Source of the DNA: a virus
IMG/VR virus record: IMGVR_UViG_3300045988_130745
Reading direction: 5' to 3' (one strand)
DNA length: 64,000 nucleotides
Shown here: positions 1 to 64,000 of the stretch, piece by piece
How the letters are laid out: every line of letters starts with the position of its first letter
Position numbering within the stretch: position 1 is the stretch's first letter
Program-made: the position numbers and the translations under genes
Notes under the pieces: model-generated
What the model was told of the DNA's origin: nothing
What the model saw: the letters and a program-made list of their open reading frames with translations, nothing else
The model's database searches: none

Positions 1-57
1 AAATTATTGAATCCGCAGAAGCGGAGTTAATTGAATCTAAGGAGAAAGAATTAAAGG

Positions 58-1050
58 ATGGACAATCAAAGAGTTGATGTTATAATTCCTTTTTATAACC
101 AAAAAGATTTTTTAGTTAGATGCCTAAGTAGTATCCAAGTACAGACAATTTTAGACGATATAAATGTGACTATTATTGATGATTGTTCTGATGAAAATAT
201 TGATGATATTATTGCATTTTTTAAGCGTTTCTTAAATATAAATGTACTCCATTTAAATCGTAATAAAGGACCTGGCTATGCCCGCCAATTAGGGATAGAC
301 ATTACTTCCGCGCCCTATATTTGTTTTATAGATGCAGACGACATTTTTGAAAATGCTTATGCCGTAGAATATATGCGTGGGTTGATGCTTGTTAATAAGA
401 AAAGACCTGCTATATTCACATCATTTGTTGAAGAGTGTAGCAATGGACGGAAAATTCCTCATGTTAAAGATAATACATGGATATTTGGGAAAATTTACTC
501 TCGTGAGTTTCTTAATGAAAATAAAATTGTCTTTAGTGACAGTCGGGAAAATGAAGATAAAGGTTTTAATTGCGCGGTAATGCTTTGCGCGCAGAAAGAT
601 CCAAATAACGGGATTCGTTTTGAAGATCGTATTACTTACTCTTGGAAGTGGAATGAAAAATCCATCACAAGAGAAAATAATTTTGATTATCGCCATAGAG
701 ATTTAATTGGTTTTACTTATAACACTCTTGATGCTATTCAAATTGGAATTAAAGCAAATGCTCCGATAAATGCGATAGCAAGACAATCAACTGTTACCAT
801 GATATATCTTTATTACCGCTATCTTGAAAATTTAAAGACTAATGATTATTCTAATGAAGATATAATTAAATATTGTTATGATTTTTATATGCAAGCGTAT
901 AAAAATTATGGCTATAAACCAACAGATAGAGAATTTAAATTTATTAAAGATAATCAAATTACTGCATTTAGAAAAAGAAATTTGATAGATGTAGATAATG
1001 TTCCTATTTCTTTTGAAAATTTTATTCTAAATCTTGATGAAAATATTTGA
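58..1050 (+). CDS. family-2 (GT-A fold) glycosyltransferase
   Basis: 330-aa ORF with VIIPFYNQ, IIDDCSDE, GPGYARQ and FIDADD motifs typical of GT2. No in-frame TAG. Its TGA stop lies inside the next TTGACT box. Confidence 0.8.
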   Translation: MDNQRVDVIIPFYNQKDFLVRCLSSIQVQTILDDINVTIIDDCSDENIDDIIAFFKRFLNINVLHLNRNKGPGYARQLGIDITSAPYICFIDADDIFENAYAVEYMRGLMLVNKKRPAIFTSFVEECSNGRKIPHVKDNTWIFGKIYSREFLNENKIVFSDSRENEDKGFNCAVMLCAQKDPNNGIRFEDRITYSWKWNEKSITRENNFDYRHRDLIGFTYNTLDAIQIGIKANAPINAIARQSTVTMIYLYYRYLENLKTNDYSNEDIIKYCYDFYMQAYKNYGYKPTDREFKFIKDNQITAFRKRNLIDVDNVPISFENFILNLDENI

Positions 1051-1075
1051 CTTTTTACTCTATCTATGCTATAAT
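1047..1075 (+). promoter_or_regulatory. family promoter (-35 TTGACT, 17-nt spacer, TGnTATAAT)
   Basis: TTGACT 1047-1052 and TATAAT 1070-1075, followed by the conserved ATTTATAGAAA. Upstream of tRNA-His. Confidence 0.75.
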
Positions 1076-1120
1076 ATTTATAGAAAATCAAGAGAGGAAA
1101 TAAAATCCTCTCTTATCTAT

Positions 1121-1199
1121 GGCTTTAGTAGTGTAATGGTTTTAAGCACGCCAGTCTGTGGAACTGGTAGAGGGAGTTCGAATCTCCTCTTTAGCCCCA
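1121..1199 (+). tRNA. tRNA-His (GUG), with extra 5' G(-1)
   Basis: Cloverleaf by eye. Anticodon loop CTGTGGA, T loop TTCGAAT, G-1 opposite C73, CCA encoded. Two U-U mismatches in the acceptor stem. Confidence 0.65.
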
Positions 1200-1274
1200 A
1201 TAGAAAGGCTGTTATATGATTACAATTGCAGTTTTCTTCATTCTCCTTTTTGCTTTATGGTATATGTTTTTCTG

Positions 1275-1303
1275 TTGACTTTTTAAAAAATATATGCTAT
1301 AAT
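1275..1303 (+). promoter_or_regulatory. family promoter
   Basis: TTGACT 1275-1280 and TATAAT 1298-1303 with a 17-nt spacer. Upstream of tRNA(CAA). Confidence 0.7.
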
Positions 1304-1342
1304 ATTTAATGTAAGGTTGAGAAATAAATCTTACATTGATAT

Positions 1343-1420
1343 GCTCGCGTGGGCAAATTGGCAAAGCCGGCTGACTCAAAATCAGTAGTTTTGTGGGTTC
1401 AAATCCCACCGTGAGTACCA
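1343..1420 (+). tRNA. tRNA with CAA anticodon (Leu by anticodon) but a short variable region
   Basis: Acceptor gctcgcg/cgtgagt, anticodon loop CTCAAAA, T loop TTCAAAT, CCA encoded. Lacks the long variable arm expected of bacterial tRNA-Leu. Confidence 0.7.
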
Positions 1421-1626
1421 AGGGGTCTGGCTCCTCAACTAAAGAAATGCCAGGGTAGTGATGACTAAGGTTAAGAGCGCTAGATGCCCGGCTACTACCT
1501 AAAATAACAGACAGGGGAATGAGGTCGCTACGGTATCCTTTACTAATACGGTTGTGTACAGACTGTGGGTATAAAAAACAATGCCGCTAGATTGTTGATT
1601 GCTAAGTGGGGTCCTTAGCATTATAA

Positions 1627-1700
1627 TGGGGTATAACCTAATGGCAGGGTAGTGGACTTTGACTCCATATGTAAAGGTTCGATTCCTTTTACCCCAACCA
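1627..1700 (+). tRNA. tRNA-Gln (UUG)
   Basis: U1-A72 acceptor tggggta/tacccca, anticodon loop CTTTGAC, T loop TTCGATT, CCA encoded. Confidence 0.8.
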
Positions 1701-1702
1701 AT

Positions 1703-1776
1703 GTCGCATTAGTTTAATGGTAAAATGTTTCGTTGCCAACGAAAAGTTGGGAGTTCGATTCTCCTATGTGGCTCCA
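1703..1776 (+). tRNA. tRNA-Gly (GCC)
   Basis: Anticodon stem tttcg/cgaaa with loop TTGCCAA, T loop TTCGATT, CCA encoded. Confidence 0.8.
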
Positions 1777-1781
1777 TTTAT

Positions 1782-1872
1782 GCGCAAGTGTCCGAGTGGT
1801 TGAAGGAACCGATCTTGAAAATCGGAGGTCGTGATGAGCGGCCCGTGAGTTCGAATCTCACCTTGCGCGCCA
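1782..1872 (+). tRNA. tRNA-Ser (UGA), type II
   Basis: Acceptor gcgcaag/cttgcgc, anticodon loop CTTGAAA, long variable arm, T loop TTCGAAT, CCA encoded. Confidence 0.85.
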
Positions 1873-1957
1873 AGGGTAGCATTGATTAGCTGTCAATGAG
1901 AATAAGGTGCTCCTACACCGGCCTTTTATATTTTTATTTATCATAGGAGTGATAAAT

Positions 1958-2629
1958 ATGTCTATTTGCGGTATTTATAAGATAACTAATTAGATTAATG
2001 GAAAGTGTTATATTGGCTAGAGCGTAAACATTAAAAGACGCTGGTAGGAACATTATAAATTTAATTCAAGAGAATAGGATGCTGTTATTCATTAGGCTTT
2101 TAAAAAGTACGGAATAGAAAATTTTTCTTTTGAAATATTAGAAGAATGTTCCCAAAATTAGTTAGACGATTTAGAAATTAAATGGATAGCTTATTTTGAT
2201 AGTCAAAATCCAAATAAAGGATATAATTGCACATCTGGCGGGCAAGGAACTTCTTAGTGCGATATTAAACTTTCTAAAGAATAGGTTTTAAAAATTCAAG
2301 ACCTATTGATAAATTCTAGCTTATCTTAGAATGATATTGCTAAATAGTTTAATGTGAGTTATCAAACTATTTCAGATATAAATTAGGGAAAATCAAGAAT
2401 TGATGACTAGCAATTTTATCCTCTAAGAAAATGGTCAGTGCAATCAATCCCTTGTCCTTTAGATAGGGAAGATTTAAAAAGGGAAGTTTACACTAAGACT
2501 TTTGCAGAGCTTGGCAGAAGATTTTCTGTTAGACCAGAAGTTGTTTCAAAATGGTGTAAGAAATATGACCTTCCCTGCAAAAAGAAAGAAATTAATTCTA
2601 TCCCAAACGAAATTTGGGAATAGCTTTAA
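1958..2629 (+). CDS. GIY-YIG homing-endonuclease-like protein (copy a), about 12 in-frame TAG
   Basis: Translates as MSICGIYKITN[TAG]INGKCYIG[TAG]SVNIKRRW[TAG]EH, so TAG falls on conserved Gln positions. Frame is open to the TAA at 2627-2629. The ORF track shows only the last 61 aa. Confidence 0.85.
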
Positions 2630-2845
2630 TAATCAAATTAGATATAGTATAATAGACGATCAACAAAATATTACGCTTGCTTGTTGCGCCATAAGACAGA
2701 ATGAAATGGTTCTGTTGCGAGAAATCTGGTTGGAGAATCGGGAATACCAGTATCTAATTTATATGCAGATTAGGCTGAATTGTGTGAATCAGTAAATCTT
2801 CCATTAGCTGGACGGACTGATAGACCGAAAGCACTATCATTTTAT

Positions 2846-2920
2846 GCGAGTGTAGTTTAATGGTAAAATATCGGCCTCCAAAACCGTATGATTAAGGTTC
2901 AAATCCTTAGACTCGTGCCA
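2846..2920 (+). tRNA. tRNA-Trp (CCA)
   Basis: Acceptor gcgagtg/gactcgt with one mismatch, anticodon loop CTCCAAA, T loop TTCAAAT, CCA encoded. Anticodon stem is weak (3 bp). Confidence 0.65.
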
Positions 2921-2949
2921 TCAGAACAAATGAATTAAGGAGTGGTTTT

Positions 2950-3201
2950 ATGACTAGGACTGAAGATTTTAGACGCAAAGCCGCGAAGAAGCACATTCAC
3001 AAGCGCGAGAATATCATTAAAAATGTGTATTGTGATAAGGCTTGGTTTGACACAATTAAATCTCAATCACATCGCTTATCAAAAGGTAAAGTTCATTGTT
3101 CTTGTCCTCTTTGCGCCTTTCATGGTGAAACTCGCCAAGATTTGCGTAACCGTCTCGCGCAGATAAATAAGATTAAAGACTATATTGAGGAAGGATTCTA
3201 A
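2950..3201 (+). CDS. hypothetical small basic protein with a CxC...CxxC cluster
   Basis: 83-aa ORF from the track, ATG preceded by AAGGAG. Confidence 0.5.
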   Translation: MTRTEDFRRKAAKKHIHKRENIIKNVYCDKAWFDTIKSQSHRLSKGKVHCSCPLCAFHGETRQDLRNRLAQINKIKDYIEEGF

Positions 3202-3482
3202 TGTTTCGTGAAGTAACTATTGATTCTTTTCGACAGATTAGAGCGCTTCAAAGTACCGCGTGCTAGTATAATGTTCCTATTGGGATTCATGATGCAAATG
3301 GTTCTATTGCAGACGCAAAAAGCATTCTTGGTTTAATGAGTTTAGATTATTCTAAACCAGTAAAGATTGTCGTAGAAGATGAAGATAATTGTCTTTTAAA
3401 TATTCTTGCAAGATGTCTATCTGACGAAGATTGCTTGTGTGCGACTTTTGAACGCTTAAATCCTTGTTTGAAAAAGAATTAA
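3201..3482 (+). CDS. HPr-like domain protein lacking the phospho-His
   Basis: TAATG start overlap. Sequence ANGSIADAKSILGLMSLDYSKPVKIVVEDED resembles the HPr core. One in-frame TAG. No His at the HPr His15-equivalent position. Confidence 0.4.
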
Positions 3483-3486
3483 TAAT

Positions 3487-3515
3487 TTGACTTGAGAGTT
3501 AAATTATGATATACT
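3487..3515 (+). promoter_or_regulatory. family-type promoter (variant -10 TATACT) for the suppressor tRNA
   Basis: TTGACT 3487-3492, 17-nt spacer, TGATATACT. A leader hairpin tgagagatgaatttcatctctca follows. Confidence 0.65.
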
Positions 3516-3557
3516 AATTATAGAATCTGAGAGATGAATTTCATCTCTCAATTATAT

Positions 3558-3633
3558 TGACCTTTCAGATAATGGTTAGTCTAGGTGGCTCTAACCCACC
3601 ATGTCTCGGTTCGATTCCAGAGAAGGTCAGCCA
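3558..3633 (+). tRNA. amber-suppressor tRNA (anticodon CUA) with tRNA-Gln-like identity features
   Basis: Anticodon stem ggtgg/ccacc with loop CTCTAAC. Acceptor tgacctt/aaggtca gives U1-A72 and G73, as in bacterial tRNA-Gln. T loop TTCGATT, with a bulged A in the T stem. CCA encoded. Confidence 0.8.
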
Positions 3634-3637
3634 TAGC

Positions 3638-3690
3638 GAGACAGTCGCAGCAATTTATTTTGTATGGCATTTACAGAAAAAGCTGTCTTG
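3638..3690 (+). ncRNA. stem-CAGCAA element E0
   Basis: Terminal helix gagacag/ctgtctt with CAGCAA just inside the 5' strand and a 3' G. Member of a 10-copy family. Confidence 0.5.
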
Positions 3691-3709
3691 AAATAAAATA
3701 AGTTTATGT

Positions 3710-3740
3710 GTCTGGGATATTGCTATTCCAGACATTTTTT
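3710..3740 (+). terminator. intrinsic terminator
   Basis: Stem gtctgg/ccagac followed by a T6 run. Confidence 0.65.
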
Positions 3741-3752
3741 GTATGAGGTAAA

Positions 3753-4322
3753 ATGGAATATTTCACTGGAAAAGGACGTTTAGATTTTGTTAAAGCAATA
3801 ACTGAATTGTTTTGCACGGAATTTCCCTAGACATTGCTGTATTACCGAACTTTTTTTAATTAGTTTTGGTATAAAAGGATTGATAAAAACAATTTTTGGA
3901 TAGATTTATTTCTTGGAATTATTCAATTAGATTTACCAATAGAGAATAAATCTTTTGAAGAAATCGAACAAATTATTTAGAAAATTTTTGTTTTAAATGA
4001 TTAGTATTTAAAATTGGAGATTAACAAAGAAGCAAGAAAACAAATGATTTAGTTTATTTCTTTTTTAATCTGTTATTTCAATTTAAAAGATGTTTCAAAT
4101 TTATCCAATAAAATTCAAATTGTTCAATTAAATTCTTTCCCGCCTAATTCTTTTTTTGGGATATGGGCAATGGAAATTGCTCATAGTTTAAAAATTACAG
4201 ACGGCTGGGAAGAATCAATTATTAAAGAAAATTCTGCACTTGTAGAAGAAACAATAAAACGTTATTATCTGCGCCGGGAGGCTTATTATGAAGACATACT
4301 AGAATGTTAGGGCTAGGATTGA
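3753..4322 (+). CDS. hypothetical protein (TAG-rich), first gene of cluster A
   Basis: Open 190-codon frame only if TAG is sense. ATG 3753, TGA 4320-4322. Absent from the ORF track because of its TAG codons. Confidence 0.5.
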
Positions 4323-4365
4323 CATAGAAGAAGCGCGAAAATATAAGACTTTAAATTTTAAGAAT

Positions 4366-4590
4366 ATGAGTTTGCGTAATCTAATTCAATTAATTTTGAA
4401 AACTTGCCAAGATGAAAGCATAGACCCGACAATTTTGAAAGAATCTTTTGAAAAATATTCTCAAGATTATGTAAAAAATTCAGAAGAGCTTACTAATCTT
4501 GCGCGTGAAATAGCTTTTAAATATGCAGGTAATGTCCCTTGTAATAGAGAAACTAATAATCTTAATTATGTAATTTATCCAGAAGAATAG
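4366..4590 (+). CDS. hypothetical protein
   Basis: 74-aa ORF from the track, directly upstream of radical SAM gene A1. Confidence 0.5.
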   Translation: MSLRNLIQLILKTCQDESIDPTILKESFEKYSQDYVKNSEELTNLAREIAFKYAGNVPCNRETNNLNYVIYPEE

Positions 4591-4606
4591 GAGATAGTAT
4601 ATACTT

Positions 4607-5974
4607 ATGCCGCACAGATTTAAAACATACCAAGAAGAAGTTGCGGAAGCTTTACTTCCTGTTGATTTAGTTACAAAAGGAGATTATTATTTAGGAGCTT
4701 GCCGTGAAGTAACATTTTAGATTACTAATGCCTGTAATTTAAGATGTGATTATTGCTACGAATGTAATAAAAGTTCAGAGAATATGTCTCTTGAAACTGG
4801 CAAGAAAATTTGTGATTTAATTTTAAAAGAAATAGATAAGCCAGAAGGATTTTTAGGACGAAAAACTTTAAGAGGTTTAATTCTTGAATTCATTGGTGGT
4901 GAGCCTTTGCTTTGCCCAGATTTAATTGATGGAATTATGTCTTATTTTCTGCCGCGCTTATATATAATTCGCCCTGAACTTGTTCCTTTTGTGAGAATTA
5001 GCTTAACAACTAATGGACAAAATTATTTTGATTCAAAAGTACAGAAATTTTTGAAAAAATATGAAAGCATTATTAGTCTAACTGTTTCTATTGATGGAAT
5101 AAAGGAATTACATGACGCTCATAGAGTCACAATCGACGGTAAAGGCTCTTTTGATAAGGCTATCGCAGCTTTTGAAGACGCAAAAGCACGGGGATGGAGC
5201 TATAGCAAAATGACTTTTGTTCCTCAAAGTTTTCCTTATATTGCGGATTCAATTAAATTTTTAATCAGTGAAAGTATCCAAGATATTTTTTGTAATTATG
5301 CTTATGAACCTTATTATAATCAAAAGGACGCTAAAGAATTTTATTATCAAATGAAAGAAGTAAGTGATTATTTATTTGATAATAATTTAAAAGACATTTA
5401 TATTTCTTGTCTTGATATGCTTGCGGATGGTAAAAGCTCTATGGAGGGAAATTATTGCGGTGGCACTGGTAATATGCTTTCTTTTGATATGAAAGGTAGA
5501 ACTTTTCCTTGCCTACGCTATCATCCCACCTGTCTTGGAGAAGAACTTTCAAGTACCGTTTAGCTCGGAGATTACAATGGTCTTTATCAAACTGAAGCGC
5601 AATGTAAGGCAAGAGATTGTTTAAATTGTATTACTTATAAATCTCAATCAGAACAAAAATGTATTGATTGTCCTGTTAGTTCTAATTGTGGCTGGTGCAG
5701 TGCGAATAATTTGCAAATGACTGGTTCAATTAATAAACGAGTAACTAATATTTGCTGGGCACATAAAGGAAGAGTTTTAGCTGGGTATTATTATTCTGCC
5801 AAACGTTATTTATTATGGCATGATTTTCGTCCTATGAAAATTTGTTTACCAGACGAAGATGCACTTCAAATTATTTCTCAATCTGAGTGGGATGGATTAA
5901 AAGCATTGGTAAATGAAGCAATTACTGTCTTCGAGAAAGAAAAAGACCCTCTACTTATTTCTTAGGAGGGATGA
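4607..5974 (+). CDS. radical SAM / SPASM-domain maturase A1 (anaerobic sulfatase-maturase-like)
   Basis: VTF[TAG]ITNACNLRCDYCYE gives the CxxxCxxC motif. GGEPLL is present. C-terminal CIDCPVSSNCGWC is SPASM-like. Track fragments 4784-5563 and 5711-5965 join in frame through TAG codons. TGA at 5972-5974. Confidence 0.8.
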
Positions 5975-5977
5975 TTT

Positions 5978-6625
5978 ATGAGTTTAACAAAAGGCAGTAA
6001 AGTTGAAGCTTCAGATTGGAATAATCTCGCTGATGCTTATAATTCTGAAATTGTTGATCGTCGAAAGGTAACTAACGTTAAAATCACTGGCGCGCAGATA
6101 GAATAGCAGATTAATTCTAATTCTACTATTGAGCCTTTAATTGCGGGATTGACTGCAACTACAAATGGCAGAATGGTTAATGAAGATGGTTCTTTAAGTT
6201 CTAACACTTATTCAGTTGCAAAAGGTAGAGGGACTTTGATTTATCCTCTTGAAGATCATCAAAAAGTTCTTTTACAGCTTTCTAAAATTAGTGTTTTTGC
6301 AGAGCCAGGTAAGAGCGGTTGCTACGGTAGCTGTGCTGGGTTATGTGCAAGCGGATGTATGGGCAATTGTAAAAATACTTGTACTGCGGCTTGTAAAAAC
6401 GATTGCGAGGGAACTTGTAAAACAGGTTGTACTTCATGTACCGGCACTTGTTCTGGCGGTTGTTCTAGCTGTTAGGGTGGCTGTGAAGGTTCTTGTTCTG
6501 GCGGTTGTAAAGATAGTTGTGTCCAAGAATGTAAATCAAGTTGTCATGATGCTTGTATGGGTTGCCAAAGTTCTCATGCAAGTTAGGGTTGTTCTTATTG
6601 CGAATGTGGTAATTATCCAGGGTGA
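5978..6625 (+). CDS. Cys-rich CxxxC-repeat protein (candidate maturase substrate)
   Basis: 215 aa. About 100 N-terminal residues lack Cys. Then comes a run of more than 25 Cys, mostly spaced CxxxC (CYGSCAGLCASGCMGNCKNTCTAAC...). Three in-frame TAG. TGA at 6623-6625. Confidence 0.75.
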
Positions 6626-6630
6626 TTTAT

Positions 6631-7221
6631 ATGTATCAAGATGGATATGTTACGCGCAGGGGATTTCTTCAAAAAGTTAAAGATGCTATATTTGATATAG
6701 ATATTGATGGAGAATTAAACGATTTTATTTTTAATCGTAAATGTTATGGACCATCAGATTATTCTCTCTTGCCCTTATTATTTTTAAAACTTGTGGCTTT
6801 ACGAAAAATTAATCATGTTCATCTTGAAAAAAATATCCGTTTTATTGTTGATAAAGCGGATATTTATTTTAATTTAGTTTAGCCGCAATATCACAAAGAA
6901 TTTGTTAATCAATTATCTTTATTGCTTTTATTCTTAATGCGGAGTGATAAATTAGCAATTATATTGTCTCAGAATTAGCTAATTCAAGAGATACTCAATT
7001 TTAAATTATTAAATAATTATATTATTATTTATTTTGCTTATATAGTTTTTAAAGAATTTGAAAGTGTTTATTCCTAGGGGAAATATTTAAAGTATTTCCG
7101 CGCGAAAAATCTTTCAATTATTTCTAATCAACTTTATATTTTAAATAATCATATTGAACAAGTAGAATATTTAATTTATAAAGATTATGAAGAAACTTGG
7201 ATGTGGACTTATGGTGACTAA
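6631..7221 (+). CDS. hypothetical protein (cluster A)
   Basis: ATG 6631. The frame continues through several TAG codons to the TAA at 7219-7221. Confidence 0.5.
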
Positions 7222-7540
7222 AAGAGTTTTTTAGCTAAGTGAAAAAGATAGAATTGAATTGATAAATTTAAACCATAGTATTTAGTCATATGAATAGTTT
7301 ATAGCTTTTATTACTAAATAGTTCTATTCAGACACTTGTGTTATTGAGCATAGCGTTTTAAAAGATTGGCTAATTAATTATTCCGAATAGCTGATTGCTT
7401 GGATAGAATAGAGAAATAGATTATGGGAGTCTATTAATGCTCAATTTGAATATAATATTTTGACGATTCCGAAGATTAAAAATATTTCTTATTCTATTGA
7501 TGCAGAGAAAGGAGTAATTATTTATTGTTATGAAAATTGA
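7211..7540 (+). CDS. hypothetical protein (cluster A)
   Basis: ATG 7211. 110-codon frame is open only with TAG as sense. TGA 7538-7540. Overlaps both neighbours. Confidence 0.4.
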
Positions 7541-8810
7541 AAAACGCTTTGGAGCGATGGCTAATTCTGCTTCTATTGTTTTTTAGATTACGGAATCTTG
7601 TAATTTAAATTGCTCTTATTGCTACTAGCATTTTAAAAGTCCTCGGACATTAGATTTAAATACTGCAATAAAAGAATGTCAAGAAATAATTCGGCTTCTT
7701 GAACAAGAAAATGGAATTTTAGGTAAAAATAATGTAAAAGAATTGACTATTTCTTTTATTGGCGGCGAACCATTTCTTTATCCAGAAATAATGGATATGA
7801 TAATTTAGATGTTAATGTCAGGTATCTCTATTGTAAGACCGGATTTATTACCTTTCATAAGACTTTCATTAAATACCAATGGTACACTTTTATAGAGAGA
7901 AGATGTAAAAAAATTTATTCTTAAACATGAAGATATATTAAATATTGCTCTTTCTCTTGATGGTATTAAAGAATTGCATGATAAAAATAGAATTAACCAA
8001 AAAGGAGAAGGAAGTTTTGACAAGGCTTTTAAAAATGGTTTATGGCTAAAAAAGCATGGCCTAGACCATATTAAAATGACTTTTTCAAAAGAAGATATTA
8101 ATTATATAGCTCCCTCTTTAAAATTTTTTCTTGAAAATGGTTTTAAACATATTGTCAGTACACCTATTTACGAAGACATTTATACCAAAAAAGATGCCCA
8201 ATAGGTTTATAAACAATGTAAAGAAATTGGGCAATACGTAATTAGCAATAAAATTTGGGATGAAAGAATTAGTATTCTCAACGAATACCCCGGATAGATT
8301 CTTGATTTTTCTAATTACCCTTGTGAAATTTTCGGAGATTCATTTTGTTTTTCAGTTGATGGGAAAGCATATCCATGTTGTCGTTTTGCTTCAACTTCTT
8401 TAAATAATAATTGTATAAATTATTCAATAGGAGATTGTGAGAAAGGGATTTTTAATTCAAATGATACCCTTTCGCGCGAAGAATTGAAAAAAATGACAGT
8501 CAATACTTGGATTGATAATGAATGTTTGAATTGTCCAATTTCTGGTGGCTGTGGTTGGTGTCCTGCTTATTGCGCGGAATTAGGGCAATTTGGAAAACGC
8601 ACCAAAGGTAACTGTTGGTTTCATCGTGCAAAAATTTTAGCGCTTTATAATTATAAGAATTAGCGTTCGATTATTTTAGGAGACTGTCAACCAGAGCCTA
8701 TAAAAATTCCAGAAGAAATTGCTCTTAAAATTATATCCCAAGAAGAATATGATACTTTAAAAGAGCAATATAGAAAAGCAAAAATTGCGTAGGCTTCGCG
8801 CAATAAATAA
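7530..8810 (+). CDS. radical SAM / SPASM-domain maturase A2 (paralog of A1)
   Basis: IVF[TAG]ITESCNLNCSYCY[TAG] carries TAG at the same position as in A1. GGEPFL is present. CLNCPISGGCGWCPAYC is SPASM-like. 427 codons to the TAA at 8808-8810. Confidence 0.8.
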
Positions 8811-8811
8811 A

Positions 8812-8840
8812 TTGACTTTCCTTAATTCTTATGCTATAAT
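8812..8840 (+). promoter_or_regulatory. family promoter
   Basis: TTGACT 8812-8817 and TATAAT 8835-8840 plus ATTTATAGAAAATCAAGAGAG leader. Confidence 0.75.
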
Positions 8841-8879
8841 ATTTATAGAAAATCAAGAGAGAGAAAGGAATGATTAAGA

Positions 8880-9596
8880 ATGTATTTTCTTGGAGATGTT
8901 CATGCAGAATCTCCTTTAATGGAAGGTTTTCTTGAATCAAAAGAGAAATATTGCCTTCAATTAGGTGATTTCGGCTTTATTTTCAAGTATAATGATTGGA
9001 AATGGAATAAGTTTCTTAATCATTTCGCGCGAGATTATCCAGAAAAAATGATTTTCACTATTTTAGGTAATCACGAGAATTATGATTCTATTGAGAAAAT
9101 GCCAATTAAGACAATATTTGGTGCGCGGTGTAGAGAAATTCGTTCAAATGTGTACGCAGTAGAGCGTGGAGAAATCCTTTCTATTGAAGGACTGAATATT
9201 CTTTGTATTGGTGGCGCGGATTCTATTGATAAAGTATATCGAGAGCCTAAAGAATCTTGGTGGCATCAAGAAGCAATTACCAGTCAAGATGTTATTAAAA
9301 CCGTAGACAAAGGTTTAACTCATTCTTTTGATATGATTTGTTCTCATACAATGCCTGCATTTTTTATGGATAAAAAATTTGCAACGCTTTTTAACACAGG
9401 TTCAGAGTTTTCTCTTGAAAAAATTTATTGCGATATTGAAAACAATGATAAACATATTCCTTTGTGGCTTGGCGGCCACGTTCATGCTTCAATAAGTTTA
9501 TCTTATAATGATACTTTATTTCGTACTCTTAATATTGGAGAAGGAATTGAATATCGTCAAGGAGACTCAATTAAAGATAAATTTCTAATCCAATAA
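8880..9596 (+). CDS. calcineurin-like metallophosphoesterase
   Basis: GDVH, GDFG, GNHE and GGHVH motifs in canonical order. No TAG. Confidence 0.75.
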   Translation: MYFLGDVHAESPLMEGFLESKEKYCLQLGDFGFIFKYNDWKWNKFLNHFARDYPEKMIFTILGNHENYDSIEKMPIKTIFGARCREIRSNVYAVERGEILSIEGLNILCIGGADSIDKVYREPKESWWHQEAITSQDVIKTVDKGLTHSFDMICSHTMPAFFMDKKFATLFNTGSEFSLEKIYCDIENNDKHIPLWLGGHVHASISLSYNDTLFRTLNIGEGIEYRQGDSIKDKFLIQ

Positions 9597-9625
9597 TTGA
9601 CTTTTTAAAGATTATATGCTATAAT
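9597..9625 (+). promoter_or_regulatory. family promoter
   Basis: TTGACT 9597-9602 and TATAAT 9620-9625. Confidence 0.75.
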
Positions 9626-9657
9626 ATTTATAGAAAATCGGAAAGGAAATAAATTTT

Positions 9658-9873
9658 ATGGAAAAGATTAAGACTTCTCGCTATGCGCTTGGTACTAATT
9701 ATACTATGCCGGGTTCGGTGACTAATTTTGATAATTTCTTCATTGATAAGAAGAATGCTAAGGCAGTTTATACTAAATACACTCGTTTTGCCGCAAAGCG
9801 AGATAAGGAAATGGGTTTGATTACTGATGCGGCTTACAATGAGATTATGCGCCAGTTGAGTTTTAGGAAGTAA
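9658..9873 (+). CDS. hypothetical protein (GC-richer, TAG-free)
   Basis: 71-aa ORF with an SD-like GGAAAGGAAA upstream. CGT/GCT-rich codon usage like 10482-11972. Confidence 0.6.
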   Translation: MEKIKTSRYALGTNYTMPGSVTNFDNFFIDKKNAKAVYTKYTRFAAKRDKEMGLITDAAYNEIMRQLSFRK

Positions 9874-9885
9874 GAAATGAAATAA

Positions 9886-9914
9886 TTGACTTTCTATGAA
9901 TGTTATGATATAAT
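9886..9914 (+). promoter_or_regulatory. family promoter
   Basis: TTGACT 9886-9891 and TATAAT 9909-9914. Drives E1 and tRNA-Leu. Confidence 0.75.
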
Positions 9915-9930
9915 ATTTATAGAAACTTGA

Positions 9931-9989
9931 GAGACGATTACAGCAAGATTTAAACATAATGCTGTGAACTTATGGAAAAAATCGTCTCG
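9931..9989 (+). ncRNA. stem-CAGCAA element E1
   Basis: Helix gagacgatt/aatcgtctc, CAGCAA after the 5' strand, inner hairpin acagca/tgctgt, 3' G then TTTT. Confidence 0.5.
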
Positions 9990-9995
9990 TTTTAT

Positions 9996-10082
9996 GCTCG
10001 TGTGGTGGAATTGGCAGACACCAGGGACTTAAAATCCCTTGTTGGAAACAGCGTGCGGGTTCAAATCCCGCCATGAGCACCA
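9996..10082 (+). tRNA. tRNA-Leu (UAA), type II
   Basis: Acceptor gctcgtg/catgagc, anticodon loop CTTAAAA, long variable arm, T loop TTCAAAT, CCA encoded. Confidence 0.85.
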
Positions 10083-10216
10083 GTGGTTAGAACCAAACCA
10101 TTGACCAAAAGGTTCTCGAACGCCTTATCGTTACATGTGTGCTGACTTGGGCAGGTTCAAGATGAATCTGCGGCCTGGCACAGGCAGAAAAGAGCGTGGT
10201 TGCTCAGTGCTTATAT

Positions 10217-10295
10217 GGGGGATGGAATTGCTAGGAGTGATTGCCTGTTTTGCAAACAGGATAGCAGATGGGTTCGAATCCCATATCCTCCACCA
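10217..10295 (+). tRNA. tRNA-Ala (UGC)
   Basis: Anticodon stem cctgt/acagg with loop TTTGCAA. G3-U70 pair in acceptor gggggat/atcctcc. T loop TTCGAAT, CCA encoded. D arm is unusually long. Confidence 0.65.
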
Positions 10296-10374
10296 TTAAA
10301 TCTTTCCGAAACGGCGAGGGTCGTAGCGAATTATCTAAACGTAGCCAACGTTTTCTGGCGGCACAGGAAAGATT

Positions 10375-10455
10375 AAGACACATTTCAGCAAATTTTAATT
10401 ACCTTGCCATGTTTAAGGTATCCGACATTGCCGGATTTTATTATTTAGTGTCTTG
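10375..10455 (+). ncRNA. stem-CAGCAA element E2, in the 5' leader of the DUF2828/vWA gene
   Basis: Helix aagacac/gtgtctt and TTTCAGCAAA. Ends 27 nt before the ATG at 10482. Confidence 0.5.
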
Positions 10456-10481
10456 AGTTCCTCAAGAGAAAGGAAGAATAT

Positions 10482-11972
10482 ATGAATAAGTTTGTAAATG
10501 CTATTTCCAATGAGGCTTCTCTTAATGGTTCTGCGAAGTTGACCGAGAATGGTGCAATTGCTCGCTCTACCACTGGGGATTGTCTGCTTGATTTTTATGC
10601 GGTTTCTGGTGCGTTGCGTACTCGCAGTGAAGCTGATATTTTGAGTCTCTTTAAGAAGGCTTGGAATGAGAATCCTCTGTATGCGCTGAAGACTGTGTTT
10701 ATGACTCGTGATATTCGCGGTGGACGTGGAGAGCGTCGTACTGCTCGTATCATTCTGAAGTATCTGGCAGATGTCGCGCCGCAGACTGTTATCAAGAACT
10801 TTGATAATATCATGGAGATGGGTCGTGCTGATGACTTTTATGAGTTCGTTGGCACTTCTGTCGAATCTGCTATGTGGCAGTATTTGCGTAATCAGATTGT
10901 TGAAGACTTGAAGAATATGCGTGCGGAGAAGCCTATTTCTTTGACCGCAAAGTGGCTGAAGTCTATTAACACTTCTTCTAAGGAGTCTCGTGCGCTTGGT
11001 CGTAAGACTGCTCGTGCGCTTGGCCTGACCGAACGTGAATATCGTAAGACTCTTTCTCGGCTGCGTAATTACCTCAAGGTTGTTGAGGTAAAGATGTCTG
11101 CTGGCGAGTGGACCGATATTGATTATGCTGCGGTGCCTGCTGTAGCGATGAATCGTTATCGTAAGGCTTTTAAGCGTCATAATCCTTCTGCTTTCGATAC
11201 TTATATCGAAAAGGTCGAAAAGGGTGAAGAGAAGATTAATGCTTCTACTTTGTATCCTTATGACCTGGTAGAAAAGATTATGCAGAACAATAGCTACTGG
11301 TCTACTGATGTTAAGGAAGACCCCGTTATTGAAGCTCAGTGGAAGGCTTTGCCCAACTACATTGAGGGTGAGAATAACGTGCTGGTTATGGCTGACGTAA
11401 GTGGTTCTATGTATGGTCGTCCTATGGCTACTTCTGTTGGCTTGGCAATTTATTTTGCCGAGCGCAATAAGGGTGCTTTTAAGAACACTTACATGACCTT
11501 TACTAACTGTCCTCATTATATCCAGATTCAGCCTGGTCAGACTCTGGCGGAAAAGGTTGAAGCCGTGATGCGTACTGATGTCGGTTATAGCACTAATTTG
11601 GAGCGTGCATTTATGCAGGTTCTGGATACTGCCGTGATGAATCGTGTACCTCAGAAGGATATGCCTAAGGCAATGGTGGTTATTTCCGACATGGAAATTG
11701 ATCGCTACTTCCGTGGACAGGGACTTGATTTCGTGTCTGAGATGGTCCGTCGTTTCCGCGCGGCTGGCTATCAGATGCCTCGTCTGGTTCTTTGGAACGT
11801 ACAGGCTCGTTCCAACACTTTCCACGCCAACTCTACTAATCCTTATGTTACTTTTGCGAGTGGGCAGGGTGTTGCGGAGTTTAAGAATGTGTTGGCCGGC
11901 ATTTCTCTTGACGCTTATGCAGCAATGATGAAGGCTTTGGATGACGAGCGTTATGCTTCTGTTGTCCTGTAA
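10482..11972 (+). CDS. DUF2828-like protein with C-terminal vWA domain (TROVE/Ro60-like architecture)
   Basis: 496 aa. N-terminal helical region contains NPLYALKTVFMTRDIRGGRGERR. C-terminal MADVSGSM fits a DxSxS MIDAS motif. No TAG. Clearly higher GC than its neighbours. Confidence 0.7.
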   Translation: MNKFVNAISNEASLNGSAKLTENGAIARSTTGDCLLDFYAVSGALRTRSEADILSLFKKAWNENPLYALKTVFMTRDIRGGRGERRTARIILKYLADVAPQTVIKNFDNIMEMGRADDFYEFVGTSVESAMWQYLRNQIVEDLKNMRAEKPISLTAKWLKSINTSSKESRALGRKTARALGLTEREYRKTLSRLRNYLKVVEVKMSAGEWTDIDYAAVPAVAMNRYRKAFKRHNPSAFDTYIEKVEKGEEKINASTLYPYDLVEKIMQNNSYWSTDVKEDPVIEAQWKALPNYIEGENNVLVMADVSGSMYGRPMATSVGLAIYFAERNKGAFKNTYMTFTNCPHYIQIQPGQTLAEKVEAVMRTDVGYSTNLERAFMQVLDTAVMNRVPQKDMPKAMVVISDMEIDRYFRGQGLDFVSEMVRRFRAAGYQMPRLVLWNVQARSNTFHANSTNPYVTFASGQGVAEFKNVLAGISLDAYAAMMKALDDERYASVVL

Positions 11973-12065
11973 ATGAACGATTAAAAGGTGTTCTAAAATT
12001 TTCTTGCTTTGCAAGTTGGGTAAATAAGAAGTTAGGACCAAGTGATGGGAGTTCAAGCCTTTTAA

Positions 12066-12094
12066 TTGACTTTTTATGATTTCTATGATATAAT
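12066..12094 (+). promoter_or_regulatory. family promoter
   Basis: TTGACT 12066-12071 and TATAAT 12089-12094. Confidence 0.75.
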
Positions 12095-12111
12095 ATTTAT
12101 AGAAATCAATT

Positions 12112-12296
12112 AGATGGATTCAGCAATTAAAGTTTTTTAGATATAAATTATTATTTTAATTGTACAGATTTAGCTATTTTCTCGGTGAAATTTGGACATT
12201 TCATTTAGAGGTTGCTGTCAAGATGTTCTTATAGCTAAATCACCGCGCGGTACTTTTAACTTTTAACTTTTAACTTTTAACTTTTAATCCATCTAG
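12112..12296 (+). ncRNA. stem-CAGCAA element E3 (long variant)
   Basis: Helix agatggatt/aatccatct, which covaries relative to other copies. CAGCAA follows the 5' strand. Contains a 7-mer tandem repeat. Confidence 0.45.
12253..12287 (+). repeat. tandem repeat (CTTTTAA) x5
   Basis: Five perfect head-to-tail 7-nt units, read directly. Confidence 0.9.
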
Positions 12297-12305
12297 TTTT
12301 TATAT

Positions 12306-12381
12306 GACTTCGTAGCTCAGATGGTAGAGCAGTGGCCTGAAGAGCCGCGCGTCGAGGTCTCGAAAGCCTCCGAAGTCACCA
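12306..12381 (+). tRNA. tRNA-Phe (GAA)
   Basis: Acceptor gacttcg/cgaagtc, canonical D arm agctcagatggtagagc, anticodon loop CTGAAGA, CCA encoded. T loop CTCGAAA is atypical. Confidence 0.8.
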
Positions 12382-12390
12382 TTTATTATT

Positions 12391-12528
12391 AAGACGATTT
12401 CAGCAAATAATTTTTAAATATAATTAATAGCGTAGGGCTAGCAGTTATTGGTTCGAATCCAATCGACCCCACTTGAGGGGTTGTAGCTTAATTGGCAAAG
12501 CGGCTAATAAATTATTGATGTCGTCTTG
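12391..12528 (+). ncRNA. stem-CAGCAA element E4 enclosing a circularly permuted tRNA-like module
   Basis: Order: helix 5' strand aagacga, CAGCAA, small hairpin, T arm attgg-TTCGAAT-ccaat, acceptor 3' strand cgacccc, 6-nt loop, acceptor 5' strand ggggttg, D arm gctt-aattggca-aagc, helix 3' strand tcgtctt. There is no anticodon loop. Confidence 0.5.
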
Positions 12529-12534
12529 TTTTAT

Positions 12535-12625
12535 ACTCCCTTATCTCAACGGTAGAGAAGCGGACTTATAACCCGTATTAGCACCAGATTAGTGCATGAT
12601 GTCCGTTCGAATCGGACAGGGAGTA
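12535..12625 (+). tRNA. type-II-like tRNA with UAU anticodon (identity ambiguous)
   Basis: Acceptor actccct/agggagt, anticodon loop CTTATAA, 24-nt variable arm with a gcac/gtgc stem, T arm gtccg-TTCGAAT-cggac. No encoded CCA. Confidence 0.55.
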
Positions 12626-12632
12626 TTTATAT

Positions 12633-12708
12633 CGGGGATTAGCGCAGTTGGTAGCGTACTTGATTTGGGATCAAGGGGTCGCGAGTTCGAGTCTCGCATC
12701 TTCGACCA
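12633..12708 (+). tRNA. tRNA-Pro (UGG)
   Basis: Anticodon stem cttga/tcaag with loop TTTGGGA, T loop TTCGAGT, CCA encoded. Confidence 0.85.
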
Positions 12709-12793
12709 TTAGGGAAGCGCTGAGTAGCTACAGCGAGACTAAGGTGCCTTCACACCGGCCTTATATTTTATTTATTCTGAAGGAGAATAAATT

Positions 12794-13588
12794 ATGTATA
12801 ATCCTATTTGTGGTATTTATAAAATTACTAATTTGATTAATGGACATTGCTATATTGGGCAAAGTAGGAATATTAAGAAACGATGGGAAGAGCATCGAAC
12901 TAGAGCTTTTAATATTAAAGATGATGGATATAATTATCCTCTTTATAAAAGTTTTAGAAAATATGGTCTTTAGAACTTTTCTTTTGAAATAATTGAGCAA
13001 TGCTCAGAAAAGTAGTTAAACGAAAAAGAAAATTATTGGATTTAGTTTTATTAGGCAAATTATAATTAGACTATTGGACAAGATTATTAGGTAGTTCCTA
13101 AAAAATTAACAATAGAGGAAGTACAAGAAATACAAAATTACTTAATTGAAAGTTCAAATGATTCTTTAGATATTTCATTAAAATAGTTGGCAGAAAATTA
13201 TCATGTTTCTTAGCTTACTATTCGAGATATTAATGTAGGACGTTCTTGGGCTAATAGTAAATTAAAATATCCTTTGTACCAATCTAAATATAATCCGAAT
13301 AATAAAATAACTAATAACTATTGTCCTATTTGCGGATAGAAAATTTCTTAGAAAGCTAAATTTTGTCCTCAGTATTATTCAACTATAAATATCAGTCCTC
13401 GAAAAAGTAAAATTAATATCACAAGAGAAGAATTAAAAAGACGAATTAGAATAGAATCTTTTTCTTAGATAAGCAAAGATTTTAATGTTAGTGATAATGG
13501 TATAAGAAAGAAATGCCAAAAGCTAAATCTTCCTTATCGTAAGAAAGATATAGATACTTATTCTGATGAAGAATGGGCAAAACTTTAA
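12794..13588 (+). CDS. GIY-YIG homing-endonuclease-like protein (copy b)
   Basis: MYNPICGIYKITNLINGHCYIGQS... 265 codons are open only with TAG as sense (many TAG). C-terminus resembles copies a, c and d. Conserved leader upstream. Confidence 0.85.
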
Positions 13589-13611
13589 GAGGTTTTACCT
13601 CTTTTATATTG

Positions 13612-13688
13612 CGGGATGTAGCAGTAGTTCGCTAACGGGTCTCATAAGCCCGTGTAGGCCGTGAGCATAACCGGCTCCCGCATCCAAT
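13612..13688 (+). tRNA. tRNA with CAU anticodon (Met, fMet or Ile2)
   Basis: Acceptor tgcggga/tcccgca, D stem tagc/gcta, anticodon loop CTCATAA, CCA encoded. T arm is non-canonical. Confidence 0.6.
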
Positions 13689-13833
13689 AAAACCTTCGTT
13701 AAAACAACTCTCTAAACCTTTGGGTCTACGGTAGTGCTTTGACGGAAGCCTAGGTTAAGCGTAATGAGTTGACGAGACCTAGTTAATTACAGATAAGCCA
13801 GCGGGTTTCTGCGAAGGTCACCCGCAATCATAC

Positions 13834-13909
13834 GGGTATAGCTCAGTTGGTAGAGCATCTGGCTTACATCCAGAAGGTCAACAGTTCAAGCCTGTTTATC
13901 CGTTCCATT
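13834..13909 (+). tRNA. tRNA-Val (UAC)
   Basis: Acceptor acgggta/tatccgt, D arm agctcagttggtagagc, anticodon loop CTTACAT, T loop TTCAAGC, CCA encoded. Confidence 0.85.
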
Positions 13910-13913
13910 AGAG

Positions 13914-14000
13914 ACACATTTAAAACAGCAATTATTTTTGGTTAAAATACTAATCTGATAAATTGGTTAAGCAGTTCAAATCTGTAAGTTGTGTCTTGTT
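13914..14000 (+). ncRNA. stem-CAGCAA element E5 (contains one T-arm-like hairpin)
   Basis: Helix agacaca/tgtgtct, CAGCAA, internal gcag-TTCAAAT-ctgt hairpin, 3' TG then TTTT. Confidence 0.45.
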
Positions 14001-14004
14001 TTGC

Positions 14005-14093
14005 GGAGTGAACCAGTCGGGGAACTGGGTACGCCTGCTAAGCGTTACGACAGAGAGATCTGTTTGGGGTCGGCACCCACGCTCCGCGCCATA
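14005..14093 (+). tRNA. tRNA-Ser (GCU), type II
   Basis: Acceptor gcggagt/gctccgc, anticodon loop CTGCTAA, variable-arm hairpin acaga-gaga-tctgt, CCA encoded. T loop GTCGGCA is atypical. Confidence 0.7.
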
Positions 14094-14096
14094 AGC

Positions 14097-14173
14097 ATCT
14101 ATAGGCAAATTGGCAAAGCCGGCACATTTAGGATGTGCTGTTTAAGAGTTCAAGTCTCTTTGGATGCACCAAT
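14097..14173 (+). tRNA. tRNA with UAG anticodon (Leu by anticodon), short variable region
   Basis: Acceptor gcatcta/tggatgc, anticodon stem gcaca/tgtgc with loop TTTAGGA, T loop TTCAAGT, CCA encoded. Shares its D arm with tRNA(CAA) at 1343. Confidence 0.7.
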
Positions 14174-14241
14174 AGTCATATAATTGAAACGGAAATGGGC
14201 ATAAGTCGGAAATGGTTGATATTTTATGACTTTTTAATAAA

Positions 14242-14358
14242 GACGATTGCAGCAATAATTCTTAACAAGAATTTATCATCGGTTCAACTCCGATATTACC
14301 CGCCATTAAACAGAGTAATTAGCTCAATTGGTAGAGCGCTTCTTTTAATCGTCTTGAA
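14242..14358 (+). ncRNA. stem-CAGCAA element E6 enclosing a circularly permuted tRNA-like module
   Basis: Perfect 9-bp helix aagacgatt/aatcgtctt and GCAGCAA. Then hairpin aattctt-aac-aagaatt, T arm atcgg-TTCAACT-ccgat, acceptor 3' strand attaccc followed by GCCA, loop, acceptor 5' strand gagtaat, and D arm agctcaattggtagagc. Confidence 0.5.
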
Positions 14359-14398
14359 ATTGAATAATTCTAGTCAGACAATAACAGCTACCCAACGT

Positions 14399-14467
14399 CA
14401 GGATAGTGTAGAGGTTAGCACGCTGTGAAAGACCAGTATCCTGGGTTCGAATCCCAGTCCTGAGGAA
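14399..14467 (+). tRNA. tRNA-like gene with truncated or aberrant anticodon arm (possible pseudo-tRNA)
   Basis: Good D arm (gtgt-agaggtta-gcac), T arm (ctggg-TTCGAAT-cccag) and acceptor. The anticodon arm is 3-4 nt too short, with a loop near TGAAAGAC. No CCA. Confidence 0.4.
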
Positions 14468-14498
14468 ACGTACATTGTCTAGTTGAAAGGTATCTTAA

Positions 14499-14684
14499 AT
14501 GAGGATGAATGTATTTACGGGACGAGGTAATTCATATGACTCCGCCGCAGAACAAGCACAGGATGATTTAATCAATTATTGCCAAGTTAATTGTATATCT
14601 GGTAATGATGTGATTTCATTAGCACCAACAGTTGTTAGCGATCAATTCGGTTATATAATTTCTTTGTGGCTCTTGTTAAAGTGA
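14499..14684 (+). CDS. hypothetical small protein
   Basis: 61-aa ORF from the track. No recognisable motif. Confidence 0.35.
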   Translation: MRMNVFTGRGNSYDSAAEQAQDDLINYCQVNCISGNDVISLAPTVVSDQFGYIISLWLLLK

Positions 14685-14781
14685 TACTAGATTTAGATAC
14701 AAAATTCAATAGAACTACTAAATATATAGTAGGAAATGAAGCTCCAATTTTGTTGGGGCTTCTTTTTATAAGGAGGCTCCA

Positions 14782-17058
14782 ATGAATAAAGTTATTAAAA
14801 GAAATGGCTAGGAAGTTGATTTTAAGATTGAAAAAATTGAAAGAGCTATTTCTGCGGCAAATAATGAAGTCGAAGGTGCAGACAAAATAAGTGTAATTGG
14901 GTTACGCTCTATTGTTGATGAAGTTGAAAGACAATGTGAGAGAGCTACTCATGCGCTTAATGTAGAAGATATTCAGAATATTGTTGAAGAAACTATTATG
15001 GAAGAGGGATATTTTGAAGTCGCACGACATTATATTAAATATCGTTATCTCCATGAAATGATTCGTGACCAATATCAAGTTTTAATGAATGAAGTGTCTA
15101 AGAAACTTGACGCGACTGACATTCAAAATCAAAATGCAAACGTTGACGAAGCATCTTTCGGTGGGCGCCAAGGTGAGGCATCAAATTATTTAACTAGTCA
15201 ATATGCTCTTGATTATTGTATGTCAAAAATGGCAAGAGAAAATCATTTGAATAATGAAATTTATACTCATGATCTTTCTTCTTATGCTGTTGGTTGCCAT
15301 AATTGTTTGACAATTCCTTTTGATGATTTACTTGCAAAAGGTTTTAATACTCGTCAAACAGATGTTCGTCCCGCGCAATCGGTTAGTACTGCTTTTCAAT
15401 TAGTTGCAGTTATTTTTCAAATTCAATCATTGCAACAATTCGGTGGAGTTAGTGCAAGTCATCTTGATTGGACAATGGTTCCTTATGTAAGAAAGAGCTT
15501 CCGTAAGCATTATCGAGACGGTAGAAAATATATCTATTTTGATAATGAAGGGGATAGAGTCAGAGGAATTGCTGATGAAGCGGTCTTGGCTAAAGATGAT
15601 TTTAGTATTACCGATCCTATTTTTGAAAAATATTATCCAAAAGCATATAAATATGCAATGGATATGACTGAACGCGAAGTCCATCAAGCTGTTGAGGGAA
15701 TGTATCATAATCTTAATACTCTTCAGTCTCGCTCTGGCAATCAATTACCGTTTACTTCAATTAATTACGGGACTTGCACTTTACCCGAAGGACGCATGAT
15801 TACTAAAGCTTTGCTTGAAGTTTCTATTGACGGTATTGGAGAATTGCATAGAACTTCTATTTTCCCTTGTGGTATTTTTCAAGTAATGAAAGGTGTTAAT
15901 AAAGAGCCTGGTACTCCTAACTATGATTTGTATAGATTGGCTTTAAAGTCAACAGCTCAGAGACTTTATCCTAATTATGCCAATGTTGATTGGAGTGGTA
16001 ATGCTGGTTATGATAGGAATGATCCTCGTACTTACTTTTCAACCATGGGCTGTAGAACTGCAAATGGCTGGGACATTAATGGTTTTGGTCAATTAAAAGA
16101 TGGACGCGGAAATATTTGCCCAGTAACAATTATTCTTCCTACACTTGCAATGGAAGCAAAAGAGTATATTCTCAAACACTCTACTGGTGAAGATCTCGAA
16201 GGACAAACAGTTGATAAATTTTTGTCTGTTCTCGATCAAAAATTGTATGAAGCAAAAGATCAATTAATTGAGCGTTTTGAATGGATTTGTAAGCAAAGTC
16301 CAGAAGCCGCGAAATTCATGTATGAGAACAATGTTATGGCTGGATATAATCCAGAAGAAGGAATCCGCTCTGCTTTGAAACATGGTACTTTAGCTATTGG
16401 TTTATTAGGCATGGCAGAAACACTCCAAATTCTTATTGGATGCAATCAACTTGAACCAGAAGGTATGGAACTAGCTAAACGAATTTGCCAGTTGTATAAA
16501 ATTCGTTGTGCAGAATTTAAAGAGCAATATAAATTAAATTTTGGTGTTTACTACACTCCCGCTGAAAATTTATGTTATACTGCGATGAAGAAGTTCCAAA
16601 AAAAATACGGTAAGATTCCTAATATTTCTGATAGAGATTTCTTTACTAATTCTATTCATGTTCCTGTTTGGGAAGAAATAGATATTTTCAAAAAGATTGA
16701 CATTGAATCTCAATTAACTGGATATTCTAGCGCGGGTTGCATCACTTATATTGAACTTGACTCAGGCGCAAAACATAACATTGATGCTCTTGAAACAATA
16801 GTTAATTATGCAATGGACCATGATATTCCTTATTTTGCAATCAATGTTCCTAATGATATGTGTATGGATTGCGGCTATACTGATGAAATTGGTAACGATT
16901 GTCCTCAATGTCATGGCGAAAATATTCGTCGTTTGCGCAGAGTGACAGGATATTTAACTGGTGATTATAAAACTGCTTTTAATCCTGGCAAGCAAGCCGA
17001 AGCAGAAGCAAGATTTAAGCATAGTAAAATTACCAAATTTGGGAAAGGGAATAATTAA
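14782..17058 (+). CDS. nrdD: anaerobic ribonucleoside-triphosphate reductase with N-terminal ATP-cone
   Basis: MNKVIKRNG[TAG]EVDF is an ATP-cone start. C-terminal CMDCGY..CPQCHG zinc ribbon and RRVTGYL glycyl-radical motif. In frame with track ORF 14998-17058. Confidence 0.9.
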
Positions 17059-17777
17059 TGGTTTATCAAGGTTCAAAATCGAGAGTAGCTAAAGATATTT
17101 GTCCTATTATTCAAAAAGCAATAGATGAATCAAATTGTGATACATTTATTGATGCCTTTGTTGGCGGTGCGAACCTAATCTAGCATATTAAATGTGAAAA
17201 TAGAATTGGATATGATATTAATCCTTATCTGATTGCATTACTTAATAATTTAGATAAGATTCCAAATTTTGAAGTCCCTATTTCAAAAGAAGAGTATGAT
17301 ATTTGTCGAGCTGAGTGGCGCTCCGCTCAATTAACACATCCAGACTGGTATATTGGTGCCGTTGGCTATATTGCTTCTTTTGGTGGAAGATTTTATGATG
17401 GTGGATATGCAAAAGATGTTCCAGCAAGCGACCCAAAACGGCATGAACATCGTAATAGAAAGAATAACATTCTTAAACAGACACCAGAATTAACTGGTTG
17501 CAAATTTGAAGTAAAAGATTTCTTTTCTCTTGATTGCACGAATGCCATTATTTATTGCGATCCACCTTATAATGGAACTAAGCCTTATCCATATGATAAC
17601 TACGATAAAGAAGCGTTTTGGAATAAGGTTAGAGAATTATCTGAACATAACCAAGTCTTTATTTCTGAGTTGAGCGCACCAGATGATTTTAAGATGGTTT
17701 GGCATAAGAAAATTAAAAATACTGTCGGATTAAATAATTCTCTTGACCAAGTCGAGAAACTATTTATTAAGAAATAA
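17058..17777 (+). CDS. N6-adenine DNA methyltransferase (Dam-like, D12 class)
   Basis: YQGSKSR near the N-terminus and CDPPY catalytic motif. One in-frame TAG. TAATG overlap with nrdD. Confidence 0.75.
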
Positions 17778-17782
17778 CATTA

Positions 17783-17811
17783 GAAAGTCAGGCTTTAATG
17801 CTTGACTTTCT
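17783..17811 (+). terminator. hairpin terminator overlapping the next -35 box
   Basis: Stem agaaagtcaggc/gcttgactttct followed by a T run. Confidence 0.5.
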
Positions 17812-17830
17812 TTTTCTTTTGTGATATAAT
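17802..17830 (+). promoter_or_regulatory. family promoter
   Basis: TTGACT 17802-17807 and TATAAT 17825-17830. Confidence 0.75.
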
Positions 17831-17858
17831 ATTTATAGAAATATGAAAGAGGTGCTTT

Positions 17859-18989
17859 ATGGAATTAAGTATTGAACAGCAAATGGCTGTGGAAACCAAT
17901 GCTGAAAAAGTCCTGGTTATTAGCTGTGCGGGAGCAGGTAAAACCCGTACTCTAACTGAACGCGCGAAGTATTTGCTTCTTAATGGAGTAAAACCATCAG
18001 AGCTTATTCTTATTACATATACAAATAACGCTGCGCAGGAAATGAAAGATCGTTTATCTGATTGTCCTGGCTTTGATAAGGTGTCTATTGGTACAATCCA
18101 TAGTTATGCTGCGCAATTACTTTCGATGAACAAAATTGGATTGGATAATATTCTTGAACGCGCGCGCGAAGATGACGATTTTGATAGCCTTTTCCGCGAA
18201 GTGAAAAAGCATCTGAATACGATGTTTATTCCCACTATTGACCATCTGCTCATTGACGAGTTCCAAGACGTAGCTCCGCAAGAATATGAGTTCATTAAAA
18301 CAATTTTAAAGCCAAAACATTTTTTCGCCGTTGGTGACCCGCGTCAGATGATTTATTCTTTTAAGGGCAGTTCAAAAGAAGTATTCAATAGCCTATACAA
18401 TGATCCGCAAACAAAGATTTTTGAGCTGACTGAAAATTATCGTTCTCGTTCTGGCATTCTCAAAGTTGCACAACAAGCTATTCGAGATCTTGATGAAGCT
18501 GCGATTACAGATGTTGTTCCGATGAAGCGAGGAATGGCAGAAGTTACTTCTATGGCTTTTGATATTCCTGCAGTCGCATATATGCTTAAAGAACGTGGCG
18601 ATTATAAGGACTGGTTTGTTCTTGCGCGTTCAAATAAACTTGTCGCAGAAATTGCGGCAGAATTTGACGCATTAGGTGTTCCTTATGTCAATTTTCGCCA
18701 AGCAGAAAAAACGACTGAGGAAATCCATCAATTGATGAATGAGAATGTTGTTAAATTACTTACCATCCACTCTGCTAAAGGACTTGAATCTAAGAATGTT
18801 GTTCTGTTTGAGAATTTCTTAGGTAACAATCGTTATTCTCAGGAAGCAAGAGACGAGGAACGTCGTATCCGTTATGTCGGTATCACTCGTGCGGAAGATA
18901 AACTTGTACTTGTCAAGCAAAAGCGAGCAGGTCGTGCGAGGATGCAAAGACCTACAAATTTTAATTATGCTCGAGGTTTTGGATTTTGA
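17859..18989 (+). CDS. UvrD/PcrA-like superfamily-1 helicase (short form)
   Basis: Walker A CAGAGKTRT, DEFQD, GDPRQMIY and VGITRA motifs. Confidence 0.8.
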   Translation: MELSIEQQMAVETNAEKVLVISCAGAGKTRTLTERAKYLLLNGVKPSELILITYTNNAAQEMKDRLSDCPGFDKVSIGTIHSYAAQLLSMNKIGLDNILERAREDDDFDSLFREVKKHLNTMFIPTIDHLLIDEFQDVAPQEYEFIKTILKPKHFFAVGDPRQMIYSFKGSSKEVFNSLYNDPQTKIFELTENYRSRSGILKVAQQAIRDLDEAAITDVVPMKRGMAEVTSMAFDIPAVAYMLKERGDYKDWFVLARSNKLVAEIAAEFDALGVPYVNFRQAEKTTEEIHQLMNENVVKLLTIHSAKGLESKNVVLFENFLGNNRYSQEARDEERRIRYVGITRAEDKLVLVKQKRAGRARMQRPTNFNYARGFGF

Positions 18990-19498
18990 ATTATGCAGGA
19001 ATAAAGTATTTTGATATTGCAAATGCGCCGGGTGTTGGAGTAAGTCTTTTTGTGTCTGGATGTCCTCTTCATTGCGAGGGATGTTTTAATTCCGAAGCGC
19101 AAGATTATAATTTTGGAGAGCCTTATACAAATAAAACTACTTCTACTATTGTAGAGTTTTTTAAGAAGCATCCACAAGTGAAGAGCTTTTCCCTTCTTGG
19201 CGGGGAGCCTTTTGCATAGGACGTTAATGGACGTTCTCATATAGCCCACCTTGTGCAAAGGCTAAGAGATGAAACTCAATGTGAAAATTATTGGGTTTGG
19301 TCTGGACAGAAATTTGAAGATTTAATTCAAAAGCCAGAGGGTAAACTACTTTTGATGTTTGATGTGTTGGTGGATGGTCCTTTTGAACTCGATAAAAAAG
19401 ATCTCAGTCTGGCTCACAGAGGTTCTTCAAATCAGCGAATAATTGATTTAAAGCATTTCTTTAAAACGGGTGAGGTCGAATTATGGAGTGAATCTTAA
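18986..19498 (+). CDS. nrdG: anaerobic RNR activating enzyme (radical SAM)
   Basis: MNYAGIKYFDIANAPGVGVSLFVSGCPLHCEGCFN. Track ORFs 18986-19219 and 19253-19498 are in frame and join through one TAG. TTG start. Confidence 0.85.
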
Positions 19499-19821
19499 TG
19501 ACTTACACTTGTACAATATATTATTTGCATGATAGTTTTGTTAATTTAGCGCTGAATCGTTTTGGCAAAGAGATTGGGAAAAATCTTGATATGCCATTAA
19601 GTGCGACAATAGATAATGCCACATTTGCACTTGATGATAACAAAAGAATTGTTGTTTAGACAATTAAAGGTTTATCTCGTGGCTCAATAGCGAGTTGCAG
19701 GTCAACCTATGCTATTGTTGAAGGCGCACTTATAACACCAGAAACAGTGGATATTTACAATCAGTTGACCCAAACAACGGGTGAAATATTCCTTTGGGAA
19801 GAAAGAGAGTTGCAGGAGTAA
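19498..19821 (+). CDS. hypothetical protein
   Basis: TAATG overlap start. 108 codons with one in-frame TAG. Confidence 0.5.
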
Positions 19822-19829
19822 TGACGTAA

Positions 19830-20900
19830 ATGGGAATTTTGTTCTCTGTAATAGGAGCACTCGTTGGCGCAATTATAGTTTATATTATAATGCGCAGGCG
19901 CCAAGAAGAAATTAAACAAATCAATAGGGCGCAATTAGAAGCGTTTGATAAAGAAGTTCAAGAGAAAAAGGTAGTTACTTAGCGTTTAATAGATTCTTAT
20001 AATGAATCACTTGAGCGTGCAAAACAAGAAAATAATAAGGCGTTAGAACACGCGAGACGATACAATCAAGAACAATTAAAGCAAGTTCAATCAGATTATT
20101 ATAATAAAGTTCAAGATTATACTAATCAAGCGGAAGAACAAAAGACCTTTCTAAACAGGGATATTGCCGAGCTTCAGGCTAAGATTGTTGCTCTTGAAAA
20201 AGACTATGATCATAAGATTGCTGATTTTGATAGGCAATGGTAGTCTTTGATGAAAGAACGCCGTGAAGCGATGGATAAATTAGAAGAAGAGAATTTGGAT
20301 GATTACCTTGATTAGCAAATGTCTCTTGAATCTCAATATCAAAAGGACAAAGCAAAACTTTAGTCTGAGATCAATAATTTATCTGCTTTGCGCGCGAGCC
20401 TTATTGAAGCGCAAATTCGTGAACAAAAGCTAAAAGATGAACAAGACTTTTATCGTATTCATCTTTCTATTGATGCTCAAGAGGATATTGATAAATTACT
20501 TCGTTTTGCTAAAGAGTGCCACAGTCAACAACCTTTGCGCAAATTGATTTGGAGTGAATACTTCTTAAAGCCTTTCGGTGAAATGGCAGGACGTATCCTT
20601 GGTAAGGACAAAATTTCTGGCATTTACAAGATTACTAATATTAAAGACGGTAAAATATATATTGGGCAGAGTACGGATATAAAAACTCGTTGGTCCAATC
20701 ATATCAAAGCCGCGCTCAAAATAGATTCAATAGCTCATTCAAGAGTCCACGATGCGATGGGTGACGAAGGTATTTGGAACTTTACTTTTGAGTTATTGGA
20801 GCAATGCCCAAAGGAGAAGCTAAATGAGCGAGAGAAATATTACATAGAATTTTATCAATCAAATATCTATGGATATAATAAGACTATTGGTGGAGCTTAA
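19830..20900 (+). CDS. membrane-anchored coiled-coil protein with C-terminal GIY-YIG nuclease domain
   Basis: N-terminal TM helix MGILFSVIGALVGAIIVYIIM, about 180 aa of heptad-like Q/E/K-rich sequence with TAG codons, then GIYKITNIKDGKIYIGQSTDIKTRWSNH. Confidence 0.7.
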
Positions 20901-21226
20901 TGGATATTCTTAATAAAATGTACTTTCAAAGTGGGACTGCGAGATTAAGAAATGACGGACTTATTGATTTGTCTCTTAATTATATATACAATAATGGAAA
21001 AGAAGATAAGTCTTTTAGTTTAAAAGGAGTTGTCGATAATCCGGTTGTTACAATCGAGAATGCCTATCGCGGCCCGAAAGAAAGAACCGCAGAAATGTTG
21101 ACTGATAACCGTAATTATAAACTAAACGGAATTGTTTCCTTTGAATTTATAACAGATAAAGGCACAGGTAATCTTTATACGCTTGAAATAGCAGATATTC
21201 AAAAAATAGAGGGAATTGATAAATGA
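20900..21226 (+). CDS. hypothetical protein
   Basis: 108-aa ORF with a TAATG overlap. Confidence 0.6.
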   Translation: MDILNKMYFQSGTARLRNDGLIDLSLNYIYNNGKEDKSFSLKGVVDNPVVTIENAYRGPKERTAEMLTDNRNYKLNGIVSFEFITDKGTGNLYTLEIADIQKIEGIDK

Positions 21227-21552
21227 CTTATTCTGATATATTAAAAGAAATGAAACACCACGGAATGGATGATTTTTGTATTGAGCGTTATGAAGTTGAA
21301 GCAGTTGCGCGAAATAAATATCTTATTCATATCATTTTTGATAGCGAAAAGAAAAAAATGTATTTGACTGCACGGGCGACCGATATAATTGGATCTCATA
21401 CATTTGAATCTTTTTCTGCTTTTGGTGGGTATAATTCAGAGAAGATAATGGAATGCCAAGGTCCAATTATTAAATTTGGACTGGAAACTTCTATTGATTT
21501 TACTAAAGACAACCCCGTCACGATTTATTTCGTTGACAAGGAGAAAAACTAA
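21223..21552 (+). CDS. hypothetical protein
   Basis: 109-aa ORF with an ATGA overlap. Confidence 0.6.
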   Translation: MTYSDILKEMKHHGMDDFCIERYEVEAVARNKYLIHIIFDSEKKKMYLTARATDIIGSHTFESFSAFGGYNSEKIMECQGPIIKFGLETSIDFTKDNPVTIYFVDKEKN

Positions 21553-22382
21553 TGCAATTTGATAATACAAGAACTTTTAATTGGGAAGGTGCTTTTCATG
21601 GTATGAGAGCGCCACTTGAATCTTGGGCAAAATCGGATAGTATGTTTGGTCTTGCGCCAATGGAAAGTACATATGATTTAGAGATGCTAAATACTTGGCG
21701 TGATAAAGAATACCCTGACGGATTTAACACAGAACAAGAAAGGACCGCTTATAATGCAGAAAAAATTTCATGGATTGACAATAATGGCATTTTGTGTTGC
21801 GATAATAATTGCATGGAGTTTGCTTTTCTTGGACCGGCGGACTTGGATCTCGCTCAGCGATTAATTAAAGCTGGCCCAGAGCATAGAAAATTTTTGCGTC
21901 AGATTTTTGTTTCGGCTTATATTAGTCTACCTTTGTCTATATGGAAATAGCTTGATACATATAAAATTGGTACTGTAACCAATTCTACTTCTACTATGCA
22001 TAAAATTCAGTCTAAGCCGCTTACAAGAGAAAGCTTCGAGATTGAACAAATTCCTTATGAAGAACAGGAAGAAATGGAACAACGTGATGGTATTTACTGT
22101 GCGGGTGAACTAAGTGATTTGCTTGATGAAACAATTCAAACTTGTGAAGATTTGCGCAGAGCATTTAATCAAACAAAAGATAAACGCTATTGGCGTAAGC
22201 TAATTGAATTGCTCCCTGAATCTTATCTCCAAGCGCGTGAATATACCTTAAACTATGAGGTTCTTCGTTCTATTGTTCATCAGCGCAAAGGGCATAAGCT
22301 AGGCGAATGGCAGAAATTTATTCATTGGGTTCATACTTTACCTTATGCAGAGGAGTTAATTTTCTATGATGGAGACAAGTAA
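21552..22382 (+). CDS. ThyX-like (flavin-dependent thymidylate synthase family) protein
   Basis: Track ORFs 21552-21950 and 21996-22382 are in frame and join through TAG. EHRKFLRQIFVS...NSTSTMH resembles the ThyX RHR/S motif region. Confidence 0.5.
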
Positions 22383-22383
22383 T

Positions 22384-22725
22384 ATGAATTATGAGGAACG
22401 TTCTTTGAATACTTCTAAAGCTGTTGGGCAATGTGTTGACTAGATTTCATTGCTCGATCCTATTCAAGAGGACCCTGGCAATGAGCTTCATGAAGTTCCT
22501 AATGACATGGTAGACCATCCTAATCATTATCAAGCCGGTGGTCTTGAATGTATTGATGTTATGGAACAACTTTATGGACGTGAAGCAGTAGAGTCTTGGA
22601 TTAAACTAACTATCTTTAAGTATGTCTGGCGCGCGGATAAAAAAGATGGCGCACAAGATATTGATAAAATTCGATGGTACTCTGAGAAATTGGTTGAAAT
22701 GTTGAAAGAGGATGGAGAATATTGA
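22384..22725 (+). CDS. DUF3310-like phage protein
   Basis: HPNHYQAGGLECIDVME...KYVWRA is typical of DUF3310. N-terminus is extended through one TAG. Confidence 0.5.
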
Positions 22726-22928
22726 CTCGGAAGAGATTTATAAAGTCTATGATGGCAGTTGGCTGGCAGCGAAACGAAGCTAATGATTACGCTCGTTTAA
22801 AGCCGAGTTATCTTTCTTATTCTCGCTATTGGAGTATCTATTGTCAATGGATTAAAAAGATGAGATATGCGCTCGAGAACGATTCGACTGAGGAATTTAT
22901 AAAGGAGTATTATCTTGTCACAGATTAA
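22722..22928 (+). CDS. hypothetical protein (paralog of the next gene)
   Basis: MTRKRFIKSMMAVGWQRNEAN resembles MTKKRFIKLLMGIGIPRNQAE in the next gene. Confidence 0.55.
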   Translation: MTRKRFIKSMMAVGWQRNEANDYARLKPSYLSYSRYWSIYCQWIKKMRYALENDSTEEFIKEYYLVTD

Positions 22929-22953
22929 CTCTCTATTTTTGAAAGGACGAATC

Positions 22954-23187
22954 ATGACTAAGAAAAGATTTATTAAACTCCTAATGGGCATTGGGATTCC
23001 GCGGAATCAAGCGGAAGTATTTGCCTATTGGAAACATAAATGGCTTAAACCCTATGCTCAAAGCTGGAATGATTATGCTGCAACTCTTTCGCATAATCTT
23101 CGGTTTAGTTATTCACCAGGAGAGCCTGGTGAAGAGATTATTCTTCGAGATTTAAAATATTTGGAGTTACATAGAAATGAAAGATAA
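22954..23187 (+). CDS. hypothetical protein (paralog of the previous gene)
   Basis: An internal ATG aligns its N-terminus with the upstream paralog. Confidence 0.55.
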   Translation: MTKKRFIKLLMGIGIPRNQAEVFAYWKHKWLKPYAQSWNDYAATLSHNLRFSYSPGEPGEEIILRDLKYLELHRNER

Positions 23188-23338
23188 TAATCCCATGGGC
23201 AATTTGATTGATTTATTTTTTGATCCAGATTACGTCAAAGCTATGTCTCAACTTAACACTGTTGATGTAGGCAAGCTGAGCGATTCTGAAATAGCTAAAA
23301 TGATTGATCTACTTTGCAACGGAGCAAAAACAGAATAA
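23177..23338 (+). CDS. hypothetical small protein
   Basis: 53-aa ORF, below the track cutoff, followed by a terminator. Confidence 0.35.
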   Translation: MKDNNPMGNLIDLFFDPDYVKAMSQLNTVDVGKLSDSEIAKMIDLLCNGAKTE

Positions 23339-23348
23339 ATTATTTAAT

Positions 23349-23378
23349 TGCGTCGGATTTTATATCCGGCGCATTTTT
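23349..23378 (+). terminator. intrinsic terminator
   Basis: Stem tgcgtcgga/tccggcgca followed by T5. Confidence 0.65.
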
Positions 23379-23448
23379 ATTTAATACTTATAATTAATGC
23401 CCAAAAATCTTACTTTACCATTAGATAACTTCAATAGGAGGGAGAGGT

Positions 23449-23796
23449 ATGCTTTCTACACAAGGAACAAACATCACAATCACTCGTGGAGATAGTGCTT
23501 ATATCACAGTTTCCATTACTGATTCTAAAGGCAACCCCTATACTCCAGGTCCCGACGATAAGATTCGCGCGCAAGTTAGACAGGATGCTTCTGCCACAAA
23601 AATATTGTTTGAAAGTCAAATTCCTTACGATACTCTTGTTTGGCATATAAAACCAGAAGACACCGCTCAAGCGCAAATGGGCAAATCTTATGTTTATGAC
23701 ATGGAGATTGAGACTGCCGAAGGCGATGTTTTTACTTTTATTCCTTTGTCTAGTTTCACCGTAAGCAAGGAAGTGACTAGAATTGGAACAGAATGA
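23449..23796 (+). CDS. hypothetical structural-module protein
   Basis: 115-aa ORF with a GGAGGGAGAGG SD. First gene of the tail-fibre block. Confidence 0.55.
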   Translation: MLSTQGTNITITRGDSAYITVSITDSKGNPYTPGPDDKIRAQVRQDASATKILFESQIPYDTLVWHIKPEDTAQAQMGKSYVYDMEIETAEGDVFTFIPLSSFTVSKEVTRIGTE

Positions 23797-24370
23797 AATT
23801 TTATATGGTGCGATAAAAAATTAGTCTTCTCTTGAAGGTGTGCTTGATGCAACTTCACTAAGCGGTGACATTGCGTGCTATTCTACTTTATCTGGCGCTC
23901 TTGCGGCTGATGGTAGTATTTCTGGCGCGCTATCTAATCCTGTTTTACGTGGTTACTCTGCTTATGCTATTGCAGTCATGCATGGCTTTAAAGGCACAGA
24001 GAAAGAATGGCTAGATAGCTTAAAGCCTGTAAATGGAGTTGATTACTTCATTGATGAAGACAAAATCGTTGAAACGGTTAAAGCTGATTTAAAAGATACT
24101 TTTGTTGTAAGACGAGATGGCTATTCTTTAATCTCTTTAACCGATATTGCTAAATTAACTAATATTGCTGATAGAGCGACTCGCGTAGAACCATCTACTA
24201 TCAATGGTAATATCATTATCAATGGCAAAGAAACAAAGGTTTATCGCGGGCTTCCTCTTGATGATTCCGAATATATAAAGAACCAAGATGAGGTTCGATT
24301 GTGCTCTGGTGGCGCCGCAGATGATTATGGCTTCGGTAAAGAGGACGATACATTCATCTTTGAGGGGTGA
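23783..24370 (+). CDS. tail-fibre-module protein (paralogous N-terminus to 36792-37139)
   Basis: ILYGAIKN[TAG]SSLEG...[30 protein letters not shown] parallels the protein at 36792. The TTG start is uncertain. Confidence 0.5.
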
Positions 24371-24375
24371 GATAA

Positions 24376-26217
24376 ATGCCGGGTAAAACACTAAAAACTA
24401 GAATACAAAACAAAGTTGACTCATTAGCTAACTTACAAGCTAATAACCCCTATATTCTTGCGGGCGAGCTTGTAACTGCTTACACTACCGTTGGAGTTAA
24501 GCAAGAGGATGGTAATGTAGTTCAAAAGAGAGTCGCTTATATCTATGTAGGTCCGGGCAACTTTAACGACTTGTATCCTATTGTAGGACCTTCTGCCGAT
24601 GTTAAGGCTTGGGCCAAGGTCGATAATTTTGTCGATGTCGTTATTGAAAAATTAACTAAGACTGACGAGAAAGGCGACATTGCTGAGAATGATACAGTTA
24701 ATACAATGATTAACCGTATCAATAATAACTTCGCGCAAATTAAAACTGATATGCCATCTAAGACTTCTGATTTAACCAATGATGGCGAAGGTGCTGAAGT
24801 TCCTATTAAGGATTTCATTACTGGTTATGAGTCTTATTAGTTTGTAAGTCGAGATTCAGTTAAAAATTATATTAACACTTTTGGTTTGCAAGACCTAGAA
24901 GAAATCAAAAAGAAACTTGCCGAACTCGAAAAGAAAGTTGATGATAATTTAAAGGCGATTGATGAACGCTTTAAGTTATATTATACTAAGACTGAAATTA
25001 ACGATTTACTTGCTGGTTATCTTAAAGGTGTTTAGATTGGCGATAAAGATGGCGGAGTTGTACTCAGTCCTGCTTCTACTGTGGTCACTTCTGGACAGCT
25101 TTGGACTCAGATTAAAGATGCTTCTCAAAAGGATATTGAGAAGATTGCTGACGCAGCTGCTTCTACTGCTCTCAGTCAAGCTAAGACTTATACTGATACT
25201 AAGTTAAGTGAATTTATCACTATTTCTTATAAAGGCCCTTATGATTCTTATGCGGCTTTACTTGCAGACAATGTTGATGGCGGTAAAGCTGGTGTCATTT
25301 ATCTTGTAAGTCATAACCATAATGATAATGATAGTTATGATTCAACAGATAGTGATATATTTGATGAGTACATTTGGGTTACACGTCAAGATGGTGGGCA
25401 ACCTGGCTTTGAGAAAGTTGGTAATACAGATGTTAAGTTAAGCAGCTATCTCCAGGCCGCACTCAAAGAAGATAAAACTGGGGTTCTTGAAGGCGACGAA
25501 GGTTCTGTCTCTAAAATTGAGGTTGTTGAAGATCCTGTTGGTAGTGGCAACAAGTTCTTTAAAGTAACTTATAAGACTTTAATCAAGAGTGAGACATTTG
25601 ATGCTGGTAAGGTTGCTGTTGGTTTTGGTAATGGTGCATTAAAATCATCTGCTTTAGTCAATATTCCTTTAGCTGGTATCGTAGCAGGTAGCGCAGAATC
25701 TGATATTAACGAAACCACTACATTGGGTGGGGCAATTAGAAACTTAGAAACCAAGATTGCTGATGCAAAAGCCGACGGTGTTAAAGAGGTTGATATTGCT
25801 ACCGATGGCGGCGTTGATGTTAGTGGTGGCCCGATTACAAATAAGGGCACATTAAAGGTTAGCCACTCTTTAAGAGCAACTGCAACTTCTGCTGTCAGTG
25901 ATACTGTTGGTTCCGCAGATGAACGCACTTACGTTAAAGAAATTGCTCTCGATAAATATGGTCATATTGTTAATGTTACTACTGGTAAGGAAACAAATGT
26001 TGATAGTTATGCTACCGGTGGTTCATTTGCTGCGGATAATACAAAAATTGAATTAACCGTTACTGGCACTGGTCCTAATTTCAAAACATTTAAAGCAGGA
26101 CTTAATAAATTGCCTGCTATGTTATTATCTCAAACTGATGCCGAAGATGATTTTTTAGTACTTTATTGTGGCACCAGTAGCATTTTAGCTTCAACAGAAC
26201 AAATCAATTATACCTGA
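24376..26217 (+). CDS. tail fibre protein
   Basis: Track ORFs 24376-24840 and 25081-26217 are in frame and join through TAG codons (614 codons). Ala/Thr/Gly-rich fibre-like sequence. Confidence 0.65.
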
Positions 26218-26232
26218 TAAGGTGGTGAGTTG

Positions 26233-26634
26233 ATGCTCAAGGCTAGAATACAACTTAAAAAAGACACCAGCGAGGCTTGGCGCATCAATAATCCTGTTCT
26301 ATTGGATGGCGAAGCTGGTTATGAATCAGATACAAATTTAATGAAAGTTGGCGATGGGATTCATCGCTGGCTTGAATTAGACTATACAAACTCTGGTGCA
26401 ACTGCGATAGCAAGTACAGCTAACTATGCTATTAATGCTGGTGCGCTAGGCGGAACTTCTGCGGCTGATTGGGCTAAGAAGTTTGACAATTATGTTTTAA
26501 ATACTCGAATTGAAGCCGTTATGTCAACTGCTTCAGCCGCGGACAAAATACCAACCTCAATAGCAGTTACTAATTGGGTTAAGTCGCAAAATTTCGCGGG
26601 TGCCGGTGATATTACTACTTGGGAGGACTTTTAA
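26233..26634 (+). CDS. tail-fibre-like protein
   Basis: IQLKKDTSEAWRINNPVLLDGEAGYESDTNLMKVGDG resembles the N-terminal domain found in phage tropism and hyaluronidase-type fibres. Confidence 0.55.
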   Translation: MLKARIQLKKDTSEAWRINNPVLLDGEAGYESDTNLMKVGDGIHRWLELDYTNSGATAIASTANYAINAGALGGTSAADWAKKFDNYVLNTRIEAVMSTASAADKIPTSIAVTNWVKSQNFAGAGDITTWEDF

Positions 26635-28880
26635 TGGCTAATAAATTATTAAAACCAAAGAGAGGTAGGGTAGAGAACCTGCCTAAATTGGCTGTTGAAG
26701 ATGGCTCTCTTATTTTTGCTTATGATACCAAATCTCCCACTAGTACTGTTTTAGTTGATGTTGGAGAAACTAGATATGAATTATCTGCGGCGACGGCAAA
26801 GAAAGCAGATGATTCTAATGCTCTTGGCGGCAGTAGTCTTCAAAATATTGTTGACAAGATTGACAATGCGACGGGTGATGGAACTGCCTTTACTGGTTTA
26901 GATACTACTACTAATAATAAAGTAAAACTGACAAGAGCCAATGGAACTACAGTTGAAAAAACAATTAATAATGTTTCTAATGCTTCGACTGCTGATTACG
27001 CAAAAGTAAGCAATAAAATTGGAACTGGGACTATTGGTTCGTCAACTAAACCAGTTTATATTAATGCTGGTACCCCTACTGCGGTTAGCTCTATCCCATC
27101 TACTTTTGTTGCAGCATCGCAAATAAATGGTATTAATCTTGATACTTTGCGCACGCCAGGTATGTATTGGGCTGGTGGTGGCAATACTAATACTAATAAG
27201 CCCACGGGTATTGATGCTTTTGGTTTAGAAGTTCTTTAGAGTGCGGCCGGATGGTATACTCAAATTTGCTATGCTTCTGATGATTAGGAGAAACAATTCG
27301 TTCGTTATTATGATGCAGGAACAAAAGTTTGGAAAGATTGGGTTGAATAGAACCGTTTAAACACTAAAACTCAAAGTGGTTACGCCCCTGCACCGAATGC
27401 GGCAAATAAAGTTTATCGTACTGACGCGAGTGGCAATCCTGGTTGGGGCACATTAAACGACAGTTCTATTGGTAGACTTGCGTCTACTGTTACTTTTGGT
27501 GACGGTGGTCCTGCGGTAATTGATTAGAATAATGAAACTTATCGCCAGCGTATCAATATTTTCGATAATGCAACAGCTAATGACGCGGTATTTAGTTTCT
27601 AGCAATCAACAGATGCCGGTAAGACCTATAAAGATTTATTTGCTATTAATGATAATGGTACTGTTATTGCTGGTACATTTCAAGGCGCACTTAAAGGAAC
27701 AGCAGATTATTCAAAGAACTCTGGCGCTCTTGGTGGCAGTAGTTTAAAAAATATTATTGATAAAATTAATAGTTCTACTGGTGATGGTACCGCTTTTACT
27801 GGTTTAGATATAACTATAAACAATAAGGTTAAATTAACCAGAGCCAATGGTAGCACAGTTGAAAAGACAATCAATAATGTGTCTAATGCTTCAACTGCAA
27901 ACTATGCTAATAGCGCGGCAAATGCTTCGACAGCAGAGTATGCTAAAAGCGCACCACCAACCGTGAATTCTGTCAATTATGTCCGAGTTTATAATAGTTC
28001 CAATGTCGGTGGAAGCAATACTGTAACTGTCAATGATTTATCAAAGAAGCATTTTGCTCAAGGCATGATTAATTCTGCGACTGATAATCCATTAGGTAAA
28101 GCTGGCTGGGTTCATGTGCAAAGTATGGCTTGGGCAGATGGTAGTGATTAGTGGGCTTCTCAAATTGCTTTTGATGTTCAAAATGGTACTGGCGCTTACT
28201 ATCGTTCTTCTAACGGCAGTGGACATTTAGCTGGACGTGACTGGAATAAATTCCTTGATAGTTCAAATTATACAGAATATGCTGCTGATAGAACTGCTCT
28301 TGTAAGCGCTTTGGCATCCAGCTCAAAAGTCACTTTTACAAGGGCAAATGCGGGAACATTTGCTATCAATATTAACTATGTAGAAAATGCTTCGACAGCA
28401 AATAATGCAAACAAGCTAGGCGGACTTCCATCAAGTGAGTACGCCCTTAAAAGCCAATTAAGTGGTGATATTAATGCTTTGTCTGCTAAACGCTTGCCAT
28501 CTTATCAATCAATCTCTGTAGCTAACTCTTTCTTCTATCGTTACGGTACAGCTGGTAATACTTCTGATGGCGGAGCTTGGACTGGATTTCCTTCAGCGAT
28601 TCTCTACAATGCCGATTCAACTGTTAATGGCTTCGGCAATGCGCTTTTTCAAAAGAAAGTTGGTGTTCTTCACTTAGCAGCTGGTTCTTCTGCTCATGAC
28701 CTTGTATTTCAAGCTGGAGGTACCAATGGCGGTATTGCTTATGTTGCAACTGGACGTAATCCCGCATACATTCTCGACACTCTTAACTACAAAGATAAAG
28801 CATATACATTTAACAAATTAACTGCAACCAGTACATTTACGGCAACTGGTGGCGTAGTTATTGACGGGGGAAGTTATTAA
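26634..28880 (+). CDS. large tail fibre protein with an internal duplicated module
   Basis: 749 codons, assembled in frame from track ORFs 26619-27239, 27879-28151 and 28311-28880 through TAG codons. Confidence 0.65.
26820..27000 (+). repeat. intragenic repeat, copy 1 (about 180 nt)
   Basis: GGSSLQNIVDKIDNATGDGTAFTGLDTTTNNKVKLTRANGTTVEKTINNVSNASTADYA recurs with few changes at 27727-27907. Confidence 0.75.
27727..27907 (+). repeat. intragenic repeat, copy 2
   Basis: GGSSLKNIIDKINSSTGDGTAFTGLDITINNKVKLTRANGSTVEKTINNVSNASTANYA. Confidence 0.75.
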
Positions 28881-29683
28881 TGGCCTTACAATTAATGGGC
28901 GCAGCGCCTACGGCAAAAGAAATCGGAAGTTACTTGGACTTCCACGTGGACGCGAATAAAGGTGCGAAAGATTATGATGTAAGACTTCAAGCTAAAGATA
29001 GTGAACTTGATGTTATTGGTTCAAAAGGCGATTCAAGTACTATCCTCAAAGTTGGTAGCAATTTTATGGCTTGGACAGATTCCGAAGGTGGTAATATTCG
29101 TATCTATTCTCCATCTCAAGCCTATTTTTATGAGATGGATGCATATAATCATAGTTTAAGGATTGGTGGTAGAAAAGTAAGCAATGGTGCTTTTAAAAGT
29201 ATTACACTTCTTGACACTGATGGCTATTCAACTTTCAATCGCGCCTATAATGCTGTCTATAATGATTATGCTGAATTTTTCCCTCGTGGAGAAGACACAG
29301 AGCCTGGTGACATCATCGCTCTTGATGATTCTGTTGACCAAGAGCAATACGTTAAAGCCACTATTGATTCTTGTCGAGTCGTTGGAATTCATTCTAACGA
29401 ATATGCTTTTTTAATTGGTGGTGAAAATCCACCGGAAGGACAAGATTTTTACTCTTACAATATTTCTAAATATATCCCAGTTGGTTTAGCAGGACGTTGT
29501 AGAGTTAAAGTTCTCGGTCCCATTCGCAAAGGTTAGGATATAATTCCTACTTCTATCCCTGGTGTTGGACGTGCGTTTAATAAAGAAAAAGATAATCCGT
29601 CACTTCTTTATTTGTCTGTTGGTTTTGCTGTTGAAAACTCAACAGACGAGTCAATCAAATTAGTCCGCGTGAAATTAAAGTAA
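28880..29683 (+). CDS. tail-fibre-associated protein
   Basis: Track ORF 28880-29536 is extended through one TAG to the TAA at 29681-29683. YNDYAEFFPRGED..GDIIAL resembles fibre C-terminal chaperone or peptidase-like domains. Confidence 0.5.
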
Positions 29684-29694
29684 GGTGAAAATCA

Positions 29695-30633
29695 ATGGCT
29701 ATTCAAATGAAACGCCAAGGTGGAGGGGTATCGAATAATGCAACTGCGATTATTCCTACTGCTCTTGCTTATGGCGAAATTGGCATTGATAGTGCGGGTA
29801 ATATTTATTGCGGCAATGGTAAAACTCAAGTTACCTCACAAGTTAAAAATGCCGCTAATGTTCTTTTTTTATATAAAGGGACCTATAAGAAAAACGGGTG
29901 GATTGAGAATAGCGTAAATAGTACTTGGTCTTAGACAGTTACAATTACCGCTCAAGATGGTGGTCCTGCAATTAAAGCAGATTTTACATTGTCTGCGCCC
30001 ATGGCTGCGTAGACGGACAACCGTGAAACTAATGAGCAACGTCAAGATGCTCTTAGCGTAATTGCTGCAGGCAAATGTACTCCAAATGATAGCGGTCAAA
30101 TCACTTGTTTGGTTTTTGAAAAACCATCAATAGACCTTGATGTTTATTGGTATGCGCGATTGTCTGGCGGTTACGATTCAATGGTAGATGCACAAGGGGT
30201 CGGTTCTATTGTTGATTCTGCTGTAAATAAAGCAATAGATGATTTAAAATCAAATATTTCTTCTATTGTTGATAATGCAATTAATAGTAGTAATGTATAT
30301 ACTAAAATCAATGGTGTTTGTGCAGTTTATCGCGCGAAGTATTTAGCTTCAGGTTGGATGGCAGTATCTTCCGATGGTTATAATTACTATCAAGAGGTAA
30401 CTACTTCTAAGGTATCTGATGGTAGCGCCAATTTGAATGCGTCAAGTATATTCTTGACTCCTGGCTTCTTCTTACCGAGTGGCACAGCATCAACTGATGC
30501 AGCTTATGCACAAGCAATGGGTATTATCAATGATGGTTATTCAACAAGTGGTACAAATAGAATTATGACCTATACTACAGCTAAACCAATTAGCGATATA
30601 TGGGTTTATTGGGTGGTTAGAGAAGCGGTATGA
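29695..30633 (+). CDS. tail-module protein
   Basis: Track ORFs 29695-29934 and 30109-30633 are in frame and join through two TAG codons. Confidence 0.55.
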
Positions 30634-31202
30634 TTTATGATGAATTAACTGGTGAAGTAATTGAGAATCCAGACCTTACAAAAGGCAAAGTTTATACTGA
30701 AGAAAAAGTTATTGGACGCAAAGAAGCTCAACGGGTTCTTCTTGAAGGTAGTATAACTGACTTTGACCCAGAGGGCTGTTGGATGGAGATACCAGCCGAA
30801 GATATAACTGAGACTGTTGAAAAGTATCACAAATATACCATCGACGAATTGATTGCATAGCAGCAAGCCGCGATTAAGCCAAATGATACTTCAATTTCTC
30901 AAGAAAAAAAACTTGAGCTGTTGCTTAATGCTATACCCACTGCCGCTTATCCAACCGAATCACCTAAGGTAGGCTATAAATGGTCTCCAATGTATAATAA
31001 TGAAGCGGGATTTGGTTGGGAAATGGTAGCTGATCCAGACGCTTTTGGCACTCAAGAAAGACCTTTATATTGGAAAGAAGGTATGGAGGTTAAAGCTGGA
31101 TACTATTATACAGATAAAAGTGAACGGCTGATGCTTGCTGTTGAGAATGGAGTGCCTGATTATTTTGGTTAGTACACTTTTATGGAAGAAATGACTAGTT
31201 AA
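30630..31202 (+). CDS. tail-module protein
   Basis: Track ORFs 30630-30860 and 30921-31172 are in frame and join through TAG. TAA at 31200-31202. Confidence 0.5.
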
Positions 31203-31215
31203 GAGGTATAAGTTT

Positions 31216-31335
31216 ATGGGTACTTTATCTAGGGGGGGGGCTACAATGCCCTTACCTCGTTGTGTACATTTGGAAACGAACGGCTTAATCATTAGTTTGA
31301 CTTTTCTTTCTATTGATGGTATAATAAAATAGTAA
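31216..31335 (+). CDS. short ORF with a G9 tract after a conserved MG-x-L-S-R start
   Basis: MGTLSRGGG... shares its start with the two poly-C genes downstream. May be a remnant or a leader. Confidence 0.3.
31232..31240 (+). repeat. homopolymer G9
   Basis: Read directly from the sequence. Confidence 0.9.
31297..31325 (+). promoter_or_regulatory. family-like promoter
   Basis: TTGACT 31297-31302, 17-nt spacer, TGGTATAAT. Confidence 0.6.
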
Positions 31336-31357
31336 TTAAATATTGAGGGAGATAGTT

Positions 31358-31757
31358 ATGGGTAATATTCCAAGAACTACCCCCCCCCCCCGATACATCA
31401 TTAAGTCTATCGGGAGTGGCGGCAGATTCTAAAATAGTTGGCGATTAGATTTCAAATTTAACATCATCTTTAGATACTAAATTTTTTTCATCTGAAATTC
31501 CTGCTAATTCGACTTTAACCTAGTCGTTTGACAAATTACGTTATGGACATGGGCAATGCGGTTCTGTTTATCTGTCTGCATCAAATGGCGTGCCGGCTTC
31601 ATGGTATTGGTATATTTACATACCTCATCGAGATGGTGGCAATGTTAGTGGCAGCGATAATATGCAATATGGTGTTTTAATCTTAATTGATTTTTGGTCA
31701 AATGCTTTTTATATCGCACGTTATACAAATGGCACAATTAATGTCCGTTCAATTTAA
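31358..31757 (+). CDS. tail-module protein interrupted by a C12 tract (out of frame as sequenced)
   Basis: ATG 31358 gives MGNIPRTT then the poly-C tract. The long downstream frame (DTSLSLSGVAADSKIVGD... to the TAA at 31755-31757) is in another phase. C11 or C14 would fuse the two. Confidence 0.5.
31380..31391 (+). repeat. homopolymer C12
   Basis: Read directly from the sequence. Confidence 0.9.
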
Positions 31758-31776
31758 ATATTAAGGAGAAATTTTT

Positions 31777-32327
31777 ATGGGGAGTATTCCTAGAGCTAAT
31801 ACCCCCCCCCCGTAATAGATAAAACTCTATCGGTGGAGGGTGCAGTAGCAGAAAGTAAAGCGGTTGGTGACAAATTTAATTCAACAATTTTATCTTCGCC
31901 GTTATATAAATCAAAATTTGTTACCGGCTTAGGAATTTACAATTACAATTTTGGCCAACTTGCGACTAATGTAATTACAAAATATCAAGATGGTTCTTTT
32001 CTTGTTGAAATTACATTTGTAGGACATTAGCATAGCATTAGCTCAAATTCAGCTTTTGATTGGCTAAGCGGCAATGGCTTAACAGAAGACGCAAAAAGTC
32101 TAACTGGTAAAAGCAATTATAAACCAACAGCTAATTGTTTCCCCCTATTGGGCAAAGGAGTAATTCCTGCCGAAGAAGGATATAGTCCTTATGTTAGATT
32201 AACTGGAATTAATGGACATCTAAGAGTTGGACGTATTTATGAAGCAACTGCCAATCTAGGTGATTACCAGAACTCTGTATAGCACACTGGTAATTATAGT
32301 TTTAGAATTACTTTAATTCTTTATTAA
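31777..32327 (+). CDS. paralogous tail-module protein interrupted by a C10 tract (out of frame as sequenced)
   Basis: ATG 31777 gives MGSIPRAN then the poly-C tract. The downstream frame (VIDKTLSVEGAVAESKAVGD... to the TAA at 32325-32327) needs C8 or C11 to fuse. Confidence 0.5.
31802..31811 (+). repeat. homopolymer C10
   Basis: Read directly from the sequence. Confidence 0.9.
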
Positions 32328-32348
32328 TTATATAAAATTCTTAATGTT

Positions 32349-32380
32349 AGTGCTCTCCATATTGGAGGGCACTTTTATTT
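32349..32380 (+). terminator. intrinsic terminator
   Basis: Stem agtgctctcc/ggagggcact followed by a T-rich run. Confidence 0.65.
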
Positions 32381-32412
32381 TAGAACAAAATTTTTTATAG
32401 GAGGAAATCGCA

Positions 32413-34770
32413 ATGGATATACTCCTTTTCGGAACTCTCCGAAAATATATCGACGATACTCTTCAAGGCATGGGTGCGCTCAAAGGCGAAAAAGGCGATC
32501 GTGGAGAAAAAGGTGCCCAAGGTCCAAAAGGCGATAAAGGCGACAAGGGAGACAAAGGCGCACAAGGACTTCGCGGTATTCAAGGCTTAACTGGTGCCAC
32601 TGGCGCGAAAGGCGAACGTGGCGCTCAAGGTATCCAAGGTTTAACCGGCCCCCAAGGTATCCCTGGCGTGCAAGGCATCCAAGGTCCAAAAGGCGAGAAA
32701 GGTGACAAAGGTGAAACCGGTCCCGTTGGTAAACGCGGTGTCCCTGGAGTTAATTACAACATTAAATACTTCTTGTCTACTCTTAATGAATTAAATGCCA
32801 TCACTCCTGTTACCGGTTATGACGAAGCTATTTTCGCTTATGTTGCTGAGAATAAATCAATCTATTATTCTTATGAAAGTTCTCCTTGGGCTTTCTTTGC
32901 AGATGCGTCTAATCTTTAGTTTGCGCGCGGAGAGCAAGGTGAGCAAGGTCCTCAAGGTGAGAAAGGTGATAAAGGTGACCAAGGCATTCAAGGCATCCAA
33001 GGACCGCAAGGTATCCAAGGGCCTCAAGGTCTTCAGGGCATCCAAGGAGGTAAAGGAGATAAAGGCGACAAAGGCGACAAAGGCGACCCTCTCACTTGGA
33101 ATGAAGTTCCAGCAGCTGCGCGCAAAGAACTTAAAGGTGAGAAAGGCGACAAAGGCGACACTGGTGATTCTGGTGTTTATTATGGTCCAACTGAGCCAGA
33201 AATTGACCAAGAAAAACTCGTTTGGATTGATTCATCAGTAGAAGAATCGGCTACCACAATTGATATTGCCAACATTCCTGGACTTCAAAAAGAACTTGAT
33301 TCTAAAGTTCAACTCCCAGCCAAAATTGAAAATGATACTCAATTATTTCCCGTTGTAACTTCAAAAGGTACGTCATGGGTCACTCTTGAAGAAACTGTCA
33401 ACGGAATTGTTAGTGAATGTGTAAATATCATCGTGCGTGGCACAGACAATGCGACTCTTAAAGGCACTGAAATTTATCTTCACGATGTAACAACTGACAC
33501 TATATCTACTTTTGAATGGAATGGAACCAGTTTGACTATTTATGTTTTAAATGGACACAAATATTTTATCAGTGGCGCTGAAGTTGAAGGATATGAGCCT
33601 GCCGCGGATAGTTTACAATATATTGCGCGAGCTGCATAGACTCGTACAATCACTTTATCTTATCCGCGCTCAGAAGAAGCAGAATATGGCATCCGATTTT
33701 TAATTGAATCATCAGATCCATCATGTGAGCGTGTAGTAGTCAAAAATAATATTACAACTTATGGCGAAGATACGGGTTTGGTGGCTGCTATTGGTACCAA
33801 ACTCACTATGCCTAAAAACAGTTTTGACGACATCTATCCTTGGTCAGATATTCGCATTGTAACTGATTCTGATAATGCTGCCGAGGCTGCGCAAACGATG
33901 GTTAAAATTCCAAAATATTATGTCAAGGTCACTGTTGATGATACCTATGAAACTTGGATGATTAGTCGTTATAAAAAAGCAGGATACCGTGTCGCAAAAA
34001 TGTTTGCTCGTCCTGATGGAACCGAAGCAGACTATTATGAATATGCCCGTTACGAGACCAGTGACACTAATCGTTCTCAAACTGGCGTCACTCCTCAAAG
34101 TTCAACCACTATTGAAGCATTTAGAACTGCCGCTCTTGGATTAGGTGATAATTGGCATCCAGCTGGACTTGCAGATCGAACTGATGGACTTCAGATGCTA
34201 ATGACTATTGAATTTGCTACTCGCAACATTCAGTCAATAGCAGAAGGTTTGGTTAATTCTAAAACCGTTTCTGATTGCGGTTTGACCGATGGTTTAACTA
34301 TTACCGAAGATTCAAAGGGCATTAAGCCTTATTCTGGTATTGTTAAAAATGCTTTTTCTTATCGTGGAATTGAAAACCCTTACGGTAATTTACTTGAATA
34401 TGCTGATGGTATTATTTTAAACAATTCTCGTGTGTACTATTGCGACGATTGGACTCGTTGGAGTAATTCAATCAATTCAAGTTACGTTCAAGCCGTTGGT
34501 ACTATTCCAACTTTAAGCGGATTTATTACTAAATTGAATTATAATGAAGCTAATCCTTGGATGCGTTTGCCTAGCGAAGTAGTCACTACTGGCGATAGCG
34601 ATAGTAATTATGGCGACTATTATAATGCTCCAACCGCAGATTATACCTTGCCAGTTTATGGCGGTGGTTATTCTACCAATTTGCGTGCGGGCTTATTCCA
34701 CTGGAATTGTACTCGTACTTTTAATGAAACAAATAGAGACATTGGTTCTCGTTTGGCTCGTAGTTTTTAA
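32413..34770 (+). CDS. collagen-like (GXY repeat) tail fibre protein
   Basis: Track ORFs 32413-32919, 33433-33639 and 33778-34770 are in frame (786 codons) and join through TAG. Two GXY blocks ([19 protein letters not shown]...). Confidence 0.75.
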
Positions 34771-34782
34771 GAGGTGATTGAA

Positions 34783-35106
34783 ATGAGAATATCAAAAGCA
34801 ACAAGCGAAATTCGCCCTCAAGATATTATTGAGCAATTATCAGCTAATCGTTTTTCTTGTCGCATTTGCGCGGACATTATTGAAACTGATAATGGTTTTG
34901 ATTTCACTAGCTATCGTGATTCATTTAGCGCATCTTCTTATCCAGAATTACTTGTGAATATTATTCACACTCGTTATACCTATGACGATGAAAACAATTT
35001 TATCAATGATTATATCGCAGAAGGCATGACTAAAAAATATCAAGACTACCGCGATTTTGTTGCTTGGGCTAAATCCCAAGCAAAATCTTATTTTAAGGAG
35101 GACTAA
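34783..35106 (+). CDS. hypothetical protein (possible fibre accessory)
   Basis: ATG at 34783 with an AAGAGG SD. Confidence 0.5.
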   Translation: MRISKATSEIRPQDIIEQLSANRFSCRICADIIETDNGFDFTSYRDSFSASSYPELLVNIIHTRYTYDDENNFINDYIAEGMTKKYQDYRDFVAWAKSQAKSYFKED

Positions 35107-35109
35107 CCT

Positions 35110-35769
35110 ATGCCTATAATGCAGCTATATGATAAAAATACAAGCACTTGGCAAGAAGTTCCTGCCTTAAAAGGTAGTGCCGCGAAAGTAGAAGTTGGCA
35201 CAGTAAAAACAGTGCCAGCCGCGGGACAAGCAAAAGTAACTAATGTTGGTACAAATACTAATGCAATTTTTGATTTTTAGCTTCCTCGTGGTATGGATGG
35301 TATTACTCCTATTCGCGGTACTGATTACTGGACGGCTGCAGACCAATAGCAAATCGTTAAGGATGTTTCTGATAAAATGAATTATCAGTTTACAGATTTA
35401 ATGAATGCTATTCAAAATAAACCAGTCACTTACATTTTTGATGATAAGGCTTCTCTTGATGGCGCGCTCAATCTAACTAATAACACAGTTACCTATAATG
35501 AAAAAGTATGTAAGCTAAATCCTGGTGATGTATTTCTTTTGGTTTCAATTAACGAACCAGATTATTGGTTTGGCGAGGATTCCAATGGTGAGAAACTCCA
35601 TGAACTTGATGCACGAAAAATGGAATTAACTGAATATGTTAAATCAAGTCAATTTCAAGTGATGAATATTGATGCTTATAATGCTATTGCTACAAAAGAT
35701 CCAAATACATTTTATTTCATCATTGAAAAATCAGACCCGACTTCAAGCGATGGGGAGGCAACAATCTAA
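35110..35769 (+). CDS. tail-module protein
   Basis: 220 codons. The N-terminal part, with two TAG codons, is in frame with track ORF 35377-35769. Contains GMDGITPIRGTDYWTAAD. Confidence 0.55.
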
Positions 35770-36602
35770 TGCCTATCTTCATTAATAACAAGCGAGTTTA
35801 GCTCATTTACAAAGGCGAAACTCCTATTGAAGAAATCCACGCTCAAAACGCAACTATTTGGACTCCAAAAGCAGATTTCGCCACGGCTTCATGGGCTGAA
35901 ATTAAAAAGTGGATTGAAAAGGGCACTTGGAAAGAATAGAATTGGAGCGAAGGAGACGCTCATACTATTCATATGAAGGATGGCCATATTCTCACTGCTC
36001 GAATTCTTGCAATATATGATGGCCGTGAGGAAAAAGCAACTTACAAAGGTCAAATTGATAGAGATGAAAATAATGTAAAACCGCACATGGTTCTTGAACT
36101 AACTACTTGTTTACCAGATTTTTATTCTATCAATCTAGAGCCAGAAGTAGAAAATACTCCTCAATCTTGGGGCACTTCAAATCTTTACAAGCTAATGTCT
36201 CCTGGTGGCGAAATATATGACAATCTGCCAAATGAACTTCAATCAATGATTATCCCGGTAATGAAAAAATCTGGTATTAGTGGCAAGGTTCAAAATTCAA
36301 CTCCTGAAACCACTAAGTCCTATCTTTTCCCGCTCTCAATTCGAGAGTATGTCGCAAAAGACAATATTACAAGTGAAATTAATAACAGCGAGGGTTCTCA
36401 ATATCAATATTATATTGATCATCCTGGCTATGTTACTAAAAAAGAATATGCTGGCGATAAAAATATCGTCTATTACACTCGTTCCGCAATGCAAGCTGAA
36501 AATGAACTTTATGAATATTTTTGGGCTATTGGCGGTGCGAATAACTATGCAACTTATCCATCCTATATTAGTTTAGGGACAAGTTTTGCATTTTGTATTT
36601 AA
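35769..36602 (+). CDS. tail-module protein
   Basis: TAATG overlap start. In frame with track ORF 35973-36602 through two TAG codons. Confidence 0.55.
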
Positions 36603-36613
36603 GGAGGTCTATT

Positions 36614-36787
36614 ATGGGTTTTAGCACTTTTAAGCAAGGCGCAGATAGTTATTATGAGTTTGTTTGCGATTCTGTTGATGATATTGCTAGTCTTCCTACT
36701 GATTGCGCACCCGGCTCTGTTGCTTTTGTTATTGAAGGTTCAGTTTGCTATATGCTAAACAATCAAGAGACATGGAAGCCTATTTGA
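36614..36787 (+). CDS. hypothetical small protein
   Basis: AAGGAGG SD at 36601-36607 and ATG at 36614. Confidence 0.5.
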   Translation: MGFSTFKQGADSYYEFVCDSVDDIASLPTDCAPGSVAFVIEGSVCYMLNNQETWKPI

Positions 36788-36791
36788 TTTT

Positions 36792-37139
36792 ATGAAACTT
36801 TACGGAAGTATTGCGAATTATAACTCTATATCTGGCACAATTAATCCAGCGGGTGATATTTCCGGTGCGCTATCTAATCCGCTGGCGCGTGGTGCTTCAG
36901 CCTATGAAATTGCTGTTGCTAATGGCTATGTAGGAACTGAGGAGAAGTGGCTTGAATCACTCTAGGGGCGAACTCCTTAGCGTGGAGTTGATTATTGGAC
37001 GGCCGCAGATATAGAGCAAATGAAACAAGAGTTTAGAGAATAGATGGCTAATGAAATTCAATAGGCAGTCAAAAATTTAAACTTAGATGTTTCTTTTGAT
37101 ATTGAAGATGGACATTTATTTGTGGATATAAAGGGGTGA
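36792..37139 (+). CDS. tail-module protein (paralog of 23783-24370 N-terminus)
   Basis: [42 protein letters not shown]...[10 protein letters not shown]. Several in-frame TAG. TGA at 37137-37139. Confidence 0.5.
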
Positions 37140-37143
37140 GTTA

Positions 37144-37461
37144 ATGGACATAATTACACTTGCGTTGACTCGTAAGGCAGTTAGAGATGCTCACGTTGAC
37201 CATATAGGACCACAAGGACCGGTTGGACCGAAAGGTGAGAAAGGCGATAAAGGTGACCCATTTACTTGGAACGATCTCACTGCGGAGCAAAAGAAAGAAT
37301 TAACTGGTCCAAAAGGTGATAAAGGCGATACAGGTGGAGTTGGCTATGTCTCTTTTGAGAGTGGCAACGATGGACACTTGTACGCCGTTATTGCCGAAGG
37401 GACTGATGAAATCAGTTTCAGAATTTCCGATGATGGTAAGCTGGAGGTAATCTACGCATGA
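37144..37461 (+). CDS. small collagen-like protein
   Basis: 105 aa with [17 protein letters not shown] and [10 protein letters not shown] blocks. Confidence 0.6.
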
Positions 37462-39881
37462 GTAAAAGAATAGATTTAGGCGCAGTAACCGCTTACGCCA
37501 TTGCAGTTAAAAATGGATTTGAAGGCACAGAAGTAGCCTGGCTTGCAAGTCTTAAAGGTGCAAAGGGCGACAGGGGTGAAAAAGGCGAGCAAGGCGCGCC
37601 AGGTATTTAGGGAGAAAGAGGAGCAACTGGTGAAACTGGCCCTATTGGCCCTCAAGGTATCCAAGGACCAAGAGGTGCTCAAGGTGAGAAAGGAGATACT
37701 GGCAATGTCGGCCCAGCTGGTCCTCAAGGACTAAAAGGCGAAACTGGTGCAGTTGGACCAGCTGGGCCGCAAGGTAAGCAAGGCATCCAAGGTGAAAAAG
37801 GTGAAACTGGTGCTGCAGGCGCCCGAGGTGAACAAGGTCCGCAAGGTATTCAAGGCATTCAAGGTCCAAAAGGCGAGAAAGGCGATCCTTTCAGTATAAA
37901 GAAAATTTATGTTTCTGTTGCTGCAATGAATGCTGATTTTGACGGTACTGATACTTCTACTGGTGATTTTGTTCTTATTAACACTGGCAATGTTGCAGAT
38001 GAAGATAATGCAAAGCTCTATGTAAAAGGCGAGAGTGCTTTTACTTTTGTCACTGATTTGTCCGGCGCGGCTGGTATACAAGGTCCGCAAGGTCCTCAAG
38101 GAGTGCAGGGTGTTCAAGGAGAACAAGGTATTCCGGGTGTAAAGGGTGACAAAGGTGATCCAGGCTCTGATGCAACTGTCACTACTGATAATATCACCTC
38201 TGCTCTTGGCTATACTCCCGCAGATTCAACCAAAGTTTACACTAAAACTGAAGTTGACGGAATGATTGATGGTGTTTATGCTCAAGCCGTTCGCAATGCG
38301 ACTTCTGTTGCTCAAGTCAACGGCTTGTTCCAAGAGTGGTGGAAGAAAAATTGGGTTGAAGATACCTCCACCCACACTCAAATGCTTGAGCGTTGGTTTG
38401 GAAATGTTCTTACCAGTAGCAAGGTTTATGGTACCAAGCTACCTTTGTTTGCTACTTCAAATAGTGCAAATGGCGAGTATATTGACGATTCTGTTGGCAT
38501 GACTTGCACTCCTTCAACTAACGCAGTTCTTGGTCAAGATGACTTCGCATTCAAGCCAGAGTTCTGGTGCATCGAAGCATCTGGTGAGCATAATTCTGAC
38601 GGTTCAATTACTATCTATGCTGTTGAATTAATTGATGACATTGCTACCGTTCGTTCTGGCGAGCATTTGACTTGGGTTCTTCAAAAGAATACTTATTGGC
38701 ATGAATATACCAGTGAAGGTTATCATTTCGTCGAACTCAAATCAACTCCTGATGAAACTTGGCATCGTTGGCCGCAAGGTACATCAAAAGATGGTACAGT
38801 TCATGAGTTTATTGCTAACCCGAAGTATTATGCCGGAATGAAAGATGGAACTATTACTGTTGGCACTAATCTTCCTGCAATTAATTTTACTTCTCATCAA
38901 TCTGGCGTTGCTCTATGGCGCAAGCGTGGCAGTCAATACTCTGGCGCGAGTGGCAACCTTATCAAGTTCCTTGATATTATGATGAAGTTAAAGTATGCTA
39001 AGAAAGGTAACTCTGGGACTATTGAAGGTTGTTCAAACTATAACTGGCAATATACTACTCCTGTTGGCGAGACAGGCGTAGAACGTATTATTGTTACTAC
39101 CGCGCAGGGTGCAAATATTAAAGTTGGCTCAACTGTTATTATTGGTAAGAAAGGCGGCTCTACCGATCGTGGCGATAGTGCTATGAGAAGCCTTGTTTCA
39201 ATGAAGAAAGTCAAAAGTTTGGAGCCAGTCACTATTGATGATACTTCTTATACAGCCGTTAATATTGATAATGGCGGAACAACTTTTGATACAGTTGCGA
39301 GTGAGACAATGATTTCTTCTATGCCTTATCACTCTGGATACAATGACAACGTATTAGGTTATGATGGCAGTGCAACTAATTACACCAATGGTTCTGAACC
39401 TGGTTTGCTCCAGAAGATTGAGTTCCAGAATGGTGCTTATCTGATTATTTCAGATGAATTGTGGCAATGGAGCAAAGATGATACAAACTATATGTTTGAT
39501 TGCTATACTTGCCATGATTAGTCAAAAGTTACTACTAATGGAACAATTTCTTCTGACTATACAAAGCAAGCTGATTTGACTTTGAAGTGGGCAGTTGAGG
39601 GTGCTAATACAAGTTGGCACTGGGAATATATTGAAGATACTGCAATCGCTAATGATCCAGCAGTTTGCTGGCCAGCTAAAGTATCCACGACAGCTGGTAG
39701 CGGAACTGGTTGTAAAGCTGGCTTCGGCGTCGCTTTGGCGTCGTCTGGTGTGCGTGCTGGTTGGTGTTTCTGCGGTTTGTGGGGTGGCGGTCTTTGTGGT
39801 GTTTCAGCTCGTAACTCGGACGTTTCTCCTTCGTATTCTGGCTGGTACGGGGCGCTCGGCGGTCCAGGTCTTGCGGGGTGA
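37458..39881 (+). CDS. collagen-like tail fibre protein carrying the DGR variable region at its C-terminus
   Basis: ATGA overlap start. 807 codons in one frame, joining track ORFs 37926-39521 and 39576-39881 through TAG. GXY blocks are present. The last roughly 55 codons are the VR. Confidence 0.8.
39719..39865 (+). repeat. DGR variable repeat (VR)
   Basis: 147 nt align without gaps to 40222-40368. All 19 mismatches I counted sit at adenines of the other copy. Confidence 0.85.
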
Positions 39882-39920
39882 ATCGAAGCCTAGGAGCACG
39901 AAGTGCGGATAGGCAAGAGA

Positions 39921-39936
39921 GGGGACGCAAGTCCCC
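39921..39936 (+). promoter_or_regulatory. GC hairpin downstream of VR (candidate DGR target-recognition hairpin)
   Basis: ggggac-GCAA-gtcccc, a 6-bp stem with a GNRA-type loop, about 55 nt after the VR end. Confidence 0.45.
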
Positions 39937-40221
39937 GTTATAATGGAAACGACCCATCCGTGCGATACGCCCGACTGTTGACTCGATCTCAATTGAATGC
40001 AGCAATAGCATGATTTAATTGAACCATTAACTTTCAAGTCTTGTTTCATACGAAACCGAGATAGATTCAATGACTTTACCGCCATTCAAGAATCTATATA
40101 ACCTAGAATAAAATTCCAAGGATACGATTCAAAGTTTAGGGAAGGATTTCTCTACTACAAAATCCTCCATTCAGTTCTTTCGGCGCTTAACGAAAGTAGG
40201 GACGTATTCCGTTGGCAGATT

Positions 40222-40368
40222 TGGCTTCAACGTCAATTTGGCGTCGTCTGGTGTGCGTGCTGGTTGGTGTTTCTACAATTTGTAGAATGGCGGTAATTGT
40301 GGTGTTTCAGCTCGTAACTCGAACAATTCTCCTTCGAATTCTAACTGGAACGGGGCGCTCGGCGGTCC
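40222..40368 (+). repeat. DGR template repeat (TR)
   Basis: Adenine-rich copy with many AAC/AAT triplets. Invariant GC-rich end GGGGCGCTCGGCGGTCC is shared with VR (IMH-like). Confidence 0.85.
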
Positions 40369-40566
40369 TAGCCGGTCTTGCTTGCGGAGCAGTTTTACAA
40401 CAATAATGCGGATTACGTTCCTAGACTTATTTAGTTGAAATTGCTCCTGCGTAGTCAAGACCGGCTTATTTTTTTATTCAGAAAAGAATAAGCTTAACCG
40501 CGTCTAGTAGCTTCGGCGAAAGTCGCACGGGGAGACCGGCCAAAGGACTAATAAGGAGGGCTACTT

Positions 40567-41874
40567 ATAAAGACTTTTTGTAAGCCCGCAAATACTAATA
40601 TATGCGATCCAGAGTTTATTTACTGGGCGGTTTATGATTGTGTTAAGCATAAACTTTATCGTAATGATTTTCTTGATTTATTATGTACTCAAACAGGTAT
40701 ATCTCGCCGCGTAGTGATAAAGGAGCGTTCACAATTAAATGAATCAACTCCTATGATTGACGGCGCAATCAAGAAATTATCTGAAAAATGCGCTCAAATG
40801 ATTGCTGATAACAAACTTAAATTTAGAGAACTTCGTCAATTCAATCGAGTTGATGGTATTTCTGGAAAGAAAAGAGATATTTGTCAAGAATCTCCTCTCC
40901 AGCAAGTATTTGAATACATCGCGGTTTACGCACTTCAACCACTTTTTGATGCTAAAATTTTATATTGCCAATTTGGCAGTATCCCAGGTAAGGGACAAGT
41001 CAAGGGCGCGCAAAGAATTTCATATATTCTCAATAGTCCAAAGTTCAAAGACAAACGAGTGGACTGTATTAAATGTGACGTCCGCAAGGCTTATCCATCA
41101 ACAAAAGTAAGCACTGTTCATAATCTTATCACTAAATATTGCGGTAAGAATAAATAGTTAATTGGTTTAGTTGATGCTATCATGGCAAACTACCCTAATC
41201 ACCATTTAATTATTGGTGGCTACTTTTCCACTTGGACATTTAATTTAGTAATGAGTGAAGTTTTGCGTGAGTTTAATAAACTTTATAAAGAGCGCCGTGG
41301 ACAGCGAATTAAACTGGTCGAAAAAATTGTTTGCTATGCAGATGATTTTCTCTTGTTTGGATACAAGTCCAATTTGGAGCGTGCGATTAAGACAGTTGCT
41401 AAACGTATTAAAGCACAATTTGGTTTAGAAATCAAAAATGTCTGGACGATAATTCAATTCCCATCTAAAGAGGTTGAAAACCATCCTCGCTATAAAAATA
41501 CTTTTATTGATATGATGGGTTTCAGAATTTATCGCCATTACCGTGGCATCCGCAAGAAAATTTTTCGCAGAGCGCGTAGACAATTTATCCGTGCAAATCA
41601 ACTCTCTTATGTACCTGTTTGGAGAGCGCGAAAAGTTGCGGCATATAATAGCTGGCTTACATATTCTAAAAGTCGTGGAGTAATCCTCAATTATCATATA
41701 AATACCCTAATGAATCGTTCGAAGCAATCCATATCTAATCATTCTAGGGAGGAATTGACAAGTTATGAAAGAGACTTATTGCTCTATCCCGAAAGCTGTT
41801 TTGACTTTCCCCGTTGGCGGAAAAACCGACGTTATTTTGAGGAAAAATATCGAAAAAGTCACCAAACAGGGTAA
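40567..41874 (+). CDS. DGR reverse transcriptase
   Basis: YADDFLLFG gives the YxDD motif, and IPGKGQVKG is present. Track ORFs 40714-41157 and 41182-41874 are in frame and join through one TAG. The frame is open from 40555, just after AAGGAGG. No canonical start exists before the GTG at 40714, so the 5' end is uncertain. Confidence 0.75.
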
Positions 41875-42118
41875 TTCGGAAGAAGAAACCTATGATGCTT
41901 ACGAGTGCGACGAAGTTCAATTCCGTTATGATGGCGCGCTGACAGTAGAAGAAGTTGAAAATGATTTTGACTCTTGGTGGAATTATCCAGCCAAGGCTTC
42001 TATGACTCTTGACGAGCGTGTCTCCGCACTTGAAAATTCAAAAGCAGATAAATCAGATGTAGAACAAATTTACGATGCTATTGCTGCAGCCTATCAAGAA
42101 GGAGTGCAATCAGTATGA
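41765..42118 (+). CDS. hypothetical acidic protein
   Basis: 117-aa ORF. Its start overlaps the RT 3' end by about 110 nt. Confidence 0.45.
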   Translation: MKETYCSIPKAVLTFPVGGKTDVILRKNIEKVTKQGNSEEETYDAYECDEVQFRYDGALTVEEVENDFDSWWNYPAKASMTLDERVSALENSKADKSDVEQIYDAIAAAYQEGVQSV

Positions 42119-42552
42119 CAAGTAAAGATTTTATTTTGAATACTTTCCGCGCGAAAGGCAAAGCAGATGCTCAAGCACTTCAAAAGCAAGCAAAAAATTT
42201 AACTGGTACTGAAATTATTGCCAATGAAGGATGTATTCCCGAATGGGAACCTAATAAGGATTATTCTTCTTGGTTAGTTGGCGCGCCAGTTAAGTATGAC
42301 GAACAAGTATGGATTTTATTGGTTCCTCATACTGTTTCAGCAATTTCACCAAAAGAAGATCGTGAAAATTGGTCATTGTGCCATACAACAGATGCCTTCG
42401 CTGCAAAGAAATGGGTAGCTCCTGTTGGCAGCTATGGACACTACATGAAAGATGAAGTTTACGTTGATGATAATGGCTTCATCTGGAAATGCTTACAAGA
42501 TGACACAATTCTTTCTGCGGCCGACTATGCTGATGCTTGGATTGAAGTTTGA
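42115..42552 (+). CDS. hypothetical protein (Trp/Tyr-rich, possible carbohydrate-binding)
   Basis: 145-aa ORF with an ATGA overlap. Confidence 0.55.
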   Translation: MTSKDFILNTFRAKGKADAQALQKQAKNLTGTEIIANEGCIPEWEPNKDYSSWLVGAPVKYDEQVWILLVPHTVSAISPKEDRENWSLCHTTDAFAAKKWVAPVGSYGHYMKDEVYVDDNGFIWKCLQDDTILSAADYADAWIEV

Positions 42553-42560
42553 CATATATT

Positions 42561-42589
42561 GGGTTGGAAGAAATTCCAGCCCATTTTTT
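42561..42589 (+). terminator. intrinsic terminator
   Basis: Stem gggttggaa/ttccagccc followed by T6. Confidence 0.7.
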
Positions 42590-42592
42590 GTA

Positions 42593-42621
42593 TTGACTCC
42601 CGCACAAAGATATGATATAAT
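42593..42621 (+). promoter_or_regulatory. family promoter
   Basis: TTGACT 42593-42598 and TATAAT 42616-42621. Confidence 0.75.
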
Positions 42622-42642
42622 ATTTATAGAAAGTTAAGGAGA

Positions 42643-42948
42643 ATGATTATGACAAAGTTTAAAATTTATGCTGGTTTGAAGCGCCCTTATGCGCCATTGC
42701 ATTTAGTTGATGAAAAAGAATTTTTGACTAATCGAGAAGCAAAATGGTATGCTCGTGAGTGCGCGAGAAAGATTTATCGCGATCATGAACCTTATGATTC
42801 TGCTCTTGTGACTAAAGAAGAAATTCGTGAGCATCCAACTGATTTTGGCATTTATCCTTTGGAAGAGGAAGATTTCTTTGAGTCCGATGTTGAGCTTGAG
42901 TATCTTCACGCAATGGATAATTGGTTGCTTTTTGATGTGGAATTTTAA
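42643..42948 (+). CDS. hypothetical protein
   Basis: 101-aa ORF behind a promoter and a TAAGGAG SD. Confidence 0.6.
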   Translation: MIMTKFKIYAGLKRPYAPLHLVDEKEFLTNREAKWYARECARKIYRDHEPYDSALVTKEEIREHPTDFGIYPLEEEDFFESDVELEYLHAMDNWLLFDVEF

Positions 42949-42957
42949 TTATTCCTA

Positions 42958-42986
42958 TTGACTTTTTAAGATATATATGATATAAT
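42958..42986 (+). promoter_or_regulatory. family promoter
   Basis: TTGACT 42958-42963 and TATAAT 42981-42986. Confidence 0.75.
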
Positions 42987-43019
42987 ATATATAGAAAATC
43001 AAGAGAGGAAGAATGAGTA

Positions 43020-43328
43020 TTGGGTTTTGATTTTGTTATCTACGATTATGAGAATCAAAAAACTATTTGTCATGTTGAAGGGTACGATATATCCGATATT
43101 AAAGAAATTTTTATTTGGATTGTAGCTGGTGATGAAACTGGCAGTCTAACAATGCAAGATGGCACTGTTTATGATTTTGATGCCTCGGATAATCGTTTTG
43201 CAGATTTTAATGATGGCTCCTATACTGTTGAAGGGAAGGAAAACATCGAGAAGTGGCTTAATTTTCAACCGACTGAAAAGGAGTCTCATCTCACTTTTTC
43301 TTATGTGCGCCAAGGGAAATGGGGTTAA
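43020..43328 (+). CDS. hypothetical protein
   Basis: 102-aa ORF with a TTG start after GAGAGGAAG. Confidence 0.5.
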   Translation: MGFDFVIYDYENQKTICHVEGYDISDIKEIFIWIVAGDETGSLTMQDGTVYDFDASDNRFADFNDGSYTVEGKENIEKWLNFQPTEKESHLTFSYVRQGKWG

Positions 43329-43537
43329 TATCAATGTGGCTTGTTCGTTATAAAGCAAAAGCAGATACTAGCTGGGCGACTTTCATTTCCAATGCCGCTT
43401 TGATGAATTTTGCTGCACAGGATTTTATTGATTACTGGTTTAAACGGCATGATAAAATTCCGCCGCAGATTAAAGATTTTCACGAAGCTCGAAAAATTAT
43501 GTGGAATGAAGGTATAGATTTTTATATTACCTTGTAA
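43319..43537 (+). CDS. hypothetical protein
   Basis: 72-aa ORF. Alternative start at the ATG at 43334. Confidence 0.5.
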   Translation: MGLISMWLVRYKAKADTSWATFISNAALMNFAAQDFIDYWFKRHDKIPPQIKDFHEARKIMWNEGIDFYITL

Positions 43538-43552
43538 GAAAGGAAGATTATT

Positions 43553-44002
43553 TTGATTGTTTCTGAGATTGAAATGAATATGAAAGCCGCGCTGAAACAG
43601 GATAGAATGGAAGATAAGAATGATTATTCTTATCTTTTATCTCGCTTTCGCGCGAAAGAAGTTGAGCTTCGCCGTGAATTGACTAATGACGAAGCTATCG
43701 ACGTTATCCGCAAGGAAGTCAAACAGATGCAGAAAGATTATGACGCAATGTCTGGCGATTTGCTCAACACTCATTATGCTAAGGGCTTGAAGCGTCAGAT
43801 TGACCTTTATTCCATCTACTTGCCTAAAATGATGTCTTATGATGAGGTTTTGGATTATCTGCGTGGAATGGATGCTGAGTGTATGCTCCCAACTGCTTTT
43901 GGCGCAGCGATGAAAGCTGTTCGCGCGGAGATTGGCGCAAAAGCAGATGGTAAGACCATCTCTCAGGCGTTGAAAAATTATATGGCTCAGGAGAAAAAGT
44001 AA
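43553..44002 (+). CDS. GatB/YqeY-domain protein
   Basis: The length (149 aa) and the pattern MKAALKQD...LLSRFRAKEVE...IDVIRKEVKQ...YLPKMMSYDEV...KTISQALKNYM match YqeY-type proteins. Confidence 0.55.
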   Translation: MIVSEIEMNMKAALKQDRMEDKNDYSYLLSRFRAKEVELRRELTNDEAIDVIRKEVKQMQKDYDAMSGDLLNTHYAKGLKRQIDLYSIYLPKMMSYDEVLDYLRGMDAECMLPTAFGAAMKAVRAEIGAKADGKTISQALKNYMAQEKK

Positions 44003-44305
44003 ATGAAGATTTTTAGAATGAAACGTGGAGAAGGCAAAACCTCTCGTCTGATCGAGGAGAGCGCAAATTCTGGCGTTCCTATTTTTGCTATTGATGACCA
44101 TCGGCGACGTATTCTGATGGAAAAGGCAAATGTGATGGGTTATAAGATTCCTTCGCCTGTTACTTTTGATGACCTTGCTGCGGATAAGACAATTGAAAAA
44201 ATCATTGTAGACGATGCAGAATATACTTTGCCTGCTATCATTGAGTATTTCCTTGGTATCCACATTACAGCCGAAGCTTTTTCTACTAACACTCTTGAAG
44301 ATTAA
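44003..44305 (+). CDS. hypothetical protein
   Basis: 100-aa ORF immediately after the YqeY-like gene. Confidence 0.55.
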   Translation: MKIFRMKRGEGKTSRLIEESANSGVPIFAIDDHRRRILMEKANVMGYKIPSPVTFDDLAADKTIEKIIVDDAEYTLPAIIEYFLGIHITAEAFSTNTLED

Positions 44306-44334
44306 TTGACTTTAGAACGATTTTATGCTATAAT
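44306..44334 (+). promoter_or_regulatory. family promoter
   Basis: TTGACT 44306-44311 and TATAAT 44329-44334. Confidence 0.75.
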
Positions 44335-44367
44335 ATTTATAGAAAGTTAAGAAAGGATATTTAAATT

Positions 44368-44898
44368 ATGACTAAGTTTATTCCTGCTGTTCCTCGTTTG
44401 ACCGCTAAGCGTGACGGCGACATCGCTTATCACAAGCCGAGTTTTTCGTATTACATTGACCGAGATAAAACTGGATGTATCAATGGTCAGCTGTATCATG
44501 GCGTCGTAGTCGCTAAGCTGAGTGGCGGTGTTCGCGATCTGGTAAATATTTGGACTAAGCGTGACGCTTTTAGGATTTGTGAGCTAGGGGAGATTGCCTC
44601 TCTACTCCATGTTAATTCCGACCTTGGTCCTGCTTATTGCGTGTTTGAGGGCAAGGCTTACTGTTCGGTTGATGATAAGTGGGACGAGAACGAGGGTATG
44701 AAGATTGCTCGTCGCAAGGCTTGGACTCAGTATTACCATGCTCTGGCAAATTATACCTATGATTATCAGAAGCGTGTCGCTGCGCTGTATGAGCAGATTA
44801 CCAAGTATGCTGATTTTGCGGTAAAGCGCAGTTGCGAGCTAGATATGGAGAATACTGAAGTCCAGAAGATGCTTGAAGGAATGTCGGAAACTGTTTAA
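44368..44898 (+). CDS. hypothetical protein (GC-richer, TAG-free)
   Basis: 176-aa ORF with the same CGT/GCT-rich codon style as 10482-11972. Confidence 0.6.
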   Translation: MTKFIPAVPRLTAKRDGDIAYHKPSFSYYIDRDKTGCINGQLYHGVVVAKLSGGVRDLVNIWTKRDAFRICELGEIASLLHVNSDLGPAYCVFEGKAYCSVDDKWDENEGMKIARRKAWTQYYHALANYTYDYQKRVAALYEQITKYADFAVKRSCELDMENTEVQKMLEGMSETV

Positions 44899-44927
44899 TT
44901 GACTTTTTCTAAAAATTGTGATATAAT
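44899..44927 (+). promoter_or_regulatory. family promoter
   Basis: TTGACT 44899-44904 and TATAAT 44922-44927. Drives tRNA-Cys. Confidence 0.75.
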
Positions 44928-45008
44928 ATTTATAGAGTTTGGGAATTGATTCCTACTCTTTTTATACATACCTCTTTCTTTTAGGGAGAAGCAATTCTCC
45001 CTTTATAT

Positions 45009-45092
45009 GCGACTGTGGCCCAGTGGACAAAGGCGGGTGCCTGCAAAGCACTTAATTTTTTATCGTTGGTTCAAATCCAACCAGTCGCTCCA
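45009..45092 (+). tRNA. tRNA-Cys (GCA) with an enlarged variable region
   Basis: Acceptor gcgactg/cagtcgc, anticodon stem ggtgc/gcact with loop CTGCAAA, 12-nt AT-rich variable region, T loop TTCAAAT, CCA encoded. Confidence 0.65.
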
Positions 45093-45104
45093 AGGAGTTT
45101 TGCT

Positions 45105-45881
45105 ATGAAAGATGTAATAGGAATTTATAAAATCACAAATTAGATTTCTGGGAAAGTCTATATCGGGTAGTCTAGGCATATCCATAAAAGATGGCAGGAA
45201 CATTGTTAGCCTTCTTCAGATTCAGTTATTTCAAGAGCTATTAAAAAGTACGGTCAAGAAAATTTTACTTTCGAAATAATTGAAGAATGCCCGTTAGAAT
45301 CGTTAAATGAGAGAGAAGAATTTTATATTAAAAAATATAATTCTTGTGTACCTAATGGCTATAATGTTATGTCTTCTTCAAATGGAATCTAGTCTAAATT
45401 CTTTCTTTTAGAAGAAAAGCAACTAGATAAAGTAATTTAGTTTTTACAAGCTGATGATAAAACCTATTCTCAGATTGCTGATTTAACTGGTTTAGATATT
45501 TCTACTATTTCAAGAATTAATAATGGCGAAATTCATTATAATGAGAATCTTTCTTATCCTATTTCAAAGAGAGATGCTGGTAAATGGTTAAAAGTAAATC
45601 ATTATTGCATTGATTGCGGTACACCCATTTGTCGATAGGCGATCCGTTGTAAAAAATGTAATGTTATATTTTTAACTAAAAATAAAATTTCTAGTCCAAG
45701 ACTTGAATGTCCAGCAAGAGAAATTTTAAAACAGGAAGTATTTTCTTTACCTTTAGAAGCGGTTGGAAGAAAATATGGAGTAACTGGTAGTGCAGTTAAA
45801 AAATGGTTGGGAAAATATAATTTGCCAACTCGGAAAAGTGATATTTCATCTTATTCAAAAGAAGAATGGGATAAATTATAA
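45105..45881 (+). CDS. GIY-YIG homing-endonuclease-like protein (copy c)
   Basis: MKDVIGIYKITN[TAG]ISGKVYIG[TAG]SRHIHKRWQEH. 259 codons with several TAG. Starts 13 nt after tRNA-Cys. Confidence 0.8.
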
Positions 45882-46040
45882 TATGCAGTTAGTGAGTTTG
45901 ACTCTCACCCGCTGCTCCAGAACGGAGTTCCCTATTAGATTTCCAATGGGAATTGAGCTTCACGGTTTGATTGAGTTAGTCCGTCGTCCTCAGTATTGAA
46001 TAGGCAATCAAGAGGAGAAGATACGAAAATTCTTCATTAT

Positions 46041-46116
46041 GCGCGAGTAGTCGAACGGCATAGACACTACGCTAAGGACGTAGGATTTGTGGGTTCAAAT
46101 CCCACCTTGCGCACCA
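46041..46116 (+). tRNA. tRNA with AAG anticodon (Leu by anticodon), short variable region
   Basis: Acceptor gcgcgag/cttgcgc, anticodon stem ctacg/cgtag with loop CTAAGGA, T loop TTCAAAT, CCA encoded. Confidence 0.65.
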
Positions 46117-46134
46117 ATAGGAAGGAGAGTTATT

Positions 46135-46365
46135 ATGGGCAAATTGAAGACGACCAAGATGGTTTATGGTCGAGCAATGGTTGGAACTGATGCTTACAAA
46201 AAGAATTTGTCTAGTAAGCGCTCAAGGCGTAGTGATCAGAAGAGAAAACAAAACTATTGTTCAGCCGCGATTAAAACCAATCTGACTTGGGAACAGAAAC
46301 TAATTCGATGGTTTGAAAAAATTGAGCGCTGGTTTTTAGATTATTTTGAAAGGTTTTTTAATTGA
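46135..46365 (+). CDS. hypothetical basic protein
   Basis: GGAAGGAGAG SD and ATG at 46135, in frame with track ORF 46087-46365. Confidence 0.5.
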   Translation: MGKLKTTKMVYGRAMVGTDAYKKNLSSKRSRRSDQKRKQNYCSAAIKTNLTWEQKLIRWFEKIERWFLDYFERFFN

Positions 46366-46655
46366 TGAAAATTTTGACTGCGCCAGTTGTTAGTTATGAA
46401 GTTCTTCAAGATGATTTGATTCATGCCAACATTATTAAAAGAGAAGATGTTGATAATGATTATTCATACGTCCTTGGTTTGCTTTTTGCTGATAATTGGA
46501 GTTACGATTGCTATTTGAAACTTTATCTAAATGGCAAACCCATTCCAGAGAATCTTGATATAAGCGCAACTGCTTATCTGAAGAAGTGCAATGAGATTTA
46601 TACTTATTTACGCGAGAAGGCTCCGGGTTATGATTTTATTTTGATTGAGACTTAA
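46362..46655 (+). CDS. hypothetical protein
   Basis: 97-aa ORF with an ATGA overlap. Confidence 0.55.
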   Translation: MMKILTAPVVSYEVLQDDLIHANIIKREDVDNDYSYVLGLLFADNWSYDCYLKLYLNGKPIPENLDISATAYLKKCNEIYTYLREKAPGYDFILIET

Positions 46656-46681
46656 AATCTATAAAAAAGTGGGATGAAGTA

Positions 46682-46915
46682 ATGGAACAGACTATATTCT
46701 ATGAGACAGGTTGGTATGAACCTGAGATTTTGGGGTCTGGCGGTTCCTATACCGGAGTTGCAAAAACGACTTCTGAGGAGGAAGCGTTACAACGGTTGTT
46801 GAAATATTCTGCCAATTATGCATATCGTATTACTGTATATAAAAAAGATGGCAAAATCATAAAGCGGGAAATTGCCGAGTATGATCAATGGGAAAAGAGA
46901 TGGAGAGCAACCTGA
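46682..46915 (+). CDS. hypothetical protein
   Basis: 77-aa ORF. Confidence 0.55.
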   Translation: MEQTIFYETGWYEPEILGSGGSYTGVAKTTSEEEALQRLLKYSANYAYRITVYKKDGKIIKREIAEYDQWEKRWRAT

Positions 46916-47015
46916 TGAAGTAGAAATTTATACTGAGTAACGGAGCAATCCATAGAAATTAAAAGTCTTGAAATTTATAATCACTTGTGCGAGAAGGCTT
47001 AAAGAAAGGATTAAA

Positions 47016-47426
47016 ATGAGTAAGAGGAAAAAGAATACTCCTGTAAGTGATTGGGTTTATGATGATTTGATGAATTATTTTGAGTTCTGTTTTGGTGGCG
47101 CTCATGTATTTCGTTCAAATAAAGCGAAGAAGTATCTTTTTGAAATTCTTACTCACGATTCTAACTGGACTGTTGAAAATGTGCATAATGAATATTATGT
47201 TCTTTATCATAATCCAGTTTATCAACCTCGCGCGAAGATTCATGTTCAAGCAAAAGATACCAATTTGATTTGGCTTTTGTGGATTGCATATACGCATGAT
47301 TTCTACAAGTATAACAAACTTCCTTTTGAAAAAGGAAAAGGCAAAGATTATTGGCGTTTCGTTGAAGATTTTAAACACTATCTTACTTATAAAGGTCTTC
47401 ATTGGACAGAAGATGATTTTCAATGA
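47016..47426 (+). CDS. hypothetical protein
   Basis: Internal ATG of track ORF 46968-47426, preceded by AAGAAAGGA. Confidence 0.5.
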   Translation: MSKRKKNTPVSDWVYDDLMNYFEFCFGGAHVFRSNKAKKYLFEILTHDSNWTVENVHNEYYVLYHNPVYQPRAKIHVQAKDTNLIWLLWIAYTHDFYKYNKLPFEKGKGKDYWRFVEDFKHYLTYKGLHWTEDDFQ

Positions 47427-47427
47427 T

Positions 47428-47456
47428 TTGACTTTTGATAGATAATATGCTATAAT
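47428..47456 (+). promoter_or_regulatory. family promoter
   Basis: TTGACT 47428-47433 and TATAAT 47451-47456. The transcript into 47457-47612 has no ORF. Confidence 0.7.
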
Positions 47457-47614
47457 ATTTATAGAAAATGAGATTCATTCGTAGATAAGAATTAAAAATC
47501 GCTAAAGACAATAATGTTGCTCTAATGTGGGAACGTGAAGGCTACGACATATCCGATACTGTTAAACGAAATCCCTATGAGCTTGCGTGAGATTGAAACT
47601 GCTCACCGAATGAA

Positions 47615-47643
47615 TTGACTTTTTATGATTTCTATGATATAAT
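47615..47643 (+). promoter_or_regulatory. family promoter
   Basis: TTGACT 47615-47620 and TATAAT 47638-47643. Confidence 0.75.
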
Positions 47644-47658
47644 ATATATAGAAAATGA

Positions 47659-47725
47659 AAGACAGAAGCAGCAAAATACTTACAATCAGAACTTAAAATT
47701 CTAATATTGGTAAGAAGCTGTCTTG
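47659..47725 (+). ncRNA. stem-CAGCAA element E7a
   Basis: Helix aagacag/ctgtctt, AAGCAGCAAA, 3' G. Confidence 0.5.
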
Positions 47726-47747
47726 ATATGGGATGAAATGAGATTCT

Positions 47748-47817
47748 AAGACGATTTCTGCAAAACTTTTGATGTTTTAACAATATGGATGATAAAACAA
47801 AATGAAAAATCGTCTTG
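47748..47817 (+). ncRNA. stem-CAGCAA element E7b (CTGCAA variant)
   Basis: Perfect helix aagacgatt/aatcgtctt, TCTGCAAA, 3' G. Confidence 0.45.
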
Positions 47818-47828
47818 ATTTTTATTAT

Positions 47829-47903
47829 GGATGGTTCGTACAACGGCTAGTACAAGAGACTGTTAATCTCCTAATGGGGTTTCGACTACCTCACCGTCCG
47901 CCA
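47829..47903 (+). tRNA. tRNA-Asn (GUU)
   Basis: Acceptor ggatggt/accgtcc, anticodon loop CTGTTAA, T loop TTCGACT, CCA encoded. Confidence 0.85.
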
Positions 47904-48026
47904 AGAGCGTTGATGGGACGCTTCTTAATATCCCATTGCCAATAGGGGAGCATTAACGACGGTTAATGAGATTAAGGTGCCTCCACACCGGCCTTATATT
48001 TTATTTATTCTGGAGGAGAATAAATT

Positions 48027-48773
48027 ATGCATAATCCTATTTGTGGTATTTATAAAATTACTAATTTGATTAATGGAAAATGTTACATCGGTTAGAGTGT
48101 GAATATCAAACAAAGATGGAGAGATCATCGTTCAAGGGCCATATCCAAAGGTTCAGAAGGGTTTGAGAGTTATTTTTATCGTTCTATTAGAAAATATGGA
48201 CTAGAGAATTTTTCTTTTGAAATCTTGGAAGAATGTCCTAAAGAATAGTTAAATGAAAAAGAGCAATTTTATATTGCAAAGTATCATTCAAATCAAGAAA
48301 GTTTTGGTTACAATTTAACTGAAGGCGGCGATTCTGTAGGAGGAAAAGCAAAGAAACTTTCTGATAAAGAGTTGCAAAGCATAATTTATGATTTGAAGAA
48401 TACGTTGTTATCATAGGCTGAAATTGGGTAGAAATACCATATTGCTTAGACTACAGTTAGTGGTATTAATCGAGGAGAATTTCGTTATTAGGACAATGAA
48501 ATTTATCCATTAAGGACAAGAAATGTTTTAAAAGAACGTGGTTTTGTTGATGGCTATAAGACTTGCCCAATTTGCGGAAAGAAATTTCAAGGCAAAGCTA
48601 AAACTTGTTCGATTGAATGTGGTAAAATTCGTGTAAGAAAAATAAAAGTAATTCCTAAACGAAGTGCTTTAAAATATCTAATTCGTAATTATTCATTTGA
48701 ATGGATTGGTCATCAATTCGGAGTAAGTAGTAACACAATAAAGAAATATTGTGATAAAGCTAATTTACCTTGA
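48027..48773 (+). CDS. GIY-YIG homing-endonuclease-like protein (copy d), ending at a premature-looking TGA
   Basis: MHNPICGIYKITNLINGKCYIG[TAG]SVNIKQRW. The conserved C-terminal tail (SYSDGEWEKV) continues in frame after the TGA at 48771-48773 up to the TAA at 48822-48824. Confidence 0.75.
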
Positions 48774-48852
48774 ACAAAGACTTTAATCAATTCTTATTCA
48801 GATGGAGAATGGGAAAAGGTTTAAAATTCTGCCAGGTAACTGGCATTTATAT

Positions 48853-48928
48853 GCGCGTGTAGTTTAATGGTAAAATCGCGGACTTTTAATCCGTCAGACT
48901 GGAAGTTCAAGTCTTCTCACGCGCACCA
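48853..48928 (+). tRNA. tRNA-Lys (UUU)
   Basis: Acceptor gcgcgtg/cacgcgc, anticodon loop CTTTTAA, T loop TTCAAGT, CCA encoded. Confidence 0.85.
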
Positions 48929-48961
48929 TTAGCTCGTCTACCATGCGTAGAAAGAGTTTTT

Positions 48962-48987
48962 GAAACCGTTTGCGCGGTTTCTGTTTT
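48962..48987 (+). terminator. terminator-like hairpin between two tRNAs
   Basis: Stem gaaaccg/cggtttc followed by a T-rich run. Confidence 0.4.
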
Positions 48988-48989
48988 AT

Positions 48990-49073
48990 CCCTCATTAGA
49001 CCATAAGGATTGGGGTGGGTCTGTAAAACCCATGCGTTTCGCCGGGATGGTTCGATACCATCATGAGGGACCA
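48990..49073 (+). tRNA. tRNA-Tyr (GUA), type II
   Basis: Acceptor ccctcat/atgaggg, anticodon stem tgggt/accca with loop CTGTAAA, long variable arm, T arm gatgg-TTCGATA-ccatc, CCA encoded. Confidence 0.8.
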
Positions 49074-49096
49074 CTTATTTTAAGAAAGGATATATT

Positions 49097-49381
49097 ATGG
49101 ACTTTTTTGTTGGGAATTTTACTGACTGGTTCAATAGTTATGCTAAGGATAAGTTGTTTCGTCTTTGGTATAAAGAGGACGAAAAACTTGGTCTGGATGA
49201 TGGCTATGATGGAGTTTGTCAGTATGTTTATCTGAGACAGGCAATCAATCTTGGTAACGATTGGTTGATTGGTTATGCTGTATTTGATGAACGCGAAAAG
49301 GATAATATGTATCCTAGTTTGAACTGGGTTAAGTTGAGTGAAATTGATTTAGCTTGGTACAAAGGTGACGAGGAAAAGTAA
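49097..49381 (+). CDS. hypothetical protein
   Basis: 94-aa ORF with an AAGAAAGGA SD. Confidence 0.55.
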   Translation: MDFFVGNFTDWFNSYAKDKLFRLWYKEDEKLGLDDGYDGVCQYVYLRQAINLGNDWLIGYAVFDEREKDNMYPSLNWVKLSEIDLAWYKGDEEK

Positions 49382-49395
49382 TTTCCTCATTTTAT

Positions 49396-49471
49396 GGCTC
49401 TGTAGTTCAGTGGCTAGAACAGCGGACTGTCTCTCCGAAGGTCGGGAGTTCGAATCTCCCCAGAGTCGCCA
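49396..49471 (+). tRNA. tRNA-Asp (GUC)
   Basis: Acceptor ggctctg/cagagtc, anticodon loop CTGTCTC, T loop TTCGAAT, CCA encoded. Confidence 0.8.
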
Positions 49472-49741
49472 ATGTAGTTCGGAAGGACTACGAGCCTTGC
49501 GCCTAGGAGATAAGGCGTCAAACTCGCGAGGTTTGGACCTAGATAAGTCGTTAAAAACTGTCCAGTCAACACCGCTAAGACTAGTAAATTTGCGGAGACC
49601 GAGATAGGATGGATTCGAGGTAAACTACCACCGGCGCTTAGCGATATGTGGCTTAGTCATTTGGAATCGGTCTATAAAACAAAGAAAACGAAAGTAACCT
49701 CCAATGGACGTGAGGGATAGTCTGAAAACTCCCTCTTATAT

Positions 49742-49816
49742 GTGCGAGTGGTATAACGGCAATTATTCCTGCCCTCCAAGCAGGTGACGAGGGTTCGACT
49801 CCCTTTTCGCACACCA
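49742..49816 (+). tRNA. tRNA, probably Gly (UCC), with C at position 33
   Basis: Acceptor gtgcgag/ttcgcac, anticodon stem cctgc/gcagg with loop CCTCCAA, T loop TTCGACT, CCA encoded. D arm is weak. Confidence 0.5.
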
Positions 49817-50351
49817 TTAATCAAAGTTTTTAATTAGGTTTAACCCTTTCGAAGGATTATAGCTGAAGTGGAGCAATGCCTGAGCTAGACACGCATTGTA
49901 TGGTACACTGAAACACCAAATAAACCGCGGTATAATAGGTGTTATAATGCCGAACACTTAATTAAAGTAAAAGAACGCCAATCTTTGATTAAATTGGGCT
50001 GGAGTTTATCTCCTTGGTCCACTAATCCAGTGGAATTTCTACTGGCGGCTTTACGACAGACCCGTAAGAAATCTGTCCCTCTGAATAGATACTCGCATAG
50101 CAGCAAACTCTTTCTAGTTGGAAGAATAAAAGTAAGTATTACTTGATAATGCTTTGATCGCTCGCCCATTCAAACTGGGAGTATCTAGTAATAAAAGAGG
50201 TCTGGGATGAATGTGCGAGTAAAATTTTTAATAGCTGGGTTTAGAATGACCGCTATTGAAAATAGGTTTTCATTACCTAAGTGTGAACCTTTGCAGGGCA
50301 GGTATCCTTTGCAAGTATGAATCCTTGTGGGGTGGGTATCCCCTGCTTTAT
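49817..50351 (+). ncRNA. about 535-nt ORF-poor segment between two tRNAs (candidate large structured RNA)
   Basis: No credible + strand ORF even with TAG as sense. Many local inverted repeats. Flanked directly by tRNA genes. Confidence 0.3.
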
Positions 50352-50424
50352 GTCTCCTGAGCTGGGAACTCACGGATGTTTCATAAGCAACCTATGCACA
50401 GTTCGATTCTGTGAGGAGACACCA
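50352..50424 (+). tRNA. tRNA with CAU anticodon (second copy)
   Basis: Acceptor gtctcct/aggagac, anticodon loop TTCATAA, T arm cacag-TTCGATT-ctgtg, CCA encoded. D arm is poor. Confidence 0.55.
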
Positions 50425-50470
50425 TTGGCAAAGTTTGATGTAAAGATAGACACATTACGTTTATGGAGAA

Positions 50471-50503
50471 AAGACCTTAGAGTAAAATCTGAGGTCTTTT
50501 TTT
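50471..50503 (+). terminator. intrinsic terminator
   Basis: Stem aagacctta/tgaggtctt followed by T7. Confidence 0.65.
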
Positions 50504-50504
50504 A

Positions 50505-50533
50505 TTGACTTTAGAACAAATTTATGATATAAT
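50505..50533 (+). promoter_or_regulatory. family promoter
   Basis: TTGACT 50505-50510 and TATAAT 50528-50533. Confidence 0.75.
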
Positions 50534-50564
50534 ATTTATAGAAAATCAAGAGAGGAAGACGAAA

Positions 50565-50789
50565 ATGACAGTTAAAGATTTGCTCGATGTGCTGTGTAAG
50601 TATCAGTGGATTGAGATTGCTGGCGATCGTTATAGTGAAAGTCCTCATTTTGTAGGAACTGTGAAAGATTTGATGAACAATAATGAATATGAGTTCCTTT
50701 GTGCGCAGAAAGTAAATGGAATATTATCTCAAAGTGAGGATAAAAATCATTATATCCTTATTTATTACAATGATTTTGAGTTAGGGTAG
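50565..50789 (+). CDS. hypothetical protein
   Basis: ATG after the AGAGAGGAAG leader. The track ORF start at 50505 lies inside the promoter. Confidence 0.55.
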   Translation: MTVKDLLDVLCKYQWIEIAGDRYSESPHFVGTVKDLMNNNEYEFLCAQKVNGILSQSEDKNHYILIYYNDFELG

Positions 50790-50801
50790 GTGTAGTAATT
50801 T

Positions 50802-51050
50802 ATGTTGGTTAAAGAGTTTATTGCAGCGGCATATCCAGAAGATTTGGAAATTAGTATTCGAGCAAACGCCACGATTGATCGGTATGGAAATAATCCTATG
50901 TATTTTGGAAAAATTAAAGACTTTGGCAAAGAAAAATTCCATGGATACATTGGTGATTTAGAAGTCGCAGGATTCTTTTTGCCTACTGAATTTACGAACA
51001 ATAAAGGATTTATTGATTTATACTATAAGTTAAATTCTTATAACGAATAA
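50802..51050 (+). CDS. hypothetical protein
   Basis: 82-aa ORF. Confidence 0.55.
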   Translation: MLVKEFIAAAYPEDLEISIRANATIDRYGNNPMYFGKIKDFGKEKFHGYIGDLEVAGFFLPTEFTNNKGFIDLYYKLNSYNE

Positions 51051-51062
51051 AAGAGAAAACTG

Positions 51063-51272
51063 ATGAAAATTAAAAAGCTATTTAAAATCTTCCCAAGTGT
51101 CGAAAGAATTAGAATTATTGATAATATTACTTTTAAAGAACTTTATTCTGGCGATATGGGCCACTTGCCTGGTGGACTTCTTGAGTTTTCTATAGATTGC
51201 GCGAGAAGTGCAATTGATTTGAAAGAGAATAAACCAATGCTGTACGTCTATATAAGAAAGGCAGAAGAATGA
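51063..51272 (+). CDS. hypothetical protein
   Basis: 69-aa ORF. Confidence 0.55.
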   Translation: MKIKKLFKIFPSVERIRIIDNITFKELYSGDMGHLPGGLLEFSIDCARSAIDLKENKPMLYVYIRKAEE

Positions 51273-51487
51273 TTTTTAATGGGAAAAAAGTTGGAGAACT
51301 TCATCATTTAACTTTTCGCCACAATAAATTCCCTAATAAGCAAAATTTTGATCCAACTGATTTATTTGGCGTAAAGAAATTTTTATATGAACATCCCGAA
51401 GTTAATGTACTTGACTTTTCACAATTTTGCTCAGACGGTGTGGTTTATACTACTATTTGGTATACTGTCCCGCGCGATCAAAATTAA
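51269..51487 (+). CDS. hypothetical protein
   Basis: 72-aa ORF with an ATGA overlap. Confidence 0.55.
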   Translation: MIFNGKKVGELHHLTFRHNKFPNKQNFDPTDLFGVKKFLYEHPEVNVLDFSQFCSDGVVYTTIWYTVPRDQN

Positions 51488-51506
51488 ACTCAAAAGGAGG
51501 AGCATT

Positions 51507-51698
51507 ATGGAAATGTTTGTTTGGACTTTGTATTACACGTATACTAAGGACGGTAAATCCACTCGACGAGTTTCTACCATTAATGCTCCTACTCTTGGAC
51601 GAGCATTTCAAATTTTGCGTCATCGAATGATTAAGAATCCTGATGAACATATTACTAATTTATGCGCCAAGCGCAAGAAAATTGAGAAAGAGGATTAA
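51507..51698 (+). CDS. hypothetical protein
   Basis: AAAGGAGGAG SD, then an ATG at 51507 inside track ORF 51387-51698. Confidence 0.5.
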   Translation: MEMFVWTLYYTYTKDGKSTRRVSTINAPTLGRAFQILRHRMIKNPDEHITNLCAKRKKIEKED

Positions 51699-51699
51699 A

Positions 51700-52209
51700 G
51701 TGAAAGAATTTTTAAAAACGGCAATATCAGTTATTCTGTCAGCTATAATTATTTTTGGGTGTTGTTTTTACACTTATGCCGATAGGGAATTGCCTGGTAG
51801 GACAAAACAAATTACTGTCACGTCAGAATATAATGACAATGTGACTATTAAAAAGTTGGCTAAGCAATATCGAGAAGCGTGGAAAGAGGGAACGGATTTT
51901 TCTCCCGCCGCGAAAAGAATGGATTTGAAGTTTGAAGGTAAAATTAAAGCTGACCAAATTTCTGTCTCTGAAGATGGACGATTGATTGTTTCTACCGAAG
52001 ATTTTTATTGGGACTATGGCGGAATTCCTGGTTTCTTTGTCGTTGCTAATACTGAAAGTGATCCTTCTCCCTATGGCGCAAAGATTGTAATTTATCTCAA
52101 TAGCACTAATCAAAAAAAGTTCAGTACAGGGCAGACTATTAAATTTAAAGCTGACTTTTGGGGCATGGATGGACGTACAATGGTTTTAACGAATGGAGTA
52201 CTTGAATAA
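51700..52209 (+). CDS. hypothetical secreted or membrane-anchored protein
   Basis: GTG after GAGG. N-terminal hydrophobic segment AISVILSAIIIFGCCFY. Confidence 0.5.
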   Translation: MKEFLKTAISVILSAIIIFGCCFYTYADRELPGRTKQITVTSEYNDNVTIKKLAKQYREAWKEGTDFSPAAKRMDLKFEGKIKADQISVSEDGRLIVSTEDFYWDYGGIPGFFVVANTESDPSPYGAKIVIYLNSTNQKKFSTGQTIKFKADFWGMDGRTMVLTNGVLE

Positions 52210-52838
52210 TGCTTTTGCTTTTGATTGTCCATGTTATAATTTTTGTTATAATGGGAATTATTTCTGCTTTATGCGGCGTGACATATGACGAAGATGAATT
52301 TATGTCTATGGTATGTCCTTTTATTGGAATTGCCACAACTATTTATGCTATTCCAACAGCAATAGAAAAGAAATTAGATAAATATGATTTGATTGATGTT
52401 GATTTTGAGGATTCAAATGATAATATTATCCGAGAAAATGCCAGGTCGATTCATATAGACCATAAAGTATGCTTGTCTTACAAACAGTTTGTCGATTTTT
52501 ATTCTGTTAATCCAGCACGCTGGGACGTTACTAAGCAAAGGTGTCCTGAAAGACGTTATTTGAGATTTAAAAATGGCGAGACTTGGTACTGGATTTATTT
52601 TAAAACTGCTAAGGAATATAAGGCCGCAGTAAAATATTATTATATGCGAGAAGAAGTAAAAAATGGTTCTCACGCAGTTGATTATGACTCGCAAGAAAAA
52701 GAAAAACTCGATAAAGATACAGTTGCTTTGCTTCGTTGCGTCCAAACTGATATTAATAAAATTAAATTTCAGGCTGAATCTGAAATCAATGAAGCTACTG
52801 GCGGCATCCAGAAAATTTCAGAACGTCTAAATAATTAA
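52209..52838 (+). CDS. hypothetical membrane protein
   Basis: Two N-terminal hydrophobic helices. TAATG overlap. Confidence 0.55.
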   Translation: MLLLLIVHVIIFVIMGIISALCGVTYDEDEFMSMVCPFIGIATTIYAIPTAIEKKLDKYDLIDVDFEDSNDNIIRENARSIHIDHKVCLSYKQFVDFYSVNPARWDVTKQRCPERRYLRFKNGETWYWIYFKTAKEYKAAVKYYYMREEVKNGSHAVDYDSQEKEKLDKDTVALLRCVQTDINKIKFQAESEINEATGGIQKISERLNN

Positions 52839-52842
52839 TTTT

Positions 52843-52876
52843 AAGTCAATAGGTATCTAGCCTATTGACTTTTTTG
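52843..52876 (+). terminator. hairpin terminator overlapping the next -35 box
   Basis: Stem aagtcaatagg/cctattgactt followed by T6. Confidence 0.6.
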
Positions 52877-52893
52877 TTTATATATGATATAAT
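52865..52893 (+). promoter_or_regulatory. family promoter
   Basis: TTGACT 52865-52870 and TATAAT 52888-52893. Confidence 0.75.
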
Positions 52894-52926
52894 ATTTATA
52901 GAAAATGAGAAAGGAAGAATGATGGA

Positions 52927-53748
52927 ATGGTAATGAAAGAACTTGCTACTTTTGATGAAAATGTTTTTAATCAGATGATGCGTCATGTCAAGTTCGCGCA
53001 GTTAAAAGGTTATGACGTAATTGTAGCGTCTATTTACGGCTCTCAGAATTACGCGCTTGAGACTGAAGAATCTGATGTCGATTCTTATCTGATTGTCATG
53101 CCTTCTCTTGAAGATTTGGCTTTGAATCGTAAGCCTGTTTCAAAAGAATTGATGTACGTTGACGAAAATGGCACTCCCAATGGCGAGCATATCGTAGTTA
53201 AAGATTTTCGTATTTTTGTTGAAGCACTGATGAATGCGGATTTCCATGCCCTTGAAGTCGCAAGTTCTAAATATACTACTATTATGCGTTGGACTGATGC
53301 TGGCGAAGGAGTAAATCCTTTTGAGGATATGGATTGTTTTACTGCGGTTTTATTTAAGTTTTACTGGCGCGTGGTGAATTGCCTTGAGGGCGCGCTCAAG
53401 AGTAAGAAGTTTGAACGGTTGGATTGGGATAAGAAAGGCGACCGCAAAACTCTCGTTGATATTGTTTTGCATTATTTTGTTTTTCTCCATGCTTTTGAGC
53501 GAGACGAGTATCCTTATTCTACTTATTCTAAAAATTTGCGTGATGCTCTTCTTGAAATTAAAAATGGTTCAATGTCTAAAGAAGATGCTCTTGCAATGTT
53601 TGATTTAAATACCATGCTCTATAACGTGCGCGACCGTTGGGAGCATGACCAGCCCGCAGACAAAGGTAAAACTGAAAATCAGCTTCGTAAAGAGTTAAAT
53701 CAAATGCTGATTAATCAGTTTGAAGCAAAATTTGAGGAGTTGAAATAA
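52927..53748 (+). CDS. Pol-beta-superfamily nucleotidyltransferase (type often linked to RNA-repair loci)
   Basis: IYGSQNYALETEESDVDSYLIV fits the GS-x-YG...SD-x-D nucleotidyltransferase signature. Confidence 0.6.
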   Translation: MVMKELATFDENVFNQMMRHVKFAQLKGYDVIVASIYGSQNYALETEESDVDSYLIVMPSLEDLALNRKPVSKELMYVDENGTPNGEHIVVKDFRIFVEALMNADFHALEVASSKYTTIMRWTDAGEGVNPFEDMDCFTAVLFKFYWRVVNCLEGALKSKKFERLDWDKKGDRKTLVDIVLHYFVFLHAFERDEYPYSTYSKNLRDALLEIKNGSMSKEDALAMFDLNTMLYNVRDRWEHDQPADKGKTENQLRKELNQMLINQFEAKFEELK

Positions 53749-54128
53749 TGAGTCATCCTCGAACTCGTGCAGAACGTCGAGTTGCAAAAAGAAAAGAATT
53801 TAATAGGAAATACTTTTTAAGCCAGAATACTGGCTACCCGGCACCTTATTTTTTAACTTATGCTCGGAACAAAGGTCGGCGTCGGACTTTACACACTAAA
53901 CCTCCTGTTGATTATGATTTTAAAGTACCTGGAGAGTATAGAGATTATTATTCTTGGCGCGGAAAGTACAGAGCTGAAAAAATTTATTTTCGTCAGCTTG
54001 GTCATGCCAGTCGTTATCATTATTTCAAGAGAAAAGCGAATCAAGCTGTGCGTAGGAGCAAGAATTTTTCGACTCGAAAGAGTAATGATTATCGTAAAGT
54101 TTATGAATATGCTTGGATGGTGGATTAA
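53748..54128 (+). CDS. hypothetical highly basic protein
   Basis: 126 aa, rich in Arg, Lys and Tyr. TAATG overlap. Confidence 0.55.
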   Translation: MSHPRTRAERRVAKRKEFNRKYFLSQNTGYPAPYFLTYARNKGRRRTLHTKPPVDYDFKVPGEYRDYYSWRGKYRAEKIYFRQLGHASRYHYFKRKANQAVRRSKNFSTRKSNDYRKVYEYAWMVD

Positions 54129-54424
54129 TGGATAATTATATTGTAAGTGTTTCGCTTCCCGCCGCACCGGTAATGACTCCTCAAGGGGTAACTTTGCCGA
54201 CTGATAGTTTAGTAACTTTCTTTTGTTCTTGCGGCGGGCGCATTGATTTTGCTAATGCGAATATTGCTAGTGAAGCAGTTAATGAGGATAAAATTGTTTG
54301 TCCCCAATGTTTTCAAAAGCATAAAAGAAAAGATTACATGTGGCTGTTTAGTGGGAAAGGACAATTTATCACCCTGCCGCAATCAATGTACAAAGAGGTA
54401 GAAAATGAAAACGAAGAAGAATGA
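54128..54424 (+). CDS. hypothetical zinc-ribbon protein
   Basis: CSCGG...CPQC pairs. TAATG start inside track ORF 54113-54424. Confidence 0.5.
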   Translation: MDNYIVSVSLPAAPVMTPQGVTLPTDSLVTFFCSCGGRIDFANANIASEAVNEDKIVCPQCFQKHKRKDYMWLFSGKGQFITLPQSMYKEVENENEEE

Positions 54425-54602
54425 TAATTTTCAGTTGACTCCCGATGGGAAGAGATTTAAAAATTACCTGACAGATATGTTGAACGGTGAGCAGTATAGA
54501 GTGGCCCTTTTTGAAGAGAATATTAAAGAATTGGGTGATAAAATGGGGCTTGAGCGTATGGATATGATTAAGGCTTTTCTGGAAGTAATGGAGGAACTTT
54601 AA
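54405..54602 (+). CDS. hypothetical protein
   Basis: 65-aa ORF. Confidence 0.45.
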   Translation: MKTKKNDNFQLTPDGKRFKNYLTDMLNGEQYRVALFEENIKELGDKMGLERMDMIKAFLEVMEEL

Positions 54603-54988
54603 TGGCTTATTTGATTTTGTTTTCGATGCTGTTTCTTCATTTGATTGCTGATTATAACCTTCAAGGTGTACTCGCGCAATTTAAACAGAAAAAGTGGTGG
54701 AAAGAGAATTACCCGCAGGCTCAGTATAAGAACGACTGGATGATTGCTCTTGTTGAACATTCTTTTATGTGGAGCTTTTTGGTTTGTTTGCCGTTGTTGG
54801 GCTATATGGGAATGACTAGTGGATGGAATGAGGCTGGTTGGCTGTTTAGCGCGCTGGTTGGATTCAACACGGTGGTTCACGCGATGGTGGATAATGAGAA
54901 GGCCAATAAAGGAACTTTTAATTTGATTGAGGATCAGCTGGTACATTTTGTTCAGATTTGGACGAGTTGGATGTTACTTTTTCATTGA
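54602..54988 (+). CDS. hypothetical membrane protein (DUF3307-like)
   Basis: LHLIADYNLQG and HSFMW motifs with hydrophobic helices. Confidence 0.45.
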   Translation: MAYLILFSMLFLHLIADYNLQGVLAQFKQKKWWKENYPQAQYKNDWMIALVEHSFMWSFLVCLPLLGYMGMTSGWNEAGWLFSALVGFNTVVHAMVDNEKANKGTFNLIEDQLVHFVQIWTSWMLLFH

Positions 54989-54999
54989 GGTGAATATCA

Positions 55000-55245
55000 A
55001 TGGAAAAAGATTATTTTAAAATATCTCGTAATGAATTAAGGCGACTTCTTATCTTAGAAATGTATTTTGATGCAATTATAAAATTATCTCCTGTTGGAGA
55101 TTTTTATGGAGAATTGTATAAAAATACAACTGGAGAAGAATTAGAAGAAGAGCTTTCTCAAGATGAATGTCGAGAAAAAGCAAATATGGCGGTTGAAGAG
55201 AAATCTTCAGAAATTATAAGAACTAAATTTGAGAGCTTAGAGTAA
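55000..55245 (+). CDS. hypothetical protein (paralog of 60694-60993)
   Basis: DFYGELYKNTTGEELEEE parallels DFYGEIYRGLTGEELTIP in the other copy. Confidence 0.55.
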   Translation: MEKDYFKISRNELRRLLILEMYFDAIIKLSPVGDFYGELYKNTTGEELEEELSQDECREKANMAVEEKSSEIIRTKFESLE

Positions 55246-55262
55246 AATCTAAGCTCTTTTTT
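55233..55262 (+). terminator. intrinsic terminator
   Basis: Stem agagcttag/ctaagctct followed by T6. Confidence 0.65.
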
Positions 55263-55289
55263 GACATAAACATAATTTTATGTTATAAT
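55261..55289 (+). promoter_or_regulatory. sigma70-type promoter of cluster B (TTGACA variant)
   Basis: TTGACA 55261-55266, 17-nt spacer, TGTTATAAT. Lacks the family ATTTATAGAAA tail. Confidence 0.65.
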
Positions 55290-55311
55290 GATTATAAAAG
55301 GGGTGAAACAA

Positions 55312-55848
55312 ATGGCTTGGACTTAGGGTGGGGCAATAGGAGCTTCTGAAGTTAATAATTGGTATACTAGTCTTAATAAAACTATTGGAAGTTATGGCGG
55401 TGGAATTGCATAGCTATCTAATCCTATAAGAGCGGGAAGAGACGTATATGCTTCTGATTTAAATAATTTAATAACTAAATTAAACGAATTAAAAAGAGAC
55501 GAATATTTAAGCTAGGCAAGTTATGGTAGTTATAGCTCAGTTTCTGTTGGATAGATTATTCGCGCATCAGATTGGACTGGAATAAATTCAAGTATTTCTA
55601 GTTTGACTGGTGTAAAATGTCGGAATAGAGCTACTTATACAAATGGCGCATCTACAACTACTAATGGTAATGGAGTATGTCGGCAAGGCTATGATAGTAA
55701 TGGAACAGATTAGAATGGCGGAATGTGGGCGAATACTTGCACGAACGGTTGGTATGATAATTCTTCAAATTCTCATGGCACAAATAGCGCTAGTCCAAAT
55801 CGTAATGGCAGTAGGGTAGATATATGGTGTCAAAATAGCACGGGGTAA
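55312..55848 (+). CDS. Gly/Ser/Asn-rich protein with C-terminal Cys residues (candidate substrate of cluster B)
   Basis: 178 aa, with six in-frame TAG, so invisible in the ORF track. GASEVNNWYTSL and IRASDWTGINSSI echo EASDWNNLADAY of the protein at 5978-6625. C-terminal region has 5 Cys among N/G/S/T. Confidence 0.6.
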
Positions 55849-55850
55849 AA

Positions 55851-57197
55851 ATGAATAAAAAAGATACTGCAATTTTTTATAGCTGCGGAATTTGTAATTT
55901 AAATTGCAATTATTGCTGTATAGATAAAAATCCAATTTTGAAAGAGATAGATAAAGAATTAGGAGAAAGTTTTTAGGGAGACTATTATTTTAATCAAGTA
56001 AAAAAATATTTCCCATTACCAGGTTCTCTTCGCCAAATTGAAACTTGGGGAGGCGAACCATTTTTAAAAATGGAACGAATGCATAATTTAATTCGTCAAT
56101 TATGCGATTATTATTTTTATTTTAATAGTTTTTATAGTTCTACAAATTTCTCATTTCCTCAATGGGCAGATAAAGTTTTAGATCTATTGAAGGTTTTTGG
56201 GGAATTTTCTCCGCGTCGCTTTACGATACATTTACAGCTTTCTATTGACGGACCAGAATATATTAATGACAGAAATAGAGGCATTGGGACTACTCAAAAA
56301 TGTTTAAATAATTTTAATATTTTGATTTCTCGTTTGCCAAATGAGTTGCCTAAAAATATAAATTTGATAATTACAACTAAAGAAACTTTAGATAATTCTT
56401 CTATTATGGCTTTAGATTCTAAAAATAAAGTCATAGAATATTATCAATTTATTGAAAATAATTTTATTAGAAAAATAGATTTACTTAATTTGGACAATGT
56501 TAAAATAGAATTTTGTATTCCTAATACAGCAGATCCTTCTCCAGTTACAAAAGAAATAGGAAAGCATTTTGCAAATATCTGTAAATGGTGCAGAGAAATA
56601 GAACAAGAAAATGAAAAATATGGCTATTTTAGATATTATAAATCAATTACTCCTTTTTCTTAGAATGTTGACAATTTAAAATTGTCTTATAATTATCCAA
56701 ATTACACTTGCGGGACTGGTTATAATATGATTGGATTTTTACCGAATAATATGATTGCTAGTTGTCATGAAAGTTTTGTTTACTTAATTGAAAAATATAA
56801 AGATTTTGCAAAAGAATAGATGTCAACTGAAGTAGATAAAACCATTAATTTTAATAATTTTATTTCTAATTGTAATGCTTGTAAAATGTGTATGTCCGAG
56901 AAAAATTTCCCTGAGCATGAAAGATGTATGTCGTATTATAATCAATCTAATACGATGTTTAGATTAGCAAATATTACAAATGAAATTATGTGTTTAGCAT
57001 TGGCAAAACAAATAGATCCTAAATATGCTGAAGAAGAAAAAGCTCTTTCTGCGGCGATTTATCTTCAATCCGCTACCGCTTACTGTATAAAAAATAATTA
57101 TGAAATGACAGGAAGCTATAGTTTAGTTTCAGATGGGATATTAAAATTATTATTTAACGGAGCAGCAGATATTATTGAGGGAATAAATGATGTATAA
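55851..57197 (+). CDS. radical SAM enzyme B1
   Basis: YSCGICNLNCNYCC gives the CxxxCxxC motif and WGGEPFL is present. Track ORFs 56070-56663 and 56820-57197 are in frame (449 codons) and join through TAG. Confidence 0.75.
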
Positions 57198-58606
57198 CGC
57201 AATAACAAACAAAAGAATATATCAAGAAGAGCAAAATGAATTATTATATAATCTTTTGTAGAAAAGATTTTTTCAATTCTGGGAAAAACCTGAACTTTTC
57301 CAAGATAATACTTCTTTGAGTAATAATTCTAATATAGAACTATTTATTACTCCATATTGTAACCAATCTTGTTCTTATTGTTATTTAGTTAAATATCCAG
57401 AATTATATCCTAAAGGAATTTCGAATGATAAAATTTTAGAAAATTTAAAAATTTTTTTAAATTGGATTAACGAAAAAAATTTTTATCTTCCCGATATTGA
57501 TTTATTTTCTGGAGAAATTTGGCATACAAAATTAGGTTTTGATATTTTAGATATAATTTTAGATTATTGTAAAAATAATAAATTAAAAATTAAGCAATTA
57601 ATGATTCCAACAAATGGAACGTTTTTAAAATCAGATGAAACTTTTTATAAAATGCAAAATTTTATAGATGATTTTAAAGAAATAGGCGTTCGGCTTTGTA
57701 TTTCTTTATCAATTGATGGAGCAATTATAGAAAATAAAACACGTCCTTTGAATAATAAAGAATTAAAAACAGATTCTTTTTATGAGAGAGCTTTTGCATT
57801 TGCTAAATATAATAATTTTGCCTTTCATCCAATGATAAGTGCGGTTTCTGTAAAAGACTGGGTGGAAAATTATAAATGGTGGAAATCAGAATGTAAAAAA
57901 TATGATTTGAATATTTATGATTTAATGATGCTAGAAGTGAGAAATAGTGATTGGACAGAAGAATCAATTCAAGATTATAATCATTTTTTAAATTTTTTAT
58001 TACAAGATTTTTTATCTGATTGTAAATCTGTTGATGAAGCAGTTCAATGTCTATTCAATTTAAGTCCTTCTATAAAAAAATCAATAAATTTAAACAATAA
58101 TAATTATTTACCCTATGCTATTACTAAAAGTAATACATATCCTGCTTGTACTATTGCCACACACCTCTGTGTAAGGTTAGGAGATTTAGCTATTTCTCCA
58201 TGCCATAGAGCTGGATATGAAAAAAAATATTTATGGATATTTTCAAATTGAAAACAATAGAATTGTTGGTATAAAAGCGAATAACCCTTATATGGCAATG
58301 AGAATTTTATTTGGTAATAATACTATTTGTTCTCCAAAATGTGACACTTGCGATTTTAATAAAGTTTGTTTACAAGGCTGTTTTGGCGCGCAAATGGAAT
58401 ATAATCAAGATCCTTTTATGCCAATCCCCGAAGTATGCACTTTCTTTAAAAGTAAATATATTAATCTTGTAAGACAATATAAAAAATTAGGGATTTTAAA
58501 TGCTTTAGAAAAATATCATTCTTTAGAATGCATCCAATATCCTATGGCACATTTTGTTTTAAATTTTTGCAATGGAGTGCTAGATAAATATGGCATGGAA
58601 TCTTGA
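57187..58606 (+). CDS. radical SAM / SPASM enzyme B2, split by a frameshift in an A8 run
   Basis: ELFITPYCNQSCSYCY gives the CxxxCxxC motif. The C-terminal CDTCDFNKVCLQGC (SPASM-like) lies in track ORF 58217-58606, in the next frame. Removing one A at 58220-58227 fuses ...SPCHRAGYEK to NIYGYFQIENN... Confidence 0.65.
58220..58227 (+). repeat. homopolymer A8 at the B2 frameshift site
   Basis: Read directly from the sequence. Confidence 0.9.
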
Positions 58607-58886
58607 CACTATTTTTAATTTAGGTCCTATATTTTCTTTAGAATATGGCAATATTACTAAAGAAGATTTTGTAAATTAGGATATTAAAAGTATGTCTTTT
58701 GATTGTTGTACTCTTGAAAGACAAATGCTAGGAAGTATCGAACGGACTTTTATAAAAGAGGATGGCACAGTTAAAAGGGAAAAGGTTTATAATCTCTATC
58801 CAGAAGGAGCATTAAAGCAATCTTCAAGGTGCCTGAACGCATTTGGGGAAACCGTTTTTAATTGGGAGAATAAAAATGAATTTTAA
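58590..58886 (+). CDS. hypothetical small protein of cluster B
   Basis: ATG at 58590. One TAG joins it to track ORF 58692-58886. 98 aa. Confidence 0.4.
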
Positions 58887-60636
58887 TTTTAATACGAAAT
58901 ATAAAGCAAGAACTCCAGAAGATACAATTTCTATAGTAAAACATTTTTTCGAGGGAAGAGGTTATACCCTTACAGAAGTTACTTTTTAGACTGAGGCTGG
59001 CACATGGACGGTTCATATTGAACTTTTTGATAAAGGATTTTATATTCTTCAATCTAATGGAAAGGGCATGACTAAATTATTTAGTTTGGCTAGTGGATAT
59101 GCTGAACTATATGAACGTTATTGCAATATGCATCCTATTCTTTCCAATAGAATTTTCCAGAAAAGATTTTTCAATAGTAATTTTGAGAAAAACGGTTTTT
59201 ATTTTTAGAAAGGAGAAAAAGAAATTTCTTATACAGAAATGTTCCAGTCGAACCCAGAAATTAAAGACTTTTTTTATAAAATTTTAAAAACCCCTCAAAA
59301 TGTTCAAAGATTTTTTAAAGAAAGTTTTAATAATAAATTCATTGGAGTTCCTTTTGTTTCGACTAAAAATGATTCAGATATTATTTATATAGACCCAAGA
59401 ATTTCCGCTTTAATTTGGACTTCAATTGGATTAGCTGCAGGAAATAGTATTGAAGAAGCATTAACTCAAGGCCTTTCTGAAATTTGTGAAAGAATTGGTT
59501 TGGTAAATTTTTATTTTAAACCTCAAGAACGATTTTATGCTATAGATTTAACTAAAATTAAAAATAAAGATTTAAAAGATAAAATAGATAAAATTAATAA
59601 AGCTGGATATTTATTTTATGTTATTGATTTATCCTATAATTTTAATGTCCCTACTTTAATGTCTATTTTGATTGATCCAATAAGTTTACTTACATCAGTT
59701 GATTTTGGTTCTTATCCAGTCTTTAATATTGCTTTTGAAAGAGTAATTACAGAAATTTATCAAGGTGTTGCGACTTTTAAAAATAAAGAAATTAATATCC
59801 AAACACCTTATTCTCCTAATGGAGCAATTGGATTTTTAAATAGTGCATTAAATAATATTTCAGAAGCTAATAGTATTGATGAAAATTTCTTTTCTAAAGT
59901 TACTTTTGTAGAATCTTGCAATAAAAAAATTTTTTTAGAAGAAGCTATAGATTTTTCGTCATTGATAAAATATTTAAATAATATTTTCGATAATCTTGGA
60001 TATAAATGTTATTATGCAAATATGAGCTTATCAAAAGATATTGCTGCTATTCGTATTAATGTTCCTGGATTATATTTAATGAATGAAAAAATTGAACTTT
60101 TAAGTAAAGCTAGTTCTTTGATTGTAGAAGATTGTTTGGATATAATTAAAAATATTAACAATAACATGGATAAATTGCTTTCTTTGAACGAAAATGTTAC
60201 TTCGGACGAATTAAAAGAAATTTATCAATGTTTTTATAAAATATCTGATAAACAAGAATCTATGCCACCTATTACAGGAGCAATTATTGGGACTTTACTT
60301 TTTTCTAATCCTTATATGGTTTTTGGACAAAGTAATAGTAATATAATTCATTCTTTAAAAAATTGGCCGGATATTTTTCTTTTTGAATATAAACATTCGT
60401 ATTGGATGCCTGATTTAAAGAAATATTTAACTTTAGTAAGATATAAACAAAATAAATGCTATTCTAAAGAATAGACAATTAACTTTTTTGCTGCTCTAGG
60501 AAGTTATATTTCAGAAGAAGATTATGATAATGCTTTAAATTCAGATTATATTTTTTCTCAAATCTTTATTAACGGGACTTTAAAATTATATTACAGTTCT
60601 TTTTATGACGAACTTATTTAGAAGTTTCTTTATTGA
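58876..60636 (+). CDS. YcaO-domain protein
   Basis: NGKGMTKLFSLASGYAELYERY and SIGLAAGNSIEEALTQGLSEICERIG match the two YcaO ATP-binding signature regions. In frame with track ORF 59239-60474. Extends through TAG codons at both ends to the TGA at 60634-60636. Confidence 0.75.
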
Positions 60637-60661
60637 CTTTTCTCTAATCTTATGCTATAAT
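60633..60661 (+). promoter_or_regulatory. family promoter
   Basis: TTGACT 60633-60638 (contains the YcaO stop) and TATAAT 60656-60661. Confidence 0.75.
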
Positions 60662-60693
60662 TATTATAGAAAATGAGGAAAGGAAATGAGATT

Positions 60694-60993
60694 ATGAGCG
60701 AAAAGAATTATGAGACTAAATGGCATACTGTTCGTGAATCTTATCTTCGAATGCTTATTGGTAAAGCCATGAAATATGACATTCTTATGGATGATTTTTC
60801 TAAAATCGAAATCAATAGTGAAGATTTTTATGGTGAAATTTATCGAGGTTTAACTGGTGAGGAACTCACTATTCCCAATGATCAAGCTCACTTTATCAAG
60901 CGCGTAAATTTCGTCAATGGCGAAATCATCAAGCAGACCGATGAGACTCTTGAAAAACTTGATCTTGCCGCTAAGAAACACGGATTTGAATAA
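60694..60993 (+). CDS. hypothetical protein (paralog of 55000-55245)
   Basis: An internal ATG aligns with the paralog N-terminus. Confidence 0.55.
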   Translation: MSEKNYETKWHTVRESYLRMLIGKAMKYDILMDDFSKIEINSEDFYGEIYRGLTGEELTIPNDQAHFIKRVNFVNGEIIKQTDETLEKLDLAAKKHGFE

Positions 60994-61022
60994 TTGACTT
61001 TTCTTCAAATCTATGCTATAAT
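60994..61022 (+). promoter_or_regulatory. family promoter
   Basis: TTGACT 60994-60999 and TATAAT 61017-61022. Drives a long non-coding leader and then a tRNA array. Confidence 0.75.
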
Positions 61023-61029
61023 ATTTATA

Positions 61030-61508
61030 GAAAGTTAAGGAAAGATTACTTAATTTTTACGACAGTTTTGTTGGCAGACACTTCACTGAGCAAAAAAATG
61101 TGAGCTGCTAGGTTTTACGAGAGGGGTCACAGGCTACCAGAAATGGAGCTGAACCGAGCCAAACCTCCTAACGCAGAAGTTGCGTTCATAAATTACTTGT
61201 AATCTTAGCCTAAAGTGACAGGGTGCTAAAAGATTACTTCGCCACTCTTAATTGAGTGGTAAGGTTCGCTATAATTGATACCTCCACGCGGTGCGAACTG
61301 GACAATCTGATGAACTTGGAAGTCAGATTGACGAAAATCAATAGACATGAAAGACGAAATGAATACAAGCTCTCTTTCGTCAGTTAAATTGCACCAGCTT
61401 CGATGGTAGAATGGATTAACGTTCTGATAATTGTCGGCGCAATGCGCATCTACGGCACGGGTAAAGACGTCCCTTGCAAAAGCAATTAGACCATGTCGTT
61501 TTTATTAT
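61030..61508 (+). ncRNA. about 480-nt non-coding transcript segment between a promoter and tRNA-Glu (candidate large structured RNA)
   Basis: No ORF in any + frame even with TAG as sense. GC is above local background. Multiple hairpins, for example gacgaaa...tttcgtc. Confidence 0.3.
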
Positions 61509-61584
61509 GACCCCTTCGTCTAAAGGTGAGGATAGGAGGCCTTCAACCTCCAGATGCAGAGTTCGACTCTCGCAGGGGCCACCA
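61509..61584 (+). tRNA. tRNA-Glu (UUC) with C at position 33
   Basis: The 5' half ccccttcgtctaaagg is typical of tRNA-Glu. Anticodon stem ggagg/cctcc with loop CCTTCAA. T stem has a bulged A. A2-C71 mismatch. CCA encoded. Confidence 0.6.
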
Positions 61585-61587
61585 TAT

Positions 61588-61662
61588 ACTTCCGTAGTCT
61601 AACGGTTAGGACACGGTCCTGATAAGGCCGATACACTAGTTCAACTCTAGTCGGAAGTACCA
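61588..61662 (+). tRNA. tRNA-Ile (GAU)
   Basis: Acceptor acttccg/cggaagt, anticodon stem cggtc/ggccg with loop CTGATAA, T loop TTCAACT, CCA encoded. Confidence 0.85.
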
Positions 61663-61796
61663 GTTGCGTGACAGTCGTAGAACTCCTATCGGCTGTTTAA
61701 AAAACTAGGGTAGGACTTATGAGTGGAGTTCGCTTGTAAGACGCGCGAGAAAACGTCGCCCAGAGTATTTGCTTCAAAGTCACTCGCGCATTATAA

Positions 61797-61874
61797 CGGC
61801 CAGTAAAGGAAATGGCTAAACTTACTTCCCTCTCAAGGAAGAATTTGGCGGTTCAAATCCGCCCTGGTCGACCA
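61797..61874 (+). tRNA. tRNA with CUC anticodon (Glu by anticodon), poor D arm
   Basis: Acceptor cggccag/ctggtcg, anticodon stem cttcc/ggaag with loop CTCTCAA, T arm ggcgg-TTCAAAT-ccgcc, CCA encoded. Confidence 0.5.
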
Positions 61875-62056
61875 AGGTGTTGATACCTGCAAGCCTCAAG
61901 AAACGATTTAATAGGATACTAGTTACCTATTGAATTAAAGTATTGAGAAACTACAAATCAAAAGATACGTTGTGGAACGGGAATGATACTAACCGGAAAG
62001 CGTAAATCGTATTAGAGAAAAATGGTCTGGAACTCTTTAAATTATCGGACTACCGA

Positions 62057-62132
62057 GCTGGAGTGGCGCAATTGGTAGCGCAGCTGATTTGTAATCAGAA
62101 GGTTGCGGGTTCAAGTCCTGTTTCCAGCACCA
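62057..62132 (+). tRNA. tRNA-Thr (UGU)
   Basis: Acceptor gctggag/ttccagc, D arm gcgc-aattggta-gcgc, anticodon loop TTTGTAA, CCA encoded. Confidence 0.8.
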
Positions 62133-62136
62133 TTAT

Positions 62137-62211
62137 GCGTTTGTAGTTCAATGGAAGAATCGCAGACTCTTAATCTGTCAGATGCAGGTTCAAATCCTGT
62201 CAAGCGCACCA
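62137..62211 (+). tRNA. tRNA-Lys (CUU)
   Basis: Acceptor gcgtttg/caagcgc, anticodon loop CTCTTAA, T loop TTCAAAT, CCA encoded. Confidence 0.8.
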
Positions 62212-62215
62212 TTTA

Positions 62216-62338
62216 AAGACCATCACAGCATCTGAAATTGGCTTGTAACCCGCTTGTCGTCGAGTTCGATTCTCGACAGTATCTTCTCTTAAATGGGAAC
62301 ACTTAGCTCAGTGGTAGAGCAGCGTATTGTTGGTCTTG
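62216..62338 (+). ncRNA. stem-CAGCA element E8 enclosing a circularly permuted tRNA-like module
   Basis: Helix aagacca/tggtctt and CACAGCA. T arm gtcgag-TTCGATT-ctcgac, imperfect acceptor tcttctc / loop ttaaat / gggaaca, canonical D arm tagctcagtggtagagca. Confidence 0.45.
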
Positions 62339-62344
62339 TCTTAT

Positions 62345-62419
62345 GCGCTCATAGTTCAACGGAGAGAATATTGGTCTACGAAACCAAAGATGGAAGTTCG
62401 ATTCTTCTTGGGCGTACCA
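62345..62419 (+). tRNA. tRNA-Arg (ACG)
   Basis: Acceptor gcgctca/tgggcgt, anticodon stem ttggt/accaa with loop CTACGAA, T loop TTCGATT, CCA encoded. Confidence 0.8.
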
Positions 62420-62493
62420 CTTGTAATTTCTACGAATCTTATACAAATCTCCTTGTCGTTTGCGGCTCGACGCTAATAAAGCCGCACTCCTAT

Positions 62494-62570
62494 GCGGCTG
62501 TAATTCAGTTGGATAGAATATCGGACTTCTAATCCGAAAGCCAAGAGTTCAAGTCTCTTCAGCCGTACCA
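62494..62570 (+). tRNA. tRNA-Arg (UCU)
   Basis: Acceptor gcggctg/cagccgt, anticodon stem tcgga/tccga with loop CTTCTAA, T loop TTCAAGT, CCA encoded. Confidence 0.85.
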
Positions 62571-62620
62571 TTTTATCCTTTCTATCGTTCTGGCGCGATG
62601 AAAATAATGCCAGATTTTAT

Positions 62621-62697
62621 ACGGTTGTAGCTTAATAGGATAAAGCTGCGTGATTCCTAATCCGTCTATACCAGTTCAAATCTGGTCAGCCGTTCCA
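62621..62697 (+). tRNA. tRNA, probably Arg (CCU), with a bulge in the anticodon stem
   Basis: Acceptor acggttg/cagccgt, loop TTCCTAA if one stem nucleotide is bulged, T loop TTCAAAT, CCA encoded. Close relative of the Arg(UCU) gene. Confidence 0.55.
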
Positions 62698-62736
62698 CGA
62701 TTAACTAATAAGTGTCTCCTTTCTTTTCTCATCTTG

Positions 62737-62767
62737 GAGCCTAGCCTGTAATGGGCTAGGCTCTTTT
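62737..62767 (+). terminator. intrinsic terminator
   Basis: Stem gagcctagcc/ggctaggctc followed by TTTT. Confidence 0.7.
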
Positions 62768-62770
62768 CTA

Positions 62771-62799
62771 TTGACTTGCGCGAAAAGATATGATATAAT
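62771..62799 (+). promoter_or_regulatory. family promoter
   Basis: TTGACT 62771-62776 and TATAAT 62794-62799. Confidence 0.75.
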
Positions 62800-62828
62800 A
62801 TTTATAGAAAGTTAAGAAAGGAATAGTT

Positions 62829-63083
62829 ATGTTTTATTCTAACTCTAACTCTAACTCTAATTCTAAAGATACTGGTATTTATGGGGTTGTGCTTGAAATT
62901 CTTCCTAATGATTTTAGAAAAGTAAAAATACTCAATGGCACGCGAGTAAATGAAATTGTTAATGCAAAAATATCTTCTGAATTAAAAATTGAGTTTATTT
63001 ATATACTTCCAGATGATAAAGTTGCATTAAAAATGGACTCAAATAGAATAACTATTGTGTGGAGAATGGATTTACTTCCTTAA
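62829..63083 (+). CDS. hypothetical protein with an N-terminal (Ser-Asn)4 repeat
   Basis: 84-aa ORF. (TCTAAC)-type hexamer repeat at 62838-62864. Confidence 0.55.
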   Translation: MFYSNSNSNSNSKDTGIYGVVLEILPNDFRKVKILNGTRVNEIVNAKISSELKIEFIYILPDDKVALKMDSNRITIVWRMDLLP

Positions 63084-63112
63084 TTAAATATATAATGTAA
63101 AGGAGATAAGTT

Positions 63113-63367
63113 ATGACCATTCGAGAATTTGTTGAAAAATGCTCAGTTATTACCGAGATTGGCATTACCAAATGCGGTGATGAAGATGCACTTTATTCTT
63201 ACAAAATCGAAGATTTCGATGCTATTGGTTTCAACAGACAAATTCTTGAAGGTAAGCGCGGAAAGTATGTTCGTGATAATGGTATTTTAGACAAAGAAGT
63301 TTACGCTTTTCGAGATACTACAGATTTGTATGACCCATTCCAAGGCATTGTCGTAGTTTATAAATAA
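63113..63367 (+). CDS. hypothetical protein
   Basis: 84-aa ORF with an AAAGGAGA SD. Confidence 0.55.
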   Translation: MTIREFVEKCSVITEIGITKCGDEDALYSYKIEDFDAIGFNRQILEGKRGKYVRDNGILDKEVYAFRDTTDLYDPFQGIVVVYK

Positions 63368-63382
63368 GAAAGGTTGGATTTT

Positions 63383-64000
63383 ATGCTAACTTTAAATGGC
63401 AAATATGGTTCCGCGCGAGTTTATACCGATTTGATTGAGCAAGAAGCTATTGCACAGATTATTGAGATGCTGAATCAGTCCTTTGCAGAAAATGCAAATG
63501 TGGCTATTATGCCCGATGTTCATGCCGGCGCTGGTTGTACCATTGGTACTACTATGCGAATTTCTGATTGCGTTGTCCCGAATCTGGTTGGCGTGGACAT
63601 TGGTTGTGGTATGATTTGTGCAAAGCTTACTCATTTGCATAAAGAAGAAGTCGATTTTGAAAAATTGGATAAGGTTATTCGAGAGCATATCCCTTCTGGT
63701 ATGTCTATCCGCGATAAAATGGTTAATATTAAAATGTCTAATCGCGCGGGTGTCAACGCAAAAGATTGGGCAAATCAACTTCATCAACTGAAATGTTGGG
63801 ACGCAATCAAAACTAAAGAAGATTACTTTTTGAAGTCTATTGACACTCTTGGAGGTGGCAATCACTTTATTGAAATGAATGTTGATGAAGATAATCAATG
63901 TTATCTTGTTGTTCATTCTGGCTCTCGTAATCTTGGTATTCAGGTTTGCAAATATTACCAGAAATTAGCTGAAACTGATTACCAAAAGGCTTGTAGCAAA
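63383..64000 (+). CDS. rtcB: RtcB-family RNA 3'-phosphate ligase (5' part, runs off the window)
   Basis: MLTLNGKYGSARVYTDLIEQEAIAQI...AIMPDVHAGAGCTIGTT...PNLVGVDIGCGM...GGGNHFIE are hallmark RtcB motifs. The track shows only a spurious antisense ORF here. Confidence 0.85.
   Translation, partial: MLTLNGKYGSARVYTDLIEQEAIAQIIEMLNQSFAENANVAIMPDVHAGAGCTIGTTMRISDCVVPNLVGVDIGCGMICAKLTHLHKEEVDFEKLDKVIREHIPSGMSIRDKMVNIKMSNRAGVNAKDWANQLHQLKCWDAIKTKEDYFLKSIDTLGGGNHFIEMNVDEDNQCYLVVHSGSRNLGIQVCKYYQKLAETDYQKACSK

Follow-up and report, generated by a model that had tools for sequence, protein, structure and literature searches.

A 64,000-nucleotide stretch of the virus recorded in IMG/VR as IMGVR_UViG_3300045988_130745 (hereafter the window) appears to read TAG as glutamine by means of a phage-encoded tRNA with the anticodon CUA, corresponding to genetic code 15. 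We put the probability of this reading, which is drawn from sequence comparison, at about 0.93. It is based on the coding density and the gene stops of the window, on the codons with which TAG is exchanged among orthologs and on the structure of the tRNA itself.

Coding density and gene stops with TAG as a sense codon

All genes of the window are carried by the plus strand (Table 1). The coding density of this strand was determined from greedy non-overlapping open reading frames (ORFs). With a minimum ORF length of 60 aa, it amounted to 64.0% under table 11 and to 82.5% with TAG as sense, while TGA or TAA as sense gave 64.2% and 72.7%, respectively. For ORFs of at least 100 aa, the values were 49% (table 11), 75% (TAG), 50% (TGA) and 60% (TAA). 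A classifier using the density on both strands returned 0.50, 0.80 and 0.56 for codes 11, 15 and 4. The comparison of table 15 with table 11, which an earlier note on this DNA had proposed as a check, was therefore decided by the difference between 64.0% and 82.5%, and reading TGA as sense added nothing. The note was also right that the ORF track under-calls the region, as the standard table misses about a fifth of the coding sequence. Once TAG is taken as sense, the ORFs follow one another head to tail.

With this gene set, in-frame TAGs occur in 42 of the 83 plus-strand genes (51%); their number, 128, is an upper bound, as about 20 of them are found no more than 30 codons into the longest ORF, and some of these possibly lie before the true start. 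A few of the early TAGs probably precede it, e.g., in the genes at 10404-11972, 32344-34770 and 55824-57197. In-frame TAA and TGA are completely missing, and both occur hundreds of times off-frame. In several families, Pfam domains run unbroken across TAGs, which agrees with the claim that many genes exist in full length only if TAG is translated. This applies to GIY-YIG, NrdD, both radical-SAM proteins, YcaO, the reverse transcriptase, the D12 methylase, the NrdG-like activase and the collagen-like fibres.

Sequence and Pfam also located the in-frame TAGs that had been named for NrdD, the NrdG-like activase, the D12 methylase, the reverse transcriptase and YcaO, each of which is present. Likewise, both radical-SAM maturases have a TAG before the CxxxCxxC motif, five residues upstream of its first cysteine (4718-4720 and 7584-7586). 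The statement that every tail-fibre gene contains TAG holds for the large collagen-like genes, but four small genes of the block are TAG-free (26230-26634, 34774-35106, 36593-36787 and 37144-37461). The label 'ThyX-like' for the gene at 21552-22382 was not confirmed: neither a Pfam family nor a PDB sequence was matched by the product, which was assigned only to a PHROG family of unknown function.

In the TAG-sense gene set, 51 genes stop at TAA and 31 at TGA. That these two codons end every gene, as had been claimed, is in line with this count but partly true by construction. The 41 genes without any TAG always terminate with TAA or TGA. In a standard-code relative of recoded phages, TAG stops end 34 of 146 genes (bioRxiv 10.1101/2021.08.26.457843); at this frequency, the probability of finding no TAG stop among 41 genes would be about 2e-5. 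Six TAGs are located at most six codons from a stop, compared to about 3.6 expected. TAG as a terminator is required by no gene in the window. Programmed read-through of single stop sites does not fit the window, as up to 13 TAGs are spread within single catalytic domains.

Table 1 Features of the window discussed in the text. Positions refer to the whole window; blank cells, no entry.
Feature	Position	Strand	In-frame TAG	Remarks
tRNA-Gln(UUG), standard Gln decoder	1627-1700	+		ARAGORN
GIY-YIG homing-endonuclease gene	1958-2629	+	13	CAA 7, CAG 0; stop codon TAA
Suppressor tRNA, anticodon CUA (putative)	3558-3633	+		ARAGORN, label 'Pyl'; encoded CCA
Radical-SAM cluster	4607-8810	+		Pfam; TAGs kept in orthologs
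Radical-SAM gene	4607-5974	+	3	
Cys-rich gene	5978-6625	+	3	
Gene in radical-SAM cluster	6622-7221	+	3	
Gene in radical-SAM cluster	7187-7540	+	6	
Radical-SAM gene	7530-8810	+	8	
Second GIY-YIG homing-endonuclease gene	12794-13588	+	11	
NrdD	14782-17058	+	1	TAG at codon 10, in ATP-cone; ATP-cone residues 3-92, NRDD residues 118-747
D12 methylase, UvrD-like helicase, NrdG-like activase	17058-19498	+	1, 0, 1	
GIY-YIG copy (C-terminus)	19830-20900	+		
Tail-fibre/collagen-like block	23783-39881	+	32	18 genes
Reverse transcriptase	40714-41874	+	1	TAG at codon 148; CAG in two relatives
Standard-code-compatible block	42115-47426	+	0	0/34 Gln-type codons, P=7e-4; count leaves out the inserted GIY-YIG gene (7 TAGs)
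YqeY-like (GatB tail-domain family) gene	43553-44002	+	0	Gln = CAG only; 43% GC
GIY-YIG gene inserted in TAG-free block	~45105-45881	+	7	
GIY-YIG homing-endonuclease gene	48027-48773	+	6	
Second nearly TAG-free block	51063-55245	+	1	1/36 Gln-type codons, P=5e-3
Two radical-SAM genes and YcaO cluster	55288-60636	+		GC3 0.17, very low

A GIY-YIG homing-endonuclease gene rich in TAG

The window contains five GIY-YIG copies. In the first of these, at 1958-2629, the frame runs from the ATG at 1958 to the TAA at 2627-2629 through 223 codons without in-frame TAA or TGA, and AGGAG is located eight bases 5' of the ATG. The gene is undetectable under table 11. Its in-frame TAGs have their first bases at 1991, 2018, 2045, 2075, 2093, 2159, 2255, 2282, 2327, 2345, 2384, 2408 and 2621; the exact count is thus 13 instead of the about 12 given in the earlier note. 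When TAG was masked as X, the product matched Pfam PF01541 (GIY-YIG, E=3.6e-9) with residues 4-82, and six TAGs lie inside the match. Helix-turn-helix-like segments follow the domain, and the last TAG falls within a conserved EEWxKL tail.

Two motif comparisons made earlier proved right. YIG[TAG]S has its counterpart in YIGQS of the copies at 12794-13588 and 19830-20900, and RRW[TAG]EH in KRWQEH of the copy at about 45105-45881. The more general claim that about 12 TAGs of this gene occupy positions at which the family has glutamine was overstated: glutamine dominates no more than 2 of the 13 columns across the homolog sets, and at residue 124, one of the two, it does so only in a protein-level set that includes code-15 calls. 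The remaining TAG columns are variable positions with K, E, R, N or D.

TAG is exchanged with CAA and CAG among orthologs

Public catalogues hold code-15 translations, so that glutamine in close matches is circular and the residue had to be determined at the level of DNA. The closest database hits to the GIY-YIG protein have glutamine at all 13 positions because their source had translated TAG as glutamine. A protein-level tabulation of 116 database homologs, with 8-fold enrichment of glutamine at the TAG columns, was set aside as partly circular, as the glutamines of the nearest matches are TAG in the DNA.

We therefore compared the window with the DNA of relatives from IMG/VR, Logan and ENA. 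When IMG/VR was scanned with NrdD, a fibre protein and the YqeY-like gene, relatives on contigs of 176-179 kb were recovered; complete relatives of this size include IMGVR_UViG_3300045988_129985 and IMGVR_UViG_3300045988_138203. The phage is also present in the samples behind ERR11458004, SRR29133839, SRR29133599 and SRR33405542. Orthologs with identities of 80% or more provided 15,667 aligned codon sites in 76 genes. TAG is conserved in every relative at 87 of the 107 window TAG sites covered, and 44 of the 60 variable TAG sites swap only with CAA or CAG. The exchange partner of TAG was a glutamine codon in 47 of 63 cases and an arginine codon in four, followed by Trp, Ser, Glu and Pro (two each) and Tyr, Asp, Lys and Leu (one each). 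A quarter of the TAG exchanges thus involve non-glutamine codons. In an earlier subset, glutamine accounted for 38 of 51 TAG exchanges compared to 2.1% of the other change endpoints, with a binomial tail of 5e-53 that is an order-of-magnitude figure, as the exchange events are phylogenetically non-independent. For ordinary amino acids, 42-79% of the exchanges are synonymous, and the glutamine share of 75% is in line with this.

Exchanges of this kind are found in various parts of the window. Codon 378 of one gene in the radical-SAM cluster (g11) is CAA in one relative, the TAG of the NrdG-like activase is CAG in both closest relatives, and the tail-fibre/collagen-like block has frequent TAG/CAA/CAG swaps compared to its orthologs. 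A GIY-YIG ortholog with 72% nucleotide identity (L005) has kept 3 of the 13 TAGs, and 5 of the remaining 10 sites are occupied by CAA or CAG; L005 also has four TAGs of its own, three of which are aligned to CAA in the window.

Glutamine was also enriched in more distant homologs. A scan of cellular genome bins yielded 80 GIY-YIG homologs, of which 56 are without in-frame TAG in the aligned part, as checked on the DNA. In these 56, glutamine occupies 16% of the positions at the window TAG columns and 2.6% elsewhere (6.3-fold). Lysine was next with 1.8-fold, so that glutamine alone is clearly enriched, and the YIG-Q-S column is glutamine in 45 of the 56. The proposed check by homolog alignment hence came out in favour of glutamine, both in the ortholog exchanges (47/63) and at the GIY-YIG TAG columns (6.3-fold). 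With respect to the expectation that TAGs sit at glutamine columns and not at random ones, glutamine is indeed enriched, but most TAGs are located at variable and not at conserved-glutamine columns. The column log-odds in distant GIY-YIG homologs favoured glutamine over lysine by a narrow margin (+3.8 vs +3.0 bits). Radical-SAM homologs from the PDB, which are too distant to inform, have H, K, A, M, E, N or D at the TAG columns and never glutamine. In 80 relatives, the TAG columns of NrdD (codon 10) and NrdG are variable, being dominated by T/R/S and by P, respectively, and are uninformative as to the amino acid; a PDB sequence search with NrdG gave no match.

The assignment of TAG to glutamine thus rests on codon exchange among orthologs, which makes a strong case. 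As judged from these alignments, TAG behaves as a synonymous glutamine codon that is interchangeable with CAA and CAG in evolution.

A putative suppressor tRNA with the anticodon CUA

ARAGORN made 28 tRNA calls in the window, including one tRNA with the anticodon CUA. This tRNA(CUA) folds into a canonical cloverleaf. Its acceptor and anticodon stems have 7 and 5 bp, respectively, the D loop contains GG, the anticodon loop reads CU-CUA-AC, the variable region is 4 nt long, the T loop is TTCGA, and a single A bulges from the T stem. The tRNA scored 31.5 bits against the Rfam tRNA model (gathering score 29), and three independent assemblies carry exactly the same sequence. The pair U1-A72, a hallmark used by both GlnRS and GatCAB, is present in 3 of the 28 calls, namely in tRNA(CUA), in tRNA-Gln(UUG) and in an atypical 93-nt call at 12534-12626. 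tRNA(CUA) and tRNA-Gln(UUG) further share the anticodon-loop context C32/U33/A37/C38 and the T arm GGTTCGATTCC. The discriminator of tRNA(CUA) is G73; G10 and G3-C70, which belong to the identity set of E. coli GlnRS, are missing. Based on U1-A72, G73 and the resemblance to tRNA-Gln, a glutamine identity of tRNA(CUA) is plausible, and the molecule looks like a derivative of tRNA-Gln.

The ARAGORN label 'Pyl' was rejected on the basis of the canonical cloverleaf with GG and TTCGA: tRNA-Pyl is characterized by a 6-bp anticodon stem, a 3-nt variable loop and a small D loop without GG. Correspondingly, a Pfam scan of roughly 36 larger window proteins identified none of the pyl genes (pylS, pylBCD). 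No gene for a release factor or an aminoacyl-tRNA synthetase was seen in the window. Other CUA tRNAs were predicted beside GIY-YIG homologs in genome bins; their structures were doubtful and they were not used.

We propose that the window is part of a tailed gut phage of roughly 176-179 kb in which only TAA and TGA would terminate translation and the phage tRNA(CUA) would act as an amber suppressor decoding TAG. The tRNA would be charged with glutamine by the host, either by GlnRS or via Glu-tRNA followed by amidation by GatCAB, and the host itself would use the standard code. TAG-free genes could then be translated before the suppressor builds up, and the TAG-bearing genes would be delayed, which corresponds to the temporal-switch model of Borges et al. 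(bioRxiv 10.1101/2021.08.26.457843).

TAG usage differs strongly between genes

Across the window, the glutamine-type codons comprise 128 TAG, 416 CAA and 125 CAG, so that TAG makes up 19%. Its usage is very uneven, being highest in the homing endonucleases and some small genes and absent, or nearly so, from two blocks. In the three full-length GIY-YIG genes, TAG accounts for 50-65% of the glutamine-type codons (odds ratio 7.6 compared to the rest of the window, P=5e-11), and it represents 5% of all homing-endonuclease codons. The homing endonucleases prefer TAG over CAA and CAG. The share of TAG reaches 44-86% in several small genes and in one radical-SAM gene and is 3-14% in NrdD, the methylase, NrdG, the reverse transcriptase and the largest fibre genes. 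Six genes between 55288 and 60993 together contain 14 in-frame TAGs. The view that TAG is sense across much of the window therefore stands with regard to its wide distribution, but the distribution is not uniform: the regions at 42.1-47.5 and 51.0-55.3 kb are nearly TAG-free. In both of these TAG-poor blocks, GC3 is higher and CAG is at least as frequent as CAA. The base following an in-frame TAG is more often C and less often G than that following CAA or CAG (P=4e-4); true stops mostly precede T.

Alternative explanations for the in-frame TAGs

TAG might still mainly function as a terminator that is weakly suppressed, with the in-frame TAGs throttling or silencing the respective genes. This would fit the very uneven usage, with 5% of the codons in homing endonucleases, and a host RF1 that presumably still competes, an RF-related gene not having been found in the window. 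The shift from G to C in the base after TAG, relative to CAA and CAG, would fit selection on suppression efficiency. However, TAG occurs in essential-looking enzymes and in all large fibre genes, and a gene with 8-13 TAGs would give almost no product unless suppression at each codon were efficient. In addition, TAG is avoided as terminator in the 41 genes with an unambiguous stop and drifts along with CAA and CAG in the manner of a synonymous codon. We therefore consider mere weak suppression unlikely. That TAG is sense but encodes another residue, such as Lys, Glu, Tyr, Trp, Leu or pyrrolysine, is suggested by the 'Pyl' label, by the score of lysine close to that of glutamine in the distant GIY-YIG columns (+3.0 vs +3.8 bits) and by the many TAG columns rich in K, E or R. 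The ortholog exchanges make this very unlikely, as glutamine was the partner in 47 of 63 cases and Lys, Glu, Tyr, Trp and Leu in only 1, 2, 1, 2 and 1; pyrrolysine is further opposed by the canonical tRNA fold and the absence of pyl genes among the roughly 36 larger proteins scanned with Pfam.

It is also conceivable that the host itself reads TAG as glutamine and that the phage mirrors the host code, as code-25 phages do with code-25 hosts. Such a scenario is hardly probable: the phage possesses its own tRNA(CUA), and about half of the genes use TAG while two blocks avoid it, which is the pattern reported for recoded phages of standard-code hosts. Moreover, the cultured phages closest in NrdD, which infect Thomasclavelia ramosa, are densely annotated in their GenBank records, and to our knowledge no bacterium reading TAG as glutamine has been described. 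Finally, sequencing or assembly errors or decaying pseudogenes would account for the ORFs disrupted under table 11 but for nothing else. The frames are broken by TAG alone and never by TAA or TGA, the protein domains are intact over the TAGs, and 87 of 107 covered TAG sites are conserved in independent assemblies from different samples, by which this explanation is effectively refuted. Reading TAG as glutamine via the phage tRNA(CUA) thus remains our preferred explanation.

Comparison with known suppressors and recoded phages

In supE (glnV) of E. coli, a tRNA-Gln with the anticodon CUA inserts glutamine at UAG in competition with RF1. The tRNA of the window resembles supE in being, as it seems, a tRNA-Gln-type molecule with this anticodon. 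However, supE goes back to a point mutation in the chromosome and suppresses only partially, in a genome that keeps its TAG stops, whereas the tRNA of the window is encoded by the virus, whose genes appear adapted to it, with TAG at 19% of the glutamine-type codons and never required as a stop.

No GenBank phage was matched in a megablast search with 24 kb of the window. The closest cultured phages by NrdD, those infecting Thomasclavelia ramosa, show 67% identity in this protein. The radical-SAM gene at 55.8-57.2 kb had no relatives in an IMG/VR scan. Among 80 IMG/VR loci with a related NrdD, the density classifier gave a clean split, assigning 29 as TAG-recoded, about 10 as having a TGA signature and the rest as standard; the loci with the TGA signature are located on contigs of 125-136 kb.

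Borges et al. (10.1101/2021.08.26.457843) described phage clades that mix codes 11, 15 and 4 and possess suppressor tRNAs, with 26-71% of the genes being recoded in phages of standard-code hosts. According to the same study, recoded structural modules are distributed over large genomes, an intron endonuclease of an Agate phage is strongly TGA-recoded, and the code-15 gut phage clades comprise crAss-like, Lak, Jade, Sapphire, Agate, Garnet and Amethyst phages (10.1101/2021.08.26.457843). For crAss-like phages, metaproteomics has shown glutamine at TAG (Peters et al. 2022, PMC9523058). The window shares with the code-15 gut phages the proportion of genes with TAG (51% compared to the published 26-71%), a tRNA(CUA), low GC, recoded structural modules and a genome above 100 kb. 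No terminase gene lies within the window, and no lysis genes, for which a recoding bias has been published, were identified. As in the clades of Borges et al., the relatives of the window use codes 11, 15 and 4, and, as for the Agate intron endonuclease, a homing endonuclease is among the most recoded genes. Unlike in the published code-15 phages, the nucleotide-metabolism genes carry single TAGs here, and the 'code-change module' of RF2 and a synthetase was not seen in the window.

The tailed human-gut phage phAss-1 of the proposed Phassvirus has a genome of 136 kb with 36 tRNA genes (Babkin et al. 2023, PMC10607447; GenBank OQ749652). TAG occurs in 41 of its ORFs including fibre genes; it was re-annotated with table 15, three tRNA-SUP-CTA genes were reported, and a dedicated synthetase was not found (PMC10607447). 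The many tRNAs, the CUA suppressor and TAG in fibre genes are common to both phages. In contrast, NrdD is only 41% identical, the genome here would have about 176-179 kb instead of 136 kb, and one suppressor gene lies within this window compared to three in phAss-1. Dual-coded crAss-like genomes, in which standard and alternative-code blocks occur, were reported with Mgcod (bioRxiv 10.1101/2022.06.29.495998). The window similarly alternates standard-compatible with alternative-code blocks; unlike in the Mgcod genomes, its blocks are short and interleaved, and a recoded endonuclease is located inside a TAG-free block.

A YqeY-like gene in a TAG-free block

The YqeY family corresponds to the tail domain of GatB, which binds tRNA-Gln. 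The product of the YqeY-like gene matched Pfam PF09424 with 52 bits (cut-off 27), its residues 5-143 covering positions 3-142 of the 143-position profile, and was also assigned to PHROG 1460, 'tRNA amidotransferase'. The gene is kept in all close relatives. Elsewhere, only distant homologs of at most 45% identity were found, the nearest of which is located on a 1.4-kb contig; IMG/VR contained only relatives of the same lineage, and GenBank gave two weak matches. No YqeY gene was found near NrdD in other relatives, and no named bacterial neighbours of the YqeY-like gene were identified. The alignment is too divergent for a pattern scan. A role of this protein as an accessory of glutamine-tRNA formation is speculative. 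It could be made first and help the host GatCAB or GlnRS to produce Gln-tRNA from tRNA(CUA), with the GIY-YIG endonucleases staying silent until the code switch, a combination that strikes us as rather unlikely. If true, it would provide a new protein component of phage code change, and recoding would act as a leash on selfish elements.

Implications

If genes are called with the standard table, roughly half of those in the window come out truncated or remain invisible. This concerns the reverse transcriptase, all large fibre genes, two radical-SAM/YcaO clusters and the five homing endonucleases. All further analyses of the window therefore have to be based on table 15. The recoding phenomenon is already established, and this lineage is already translated with code 15 in public catalogues. 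Our findings would thus add one more large gut phage lineage to phage stop-codon recoding and leave the established picture unchanged.

Uneven use of TAG among the genes

TAG is concentrated in genes for GIY-YIG homing endonucleases, of which the window holds five copies. It makes up 50-65% of the glutamine-type codons (TAG, CAA and CAG) in the three full-length copies, and the excess of TAG in the full-length copies over the remainder of the window corresponds to an odds ratio of 7.6 (P = 5e-11). The majority of the five copies adjoin tRNA genes, and one is embedded in a block that has no TAG elsewhere. A scan of cellular-genome bins also returned GIY-YIG homologs with ARAGORN-called CUA-anticodon tRNAs of doubtful structure adjoining or within them (loci L094, L096 and L129). 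The contigs concerned come from bins classed as bacterial or archaeal MAGs, and the two that measure 150-165 kb are probably phage.

Two blocks of short genes are nearly free of TAG, show a raised GC3 and contain at least as many CAG as CAA codons. They may represent early genes or recent gains from a source with the standard code. Similar to them is the gene at 10482-11972 (DUF2828/DUF7788), with 14 CAG and 0 CAA codons and a GC content of 45%. Within one of the blocks lies a YqeY-like gene (GC 43%) in which every glutamine codon is CAG. This gene is kept in all close relatives, and outside the lineage the best homolog of its product reaches only 45% identity. The protein may be connected with the formation of Gln-tRNA from the phage's CUA-anticodon suppressor tRNA.

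Window-wide, the base following in-frame TAG is shifted relative to that following CAA/CAG, with C at 20% versus 8% and G at 23% versus 36% (P = 4e-4); T follows 46% of the true TAA/TGA stops. The shift hints at selection for contexts in which TAG terminates poorly.

Features of the window considered in this part
Feature	Position	Strand	Remarks
Radical-SAM cluster	4607-8810	+	Cys-rich 215-aa protein (5978-6625) between radical-SAM genes
Calcineurin-like phosphoesterase	8880-9596		
'Ile(tat)' tRNA, odd ARAGORN call	12534-12626	+	93 nt; CCA not encoded
tRNA-like gene	14397-14465	+	Rfam; no ARAGORN call
Nearly TAG-free blocks	42115-47426; 51063-55245		short genes
YqeY-like gene	43553-44002	+	GatB tail-domain family, stand-alone; inside TAG-free block
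Radical-SAM/YcaO cluster	55288-60636	+	two radical-SAM genes and YcaO; GC3 very low (0.17)
tRNA-like gene	61509-61581	+	Rfam; no ARAGORN call; resembles tRNA-Glu(UUC), C at position 33
tRNA, odd ARAGORN call	62621-62697	+	irregular anticodon loop; anticodon given as 'cc'
RtcB RNA ligase	63374-64000	+	cut by window end
GIY-YIG copies	1958-2629; 12794-13588; 19830-20900 (C-terminus); ~45105-45881; 48027-48773		

Unusual tRNA genes, possible tRNA repair and possible peptide modification

CCA is encoded in all tRNAs besides the two odd ARAGORN calls, of which the 93-nt one possibly carries an insertion. The anticodon loop of the tRNA-like gene at 14397-14465 apparently comprises 8 nt (UGAAAGAC). 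The presence of RtcB and the calcineurin-like phosphoesterase alongside the large tRNA set points to possible functions in tRNA repair.

The two radical-SAM clusters look like peptide-modification (RiPP-type) loci; a scan of IMG/VR found no relatives of the YcaO-containing one.

Code variation among relatives

In the public protein collection, entries from this phage lineage are already translated with code 15 and show glutamine where the DNA has TAG (P0001-P0003; L001-L005), so that reading 'Gln at TAG' from close protein matches is circular. Among 80 IMG/VR phage loci with a related NrdD (L006-L085), 29 bear a TAG-recoding signature and about 10, on contigs of 125-136 kb with 70-72% NrdD identity, a TGA-recoding signature; the remainder use the standard code. 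The genetic code is thus variable inside this NrdD-defined group.

Follow-up and report, generated by a model that had tools for sequence, protein, structure and literature searches.

The tRNA(CUA) gene and its transcription unit

We analyzed a stretch of viral DNA of 64,000 nucleotides (IMG/VR record IMGVR_UViG_3300045988_130745), referred to below as the window, in which positions 3487 to 3741 of the + strand hold, in this order, a predicted sigma-70-type promoter, a leader with a hairpin, a tRNA gene, a 3' trailer element, and a predicted intrinsic terminator. ARAGORN called 28 tRNA genes on the + strand of the window and none on the other. At 3558-3633 it placed a 76-nt tRNA with the anticodon cta at position 34, the sole CUA tRNA among the about 30 tRNA genes of the window. 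In a 401-nt scan with Infernal and the Rfam model RF00005, this gene scored 31.5 bits against a gathering score of 29 (E = 7.6e-5), and the alignment spanned 3558-3629 (model positions 1 to 70 of 71) in the same register as that of ARAGORN. It was the lowest-scoring of the tRNAs recovered and was absent from the RF00005 scan of the whole window at the gathering threshold, which listed 28 tRNAs.

We then read the gene base by base. The acceptor stem TGACCTT/AAGGTCA gives the pairs U1-A72, G2-C71, and A3-U70, and two bases separate it from a D stem AGAU/GUCU that carries an 8-nt D loop. The anticodon stem GGTGG/CCACC closes a 7-nt loop, CTCTAAC (3589-3595), with U33 and a purine at position 37; the anticodon CTA (positions 34 to 36) occupies 3591-3593 and is flanked by C32 and U33 on one side and by A37 and C38 on the other. 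The variable loop is ATGT (4 nt), and the T arm reads CTCGG-TTCGATT-CC[A]GAG, followed downstream by the discriminator base G73 (3630, also seen in the comparison of in-window tRNAs) and by an encoded CCA (3631-3633). The T stem is not a regular 5-bp helix: both the Infernal alignment and the minimum-free-energy fold place one inserted A, at 3619, on its 3' strand, between the equivalents of positions 62 and 63. Apart from this bulge the minimum-free-energy fold is a cloverleaf, with an energy similar to that of shuffled sequences (z = -0.99). A preliminary description of this DNA, made from the sequence alone, had claimed a tRNA(CUA) with this anticodon stem and loop, U1-A72 combined with G73, and a T stem with a bulged A; ARAGORN, Infernal, and direct reading bear out each of these points, the covariance model accepting the fold without any change of anticodon register.

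ARAGORN labels the gene 'tRNA-Pyl', a label that it assigns to any CUA anticodon. Pyrrolysine tRNAs combine a very small D loop with an anticodon stem of 6 bp, a variable loop of 3 nt, and a single linker base, and they are accompanied by PylRS. In the present tRNA the D loop has 8 nt, the anticodon stem 5 bp, the variable loop 4 nt, and the linker two bases. The annotated window ORFs include no Pyl-type synthetase or pyl biosynthesis gene, and TAG behaves as a glutamine codon (see below), all of which leaves a tRNA-Pyl with practically no probability.

The promoter at 3487-3515 consists of TTGACT, a 17-nt spacer ending in TG (extended -10), and TATACT. The pattern TTGACT-N16-18-TATAMT matches the + strand of the window at 20 places, where 0.13 would be expected, and the other strand at none, and an alignment of the 20 copies defines a family module composed of TTGACTTT, a spacer ending in TATG, TATAAT, ATTTATAGAAA, and then a AAGAGAGGAA-type ribosome-binding site. 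The variant family promoter claimed earlier is thus present, and TATACT occurs only there among the 20 copies; one relative, contig L011, has TATAAT at this place. Transcription would start near 3522. Within the leader (3516-3557), AATTATAGAAT represents the conserved initial transcribed sequence, for which the family consensus is ATTTATAGAAA. Where the module precedes a protein-coding gene, its GAGAG element is the ribosome-binding site upstream of the ATG; in the suppressor copy it is predicted to be base-paired inside a hairpin with a 10-bp stem and a 3-nt loop (3528-3550, -13.7 kcal/mol, z = -3.0), which corresponds to the leader hairpin of the preliminary description. The three stem changes seen in relatives all turn an A-U or G-C pair into G-U on the + strand, which fits an RNA structure, and the tRNA-His, tRNA-Leu, and tRNA-Cys units have comparable hairpins behind their promoters.

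Downstream of the tRNA lies a trailer element with an AGAC-N-CAGCAA motif (3637-3690, from motif matches and folding). AGAC-N5-9-CAGCAA has 9 matches on the + strand of the window against 0.66 expected, 7 of them intergenic and in tRNA units, and one further, longer-spaced copy lies at 13912. Of the stem-CAGCAA element proposed earlier, the repeated motif is therefore real, but the short stem is not kept in relatives. GAGACAG (3638-3644) can pair with CTGTCTT (3683-3689), both arms being unchanged in relatives, and in 5/8 CAGCAA copies AGACNNN pairs with NNNGTCT 40 to 85 nt downstream. The terminator at 3708-3741, which had also been claimed, has a 12-bp stem (3708-3735) followed by a T run (-15.5 kcal/mol, z = -5.2) and ranks second among the terminator-like sites of the first 15 kb. 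It closes the unit, which would therefore be monocistronic and yield a primary transcript predicted at about 220 nt. The suppressor unit may be independently regulated, as the preliminary description had it, yet its promoter class is common to 19 other units, including seven other tRNA units, and so gives no sign of special regulation for the suppressor.

We evaluated the conservation of the locus in ten IMG/VR contigs that are about 95% identical to the window over 1 to 14 kb. All 76 columns of the tRNA, including the bulged A, are unvarying among these about ten relatives, whereas 898 of 7191 columns (12.5%) vary in the region 2840-10030, so that the invariance of the tRNA has a P of about 4e-5; the tRNA sequence is identical in 10 IMG/VR contigs of 20 to 179 kb. 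This pattern of substitution indicates that the tRNA is under purifying selection. The recovered copies of tRNA(CUA) all have the same sequence and yielded no compensatory changes for the cloverleaf. No divergent copy was found in IMG/VR, where patterns for the T arm and the 5' half returned the invariant sequence, chance matches, and one tRNA-Lys. Neither the region nor the tRNA matched any GenBank phage at the nucleotide level, whether near or distant similarity was searched for. In a scan of genome contigs with the 17-mer of the anticodon arm, 23 of the 24 matches were chance matches outside tRNAs; the remaining match is a true tRNA, found in an Erysipelotrichaceae MAG and belonging to another type of phage.

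Irregular stems are found elsewhere. The tRNA-Lys(UUU) of the jumbo-phage contig L019 has an identical bulged T arm, and contig L018 contains the same 18-nt T-arm sequence, with an ambiguous fold. Within the window, a tRNA at 62621 with an odd anticodon by ARAGORN was considered as a second suppressor and rejected, as it is a tRNA-Arg(CCU) with a bulged anticodon stem. The bulges in the tRNA-Lys and in the tRNA-Arg(CCU) suggest that irregular stems are evidently tolerated in such phages, and A3619 in particular appears to be tolerated because it is invariant in relatives. That 76 of 76 bases stay fixed while the flanks vary, that the gene has a dedicated promoter and terminator, that its anticodon is exactly CUA and the genome holds 133 in-frame TAGs, that other tRNAs of the phage are irregular yet conserved, and that the same bulged T arm recurs in a jumbo-phage tRNA-Lys together make it exceedingly improbable that the gene is a decayed pseudogene or a chance tRNA-like fold, with TAG read through by other means, as might have been suspected from the marginal Rfam score, the miss in the whole-window scan, the T-stem bulge, and a fold energy no better than shuffled. 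The gene at 3558-3633 is a real but atypical tRNA.

Decoding of TAG and the glutamine-type features of the tRNA

A simple gene call outside the tRNAs gave 87 genes, 44 of which contain a total of 133 in-frame TAGs. The called genes end in TAA (56) or TGA (30), the remaining one being cut by the window end. Reading through TAG raised the ORF cover of the + strand from 0.70 to 0.88; making TAA a sense codon raised it just as much in this AT-rich DNA (36% GC), and the argument for recoding therefore rests on homology. Long ORFs with 1 to 13 in-frame TAGs, 13 being the maximum in one gene, encode NrdD, a UvrD-like helicase, radical-SAM enzymes, YcaO, GIY-YIG endonucleases, and collagen-like tail fibers, and Pfam domains extend across the TAGs in the YcaO, Radical_SAM, and GIY-YIG proteins. 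The most TAG-dense genes are four homing endonuclease genes, with 36 TAGs per 1000 codons. Taken as a glutamine codon, TAG (133) would make up about one fifth of its class and be commoner than CAG (124), with CAA at 427; gene by gene, the use of TAG was not significantly anticorrelated with that of CAA+CAG. All window ORFs of at least 330 aa were assigned or inspected, and none encodes a release factor or an aminoacyl-tRNA synthetase. With in-frame TAGs in conserved genes and genes ending in TAA or TGA, the window has the sequence characteristics of a TAG-recoded ('code 15') phage. The earlier reading of the tRNA as an amber suppressor agrees with this use of TAG as a sense codon and with the absence of any other CUA tRNA in the window. 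The tRNA(CUA) would read through UAG in vivo, of which the 133 in-frame TAGs in conserved genes are an indirect sign.

Four independent lines agree on the meaning of TAG. First, among 14 TAG substitution events with respect to the about 95%-identical relatives, 11 involved a glutamine codon (CAG 7, CAA 4), and the four exchanges with CAA need two base changes; the other three events were ATG or TAT at one site and CGG at another, and no exchange with GAG, AAG, TGG, TAA, or TGA was seen. Second, an invariant motif of five GIY-YIG paralogues reads YIG-Q-S in two and YIG-TAG-S in three. Third, the TAG of F-TAG-IT, which precedes CxxxCxxC in two radical-SAM paralogues, corresponds to Q in 18/18 homologues at about 50% identity; these homologues contain no TAG, and their contigs have no tRNA nearby. 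Fourth, the ? of the repeated G-I-?-G in the collagen-like proteins is encoded by CAA 12 times and by TAG once. These alignments and exchanges identify TAG as a glutamine codon. Where positions are variable, the residues opposite TAG are diverse and include Glu, which leaves a small residual probability for another amino acid.

As the preliminary description had suggested, we then compared the suppressor with the ordinary phage tRNA-Gln(UUG) at 1627-1700 (+ strand, called by ARAGORN and Rfam), which lies outside the suppressor unit. Among 27 in-window tRNAs, only these two combine U1-A72 with a CU-NNN-AC anticodon loop, and tRNA-Gln(UUG) gave the best global alignment score for tRNA(CUA), at an identity of only about 63%. 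Both tRNAs have U1-A72, G2-C71, A10, U13-G22, and a D loop starting with AAUGG, and they further have in common the CU-NNN-AC loop, the AUGU variable loop, GG-UUCGAUU-CC, and an encoded CCA. The comparison is thus favorable for the first pair, the type of anticodon loop, and the variable and T loops, but not for the discriminator base, which is A73 in tRNA-Gln(UUG) and G73 in tRNA(CUA). The anticodon, the pair 3-70, and all stem sequences differ as well, and tRNA-Gln(UUG) lacks a T-stem bulge and sits inside a polycistronic tRNA cluster, whereas tRNA(CUA) is bulged and has its own unit.

The identity set of the E. coli GlnRS was reportedly described by Jahn, Rogers, and Soll in 1991. Its elements include U1-A72, G2-C71, G3-C70, G10, U35, A37, U38, and G73. 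tRNA(CUA) possesses U1-A72, G2-C71, G73, U35, and A37 of this E. coli set, and it has A3-U70, A10, and C38 in place of G3-C70, G10, and U38. The GlnRS identity marks attributed to it are therefore present as far as U1-A72 and G73 go, with G2-C71 in addition, and the set is incomplete. As A10 and C38 also occur in the phage tRNA-Gln(UUG), they may reflect the host lineage. A similar picture emerges from the E. coli supE (glnV44) tRNA-Gln(CUA), which inserts glutamine at UAG in competition with RF1: it has CUA with U35, A37, U1-A72, G2-C71, and G73 in common with the phage tRNA. Unlike supE, tRNA(CUA) is no point mutant of a resident tRNA-Gln, lacks G3-C70, G10, and U38, has a T-stem bulge, and serves a genome-wide code change, supE being a case of leaky suppression.

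Insertion of another amino acid, either Glu (through a nondiscriminating GluRS and without amidation by GatCAB) or Trp, Tyr, or Lys, would account for one conserved site, C-Y-TAG-H, which aligns with E in 18/18 homologues and in a paralogue, and for RW-TAG-EH, which aligns with E, Q, R, or S. It could also draw on the incomplete GlnRS set and on the U13-G22 pair and 4-nt variable loop of tRNA(CUA), which are also features of tRNA-Glu. We nevertheless regard it as very unlikely, given that 11 of the 14 exchanges were with CAG or CAA, four of them by two-base changes, with none between TAG and GAG/GAA, TGG, TAT/TAC only, or AAG, that TAG occupies conserved Gln positions, and that U1-A72 with the CU-NNN-AC loop is common only to tRNA-Gln. 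The features of the tRNA and the behavior of TAG together support a tRNA(CUA) of the glutamine type; its charging with glutamine, by GlnRS or by GluRS plus GatCAB, would follow from TAG acting as a glutamine codon.

Distribution of TAG and a proposed timing of translation

We next looked at the position of the TAG-bearing genes relative to the family promoters. The nine genes that start within 120 nt of such a promoter have no TAG in 1518 codons, compared to 133 TAGs in 16324 codons for the remaining genes (Fisher p = 1.3e-5). TAG occurs in 3 of the 21 genes that lie no more than 1 kb from a family promoter, versus 37 of 61 further away (p = 3e-4), and one promoter-proximal gene ends in ...G-TAG-V-TAG-TGA, as if TAG were still its stop. 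The TAG-rich parts of the window are promoter-free blocks at 3.7 to 8.8 kb, 18.9 to 41.9 kb (tail fibers), and 55.3 to 60.6 kb. The tail-fiber genes 26634-28880 and 37458-39881, for instance, have TAG positions. The first of these blocks includes the operon 3753-8810, which lies directly downstream of the suppressor, encodes radical-SAM and Cys-rich proteins, contains 32 TAGs, and is without a family promoter of its own; it may, speculatively, depend on read-through of the suppressor's terminator. By eye, no common motif that would indicate a second (late) promoter class was seen upstream of the TAG-rich operons.

Since the promoter-first genes are TAG-free and the suppressor belongs to their promoter class, the tRNA probably accumulates early. 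The split between early and late genes is not clean, as TAG-rich homing endonuclease genes lie inside early-type tRNA units, and NrdD and a methyltransferase carry one TAG each. With TAG-dense homing endonucleases in such units, gating would act on translation and not only on transcription. From this arrangement, we propose that the suppressor is probably made early, together with the standard-code genes, and gates the translation of TAG-bearing genes.

The suppressor could also be functional in a recoded genome and have no part in timing, the tRNA being constitutive and TAGs neutral where tolerated, by codon capture in an AT-rich genome. Neutral TAGs of this kind would sit well with a promoter family common to 19 other units, seven tRNA units among them, with TAG in NrdD, methyltransferase, and radical-SAM genes that are presumably not late, with a +4 context of TAG that showed nothing beyond a likeness to that of CAG and hence no mark of special selection, and with TAGs that are spread along genes with a slight excess toward the C-terminal end, as expected of old TAG stops that are now read through. 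They would not explain the lack of any TAG in the first genes behind family promoters, its rarity in promoter-proximal genes, or the early gene in which TAG seemingly still serves as a stop, and other recoded phages have been reported to show this pattern across clades (10.1101/2021.08.26.457843). Recoding without a timing role is a serious possibility to which we give somewhat less than an even chance.

Proposed mechanism and relation to known recoded phages

Taken whole, 3487-3741 is best explained, and we think very probably so, as a monocistronic gene for a phage amber suppressor tRNA of the glutamine type. Going by the promoter consensus and the family context, host RNA polymerase with the primary sigma factor would transcribe this suppressor unit from a slightly weakened (TATACT) copy of the early module. 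In the 36-nt leader, the hairpin seen by folding would serve to hide the GAGAG that resembles a ribosome-binding site. RNase P and 3' trimming would free the 76-nt tRNA, which already bears CCA, and the host would charge it with glutamine, using either GlnRS or a nondiscriminating GluRS followed by GatCAB, both of which use U1-A72. The tRNA would then read UAG as glutamine, the meaning that the codon comparisons give it, presumably in competition with host RF1. This would enable the translation of the 44 or more TAG-bearing genes of the window, among them those for tail fibers, radical-SAM/YcaO clusters, NrdD, and homing endonucleases. As TAG-bearing messages would be translatable only after the tRNA had built up, the result would be a translational delay that needs no separate transcriptional program.

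A more elaborate version can be formulated, in which the unit is the translational timer of a recoded phage infecting Bacillota. Its early promoter would be deliberately weakened; the 5' hairpin and the strong terminator would set the dose of tRNA and gate the adjoining radical-SAM operon; the invariant T-stem bulge would tune binding to EF-Tu or the ribosome so as to beat RF1; and charging would proceed via the tRNA-dependent glutamine pathway of the host, aided by the phage's TAG-free YqeY, which resembles the GatB tail. All of these parts holding jointly is, in our estimation, unlikely.

The arrangement itself is already known for code 15 phages. Suppressor tRNAs were found in all recoded clades (crAss-like, Lak, Agate, Sapphire, Jade, Garnet, and others), with TAG aligned with Gln, with standard-code early and recoded late genes, and with a code switch proposed as a timer, and atypical suppressor tRNAs probably escape detection (Borges et al., 10.1101/2021.08.26.457843). 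Proteomic proof that TAG is translated as Gln was obtained for crAss-like phages (Peters et al., PMC9523058), and phAss-1/Phassvirus, a 136-kb gut phage with 36 tRNAs, has three Gln-type tRNA-Sup-CTA genes and no synthetase (Babkin et al., PMC10607447). Like these phages, the one described here encodes a CUA tRNA and has many in-frame TAGs that align with Gln; its early genes keep to the standard code, its structural genes are recoded, and a role as a translational switch is proposed here as there. With no cognate synthetase or release factor nearby, charging by the host is presumed, as in the other code 15 phages.

Several features set this phage apart. It uses canonical promoters of the sigma-70 type and ribosome-binding sites of the Shine-Dalgarno type, in contrast to the Bacteroidota-infecting crAss-like and Lak phages; a single suppressor copy is present in the window, compared to two or three in Phassvirus; and homing endonuclease genes are its most TAG-dense genes. 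The 'code change module' of the Jade phages consists of a suppressor tRNA, TrpRS, and RF1 upstream of lysis genes (Borges et al.). Here as there, the suppressor lies amid standard-code surroundings and directly upstream of a TAG-dense operon (3753-8810), but without a synthetase or release factor, and the genes downstream encode radical-SAM and Cys-rich proteins instead of lysis functions. YqeY, for its part, occurs in standard-code T4-like phages too. The promoter and terminator architecture of a suppressor unit is undescribed in the papers on code 15 phages, the word 'promoter' being absent from the Borges preprint. Such details are what the present locus contributes: how its promoter module is built, a suppressor unit that is monocistronic, a T-stem bulge that does not vary among relatives, and promoter-proximal genes that are free of TAG.

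A protein search found only remote relatives in phages of Firmicutes, the nearest match among GenBank phages being a protein of a Clostridium innocuum phage at 38% identity. Together with the canonical -35/extended -10 promoters and the strong Shine-Dalgarno sites, these nearest protein relatives point to a Bacillota host that uses the standard code, which we consider probable. The window adds to the recoded phages a lineage that has sigma-70-type promoters and probably a Bacillota host, with contigs reaching 179 kb and without a relative among GenBank phages. It needs to be annotated with translation table 15, as the standard code fragments about half of its genes, and the marginal covariance score of tRNA(CUA) illustrates why the suppressor tRNAs of recoded phages are underdetected. 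For the 'code switch as timer' the locus would offer a legible test case: its TAG-free early genes are marked by one promoter family, its only suppressor unit is monocistronic and has defined signals for start and stop, and the client genes hold 1 to 13 TAGs each.

The promoter module and TAG-free genes behind it

The family promoter belongs to a module of ∼60 nt, 20 copies of which are spread over positions 1047 to 62799 of the window, all of them on the + strand. Its elements follow a set order: TTGACTTT, a spacer, TATGMTATAAT, ATTTATAGAAA, and then a ribosome-binding site. In the copies that precede tRNA units, the ribosome-binding-site-like GAGAG does not stand ahead of an ATG and is instead sequestered in a hairpin.

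Among the TAG-free genes downstream of family promoters, we found one for a YqeY-like protein (43553 to 44002, behind the promoter at 42958), which matches PF09424 with 49.9 bits and phrog_1460, annotated as "tRNA amidotransferase." Since YqeY shares homology with the tail of GatB that binds tRNA-Gln, the protein might aid the formation of Gln-tRNA. A tie to the recoding of TAG is speculative, because T4-like phages that use the standard code carry YqeY too. Three other TAG-free genes behind family promoters encode an RtcB-type RNA ligase (63383 to 64000, cut by the end of the window), a nucleotidyltransferase (52927 to 53748), and a metallophosphoesterase (8880 to 9596), and these may together form a tRNA repair set alongside the ∼30 tRNA genes.

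A repeated motif and irregular genes in the tRNA units

We also found a repeated + strand motif within the tRNA transcription units, AGAC-N5-9-CAGCAA followed by AT-rich sequence, with copies at 3639, 9932, 10376, 12112, 12392, 13912, 14241, and 47660. The AGAC-N5-9-CAGCAA pattern was matched 9 times, against 0.66 expected, and 7/9 matches were intergenic. In 5/8 copies, AGACNNN could pair with NNNGTCT located 40 to 85 nt downstream, and T-arm-like tRNA remnants were present 3' of some copies. The motif had no counterpart in Rfam.

Several of the tRNA genes are irregular. The gene at 62621 to 62697, given an odd anticodon by ARAGORN, was identified by Infernal as a tRNA-Arg(CCU) whose anticodon stem carries a bulged U. 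A tRNA-Tyr(GUA) called by ARAGORN at 48990 to 49073 fails the Rfam tRNA model, and the tRNA-Ile(UAU) at 12534 to 12626 has 93 nt, versus 78 nt in the related contig L002. The T arm of the amber suppressor, with its bulged A (CTCGGTTCGATTCC-A-GAG), is found in identical form in a tRNA-Lys(UUU) of L019 (5306 to 5381), a jumbo-phage contig of 267 kb. The same 18-nt sequence is contained in a tRNA-Lys(UUU) of the 359-kb contig L018 (94 to 165), where the fold is ambiguous.

Mobile, diversifying, and RiPP-like loci

Four paralogous genes for GIY-YIG homing endonucleases (1958 to 2629, 12794 to 13588, 45105 to 45881, and 48027 to 48773) each sit directly on the 3' side of a tRNA gene. The product of 19830 to 20900 has a fifth GIY-YIG domain at its C terminus. 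The four genes have the highest TAG density in the window (13, 11, 6, and 6 TAGs; 36 per 1,000 codons). The segment from 1931 to 2840, which carries the first of them, is a mobile insertion, since it is missing from the related contigs L002, L005, L006, L011, and L016.

The region from 37458 to 41874 is a complete diversity-generating retroelement, composed of a reverse transcriptase gene (40753 to 41874; Pfam RVT_1), a template repeat (40222 to 40368), and a variable repeat (39719 to 39865) at the 3' end of a collagen-like tail-fiber gene (37458 to 39881). The two repeats, of 147 nt each, share 87% identity over their length, and 19/19 mismatches fall at template adenines. Upstream of the collagen-like tail-fiber genes, two small paralogous genes lie side by side (31358 to 31400, MGNIPRTT..., and ∼31777 to 31830, MGSIPRAN...), with tracts of 12 C and 10 C, respectively, a few codons past the start. 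The frame of the former is broken after the tract, which could stem from phase variation of the slipped-strand type or from a faulty assembly.

Two TAG-rich clusters (4607 to 8810 and 55288 to 60636) resemble peptide-modification (RiPP-like) loci, an uncommon cargo for a phage. Combined, they encode four radical-SAM/SPASM-type enzymes, a YcaO cyclodehydratase homologue, and Cys-rich small proteins, such as that of 5978 to 6625.

TAG codons near gene ends

The 3' end of the early, promoter-proximal gene at 50565 to 50798 reads ...ELG-TAG-GTA-TAG-TGA, and several further genes have a TAG 2 to 6 codons ahead of their final TAA or TGA. These near-terminal TAGs look like old TAG stops, with read-through now leading to a back-up stop.

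Follow-up and report, generated by a model that had tools for sequence, protein, structure and literature searches.

What are the ten short elements scattered through the tRNA regions of this viral DNA (64,000 nt, called the window), and what reads them? All ten copies named in the sequence-only reading are present, all on the + strand. The pattern AGAC-N(3-12)-CAGCAA occurs nine times in the window against 0.95 expected, and 0 of 100 shuffles reach nine; seven matches are listed copies. The other two, at 15569 on the - strand and at 45699 inside a GIY-YIG reading frame, were rejected as chance. The literal pattern first described stands in these seven copies and fails in three variants that still form the helix: 12112 (AGATGGATT), 47748 (CTGCAA) and 62216 (CAGCAT). 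Inner pairs are complementary across copies, as had been read: GAT/ATC, ACA/TGT, AG/CT, CA/TG and AGATGGATT/AATCCATCT. The terminal helix (P1) is part of the minimum-energy fold in all nine listed copies folded (every one but the 186-nt 12112) and in a candidate at 14375. The distance from P1 start to CAGCAA is exactly 10 nt in 8 of 10 copies, 11 nt in 10375 and about 15 nt in 13911. A single unpaired G always follows the 3' strand of P1. Whole listed elements measure 53-186 nt. With the two further weak candidates, at 14375 and 50086, the genome holds 10-12 copies (Table 1).

Placement is non-coding, as stated earlier: after promoters, between tRNAs, and within the 10482 gene's leader. The promoters, TTGACT-N17-TATAAT, are at 9885, 12068 and 47616. 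Within the tRNA polycistrons just 3-11 nt separate the elements from tRNA ends. The same tRNA regions also contain several GIY-YIG homing endonuclease genes. Intrinsic terminators or attenuators of short promoter-driven transcripts would suit the T run after the 3' strand, present in about half of the window copies and not 'usually', as first described. P1, however, is AT-rich and encloses 35-165 nt, unlike a compact GC-rich hairpin; tRNAs directly downstream must be transcribed; and neither the conservation of the loop motif nor the link with a protein gene described below would be explained. Termination is highly improbable as the function.

Table 1. Elements, candidates and proposed protein partner in the window.
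Feature	Position	Strand	Context and structure	Scores and remarks
Short copy	3638..3690	+	Directly after suppressor tRNA(CUA); P1 GAGACAG/CTGTCTT, then CAGCAA, 3' G	CM R1 24.6 bits, E 0.008; P1 in minimum-energy fold
Short copy	9931..9989	+	5' end of promoter-driven transcript, 6 nt before tRNA-Leu; P1 9 bp	CM R1 39.2 bits, E 5e-6; fold z-score -4.8
Leader copy	10375..10455	+	5' UTR of Ro-like gene; P1 3' strand overlaps CUUGAG/CUCAAG hairpin just 5' of Shine-Dalgarno sequence	CM E 0.017; positional equivalent upstream of gene in L010-L083
Ro60-like protein gene, DUF2828 + DUF7788/vWA, 496 aa	10482..11972	+	Proposed protein partner	
Long copy	12111..12296	+	After promoter; P1 TAGATGGATT/AATCCATCTA, 10 bp; interior (ACTTTTA)n run	CM only 13.1 bits, E 2.5; CM 3' end misplaced because of length
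Permuted tRNA-like copy, YrlA type	12391..12528	+	T arm, 7-bp acceptor hairpin, D arm	Rfam YrlA 32.8 bits, E 9e-5 (sub-threshold)
Longer-spacer copy	13911..13998	+	Degenerate non-permuted tRNA-like interior, CUGAUAA loop	Rfam tRNA 25.8 bits (sub-threshold); CM E 0.0098
Permuted tRNA-like copy	14240..14356	+	V hairpin, T arm, acceptor hairpin keeping G-CCA, D arm; four-way junction in minimum-energy fold	Rfam YrlA 25.3 bits (sub-threshold); CM E 1e-4
Candidate 11th copy	14375..14482	+	P1 AGACAAT/ATTGTCT, motif CAGCTA; encloses non-permuted tRNA-like segment	Rfam tRNA 40.6 bits at 14397-14465; missed by CM R1 in window scan
Short copy	47659..47725	+	After promoter; long interior hairpin, 7-nt CUUAAAA loop	CM E 0.0017
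Short copy, CTGCAA variant	47748..47817	+	Tandem with 47659 copy, 11 nt before tRNA-Asn	CM E 0.0011
Candidate 12th copy	50086..50188	+	P1 TAGATACTC/GAGTATCTA plus 3' G, read from sequence; CAGCAA 15 nt from helix start	CM 11.3 bits, E 6.1
Permuted T + D arms copy, poor acceptor, CAGCAT variant	62216..62338	+		CM E 0.53; non-permuted counterpart in L026

The elements are a real family of small structured RNAs. Over 980 kb, strict-geometry matches come to 197 on the + strand and 14 on the - strand, and a helix of at least 7 bp stands in register at 33% of + strand CAGCAA sites but at 2% of those on the - strand. At ACAGCAA sites the helix is found at offset 10 in 99 of 210 cases and at offsets 6-9 and 11-15 in 4-24 of 210; offset 5, where just a 5-bp helix was demanded, gave 48 of 210. 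Both-sided changes occur at 8 of 9 P1 pairs across phages. The alignment behind the pair counts was chosen for pairing, which makes its 'percent paired' figure circular. The covariation score is 0.55; shuffles give 0.20, with none of 500 coming as high, and slid controls give 0.05-0.11. This bears out the covariation noticed in the first reading. A covariance model (CM R1) trained on 58 elements, all from other phages, places all ten window copies in its top 12. CAGC and one G-C pair of P1 are invariant across phages; the features conserved are ACAGCAA, the G-C pair and the 3' G. The AGAC/GTCT helix is just a clade-local version.

The earlier reading, in which conservation acts on an RNA structure and not on a DNA site, stands on the strand bias in related loci (166:0), the fixed register, the cross-phage covariation and the independent recovery by the model. 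Recombination sites, homing-endonuclease targets or protein-binding inverted repeats would fit the homing endonuclease genes nearby; the absolute strand bias, the G·U pairs tolerated in P1 and the compensatory changes in a helix whose sequence is itself not conserved make such DNA-level repeats almost certainly the wrong reading.

The product of the gene at 10482 falls in PHROG 850 ('RNA-binding protein') and gives an AF2 model with pLDDT 91. Its ten best Foldseek matches are all Ro60/TROVE, full length, with E values of 4e-10 to 2e-7, alignments of 516-574 columns and TM-scores of 0.50-0.62; matches ranked after these cover the vWA domain only. By sequence, Pfam gives DUF2828 instead of TROVE, and hhalign against TROVE Ro60 aligns only the vWA MIDAS stretch, with 25% probability. 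On the predicted fold the protein is, with high confidence, a full-length structural homologue of Ro60.

Module and gene are linked across phages. In 74 related loci all 166 model matches lie on the strand of the DUF2828 gene and cluster just upstream or downstream of it. Fifty-four of 122 strong elements fall within 500 nt upstream, and a further 24 lie 1,000-2,000 nt from the gene start, that is, around or just past its end at about 1.5 kb. At least one element is present in 48 of 53 non-identical loci; in 33 of the 53 an element ends 120 nt or less from the start codon, and a leader copy precedes the gene in most lineages. Cultured phages from seven host genera carry the module beside the gene: phages of Staphylococcus, Bacillus, Listeria, Enterococcus, Campylobacter and Mycobacterium, plus Felix O1-like phages. 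An unbiased motif scan of IMG/VR gave a bimodal helix length; 18 of 53 helix-positive stretches contained the DUF2828 gene, on the same strand in every case, versus 4 of 70 helix-negative ones. Counting against the pairing, most helix-positive stretches lacked the gene in the few kb fetched, several copies in the window are 37-52 kb away from it, and KVP40 has the protein but the module was not detected there. In phage ET08, which has a canonical TROVE Ro60, the RNAs are of the GGCCGAAGG type, so the motif follows the protein family.

Processing or punctuation signals of the tRNA polycistrons, or stabilising clamps, read by host or phage RNases independently of the Ro-like protein, would account for elements set between tRNAs, or between promoter and tRNA, so close to tRNA ends. 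The DUF2828 gene usually neighbours tRNA arrays, so its linkage to the module could be indirect. But tandem arrays abut the gene with no tRNA between in Staphylococcus phage BE22 (three copies), Campylobacter CP8 and Listeria AG20, and most lineages keep a copy in the protein's own leader. With its 10-nt register, its unvarying ACAGCAA and its 3' G, the module implies a dedicated reader, not a generic clamp. Processing or clamping as the sole role is unlikely; either may be a side effect, but neither explains the linkage. Of the three roles first suggested, a binding handle for the 10482-11972 protein is best supported, by the Ro60 homology and the module flanking its gene.

Many unrelated phages show this pairing of protein and RNA, Felix O1-like and P100/A511-like ones among them, and in these the RNAs appear never to have been defined before. 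The Ro60-like gp130 of Bas63, encoded upstream of the tRNAs, counters the Ppl defence system (10.1101/2024.10.10.617714, preprint); this Felixounavirus Ro60 structural homologue presumably belongs to the DUF2828-type family. Listeria phage CKA15 encodes an Rsr-like protein just downstream of its most highly transcribed non-coding regions (PMC12282133); the one such region whose coordinates are published (26,236-26,727) does not correspond to the CAGCAA array.

Interiors vary. A circularly permuted tRNA-like domain lies inside three of the window copies. Two match Rfam YrlA (RF02553) below threshold, as do L039 (40.7 bits), L065 (36.2) and phage Silverleaf (39.8), every score being 25-41 bits, well under the gathering score of 69. 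The arm order in this resemblance to YrlA, V-T-AS-D, matches a published description (PMC4201824). Most of the family is simpler: T and D arms are both missing from 124 of 151 unique elements, and modal size is 55-67 nt. Loops of the form YU...R. occur in 69 of 151 interiors against about 15 expected, and anticodon-like CU-NNN-AA is enriched.

These loops would suit split, permuted or intron-bearing tRNA genes in which P1 and CAGCAA guide cutting and rejoining, for example by an RNA ligase, to functional tRNAs. So would the G-CCA kept after the acceptor 3' strand (window 14240; L012 13530; L011 12650), the place of the module in L026 and L044, within the anticodon arm of a tRNA that otherwise scores in full (Rfam tRNA 52 bits), and the RNA ligase and kinase genes nearby in L010. 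Against this stand the many elements devoid of tRNA arms, the A·C mismatch in the acceptor at 14240, the missing acceptor at 62216, the absence of any ARAGORN call on an element, and leader copies unable to yield tRNAs. Such genes are a very unlikely explanation.

The elements are best regarded as Y-RNA-like non-coding RNAs, which probably form ribonucleoproteins with the Ro60-like protein. On the best reading the family is specific to DUF2828-type Ro paralogues, with ACAGCAA replacing the canonical GNCGAA in a presumed binding site. In the shared module P1 (6-10 bp) would join the 5' and 3' ends of the RNA and open into the ACAGCAA internal loop. P1, ACAGCAA and 3' G would form the protein-binding handle, analogous to the terminal stem and GNCGAA/CGAA bulge read by canonical Ro60. 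The variable interior may serve as effector module: a YrlA-like permuted tRNA mimic in three window copies, a hairpin in others, and in relatives often an anticodon-like 7-nt loop. Because the RNAs sit so close to tRNA ends, ordinary tRNA processing (RNase P, 3' processing) could release them as discrete RNAs. More tentatively, the leader copy in the 5' UTR may mediate translational autoregulation, since it adjoins or overlaps sequence able to pair with the ribosome-binding site. A role in tRNA or RNA metabolism or in counter-defence during infection is likely.

In permuted tRNA genes of the Cyanidioschyzon merolae type the 3' half precedes the 5' half and the termini pair. Likewise, long copies here have T arm, acceptor 3' strand and sometimes CCA before acceptor 5' strand and D arm; unlike those genes, they show no bulge-helix-bulge motif, acceptors are imperfect, and most family members hold no tRNA parts. 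YrlA-type Y RNAs (RF02553; Chen et al. 2014, PMC4201824) share the terminal 5'-3' stem, a conserved motif in the adjacent internal loop, one or several same-strand copies a few kb from a gene for a Ro-type ring + vWA protein and, often, at least one copy per phage with a permuted tRNA-like domain (V, T, acceptor-like and D arms). The shorter members here, without tRNA mimic, resemble YrlB. The present family differs in having ACAGCAA at a fixed 10-nt register plus 3' G instead of GNCGAA(N)G, a DUF2828 and not a TROVE protein, many more copies per genome set within tRNA arrays, many single-hairpin interiors, some anticodon-like, and one copy in the protein's own leader. Thermus phage phiLo likewise has a Ro-type protein with small RNAs beside its gene, Yrl1 and Yrl2, in which a 5'-3' stem flanks a bulge with a short conserved motif, and Ro60-RNA binding was demonstrated by EMSA (PMC12135203); there the fold is canonical Ro60 and the RNAs carry CGAA, whereas here protein family and motif differ and binding is inferred. 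Y RNAs are the closest known kind to the architecture of the elements.

Ten RNA elements are located on the + strand of the window and are named by their starts: 3638, 9931, 10375 (the leader copy, in the 5' UTR of the Ro-like gene), 12112, 12391, 13914 (13911), 14242 (14240), 47659, 47748 and 62216. The ten-member family proposed in the sequence-only reading was recovered completely (10/10), with two weaker extra copies. The module comprises a terminal helix (P1) joining the 5' and 3' ends, the motif (A)CAGCAA and a 3' G. Arms of P1 differ in sequence among copies with pairing kept, as that reading had described, and P1 is part of the minimum-energy fold in all nine copies folded (12112, of 186 nt, lay outside this set). 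The first paired base is located exactly 10 nt 5' of CAGCAA in 8/10 copies, irrespective of helix length. An unpaired G always stands next after the 3' strand of P1. Variant motifs are AGATGGATT in 12112, CTGCAA in 47748 and CAGCAT in 62216. P1 encloses 35–165 nt; the GC content is 0.19–0.44. The pattern AGAC-N(3–12)-CAGCAA occurs nine times vs 0.95 expected. Seven of these occurrences are copies of the family; the other two, at 45699 (within a GIY-YIG ORF) and 15569 (− strand), are due to chance and were discarded. The shared AGAC/GTCT ends hold for this clade, being merely its version of the helix, and are not a signature of the whole family.

The covariance model was built from alignment A2, which contains 58 short elements; all come from other phages, with neither the window nor its close relatives included. 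The window was searched with filters off. All ten copies are among the 12 best matches of the model in the window. A match at 5388 (E 0.47) was discarded as lying within a radical-SAM ORF.

Matches of the covariance model (CM) and weaker copies in the window, and occurrences of the module in cultured phages
Feature	Position or copies	Strand	E value or basis
CM match	9928	+	5e-6
CM match	14237	+	1e-4
CM match	47745	+	1e-3
CM match	47656	+	2e-3
CM match	3635	+	8e-3
CM match	13908	+	1e-2
CM match	10372	+	2e-2
CM match	12388	+	0.16
CM match	62213	+	0.53
CM match	12108	+	2.5
Weaker extra copy	14375–14482	+	sequence, fold
Weaker extra copy	50086–50188	+	sequence, CM
Staphylococcus phage BE22	three tandem copies	gene's strand	3e-9
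Bacillus phage Thrax1	six copies	gene's strand	model search
Campylobacter CP8	module beside gene	gene's strand	model search
Listeria AG20	module beside gene	gene's strand	model search
Enterococcus Schiekvirus	module beside gene	gene's strand	model search
E. coli Felixounavirus REP7	module beside gene	gene's strand	model search
Mycobacteriophage Silverleaf	module beside gene	gene's strand	protein annotated 'Ro-like RNA binding protein'

The comparison set comprised the window and 83 related loci, 980 kb in total. Two initial generic helix scanners gave a high background (126–176 matches on controls), and gave way to a strict-geometry scanner, for which an element needs a helix of ≥7 bp in the fixed register, CAGC[AG] and a 3' G. 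This scanner detected 197 elements on the + strand vs 14 on the − strand. At unique CAGCAA sites the helix is present in 123/376 cases on the + strand vs 5/247 on the − strand. ACAGCAA sites carry the helix at offset 10 in 99/210 cases vs 4–24/210 at offsets 6–9 and 11–15. In A2, two-sided changes are found at 8/9 P1 pairs (106 cells), with a covariation score of 0.55 vs 0.20 for shuffles (0/500 reach 0.55) and 0.05–0.11 for slid partners. Invariant are one G-C pair, CAGC, the A two positions past CAGC and the 3' G. The A2 sequences were chosen for pairing, which makes their 'percent paired' figure circular; the conditional offset and strand test does not share this circularity. The terminal helix is conserved and covaries, and the loop motif stands at a fixed register to it. 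Strand bias, fixed register and two-sided changes of P1 bear out the claim that an RNA structure, not a DNA site, is conserved.

A U tract is present after only about half of the copies. The compact G+C-rich hairpin with an immediate U tract, characteristic of intrinsic terminators, is not formed by the elements. The 3' ends of tRNAs are located 3–9 nt 5' of P1 at 3638, 12391, 13911 and 62216, and the 3' G is located 5–11 nt 5' of the next tRNA at 9989, 12296, 12528, 47817 and 62338. This spacing of a few nucleotides suggests that tRNA processing would free the RNAs.

The source of the window is a large phage with at least 28 tRNA genes, all on the + strand; near-identical relatives are IMG/VR contigs of 110–180 kb. 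A suppressor tRNA with anticodon CUA is encoded at 3558–3633 (+; ARAGORN label 'Pyl'). When TAG is read as sense, ORFs of ≥100 aa sum to 65.2 kb instead of 38.7 kb; this gain and the pervasive in-frame TAG indicate amber-stop recoding by the phage. Straight after tRNA genes come GIY-YIG homing-endonuclease ORFs with many in-frame TAG codons (1873–2629, 12709–13588, 47904–48773 and 45093–45881). A conserved block, ...TAAGGTGC(C/T)(T/C)C(A/T)ACACCGGCCTT(A/T)TAT..., stands ahead of three of these ORFs, and ORF and block together look like a mobile cassette or intron remnant. Radical-SAM enzymes (4607–5974 and 7530–8810) flank a Cys-rich 215-aa ORF (5978–6625), and the arrangement at 4607–8810 resembles a peptide-modification cassette. 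GC-richer, apparently structured non-coding stretches outside the CAGCAA family are present between tRNAs at 1421–1626, 10083–10216, 10296–10374, 13591–13831, 13999–14094, 47461–47600, 61663–61796 and 61875–62056. None has a gathering-level Rfam match, and those within 9800–14600 also gave none in an E-value scan. Odd tRNA-like genes are located at 62621–62697, 14397–14465 and 61509–61581. Among them, ARAGORN gives one a two-base anticodon, 'cc', and two match the Rfam tRNA model (40.6 and 39.1 bits) without an ARAGORN call. Some of the space left unannotated in phage tRNA arrays is accounted for by the module, as are some odd 'tRNA-like' calls.

The proposed partner of the RNA family is the Ro-like protein of 496 aa encoded at 10482–11972 (+). 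It contains DUF2828 and DUF7788/vWA (Pfam) and belongs to PHROG 850, 'RNA-binding protein'. The AlphaFold2 model, based on 41 homologues, has a pLDDT of 91 and a pTM of 0.90. Its ten best PDB matches (Foldseek) are all Ro60/TROVE, with E values of 4e-10 to 2e-7, alignments of 516–574 columns and TM-scores of 0.50–0.62. They include Xenopus Ro60 with RNA (2i91, 1yvp), human Ro60 cryo-EM entries, Ro60 of Thermus phage phiLo (9l5y) and 9kop, 'Trove domain'; isolated vWA domains rank after the ten. The predicted structure has the HEAT-repeat TROVE ring followed by vWA that defines a Ro60 protein. TROVE membership by sequence is not supported (Pfam; hhalign weak vs one TROVE sequence), and a PDB sequence search with the protein gave no match. 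On the predicted model, kinship to Ro60 is visible at fold level only. In a literature search for 'DUF2828', only papers on plants and tardigrades came up, none of them related. LeBron gp53 ('Ro-like RNA-binding protein') is toxic on overexpression; it is a putative family member, matching the DUF2828-type protein of Silverleaf in annotation and in size (472 aa).

Several further genes are found near the Ro-like gene. A calcineurin-like metallophosphoesterase, which may be an RNA end-healing enzyme, is encoded nearby in distant phages (window 8880–9596; related loci L011 7727–8404, L012 8430–9122 and L090 4559–5800). In L010, a 66% identical relative, a cluster of T4 Rnl1-type RNA ligase, KTI12/AAA_33 kinase and PTH2 peptidyl-tRNA hydrolase (14683–17557) is located 3–6 kb downstream of the Ro-like gene. 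A gene for a band-7/SPFH membrane protein is located shortly upstream in Silverleaf (L084 1026–1904) and in the gut-phage relative L011 (9008–9823).

Linkage of the module to the protein gene was determined in 74 loci with homologues of 46–66% identity, taking model matches at E ≤0.1. All 166 matches are on the strand of the Ro-like gene. The 53 non-identical loci contain 122 strong elements, 54 of them ≤500 nt upstream of the start codon, another 24 at 1,000–2,000 nt from it, that is, around or just beyond the end of the ~1.5-kb gene. At least one element is present in 48/53 of these loci, and in 33/53 an element ends ≤120 nt from the start codon. P1 sequences are wholly different among lineages (AAGGCGC/GCGCCUU, UAGUCACU/AGUGGCUA, GGACGC/GUGUCC, UGAUGCUU/AAGCAUCA). 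In the window, four of the ten copies (3638, 47659, 47748, 62216) and the candidate 50086 are >4 kb from the gene. A motif-first search of IMG/VR with AAAGACNNNTACAGCAAT gave 123 matches, around which short stretches were fetched. Their distribution is bimodal: 53/123 have a P1 of 7–10 bp and 70/123 a helix of ≤6 bp. A DUF2828 gene is present in the fetched stretch in 18/53 helix-positive cases, always on the same strand, vs 4/70 helix-negative ones. The module is tightly linked in the genome to a Ro60-fold protein.

Nearly full-length homologues of the protein are present in at least 709 GenBank phage records, mostly adjoining the tRNA array. Carriers of the DUF2828 'Ro-like' protein include Felix O1-type phages, P100/A511-type Listeria biocontrol phages and cluster L mycobacteriophages, as well as Campylobacter, Staphylococcus, Enterococcus and Bacillus phages. 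In all the cultured phages tabulated, the module adjoins the gene on the same strand (model search). The REP7 region is kept in 252 Felixounavirus-type records, Felix O1 among them. KVP40 has the protein, and the module was not detected there by the model.

The module is probably the binding site of the Ro-like protein, and the variable interiors may serve as effector or mimic domains. The leader copy might conceivably permit feedback on translation of the protein. Pairing with the ribosome-binding site is possible in several lineages for the 3' strand of P1 or the bases right after it. The site is at least 75% paired in 12/18 leaders, a count made without a control set and noisy, since the start of a tblastn match need not be the true start codon.

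Protein and RNA family might, rather improbably, constitute a modular counter-defence or tRNA-surveillance platform. On one protein handle (P1 + ACAGCAA) various tRNA parts would be presented, either complete permuted bodies or lone anticodon-stem-loop mimics. Host factors acting on tRNAs (for example, the Ppl system, PNPase, anticodon nucleases or repair enzymes) would be decoyed, titrated or recruited by these parts. Through the leader copy the protein would hold down its own production, and some permuted copies keeping G-CCA might mature into working tRNAs. Bas63 gp130, a structural homologue of Ro60 encoded directly upstream of tRNAs, acts against the Ppl defence system according to a preprint (10.1101/2024.10.10.617714). 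From its description and the locus conserved in the Felixounavirus-type records, gp130 is presumed to be a DUF2828 homologue. The role of the phage Ro-type particle can be tested in culturable phages, one of which already has a defence-counter phenotype. A homologue in a Listeria phage is found in virions, and its gene is downstream of the most transcribed non-coding regions of the phage (PMC12282133). The published high-transcription region of Listeria phage CKA15 was considered as expression of the module and rejected: the region given with coordinates is a different stretch. This stretch (CKA15 26,236–26,727; 989–1480 of locus L088) is non-coding, ~490 nt long, with the top transcription reported for a P100-like phage. 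It is located behind a strong promoter, with the CAGCAA array and the Ro-like gene further downstream, and is a separate RNA.

Some copies mimic tRNA. The permuted order of T arm, acceptor-like stem-loop and D arm is present in 12391, 14240 and 62216 and in 13/151 unique elements of relatives; short copies are without this domain. In 62216 the T and D arms are accompanied by a poor acceptor, and the same RNA is non-permuted in the related locus L026. There (4808–4920), and in locus L044 (4683–4802), tRNA-model matches of 52 bits (Rfam) contain a 40–50-nt insert, the P1 + CAGCAA module forming a hairpin at the position of the anticodon arm. In L026, anticodon-like loops CUUAUAA and CUGAUAA are located on either side of the insert. 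The majority of the family is 55–67 nt long with one interior hairpin. YU...R. loops are present in 69/151 interiors vs ~15 expected, T loops included in the count. The proposal that every short copy is an anticodon-stem-loop mimic was dropped: 7-nt CU-NNN-AA loops are found in only ~30/151 interiors and are a feature of a subset. The cloverleaf with 7-bp acceptor and anticodon arm of a functional tRNA is not formed, and ARAGORN calls none of the elements. With the Rfam tRNA model, 13928–13993 scores only 25.8 bits; 14397–14465, inside the 14375 candidate, scores 40.6 bits with a defective anticodon arm. The Rfam gathering scan of the window detected tRNAs only.

Y RNAs and phage Ro60 are already known, and DUF2828 proteins are sometimes annotated 'Ro-like'. 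Two recent papers guessed that Y-RNA partners are hidden near tRNA genes; neither identified them (PMC12282133; 10.1101/2024.10.10.617714). Neither Rfam 15 nor the searchable literature yielded a definition of the module or a description of its covariation, its spread among phages, its multiplicity per genome or its leader copy. The helix with ACAGCAA at fixed register and a 3' G provides a concrete, searchable definition of the proposed phage Ro-partner RNAs.

In published Y RNAs a 5'–3' stem flanks an internal loop that contains the motif GNCGAA/CGAA, and their genes are located near the Ro60 gene on the same strand (PMC4201824; PMC12135203). A YrlA RNA would be expected within about 4 kb of a TROVE Ro60 orthologue. 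The module is near, and on the strand of, the gene for a Ro60 structural homologue, which is DUF2828 by Pfam, not TROVE, and the four window copies and one candidate named above are >4 kb from it. In the YrlA class a tRNA-like domain is permuted, with arms in the order V, T, acceptor-like, D (PMC4201824), and copies 12391 and 14240 have exactly this arm order. Unlike Rfam YrlA (RF02553, gathering score 69), the best window matches score 32.8 bits (12427–12527) and 25.3 bits (14240–14358), and relatives score 36–41 bits, also below gathering. The conserved motif is (A)CAGCAA, not the GNCGAA(N0–1)G near the 5' end that contacts Ro60. GACGATT(G) of some window copies was rejected as a Y-RNA motif, being part of the covarying helix and not kept in relatives. 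Mycobacteriophage ET08 encodes a true TROVE + vWA_Ro60 protein with GGCCGAAGG-type RNAs upstream, and the ACAGCAA module is absent from the regions read. Since ET08 with TROVE carries GGCCGAAGG-type RNAs, the RNA motif tracks the protein family: GNCGAA with TROVE, ACAGCAA with DUF2828. From the Ro/Y-RNA partnership a second pair of protein and RNA motif has probably arisen by divergence, both sides changing together.

Follow-up and report, generated by a model that had tools for sequence, protein, structure and literature searches.

What is made by a viral gene block that places two radical-SAM/SPASM maturases around a protein with a cysteine at almost every fourth residue, and what would the product be for? 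The block, here called cluster A, occupies positions 3753-8810 on the + strand of the window, i.e. the whole stretch of 64,000 nucleotides that was analysed. With TAG read as a sense codon, glutamine, 3753-8810 translates into seven contiguous + strand genes in the order h1, h2 and maturase A1, then the Cys-rich protein, then h3, h4 and maturase A2. The first-pass annotation had correctly listed A1, A2 and the Cys-rich protein, but had counted three hypothetical genes ahead of A1 where there are two. Under the standard code TAG breaks each gene of the block. There are 32 in-frame TAG codons in cluster A, corresponding to 0.66-5.1 per 100 codons in its genes compared to 0 in both flanking genes. 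TAG swaps with CAG or CAA at 50 of 54 variable orthologous codons, and the cluster genes give gap-free alignments across 8-9 related genomes. A suppressor tRNA with the anticodon CUA (3558..3633, + strand, ARAGORN) lies directly 5' of the cluster and is required for decoding the 32 TAG codons. Since all seven genes need readthrough by this suppressor tRNA, we anticipate that cluster A, including its 215-aa Cys-rich protein, is expressed late in infection.

Cluster A had initially been described as a promoter-to-promoter block following a terminator, and this holds in part. A terminator-like hairpin with a T-run (3708..3735, + strand; a 12-pair stem, then TTTTTGTATG) marks the upstream boundary, and the promoter-like site at 8812..8840 (+ strand; TTGACT, a 17-nt spacer, TG and TATAAT) is the best of the region, with 11 of 12 matches and an extended -10 TG; between the hairpin and h1 no convincing promoter was seen. 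The downstream site starts the next unit, with a TAG-free metallophosphoesterase gene (8880-9596, Metallophos PF00149). In the window, cluster A is surrounded by tRNA genes, homing-endonuclease-like ORFs and this phosphoesterase gene, and tail genes are not adjacent.

The Cys-rich protein (5978-6625, + strand, TAG read as Gln) is 215 aa long, and its CxxxC array is nearly uninterrupted, as noted before; the number of cysteines is exactly 25 and not more than 25. The Cys-free N-terminus, first estimated at about 100 aa, comprises residues 1-114 (5978..6319, + strand), and the CXXX-repeat region comprises residues 115-215 and the stop codon (6320..6625, + strand). Among the 24 intervals between cysteines, 18 are exactly 4 residues and four are 3 residues, and 100,000 shuffles of the C-terminal region never reached 18 CxxxC intervals. 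No tandem repeat was found in the gene at the DNA level, and the periodicity is therefore one of the protein. When compared to a 71%-identical homologue, 25 of 25 cysteines were kept, while the non-Cys repeat positions were only 57% identical. The repeat starts with the junction motif C-x3-C-x-G-L-C, in which C115, C119, G121 and C123 are invariant, and it ends in a non-periodic C-terminal tail (CMGCQSSHASQGCSYCECGNYPG); the consensus across the family is C-[ST]-G-[SGT]. Acidic residues are sparse, and the residue at i+4 is another Cys. The protein scores 16.7 bits with TIGR04114 (cut-off 20) and E = 0.007 with TIGR04117, and its homologues carry Pfam PF27846. The N-terminal region is modelled by AF2 with helices at residues 11-29, 38-46 and 91-102 (pLDDT 70-85), the repeat region is modelled poorly (pLDDT about 50), and fold searches found nothing. 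A family N-domain profile built without close relatives matched only the first ~35 residues (aa 1-35, 11.5 bits, conditional E = 2.9e-5). A search of 1.84 billion proteins with an N-domain profile yielded 571 cluster representatives.

The maturases A1 (4607-5974, + strand, 455 aa, 3 TAG codons) and A2 (7530-8810, + strand, 426 aa, 8 TAG codons) are paralogues with 36% identity (E = 4e-91). Both match Radical_SAM PF04055 (44.9 and 53.3 bits, respectively), and the top NCBIfam match of both, over the full model length, is TIGR04115 ('radical SAM peptide maturase, CXXX-repeat target family'), with 270.7 bits for A1 and 200.7 bits for A2, both below the cut-off of 350 bits. The PapB model (NF047865) is second best with 152.7 and 141.7 bits, far below its cut-off of 340 bits, and is followed by CcpM, SCIFF and QhpD-type maturases; A1 also matches phrog_1802. 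The CX3CX2C motif and the seven SPASM auxiliary-cluster cysteines are present in both enzymes, the invariant cysteines of A1 being C43, C47 and C50, and C284, C302, C352, C355, C361, C364 and C383. Among solved structures, those of the thioether maturases CteB, ChlB and SkfB are nearest in sequence. Judged from these profile matches, A1 and A2 are radical-SAM/SPASM enzymes of the peptide- or protein-maturase type, as had been proposed, and the searches gave no preference for a non-maturase family.

The earlier statement that no pairing of such enzymes with a CxxxC substrate had been described does not stand, as a curated in-silico family exists. It consists of the TIGR04115 maturase, the TIGR04114 and TIGR04117 targets, the TIGR04116 associated protein and PF27846, which we take to be one system defined in silico. 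RefSeq already names bona fide TIGR04115 members as CXXX-repeat maturases, and to our knowledge no chemistry or function is known for any member. A literature search did not find the phage and tail-fibre context of the system described. By its family matches, cluster A is a divergent copy of this catalogued but biochemically uncharacterised CXXX-repeat system: TIGR04115 is the best family for both enzymes, the target has a Cys at every fourth residue and is encoded beside an enzyme gene, and a small accessory gene lies just 5' of the enzyme. Enzymes above the TIGR04115 cut-off (386-521 bits) occur in the same related loci, and these bona fide members share the N-domain and gene order with the relatives of cluster A. 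However, none of A1, A2 and the target reaches its curated cut-off, a single target is surrounded by two maturases with an accessory pair apiece, TAG is decoded as Gln in these genes, the cluster is not beside tail genes, and the N-region is kept in the first helix only.

Characterised enzymes are more distant. PapB, the maturase of the ranthipeptide freyrasin, is likewise a SPASM radical-SAM enzyme; it ties Cys residues into several thioether links within a repetitive core, requires an acidic residue as acceptor on the C-terminal side of the Cys and binds the leader through an RRE of its own (PMC12373016). In cluster A the target has Cys at i+4 and few acidic residues, and only about 35 (A1) and 15 (A2) residues precede the radical-SAM motif, neither enzyme having an N-terminal RRE domain for peptide binding. 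QhpD, the radical-SAM/SPASM enzyme of quinohemoprotein amine dehydrogenase maturation, puts thioether cross-links into a folded protein subunit and not into a short peptide. A1 and A2 match its model TIGR03906 weakly (69-72 bits, cut-off 453 bits), and its substrate QhpC has few Cys-to-Asp/Glu links, no repeat and no phage context. SCIFF peptides have about 45 aa and six Cys, compared to 200-500 aa with 25-95 Cys in CXXX-repeat targets. CteB of the SCIFF system (PDB 5WGG) is the closest solved structure by sequence (E = 8e-16) and, like the sactipeptide maturase SkfB, combines a radical-SAM with a SPASM or twitch domain and acts on Cys-rich peptides; the alignment begins at CteB residue 98, the ~97 N-terminal residues that form its RRE being missing in A1.

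The four remaining genes, all on the + strand, occupy positions known from related loci. h1 (3753-4322, 189 aa, 7 TAG codons) is in the slot of a ~170-195-aa accessory gene, and h3 (6631-7221, 196 aa, 3 TAG codons; alternative GTG start at 6622) in that of a ~185-aa accessory gene. Family scans gave no match for h1 or h3, and the two have no detectable similarity to one another or to the ~185-aa proteins of other loci. h2 (4288-4623, 111 aa) and h4 (7187-7540, 117 aa, 6 TAG codons) lie just 5' of A1 and A2, respectively, and overlap their starts. h2 probably belongs to the ~100-aa accessory family F2 as a divergent member (hhalign probability 52-64%, E = 7e-5 to 1.5e-4). h4 has 25% identity to h2 (BLASTP, E = 0.002) and aligns end to end with the F2 profile (hhalign probability 13-41%, E = 3e-4 to 2e-3), and its position and this weak profile similarity suggest a small accessory protein.

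The pairing of a Cys-repeat gene with the enzyme is conserved, and the possibility raised earlier that the Cys-rich ORF might not be kept beside the maturases was not borne out: the two genes adjoin in all 27 related viral loci and in about 66 of 80 bacterial loci. BLAST clustering gave 109 sources with the Cys-repeat family and 108 with the enzyme family. Because the repeat protein strictly co-occurs, genome-wide, with one enzyme family, an enzyme-substrate relation is suggested.

The related loci are mostly Clostridia prophage tail modules, commonly with the order tail-fibre gene, Cys-repeat gene, ~185-aa gene, ~100-aa gene and maturase. In locus L066, GpU, a gp25-like protein (weak Pfam match), Baseplate_J, Tail_P2_I and a tail-collar fibre (PF12571) are followed by the Cys-repeat gene, a 185-aa gene, a 112-aa gene and the maturase; the family whose L066 member matches Baseplate_J is present in 52 loci. 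Seven of 10 representative immediately upstream genes had a PHROG tail or tail-fibre match. A C-terminal fibre motif was present in 16 of 61 upstream neighbours compared to 16 of 1083 background ORFs, and in no ORF of the window. In L001 the cluster sits between fibre genes and the tape-measure gene, and in L001, L020, L060 and L067 it has either tail-fibre paralogues on both sides or fibres on one side and the tape-measure gene on the other. The Erwinia jumbo phage ChrisDB has three small Cys-repeat ORFs, flanked on one side by a gene for a 'virion structural protein' and on the other by two radical-SAM genes. Several prophages have the cluster in the interval that separates fibre from lysis genes, and Amidase_2 follows downstream; this slot is also a classic prophage site of accessory 'moron' genes.

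Starting from the gene structure, enzyme family, intact Fe-S ligands, conserved pairing and tail-module context of the relatives, all directly supported, we propose, with a probability of about 0.6, that the phage carries in cluster A a divergent and duplicated form of the 'CXXX-repeat target' radical-SAM modification system (TIGR04115/TIGR04114), and that it yields a late-expressed, probably virion- or fibre-associated protein, the repeat of which is cross-linked by the maturases, probably via thioethers. The 215-aa protein would be made late in infection, and its N-terminal helix and junction motif would serve as docking and start site. Each enzyme would probably be aided by the two proteins whose genes immediately precede its own, a small one (~110 aa) and a medium-sized one (~190 aa); we infer these roles of h1-h4, and likewise that A1 and A2 share the work. 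The two enzymes would modify the Cys array by radical chemistry, with Cys-S to carbon thioether cross-links, of the kind formed by the nearest characterised relatives PapB, CteB and QhpD, as the likeliest reaction. With such cross-links the Gly/Ser/Thr-rich repeat would become a rigid rod or knot resistant to reduction and proteases. The product would most likely be a virion-associated fibre, tip or adhesin component and not a secreted peptide, since the homologous gene in most relatives adjoins tail-fibre genes, often directly downstream of them. Several observations count against this proposal: the cluster is away from tail genes in the window, all three key proteins are under the curated cut-offs, the N-region family match is limited to about 35 residues, h2 and h4 are weakly tied to the accessory family and h1 and h3 lack similarity, the repeat model is poor and the fold searches empty, and the fibre-lysis slot is also a moron site. 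The PapB-type acidic acceptor, compared to Cys at i+4 here, counts against the thioether step.

It is conceivable, but rather unlikely, that the product is a giant RiPP or bacteriocin-like compound, with the N-region as leader and the cluster as a 'moron' instead of a structural module; on lysis, or from the lysogen, the cross-linked core would be set free to act as a toxin, a signal or a factor that kills competitors. A precursor with a radical-SAM/SPASM enzyme and small accessory proteins does resemble a RiPP architecture, but no protease, transporter or immunity family match was found among the scanned cluster genes and the neighbours sampled from related loci. The curated family carries the name 'peptide maturase'; its targets, however, with 141-496 aa and up to 95 Cys, far exceed known RiPP cores. 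Their conserved domain can also lie C-terminal to the repeat (L113, L114 and P0007) or carry large inserted or added domains (P0011, P0111 and P0029, the last being a genuine gene in which a further N-terminal domain of ~176 aa precedes the module as a fusion). The location outside structural genes in the window and the fibre-to-lysis slot with Amidase_2 in several prophages, a common moron site, would suit a RiPP, whereas the embedding among fibre and tape-measure genes in L001, L020, L060 and L067 would not. The same phage has another RiPP-like cluster that includes a YcaO enzyme, which would also be in line with a RiPP; the heavy TAG load of cluster A, on the other hand, argues for late lytic rather than lysogenic expression. 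Of the products first envisaged, a cross-linked structural or adhesive protein would suit the context of the relatives better than a giant RiPP.

Less probable still is that the array of cysteines serves to bind metal or iron-sulfur, as in metallothionein or the metal-stapled fibre tips of some phages, and that the enzymes carry out Cys-to-formylglycine conversion, epimerisation or methylation, or act on another substrate. Metal binding would be in keeping with the density of Cys, Gly, Ser and Thr, TIGR04115 is without known chemistry, and acidic acceptors of the PapB type do not occur where their spacing would require; the strict co-occurrence of the repeat protein with a single enzyme family nevertheless argues for an enzyme acting on its substrate. 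Anaerobic sulfatase-maturase models do match A1 and A2, but weakly (54-65 bits), the thioether-maturase families scoring three to five times higher, and the sulfatase motif C/S-x-P/A-x-R is absent from the Cys-rich protein on direct reading. As for another substrate, the window has no second Cys-rich ORF that could be the target of A2.

That the Cys-rich ORF arises by chance or from the wrong frame in low-complexity DNA, with the radical-SAM genes as pseudogenes, is hardly credible and was rejected on conservation and recoding evidence: TAG interrupts every gene in the standard code and alternative-frame ORFs overlap the repeat (e.g. 6249-6680), but the TAG exchanges with CAG/CAA, the adjoining tRNA-CUA, the gap-free alignments, the lack of a DNA-level repeat and hundreds of homologues that keep both Cys and synteny speak for real genes. 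The close relatives of this phage are contigs of 111-179 kb.

Cluster A (3753-8810) is a real and conserved system, predicted from its sequence to pair enzymes with a substrate, and it is a divergent, duplicated and stop-codon-recoded variant of a catalogued, biochemically uncharacterised family. With the standard code its translation gave short, interrupted ORFs, and with TAG read as a sense codon seven uninterrupted genes were obtained on the plus strand. These are the hypothetical genes h1 (3753-4322, 189 aa) and h2 (4288-4623, 111 aa), the radical-SAM/SPASM gene A1 (4607-5974, 455 aa), the gene of the Cys-rich protein (5978-6625, 215 aa), which starts 4 nt past the A1 stop codon, the hypothetical genes h3 (6631-7221, 196 aa) and h4 (7187-7540, 117 aa), and A2, the paralogue of A1 (7530-8810, 426 aa). 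The TAG recoding is genuine. In gap-free alignments of eight or nine related genomes TAG alternated with CAG or CAA in 50 of the 54 variable codons, and TAG thus encodes glutamine. A suppressor tRNA(CUA), labelled 'Pyl' by ARAGORN and one of 28 tRNA genes, is located just upstream of the cluster (3558-3633). The boundaries, i.e. a terminator-like hairpin upstream (3708-3735) and the strongest promoter-like site downstream (8812-8840), agree with the block described in the first-pass annotation; of the three hypothetical genes that it placed ahead of A1, two were found. No convincing promoter was found before h1.

The TAG load of the cluster A genes (0.66-5.1 per 100 codons, and 0 in both flanking genes) is the highest of the window, homing-endonuclease-like ORFs excepted. 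A heavy load of recoded stop codons is reportedly associated with late genes in recoded phages. Over the window the use of TAG is very uneven: TAG abounds in cluster A, in the second RiPP-like cluster of the same phage (cluster B) and in three homing-endonuclease-like ORFs, and the stretches at 42-44.9 kb and 51.4-54.1 kb are free of it. Close relatives (96-98 % identity) have an identical gene arrangement; these contigs come from a single IMG sample and measure 111-179 kb. The common order in relatives is target, ~185-aa gene, ~100-aa gene and maturase; the window has this order on the right (Cys-rich gene, h3, h4, A2) and an extra triplet (h1, h2, A1) on the left. One target with two maturases is the reverse of the stoichiometry at three related loci, L001 (10001-10612 and 13392-14042), L042 and L046, where there are two Cys-repeat genes per single maturase.

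A1 and A2 are an intact pair of SPASM radical-SAM enzymes. Both matched the Pfam model Radical_SAM, and the Pfam SPASM model gave no match to either of them. An alignment of A1, A2 and three relatives had CX3CX2C and seven SPASM cysteines invariant (in A1 numbering C43, C47 and C50, and C284, C302, C352, C355, C361, C364 and C383). The best NCBIfam match of both enzymes, by a wide margin, was TIGR04115, 'radical SAM peptide maturase, CXXX-repeat target family', with 270.7 bits for A1 and 200.7 bits for A2, each covering model positions 2-359 of 359. Both are under the curated cut-off of 350 bits, whereas the maturases of the prophage relatives are above it (386-521 bits). PapB, CcpM, SCIFF and QhpD-type maturases ranked next in NCBIfam, and among solved structures the thioether-forming maturases CteB, ChlB and SkfB are the closest. 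A1 is 49 % identical to the single maturase of Faecalibacterium-type prophages, compared to 36 % identity with A2.

The Cys-rich protein has no cysteine in residues 1-114 and then exactly 25, where more than 25 had been reported at first. Eighteen of the 24 Cys-Cys intervals are exactly four residues long and four are three residues long; 18 four-residue intervals were reached in none of 100,000 shuffles of the Cys region, and no tandem repeat was found in the DNA of the gene. A 71 %-identical homologue has kept 25 of 25 cysteines while the remaining repeat positions are just 57 % identical, which argues that the Cys pattern is selected at the protein level. The non-periodic C-terminal tail (CMGC...CSYCEC), likewise kept in this homologue, is a candidate second modification site. 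The protein scored 16.7 bits (E = 0.008) against TIGR04114, below the 20-bit cut-off, and also matched TIGR04117 weakly; these two are the 'Cys-Xaa-Xaa-Xaa repeat radical SAM target' models. The homologue from locus L020 reached 23.4 bits against the same TIGR04114 cut-off, and the homologues P0001, P0002 and P0004 are annotated with the precomputed Pfam entry PF27846, 'tSAM_targ_Cxxx_rpt'. When the N-terminal region was compared with the conserved domain of the family (N-domain), using a profile without close relatives, the likeness was confined to residues 1-35, which are predicted to be helical. The junction motif C-x3-C-x-G-L-C does not vary among 138 family members, and the repeat consensus of the family is C-[ST]-G-[SGT]. 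Structure prediction with 10 sequences gave a pLDDT of 36 for the Cys-rich protein, and with 138 sequences a pLDDT of 59, only three helices being confident. Foldseek searches against PDB and BFVD returned no meaningful match except one uncharacterised homologue.

The association of the enzyme with the Cys-repeat protein is conserved. A Cys-repeat ORF was present within about 2 kb in all 27 complete IMG/VR loci encoding a relative of A1. A scan of bacterial genomes found 333 loci, and in 66 of the best 80 the enzyme adjoined an ORF of the same strand that had the N-domain and a Cys repeat. In BLAST clustering the Cys-repeat family had members from 109 sources and the enzyme family had members from 108, and a search with the N-domain profile gave 571 representatives (50 % identity clustering) among 1.84 billion clustered proteins. 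Judging from these 571 representatives and from 333 bacterial loci in one scan, the family is common in gut Clostridia. The match of A1 and A2 to maturase families and the retention of the Cys-rich ORF beside the enzyme, both in line with the first-pass annotation, therefore favour an enzyme-substrate pair. Its statement that no such pairing had been described has to be corrected, since the curated models TIGR04115 and TIGR04114/TIGR04117 and the entry PF27846 already catalogue it. RefSeq gives the enzymes of the related loci the same name as TIGR04115, and the neighbouring Cys-rich and accessory proteins are named 'hypothetical protein'.

With the catalogued CXXX-repeat radical-SAM system the window shares CX3CX2C, a C-terminal SPASM region with seven cysteines and an adjacent target with Cys at every fourth position; it differs in that A1, A2 and the target are all below the curated TIGR04115 and TIGR04114 cut-offs. 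Against the PapB model (NF047865, cut-off 340 bits) A1 and A2 scored 152.7 and 141.7 bits, respectively. The acceptor pattern of PapB is Cys-X3-Asp/Glu, whereas in the window position i+4 is Cys in 18 of 24 cases and only 2 of 18 units have Asp or Glu at the repeat position X3. The model of anaerobic sulfatase-maturing enzymes (TIGR03942, cut-off 349 bits) gave 53.7 and 65.3 bits, and the sulfatase motif C/S-x-P/A-x-R is absent from the Cys-rich protein sequence. CteB and PapB hold their substrates through an N-terminal recognition domain (PMC12373016). Because the alignment of A1 with CteB starts only at CteB residue 98, A1 and A2 are considered to be without the fused N-terminal RiPP-recognition (PqqD-like) domain of the CteB/SCIFF type; their radical-SAM motifs begin at residues 43 and 24, respectively.

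None of h1-h4 had a match in Pfam, NCBIfam or PHROGs, and no credible match to a family or to PDB was obtained for the ~100-aa and ~185-aa accessory proteins of the relatives. The ~185-aa proteins showed no detectable similarity to one another, and h1 and h3 resemble nothing with which they were compared (Pfam, NCBIfam, PHROGs and the ~185-aa proteins). h2 and h4 are weakly alike and weakly like F2, the family of ~100-aa accessory proteins (hhalign probability 13-64 %). TIGR04116 was matched by one of 24 F2 members (E = 0.005).

The bacterial loci look like prophage tail modules, and nearly all of them belong to Clostridia (including Faecalibacterium, Gemmiger, Oscillospiraceae, Lachnospiraceae, Neglectibacter, Desnuesiella, Anaerobacterium and Vallitalea). 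In Anaerobacterium chartisolvens genes for P2 GpU, a gp25-like protein (a weak Pfam match, under the cut-off), Baseplate_J, Tail_P2_I and a tail-collar fibre (PF12571) are followed by the Cys-repeat gene, a 185-aa gene, a 112-aa gene and the maturase. The family of which the L066 member matches Baseplate_J occurs in 52 loci, and a PHROG tail or tail-fibre match was obtained for 7 of 10 representative genes immediately upstream of the Cys-repeat gene. Of 61 upstream neighbours, 16 carry the motif LWIDT..G..KYYNG..W at the extreme C-terminus, compared to 16 of 1083 other ORFs. On one 60-kb viral contig the cluster, in which a single maturase is flanked by two Cys-repeat genes, is located between fibre genes and the tape-measure gene.

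Targets of the family are 141-496 aa long and have 11 to 95 cysteines. The conserved domain comes after the repeat, not before it, in L113, L114 and P0007, has large insertions in P0011 and P0111, and is preceded by an extra domain in P0029, which was verified as a single gene and was the only genuine N-terminal domain fusion that stood. Apparent fusions of a tail fibre with the Cys repeat in L061 (3215-4975, 586 aa), L066 (3186-5030, 614 aa) and L101 (4367-5932, 521 aa), and of a fibre with the radical-SAM enzyme in L114 (5176-7185), were rejected as adjacent genes, because the in-frame TAG is a real stop in these standard-code bacteria. Reading TAG as sense creates such false fusions since the fibre genes end in TAG a few codons before an in-frame Cys-repeat gene. 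The link to tail fibres is one of gene adjacency, not of fusion.

Tail-fibre or baseplate genes adjoin the system in many relatives, whereas in the window the Cys-rich gene has tRNA genes, h1-h4 and, downstream, a TAG-free phosphoesterase gene as its neighbours, with no tail module. This lack of an adjoining tail gene would suit a secreted giant RiPP or bacteriocin carried as a 'moron', as would the presence of cluster B, with its YcaO enzyme, in the same phage. Such a product is plausible but rather unlikely: no protease, transporter or immunity family was matched among the scanned genes, and the sizes of the targets, their domain permutations and their embedding among structural genes all speak against it. 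That the Cys array binds metal and the enzymes carry out some other radical chemistry is quite improbable, and an artefact is excluded. The motif LWIDT..G..KYYNG..W is in no ORF of the window, including three large ORFs with collagen-like Gly-X-Y runs (32344-34770, 37144-37461 and 37458-39881) that are probably the phage's own fibre proteins.

Among the cultured phages of the GenBank phage collection none had the N-domain, the sole match being the metagenomic record MT835573.1, and a nucleotide search of the collection gave a 132-bp match only. In the Erwinia jumbo phage ChrisDB three small Cys-repeat ORFs are flanked by a 'virion structural protein' gene on one side and two radical-SAM genes on the other. 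Their match to the family profile is via the biased Cys repeat only, not the N-domain, and the locus is a distant analogue, a case of analogy rather than shown homology. At this locus (L116; vB_EamM_ChrisDB, NC_031126.1) an unannotated 127-aa ORF with 21 Cys (3097-3480) lies on the strand opposite to gp188, the annotation of which is probably on the wrong strand; its neighbours are the Cys-repeat genes gp187 and gp186, the 'virion structural protein' gene gp189 and the radical-SAM genes gp184 and gp183.

It is possible that the CXXX-repeat system is not a bacterial RiPP pathway but a widespread phage device for the radical-SAM stapling of a tail-fibre-associated protein, probably through thioethers; we give this reading a probability of about 0.35. 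The 'peptide maturase' family would appear, from gene neighbourhoods, to belong to phage tail modules, and a full-text literature search of incomplete coverage found neither this nor any phage or tail-fibre CXXX-repeat system described. A1 and A2 would cross-link the cysteines of the Cys-rich protein, and the Ser or Thr of the consensus C-[ST]-G-[SGT] may be acceptors. Thioethers are the most likely links because the characterised near relatives PapB, CteB, SkfB and QhpD all make them. The N-terminal helix and the junction motif could form the docking site, and the small upstream proteins may either substitute for the recognition domain that the enzymes lack or chaperone the assembly of fibres. 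The product would form a rigid module, resistant to reduction and proteases, on the tail fibre or close to it; this could be useful to phages whose hosts are strict anaerobes, as disulfides cannot be relied on there.

The CXXX-repeat target family, which entered the catalogues years ago, has neither a known chemistry nor a known product or biological role. Linking it to phages, and to tail-fibre modules in most relatives, gives this orphan 'peptide maturase' a testable phage virion hypothesis and makes the function of the family experimentally approachable, with Neglectibacter timonensis, Anaerobacterium chartisolvens, Desnuesiella massiliensis and Gemmiger formicilis as cultured candidate carriers. 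If the cross-linking is true, radical-SAM chemistry would join the means by which phages obtain stable adhesins in reducing, protease-rich habitats, with enzymes processing 25-95 cysteines per substrate. If the stapling reading is true, phages of strictly anaerobic gut bacteria would be able to build an adhesin or fibre tip with redox-proof links in place of disulfides, this recoded phage having a two-enzyme version, and it would to our knowledge be the first case of a virion protein modified post-translationally by a radical-SAM enzyme.

Cluster B (55288-60636) has the lowest G+C of the window (0.26-0.27). It contains a radical-SAM gene (55824-57197), a second radical-SAM/SPASM gene, a 104-aa ORF, a YcaO-domain protein (58876-60636; TIGR00702, 82.6 bits, above the cut-off) and an Asn/Gly/Ser/Thr-rich 186-aa protein with 5 TAG codons. 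The latter was rejected as a relative of the Cys-rich protein, as it shared a 16-residue motif only (hhalign E = 0.009) and did not match the N-domain profile. At a run of eight A (near 58221-58229) the second radical-SAM/SPASM gene is broken into two frames that overlap, 57187-58251 and 58217-58606, and the break separates the halves of the SPASM Cys motif; it reflects either an error in sequencing or assembly or slippage at this site. Three paralogous ORFs (1907-2629, 12794-13588 and 48027-48773) that start with '...ICGIYKITN.INGKCYIGQS' and are GIY-YIG-like by eye have the top TAG density of the window (6-13 TAG each) and are scattered among the tRNA arrays. ARAGORN also reported a tRNA-like gene at 62621-62697 with a two-base 'anticodon' (cc) and no assigned identity. 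The region 10001-12000, which holds a 522-aa ORF (10404-11972), has a G+C of 0.45, compared to 0.30-0.34 on each side.
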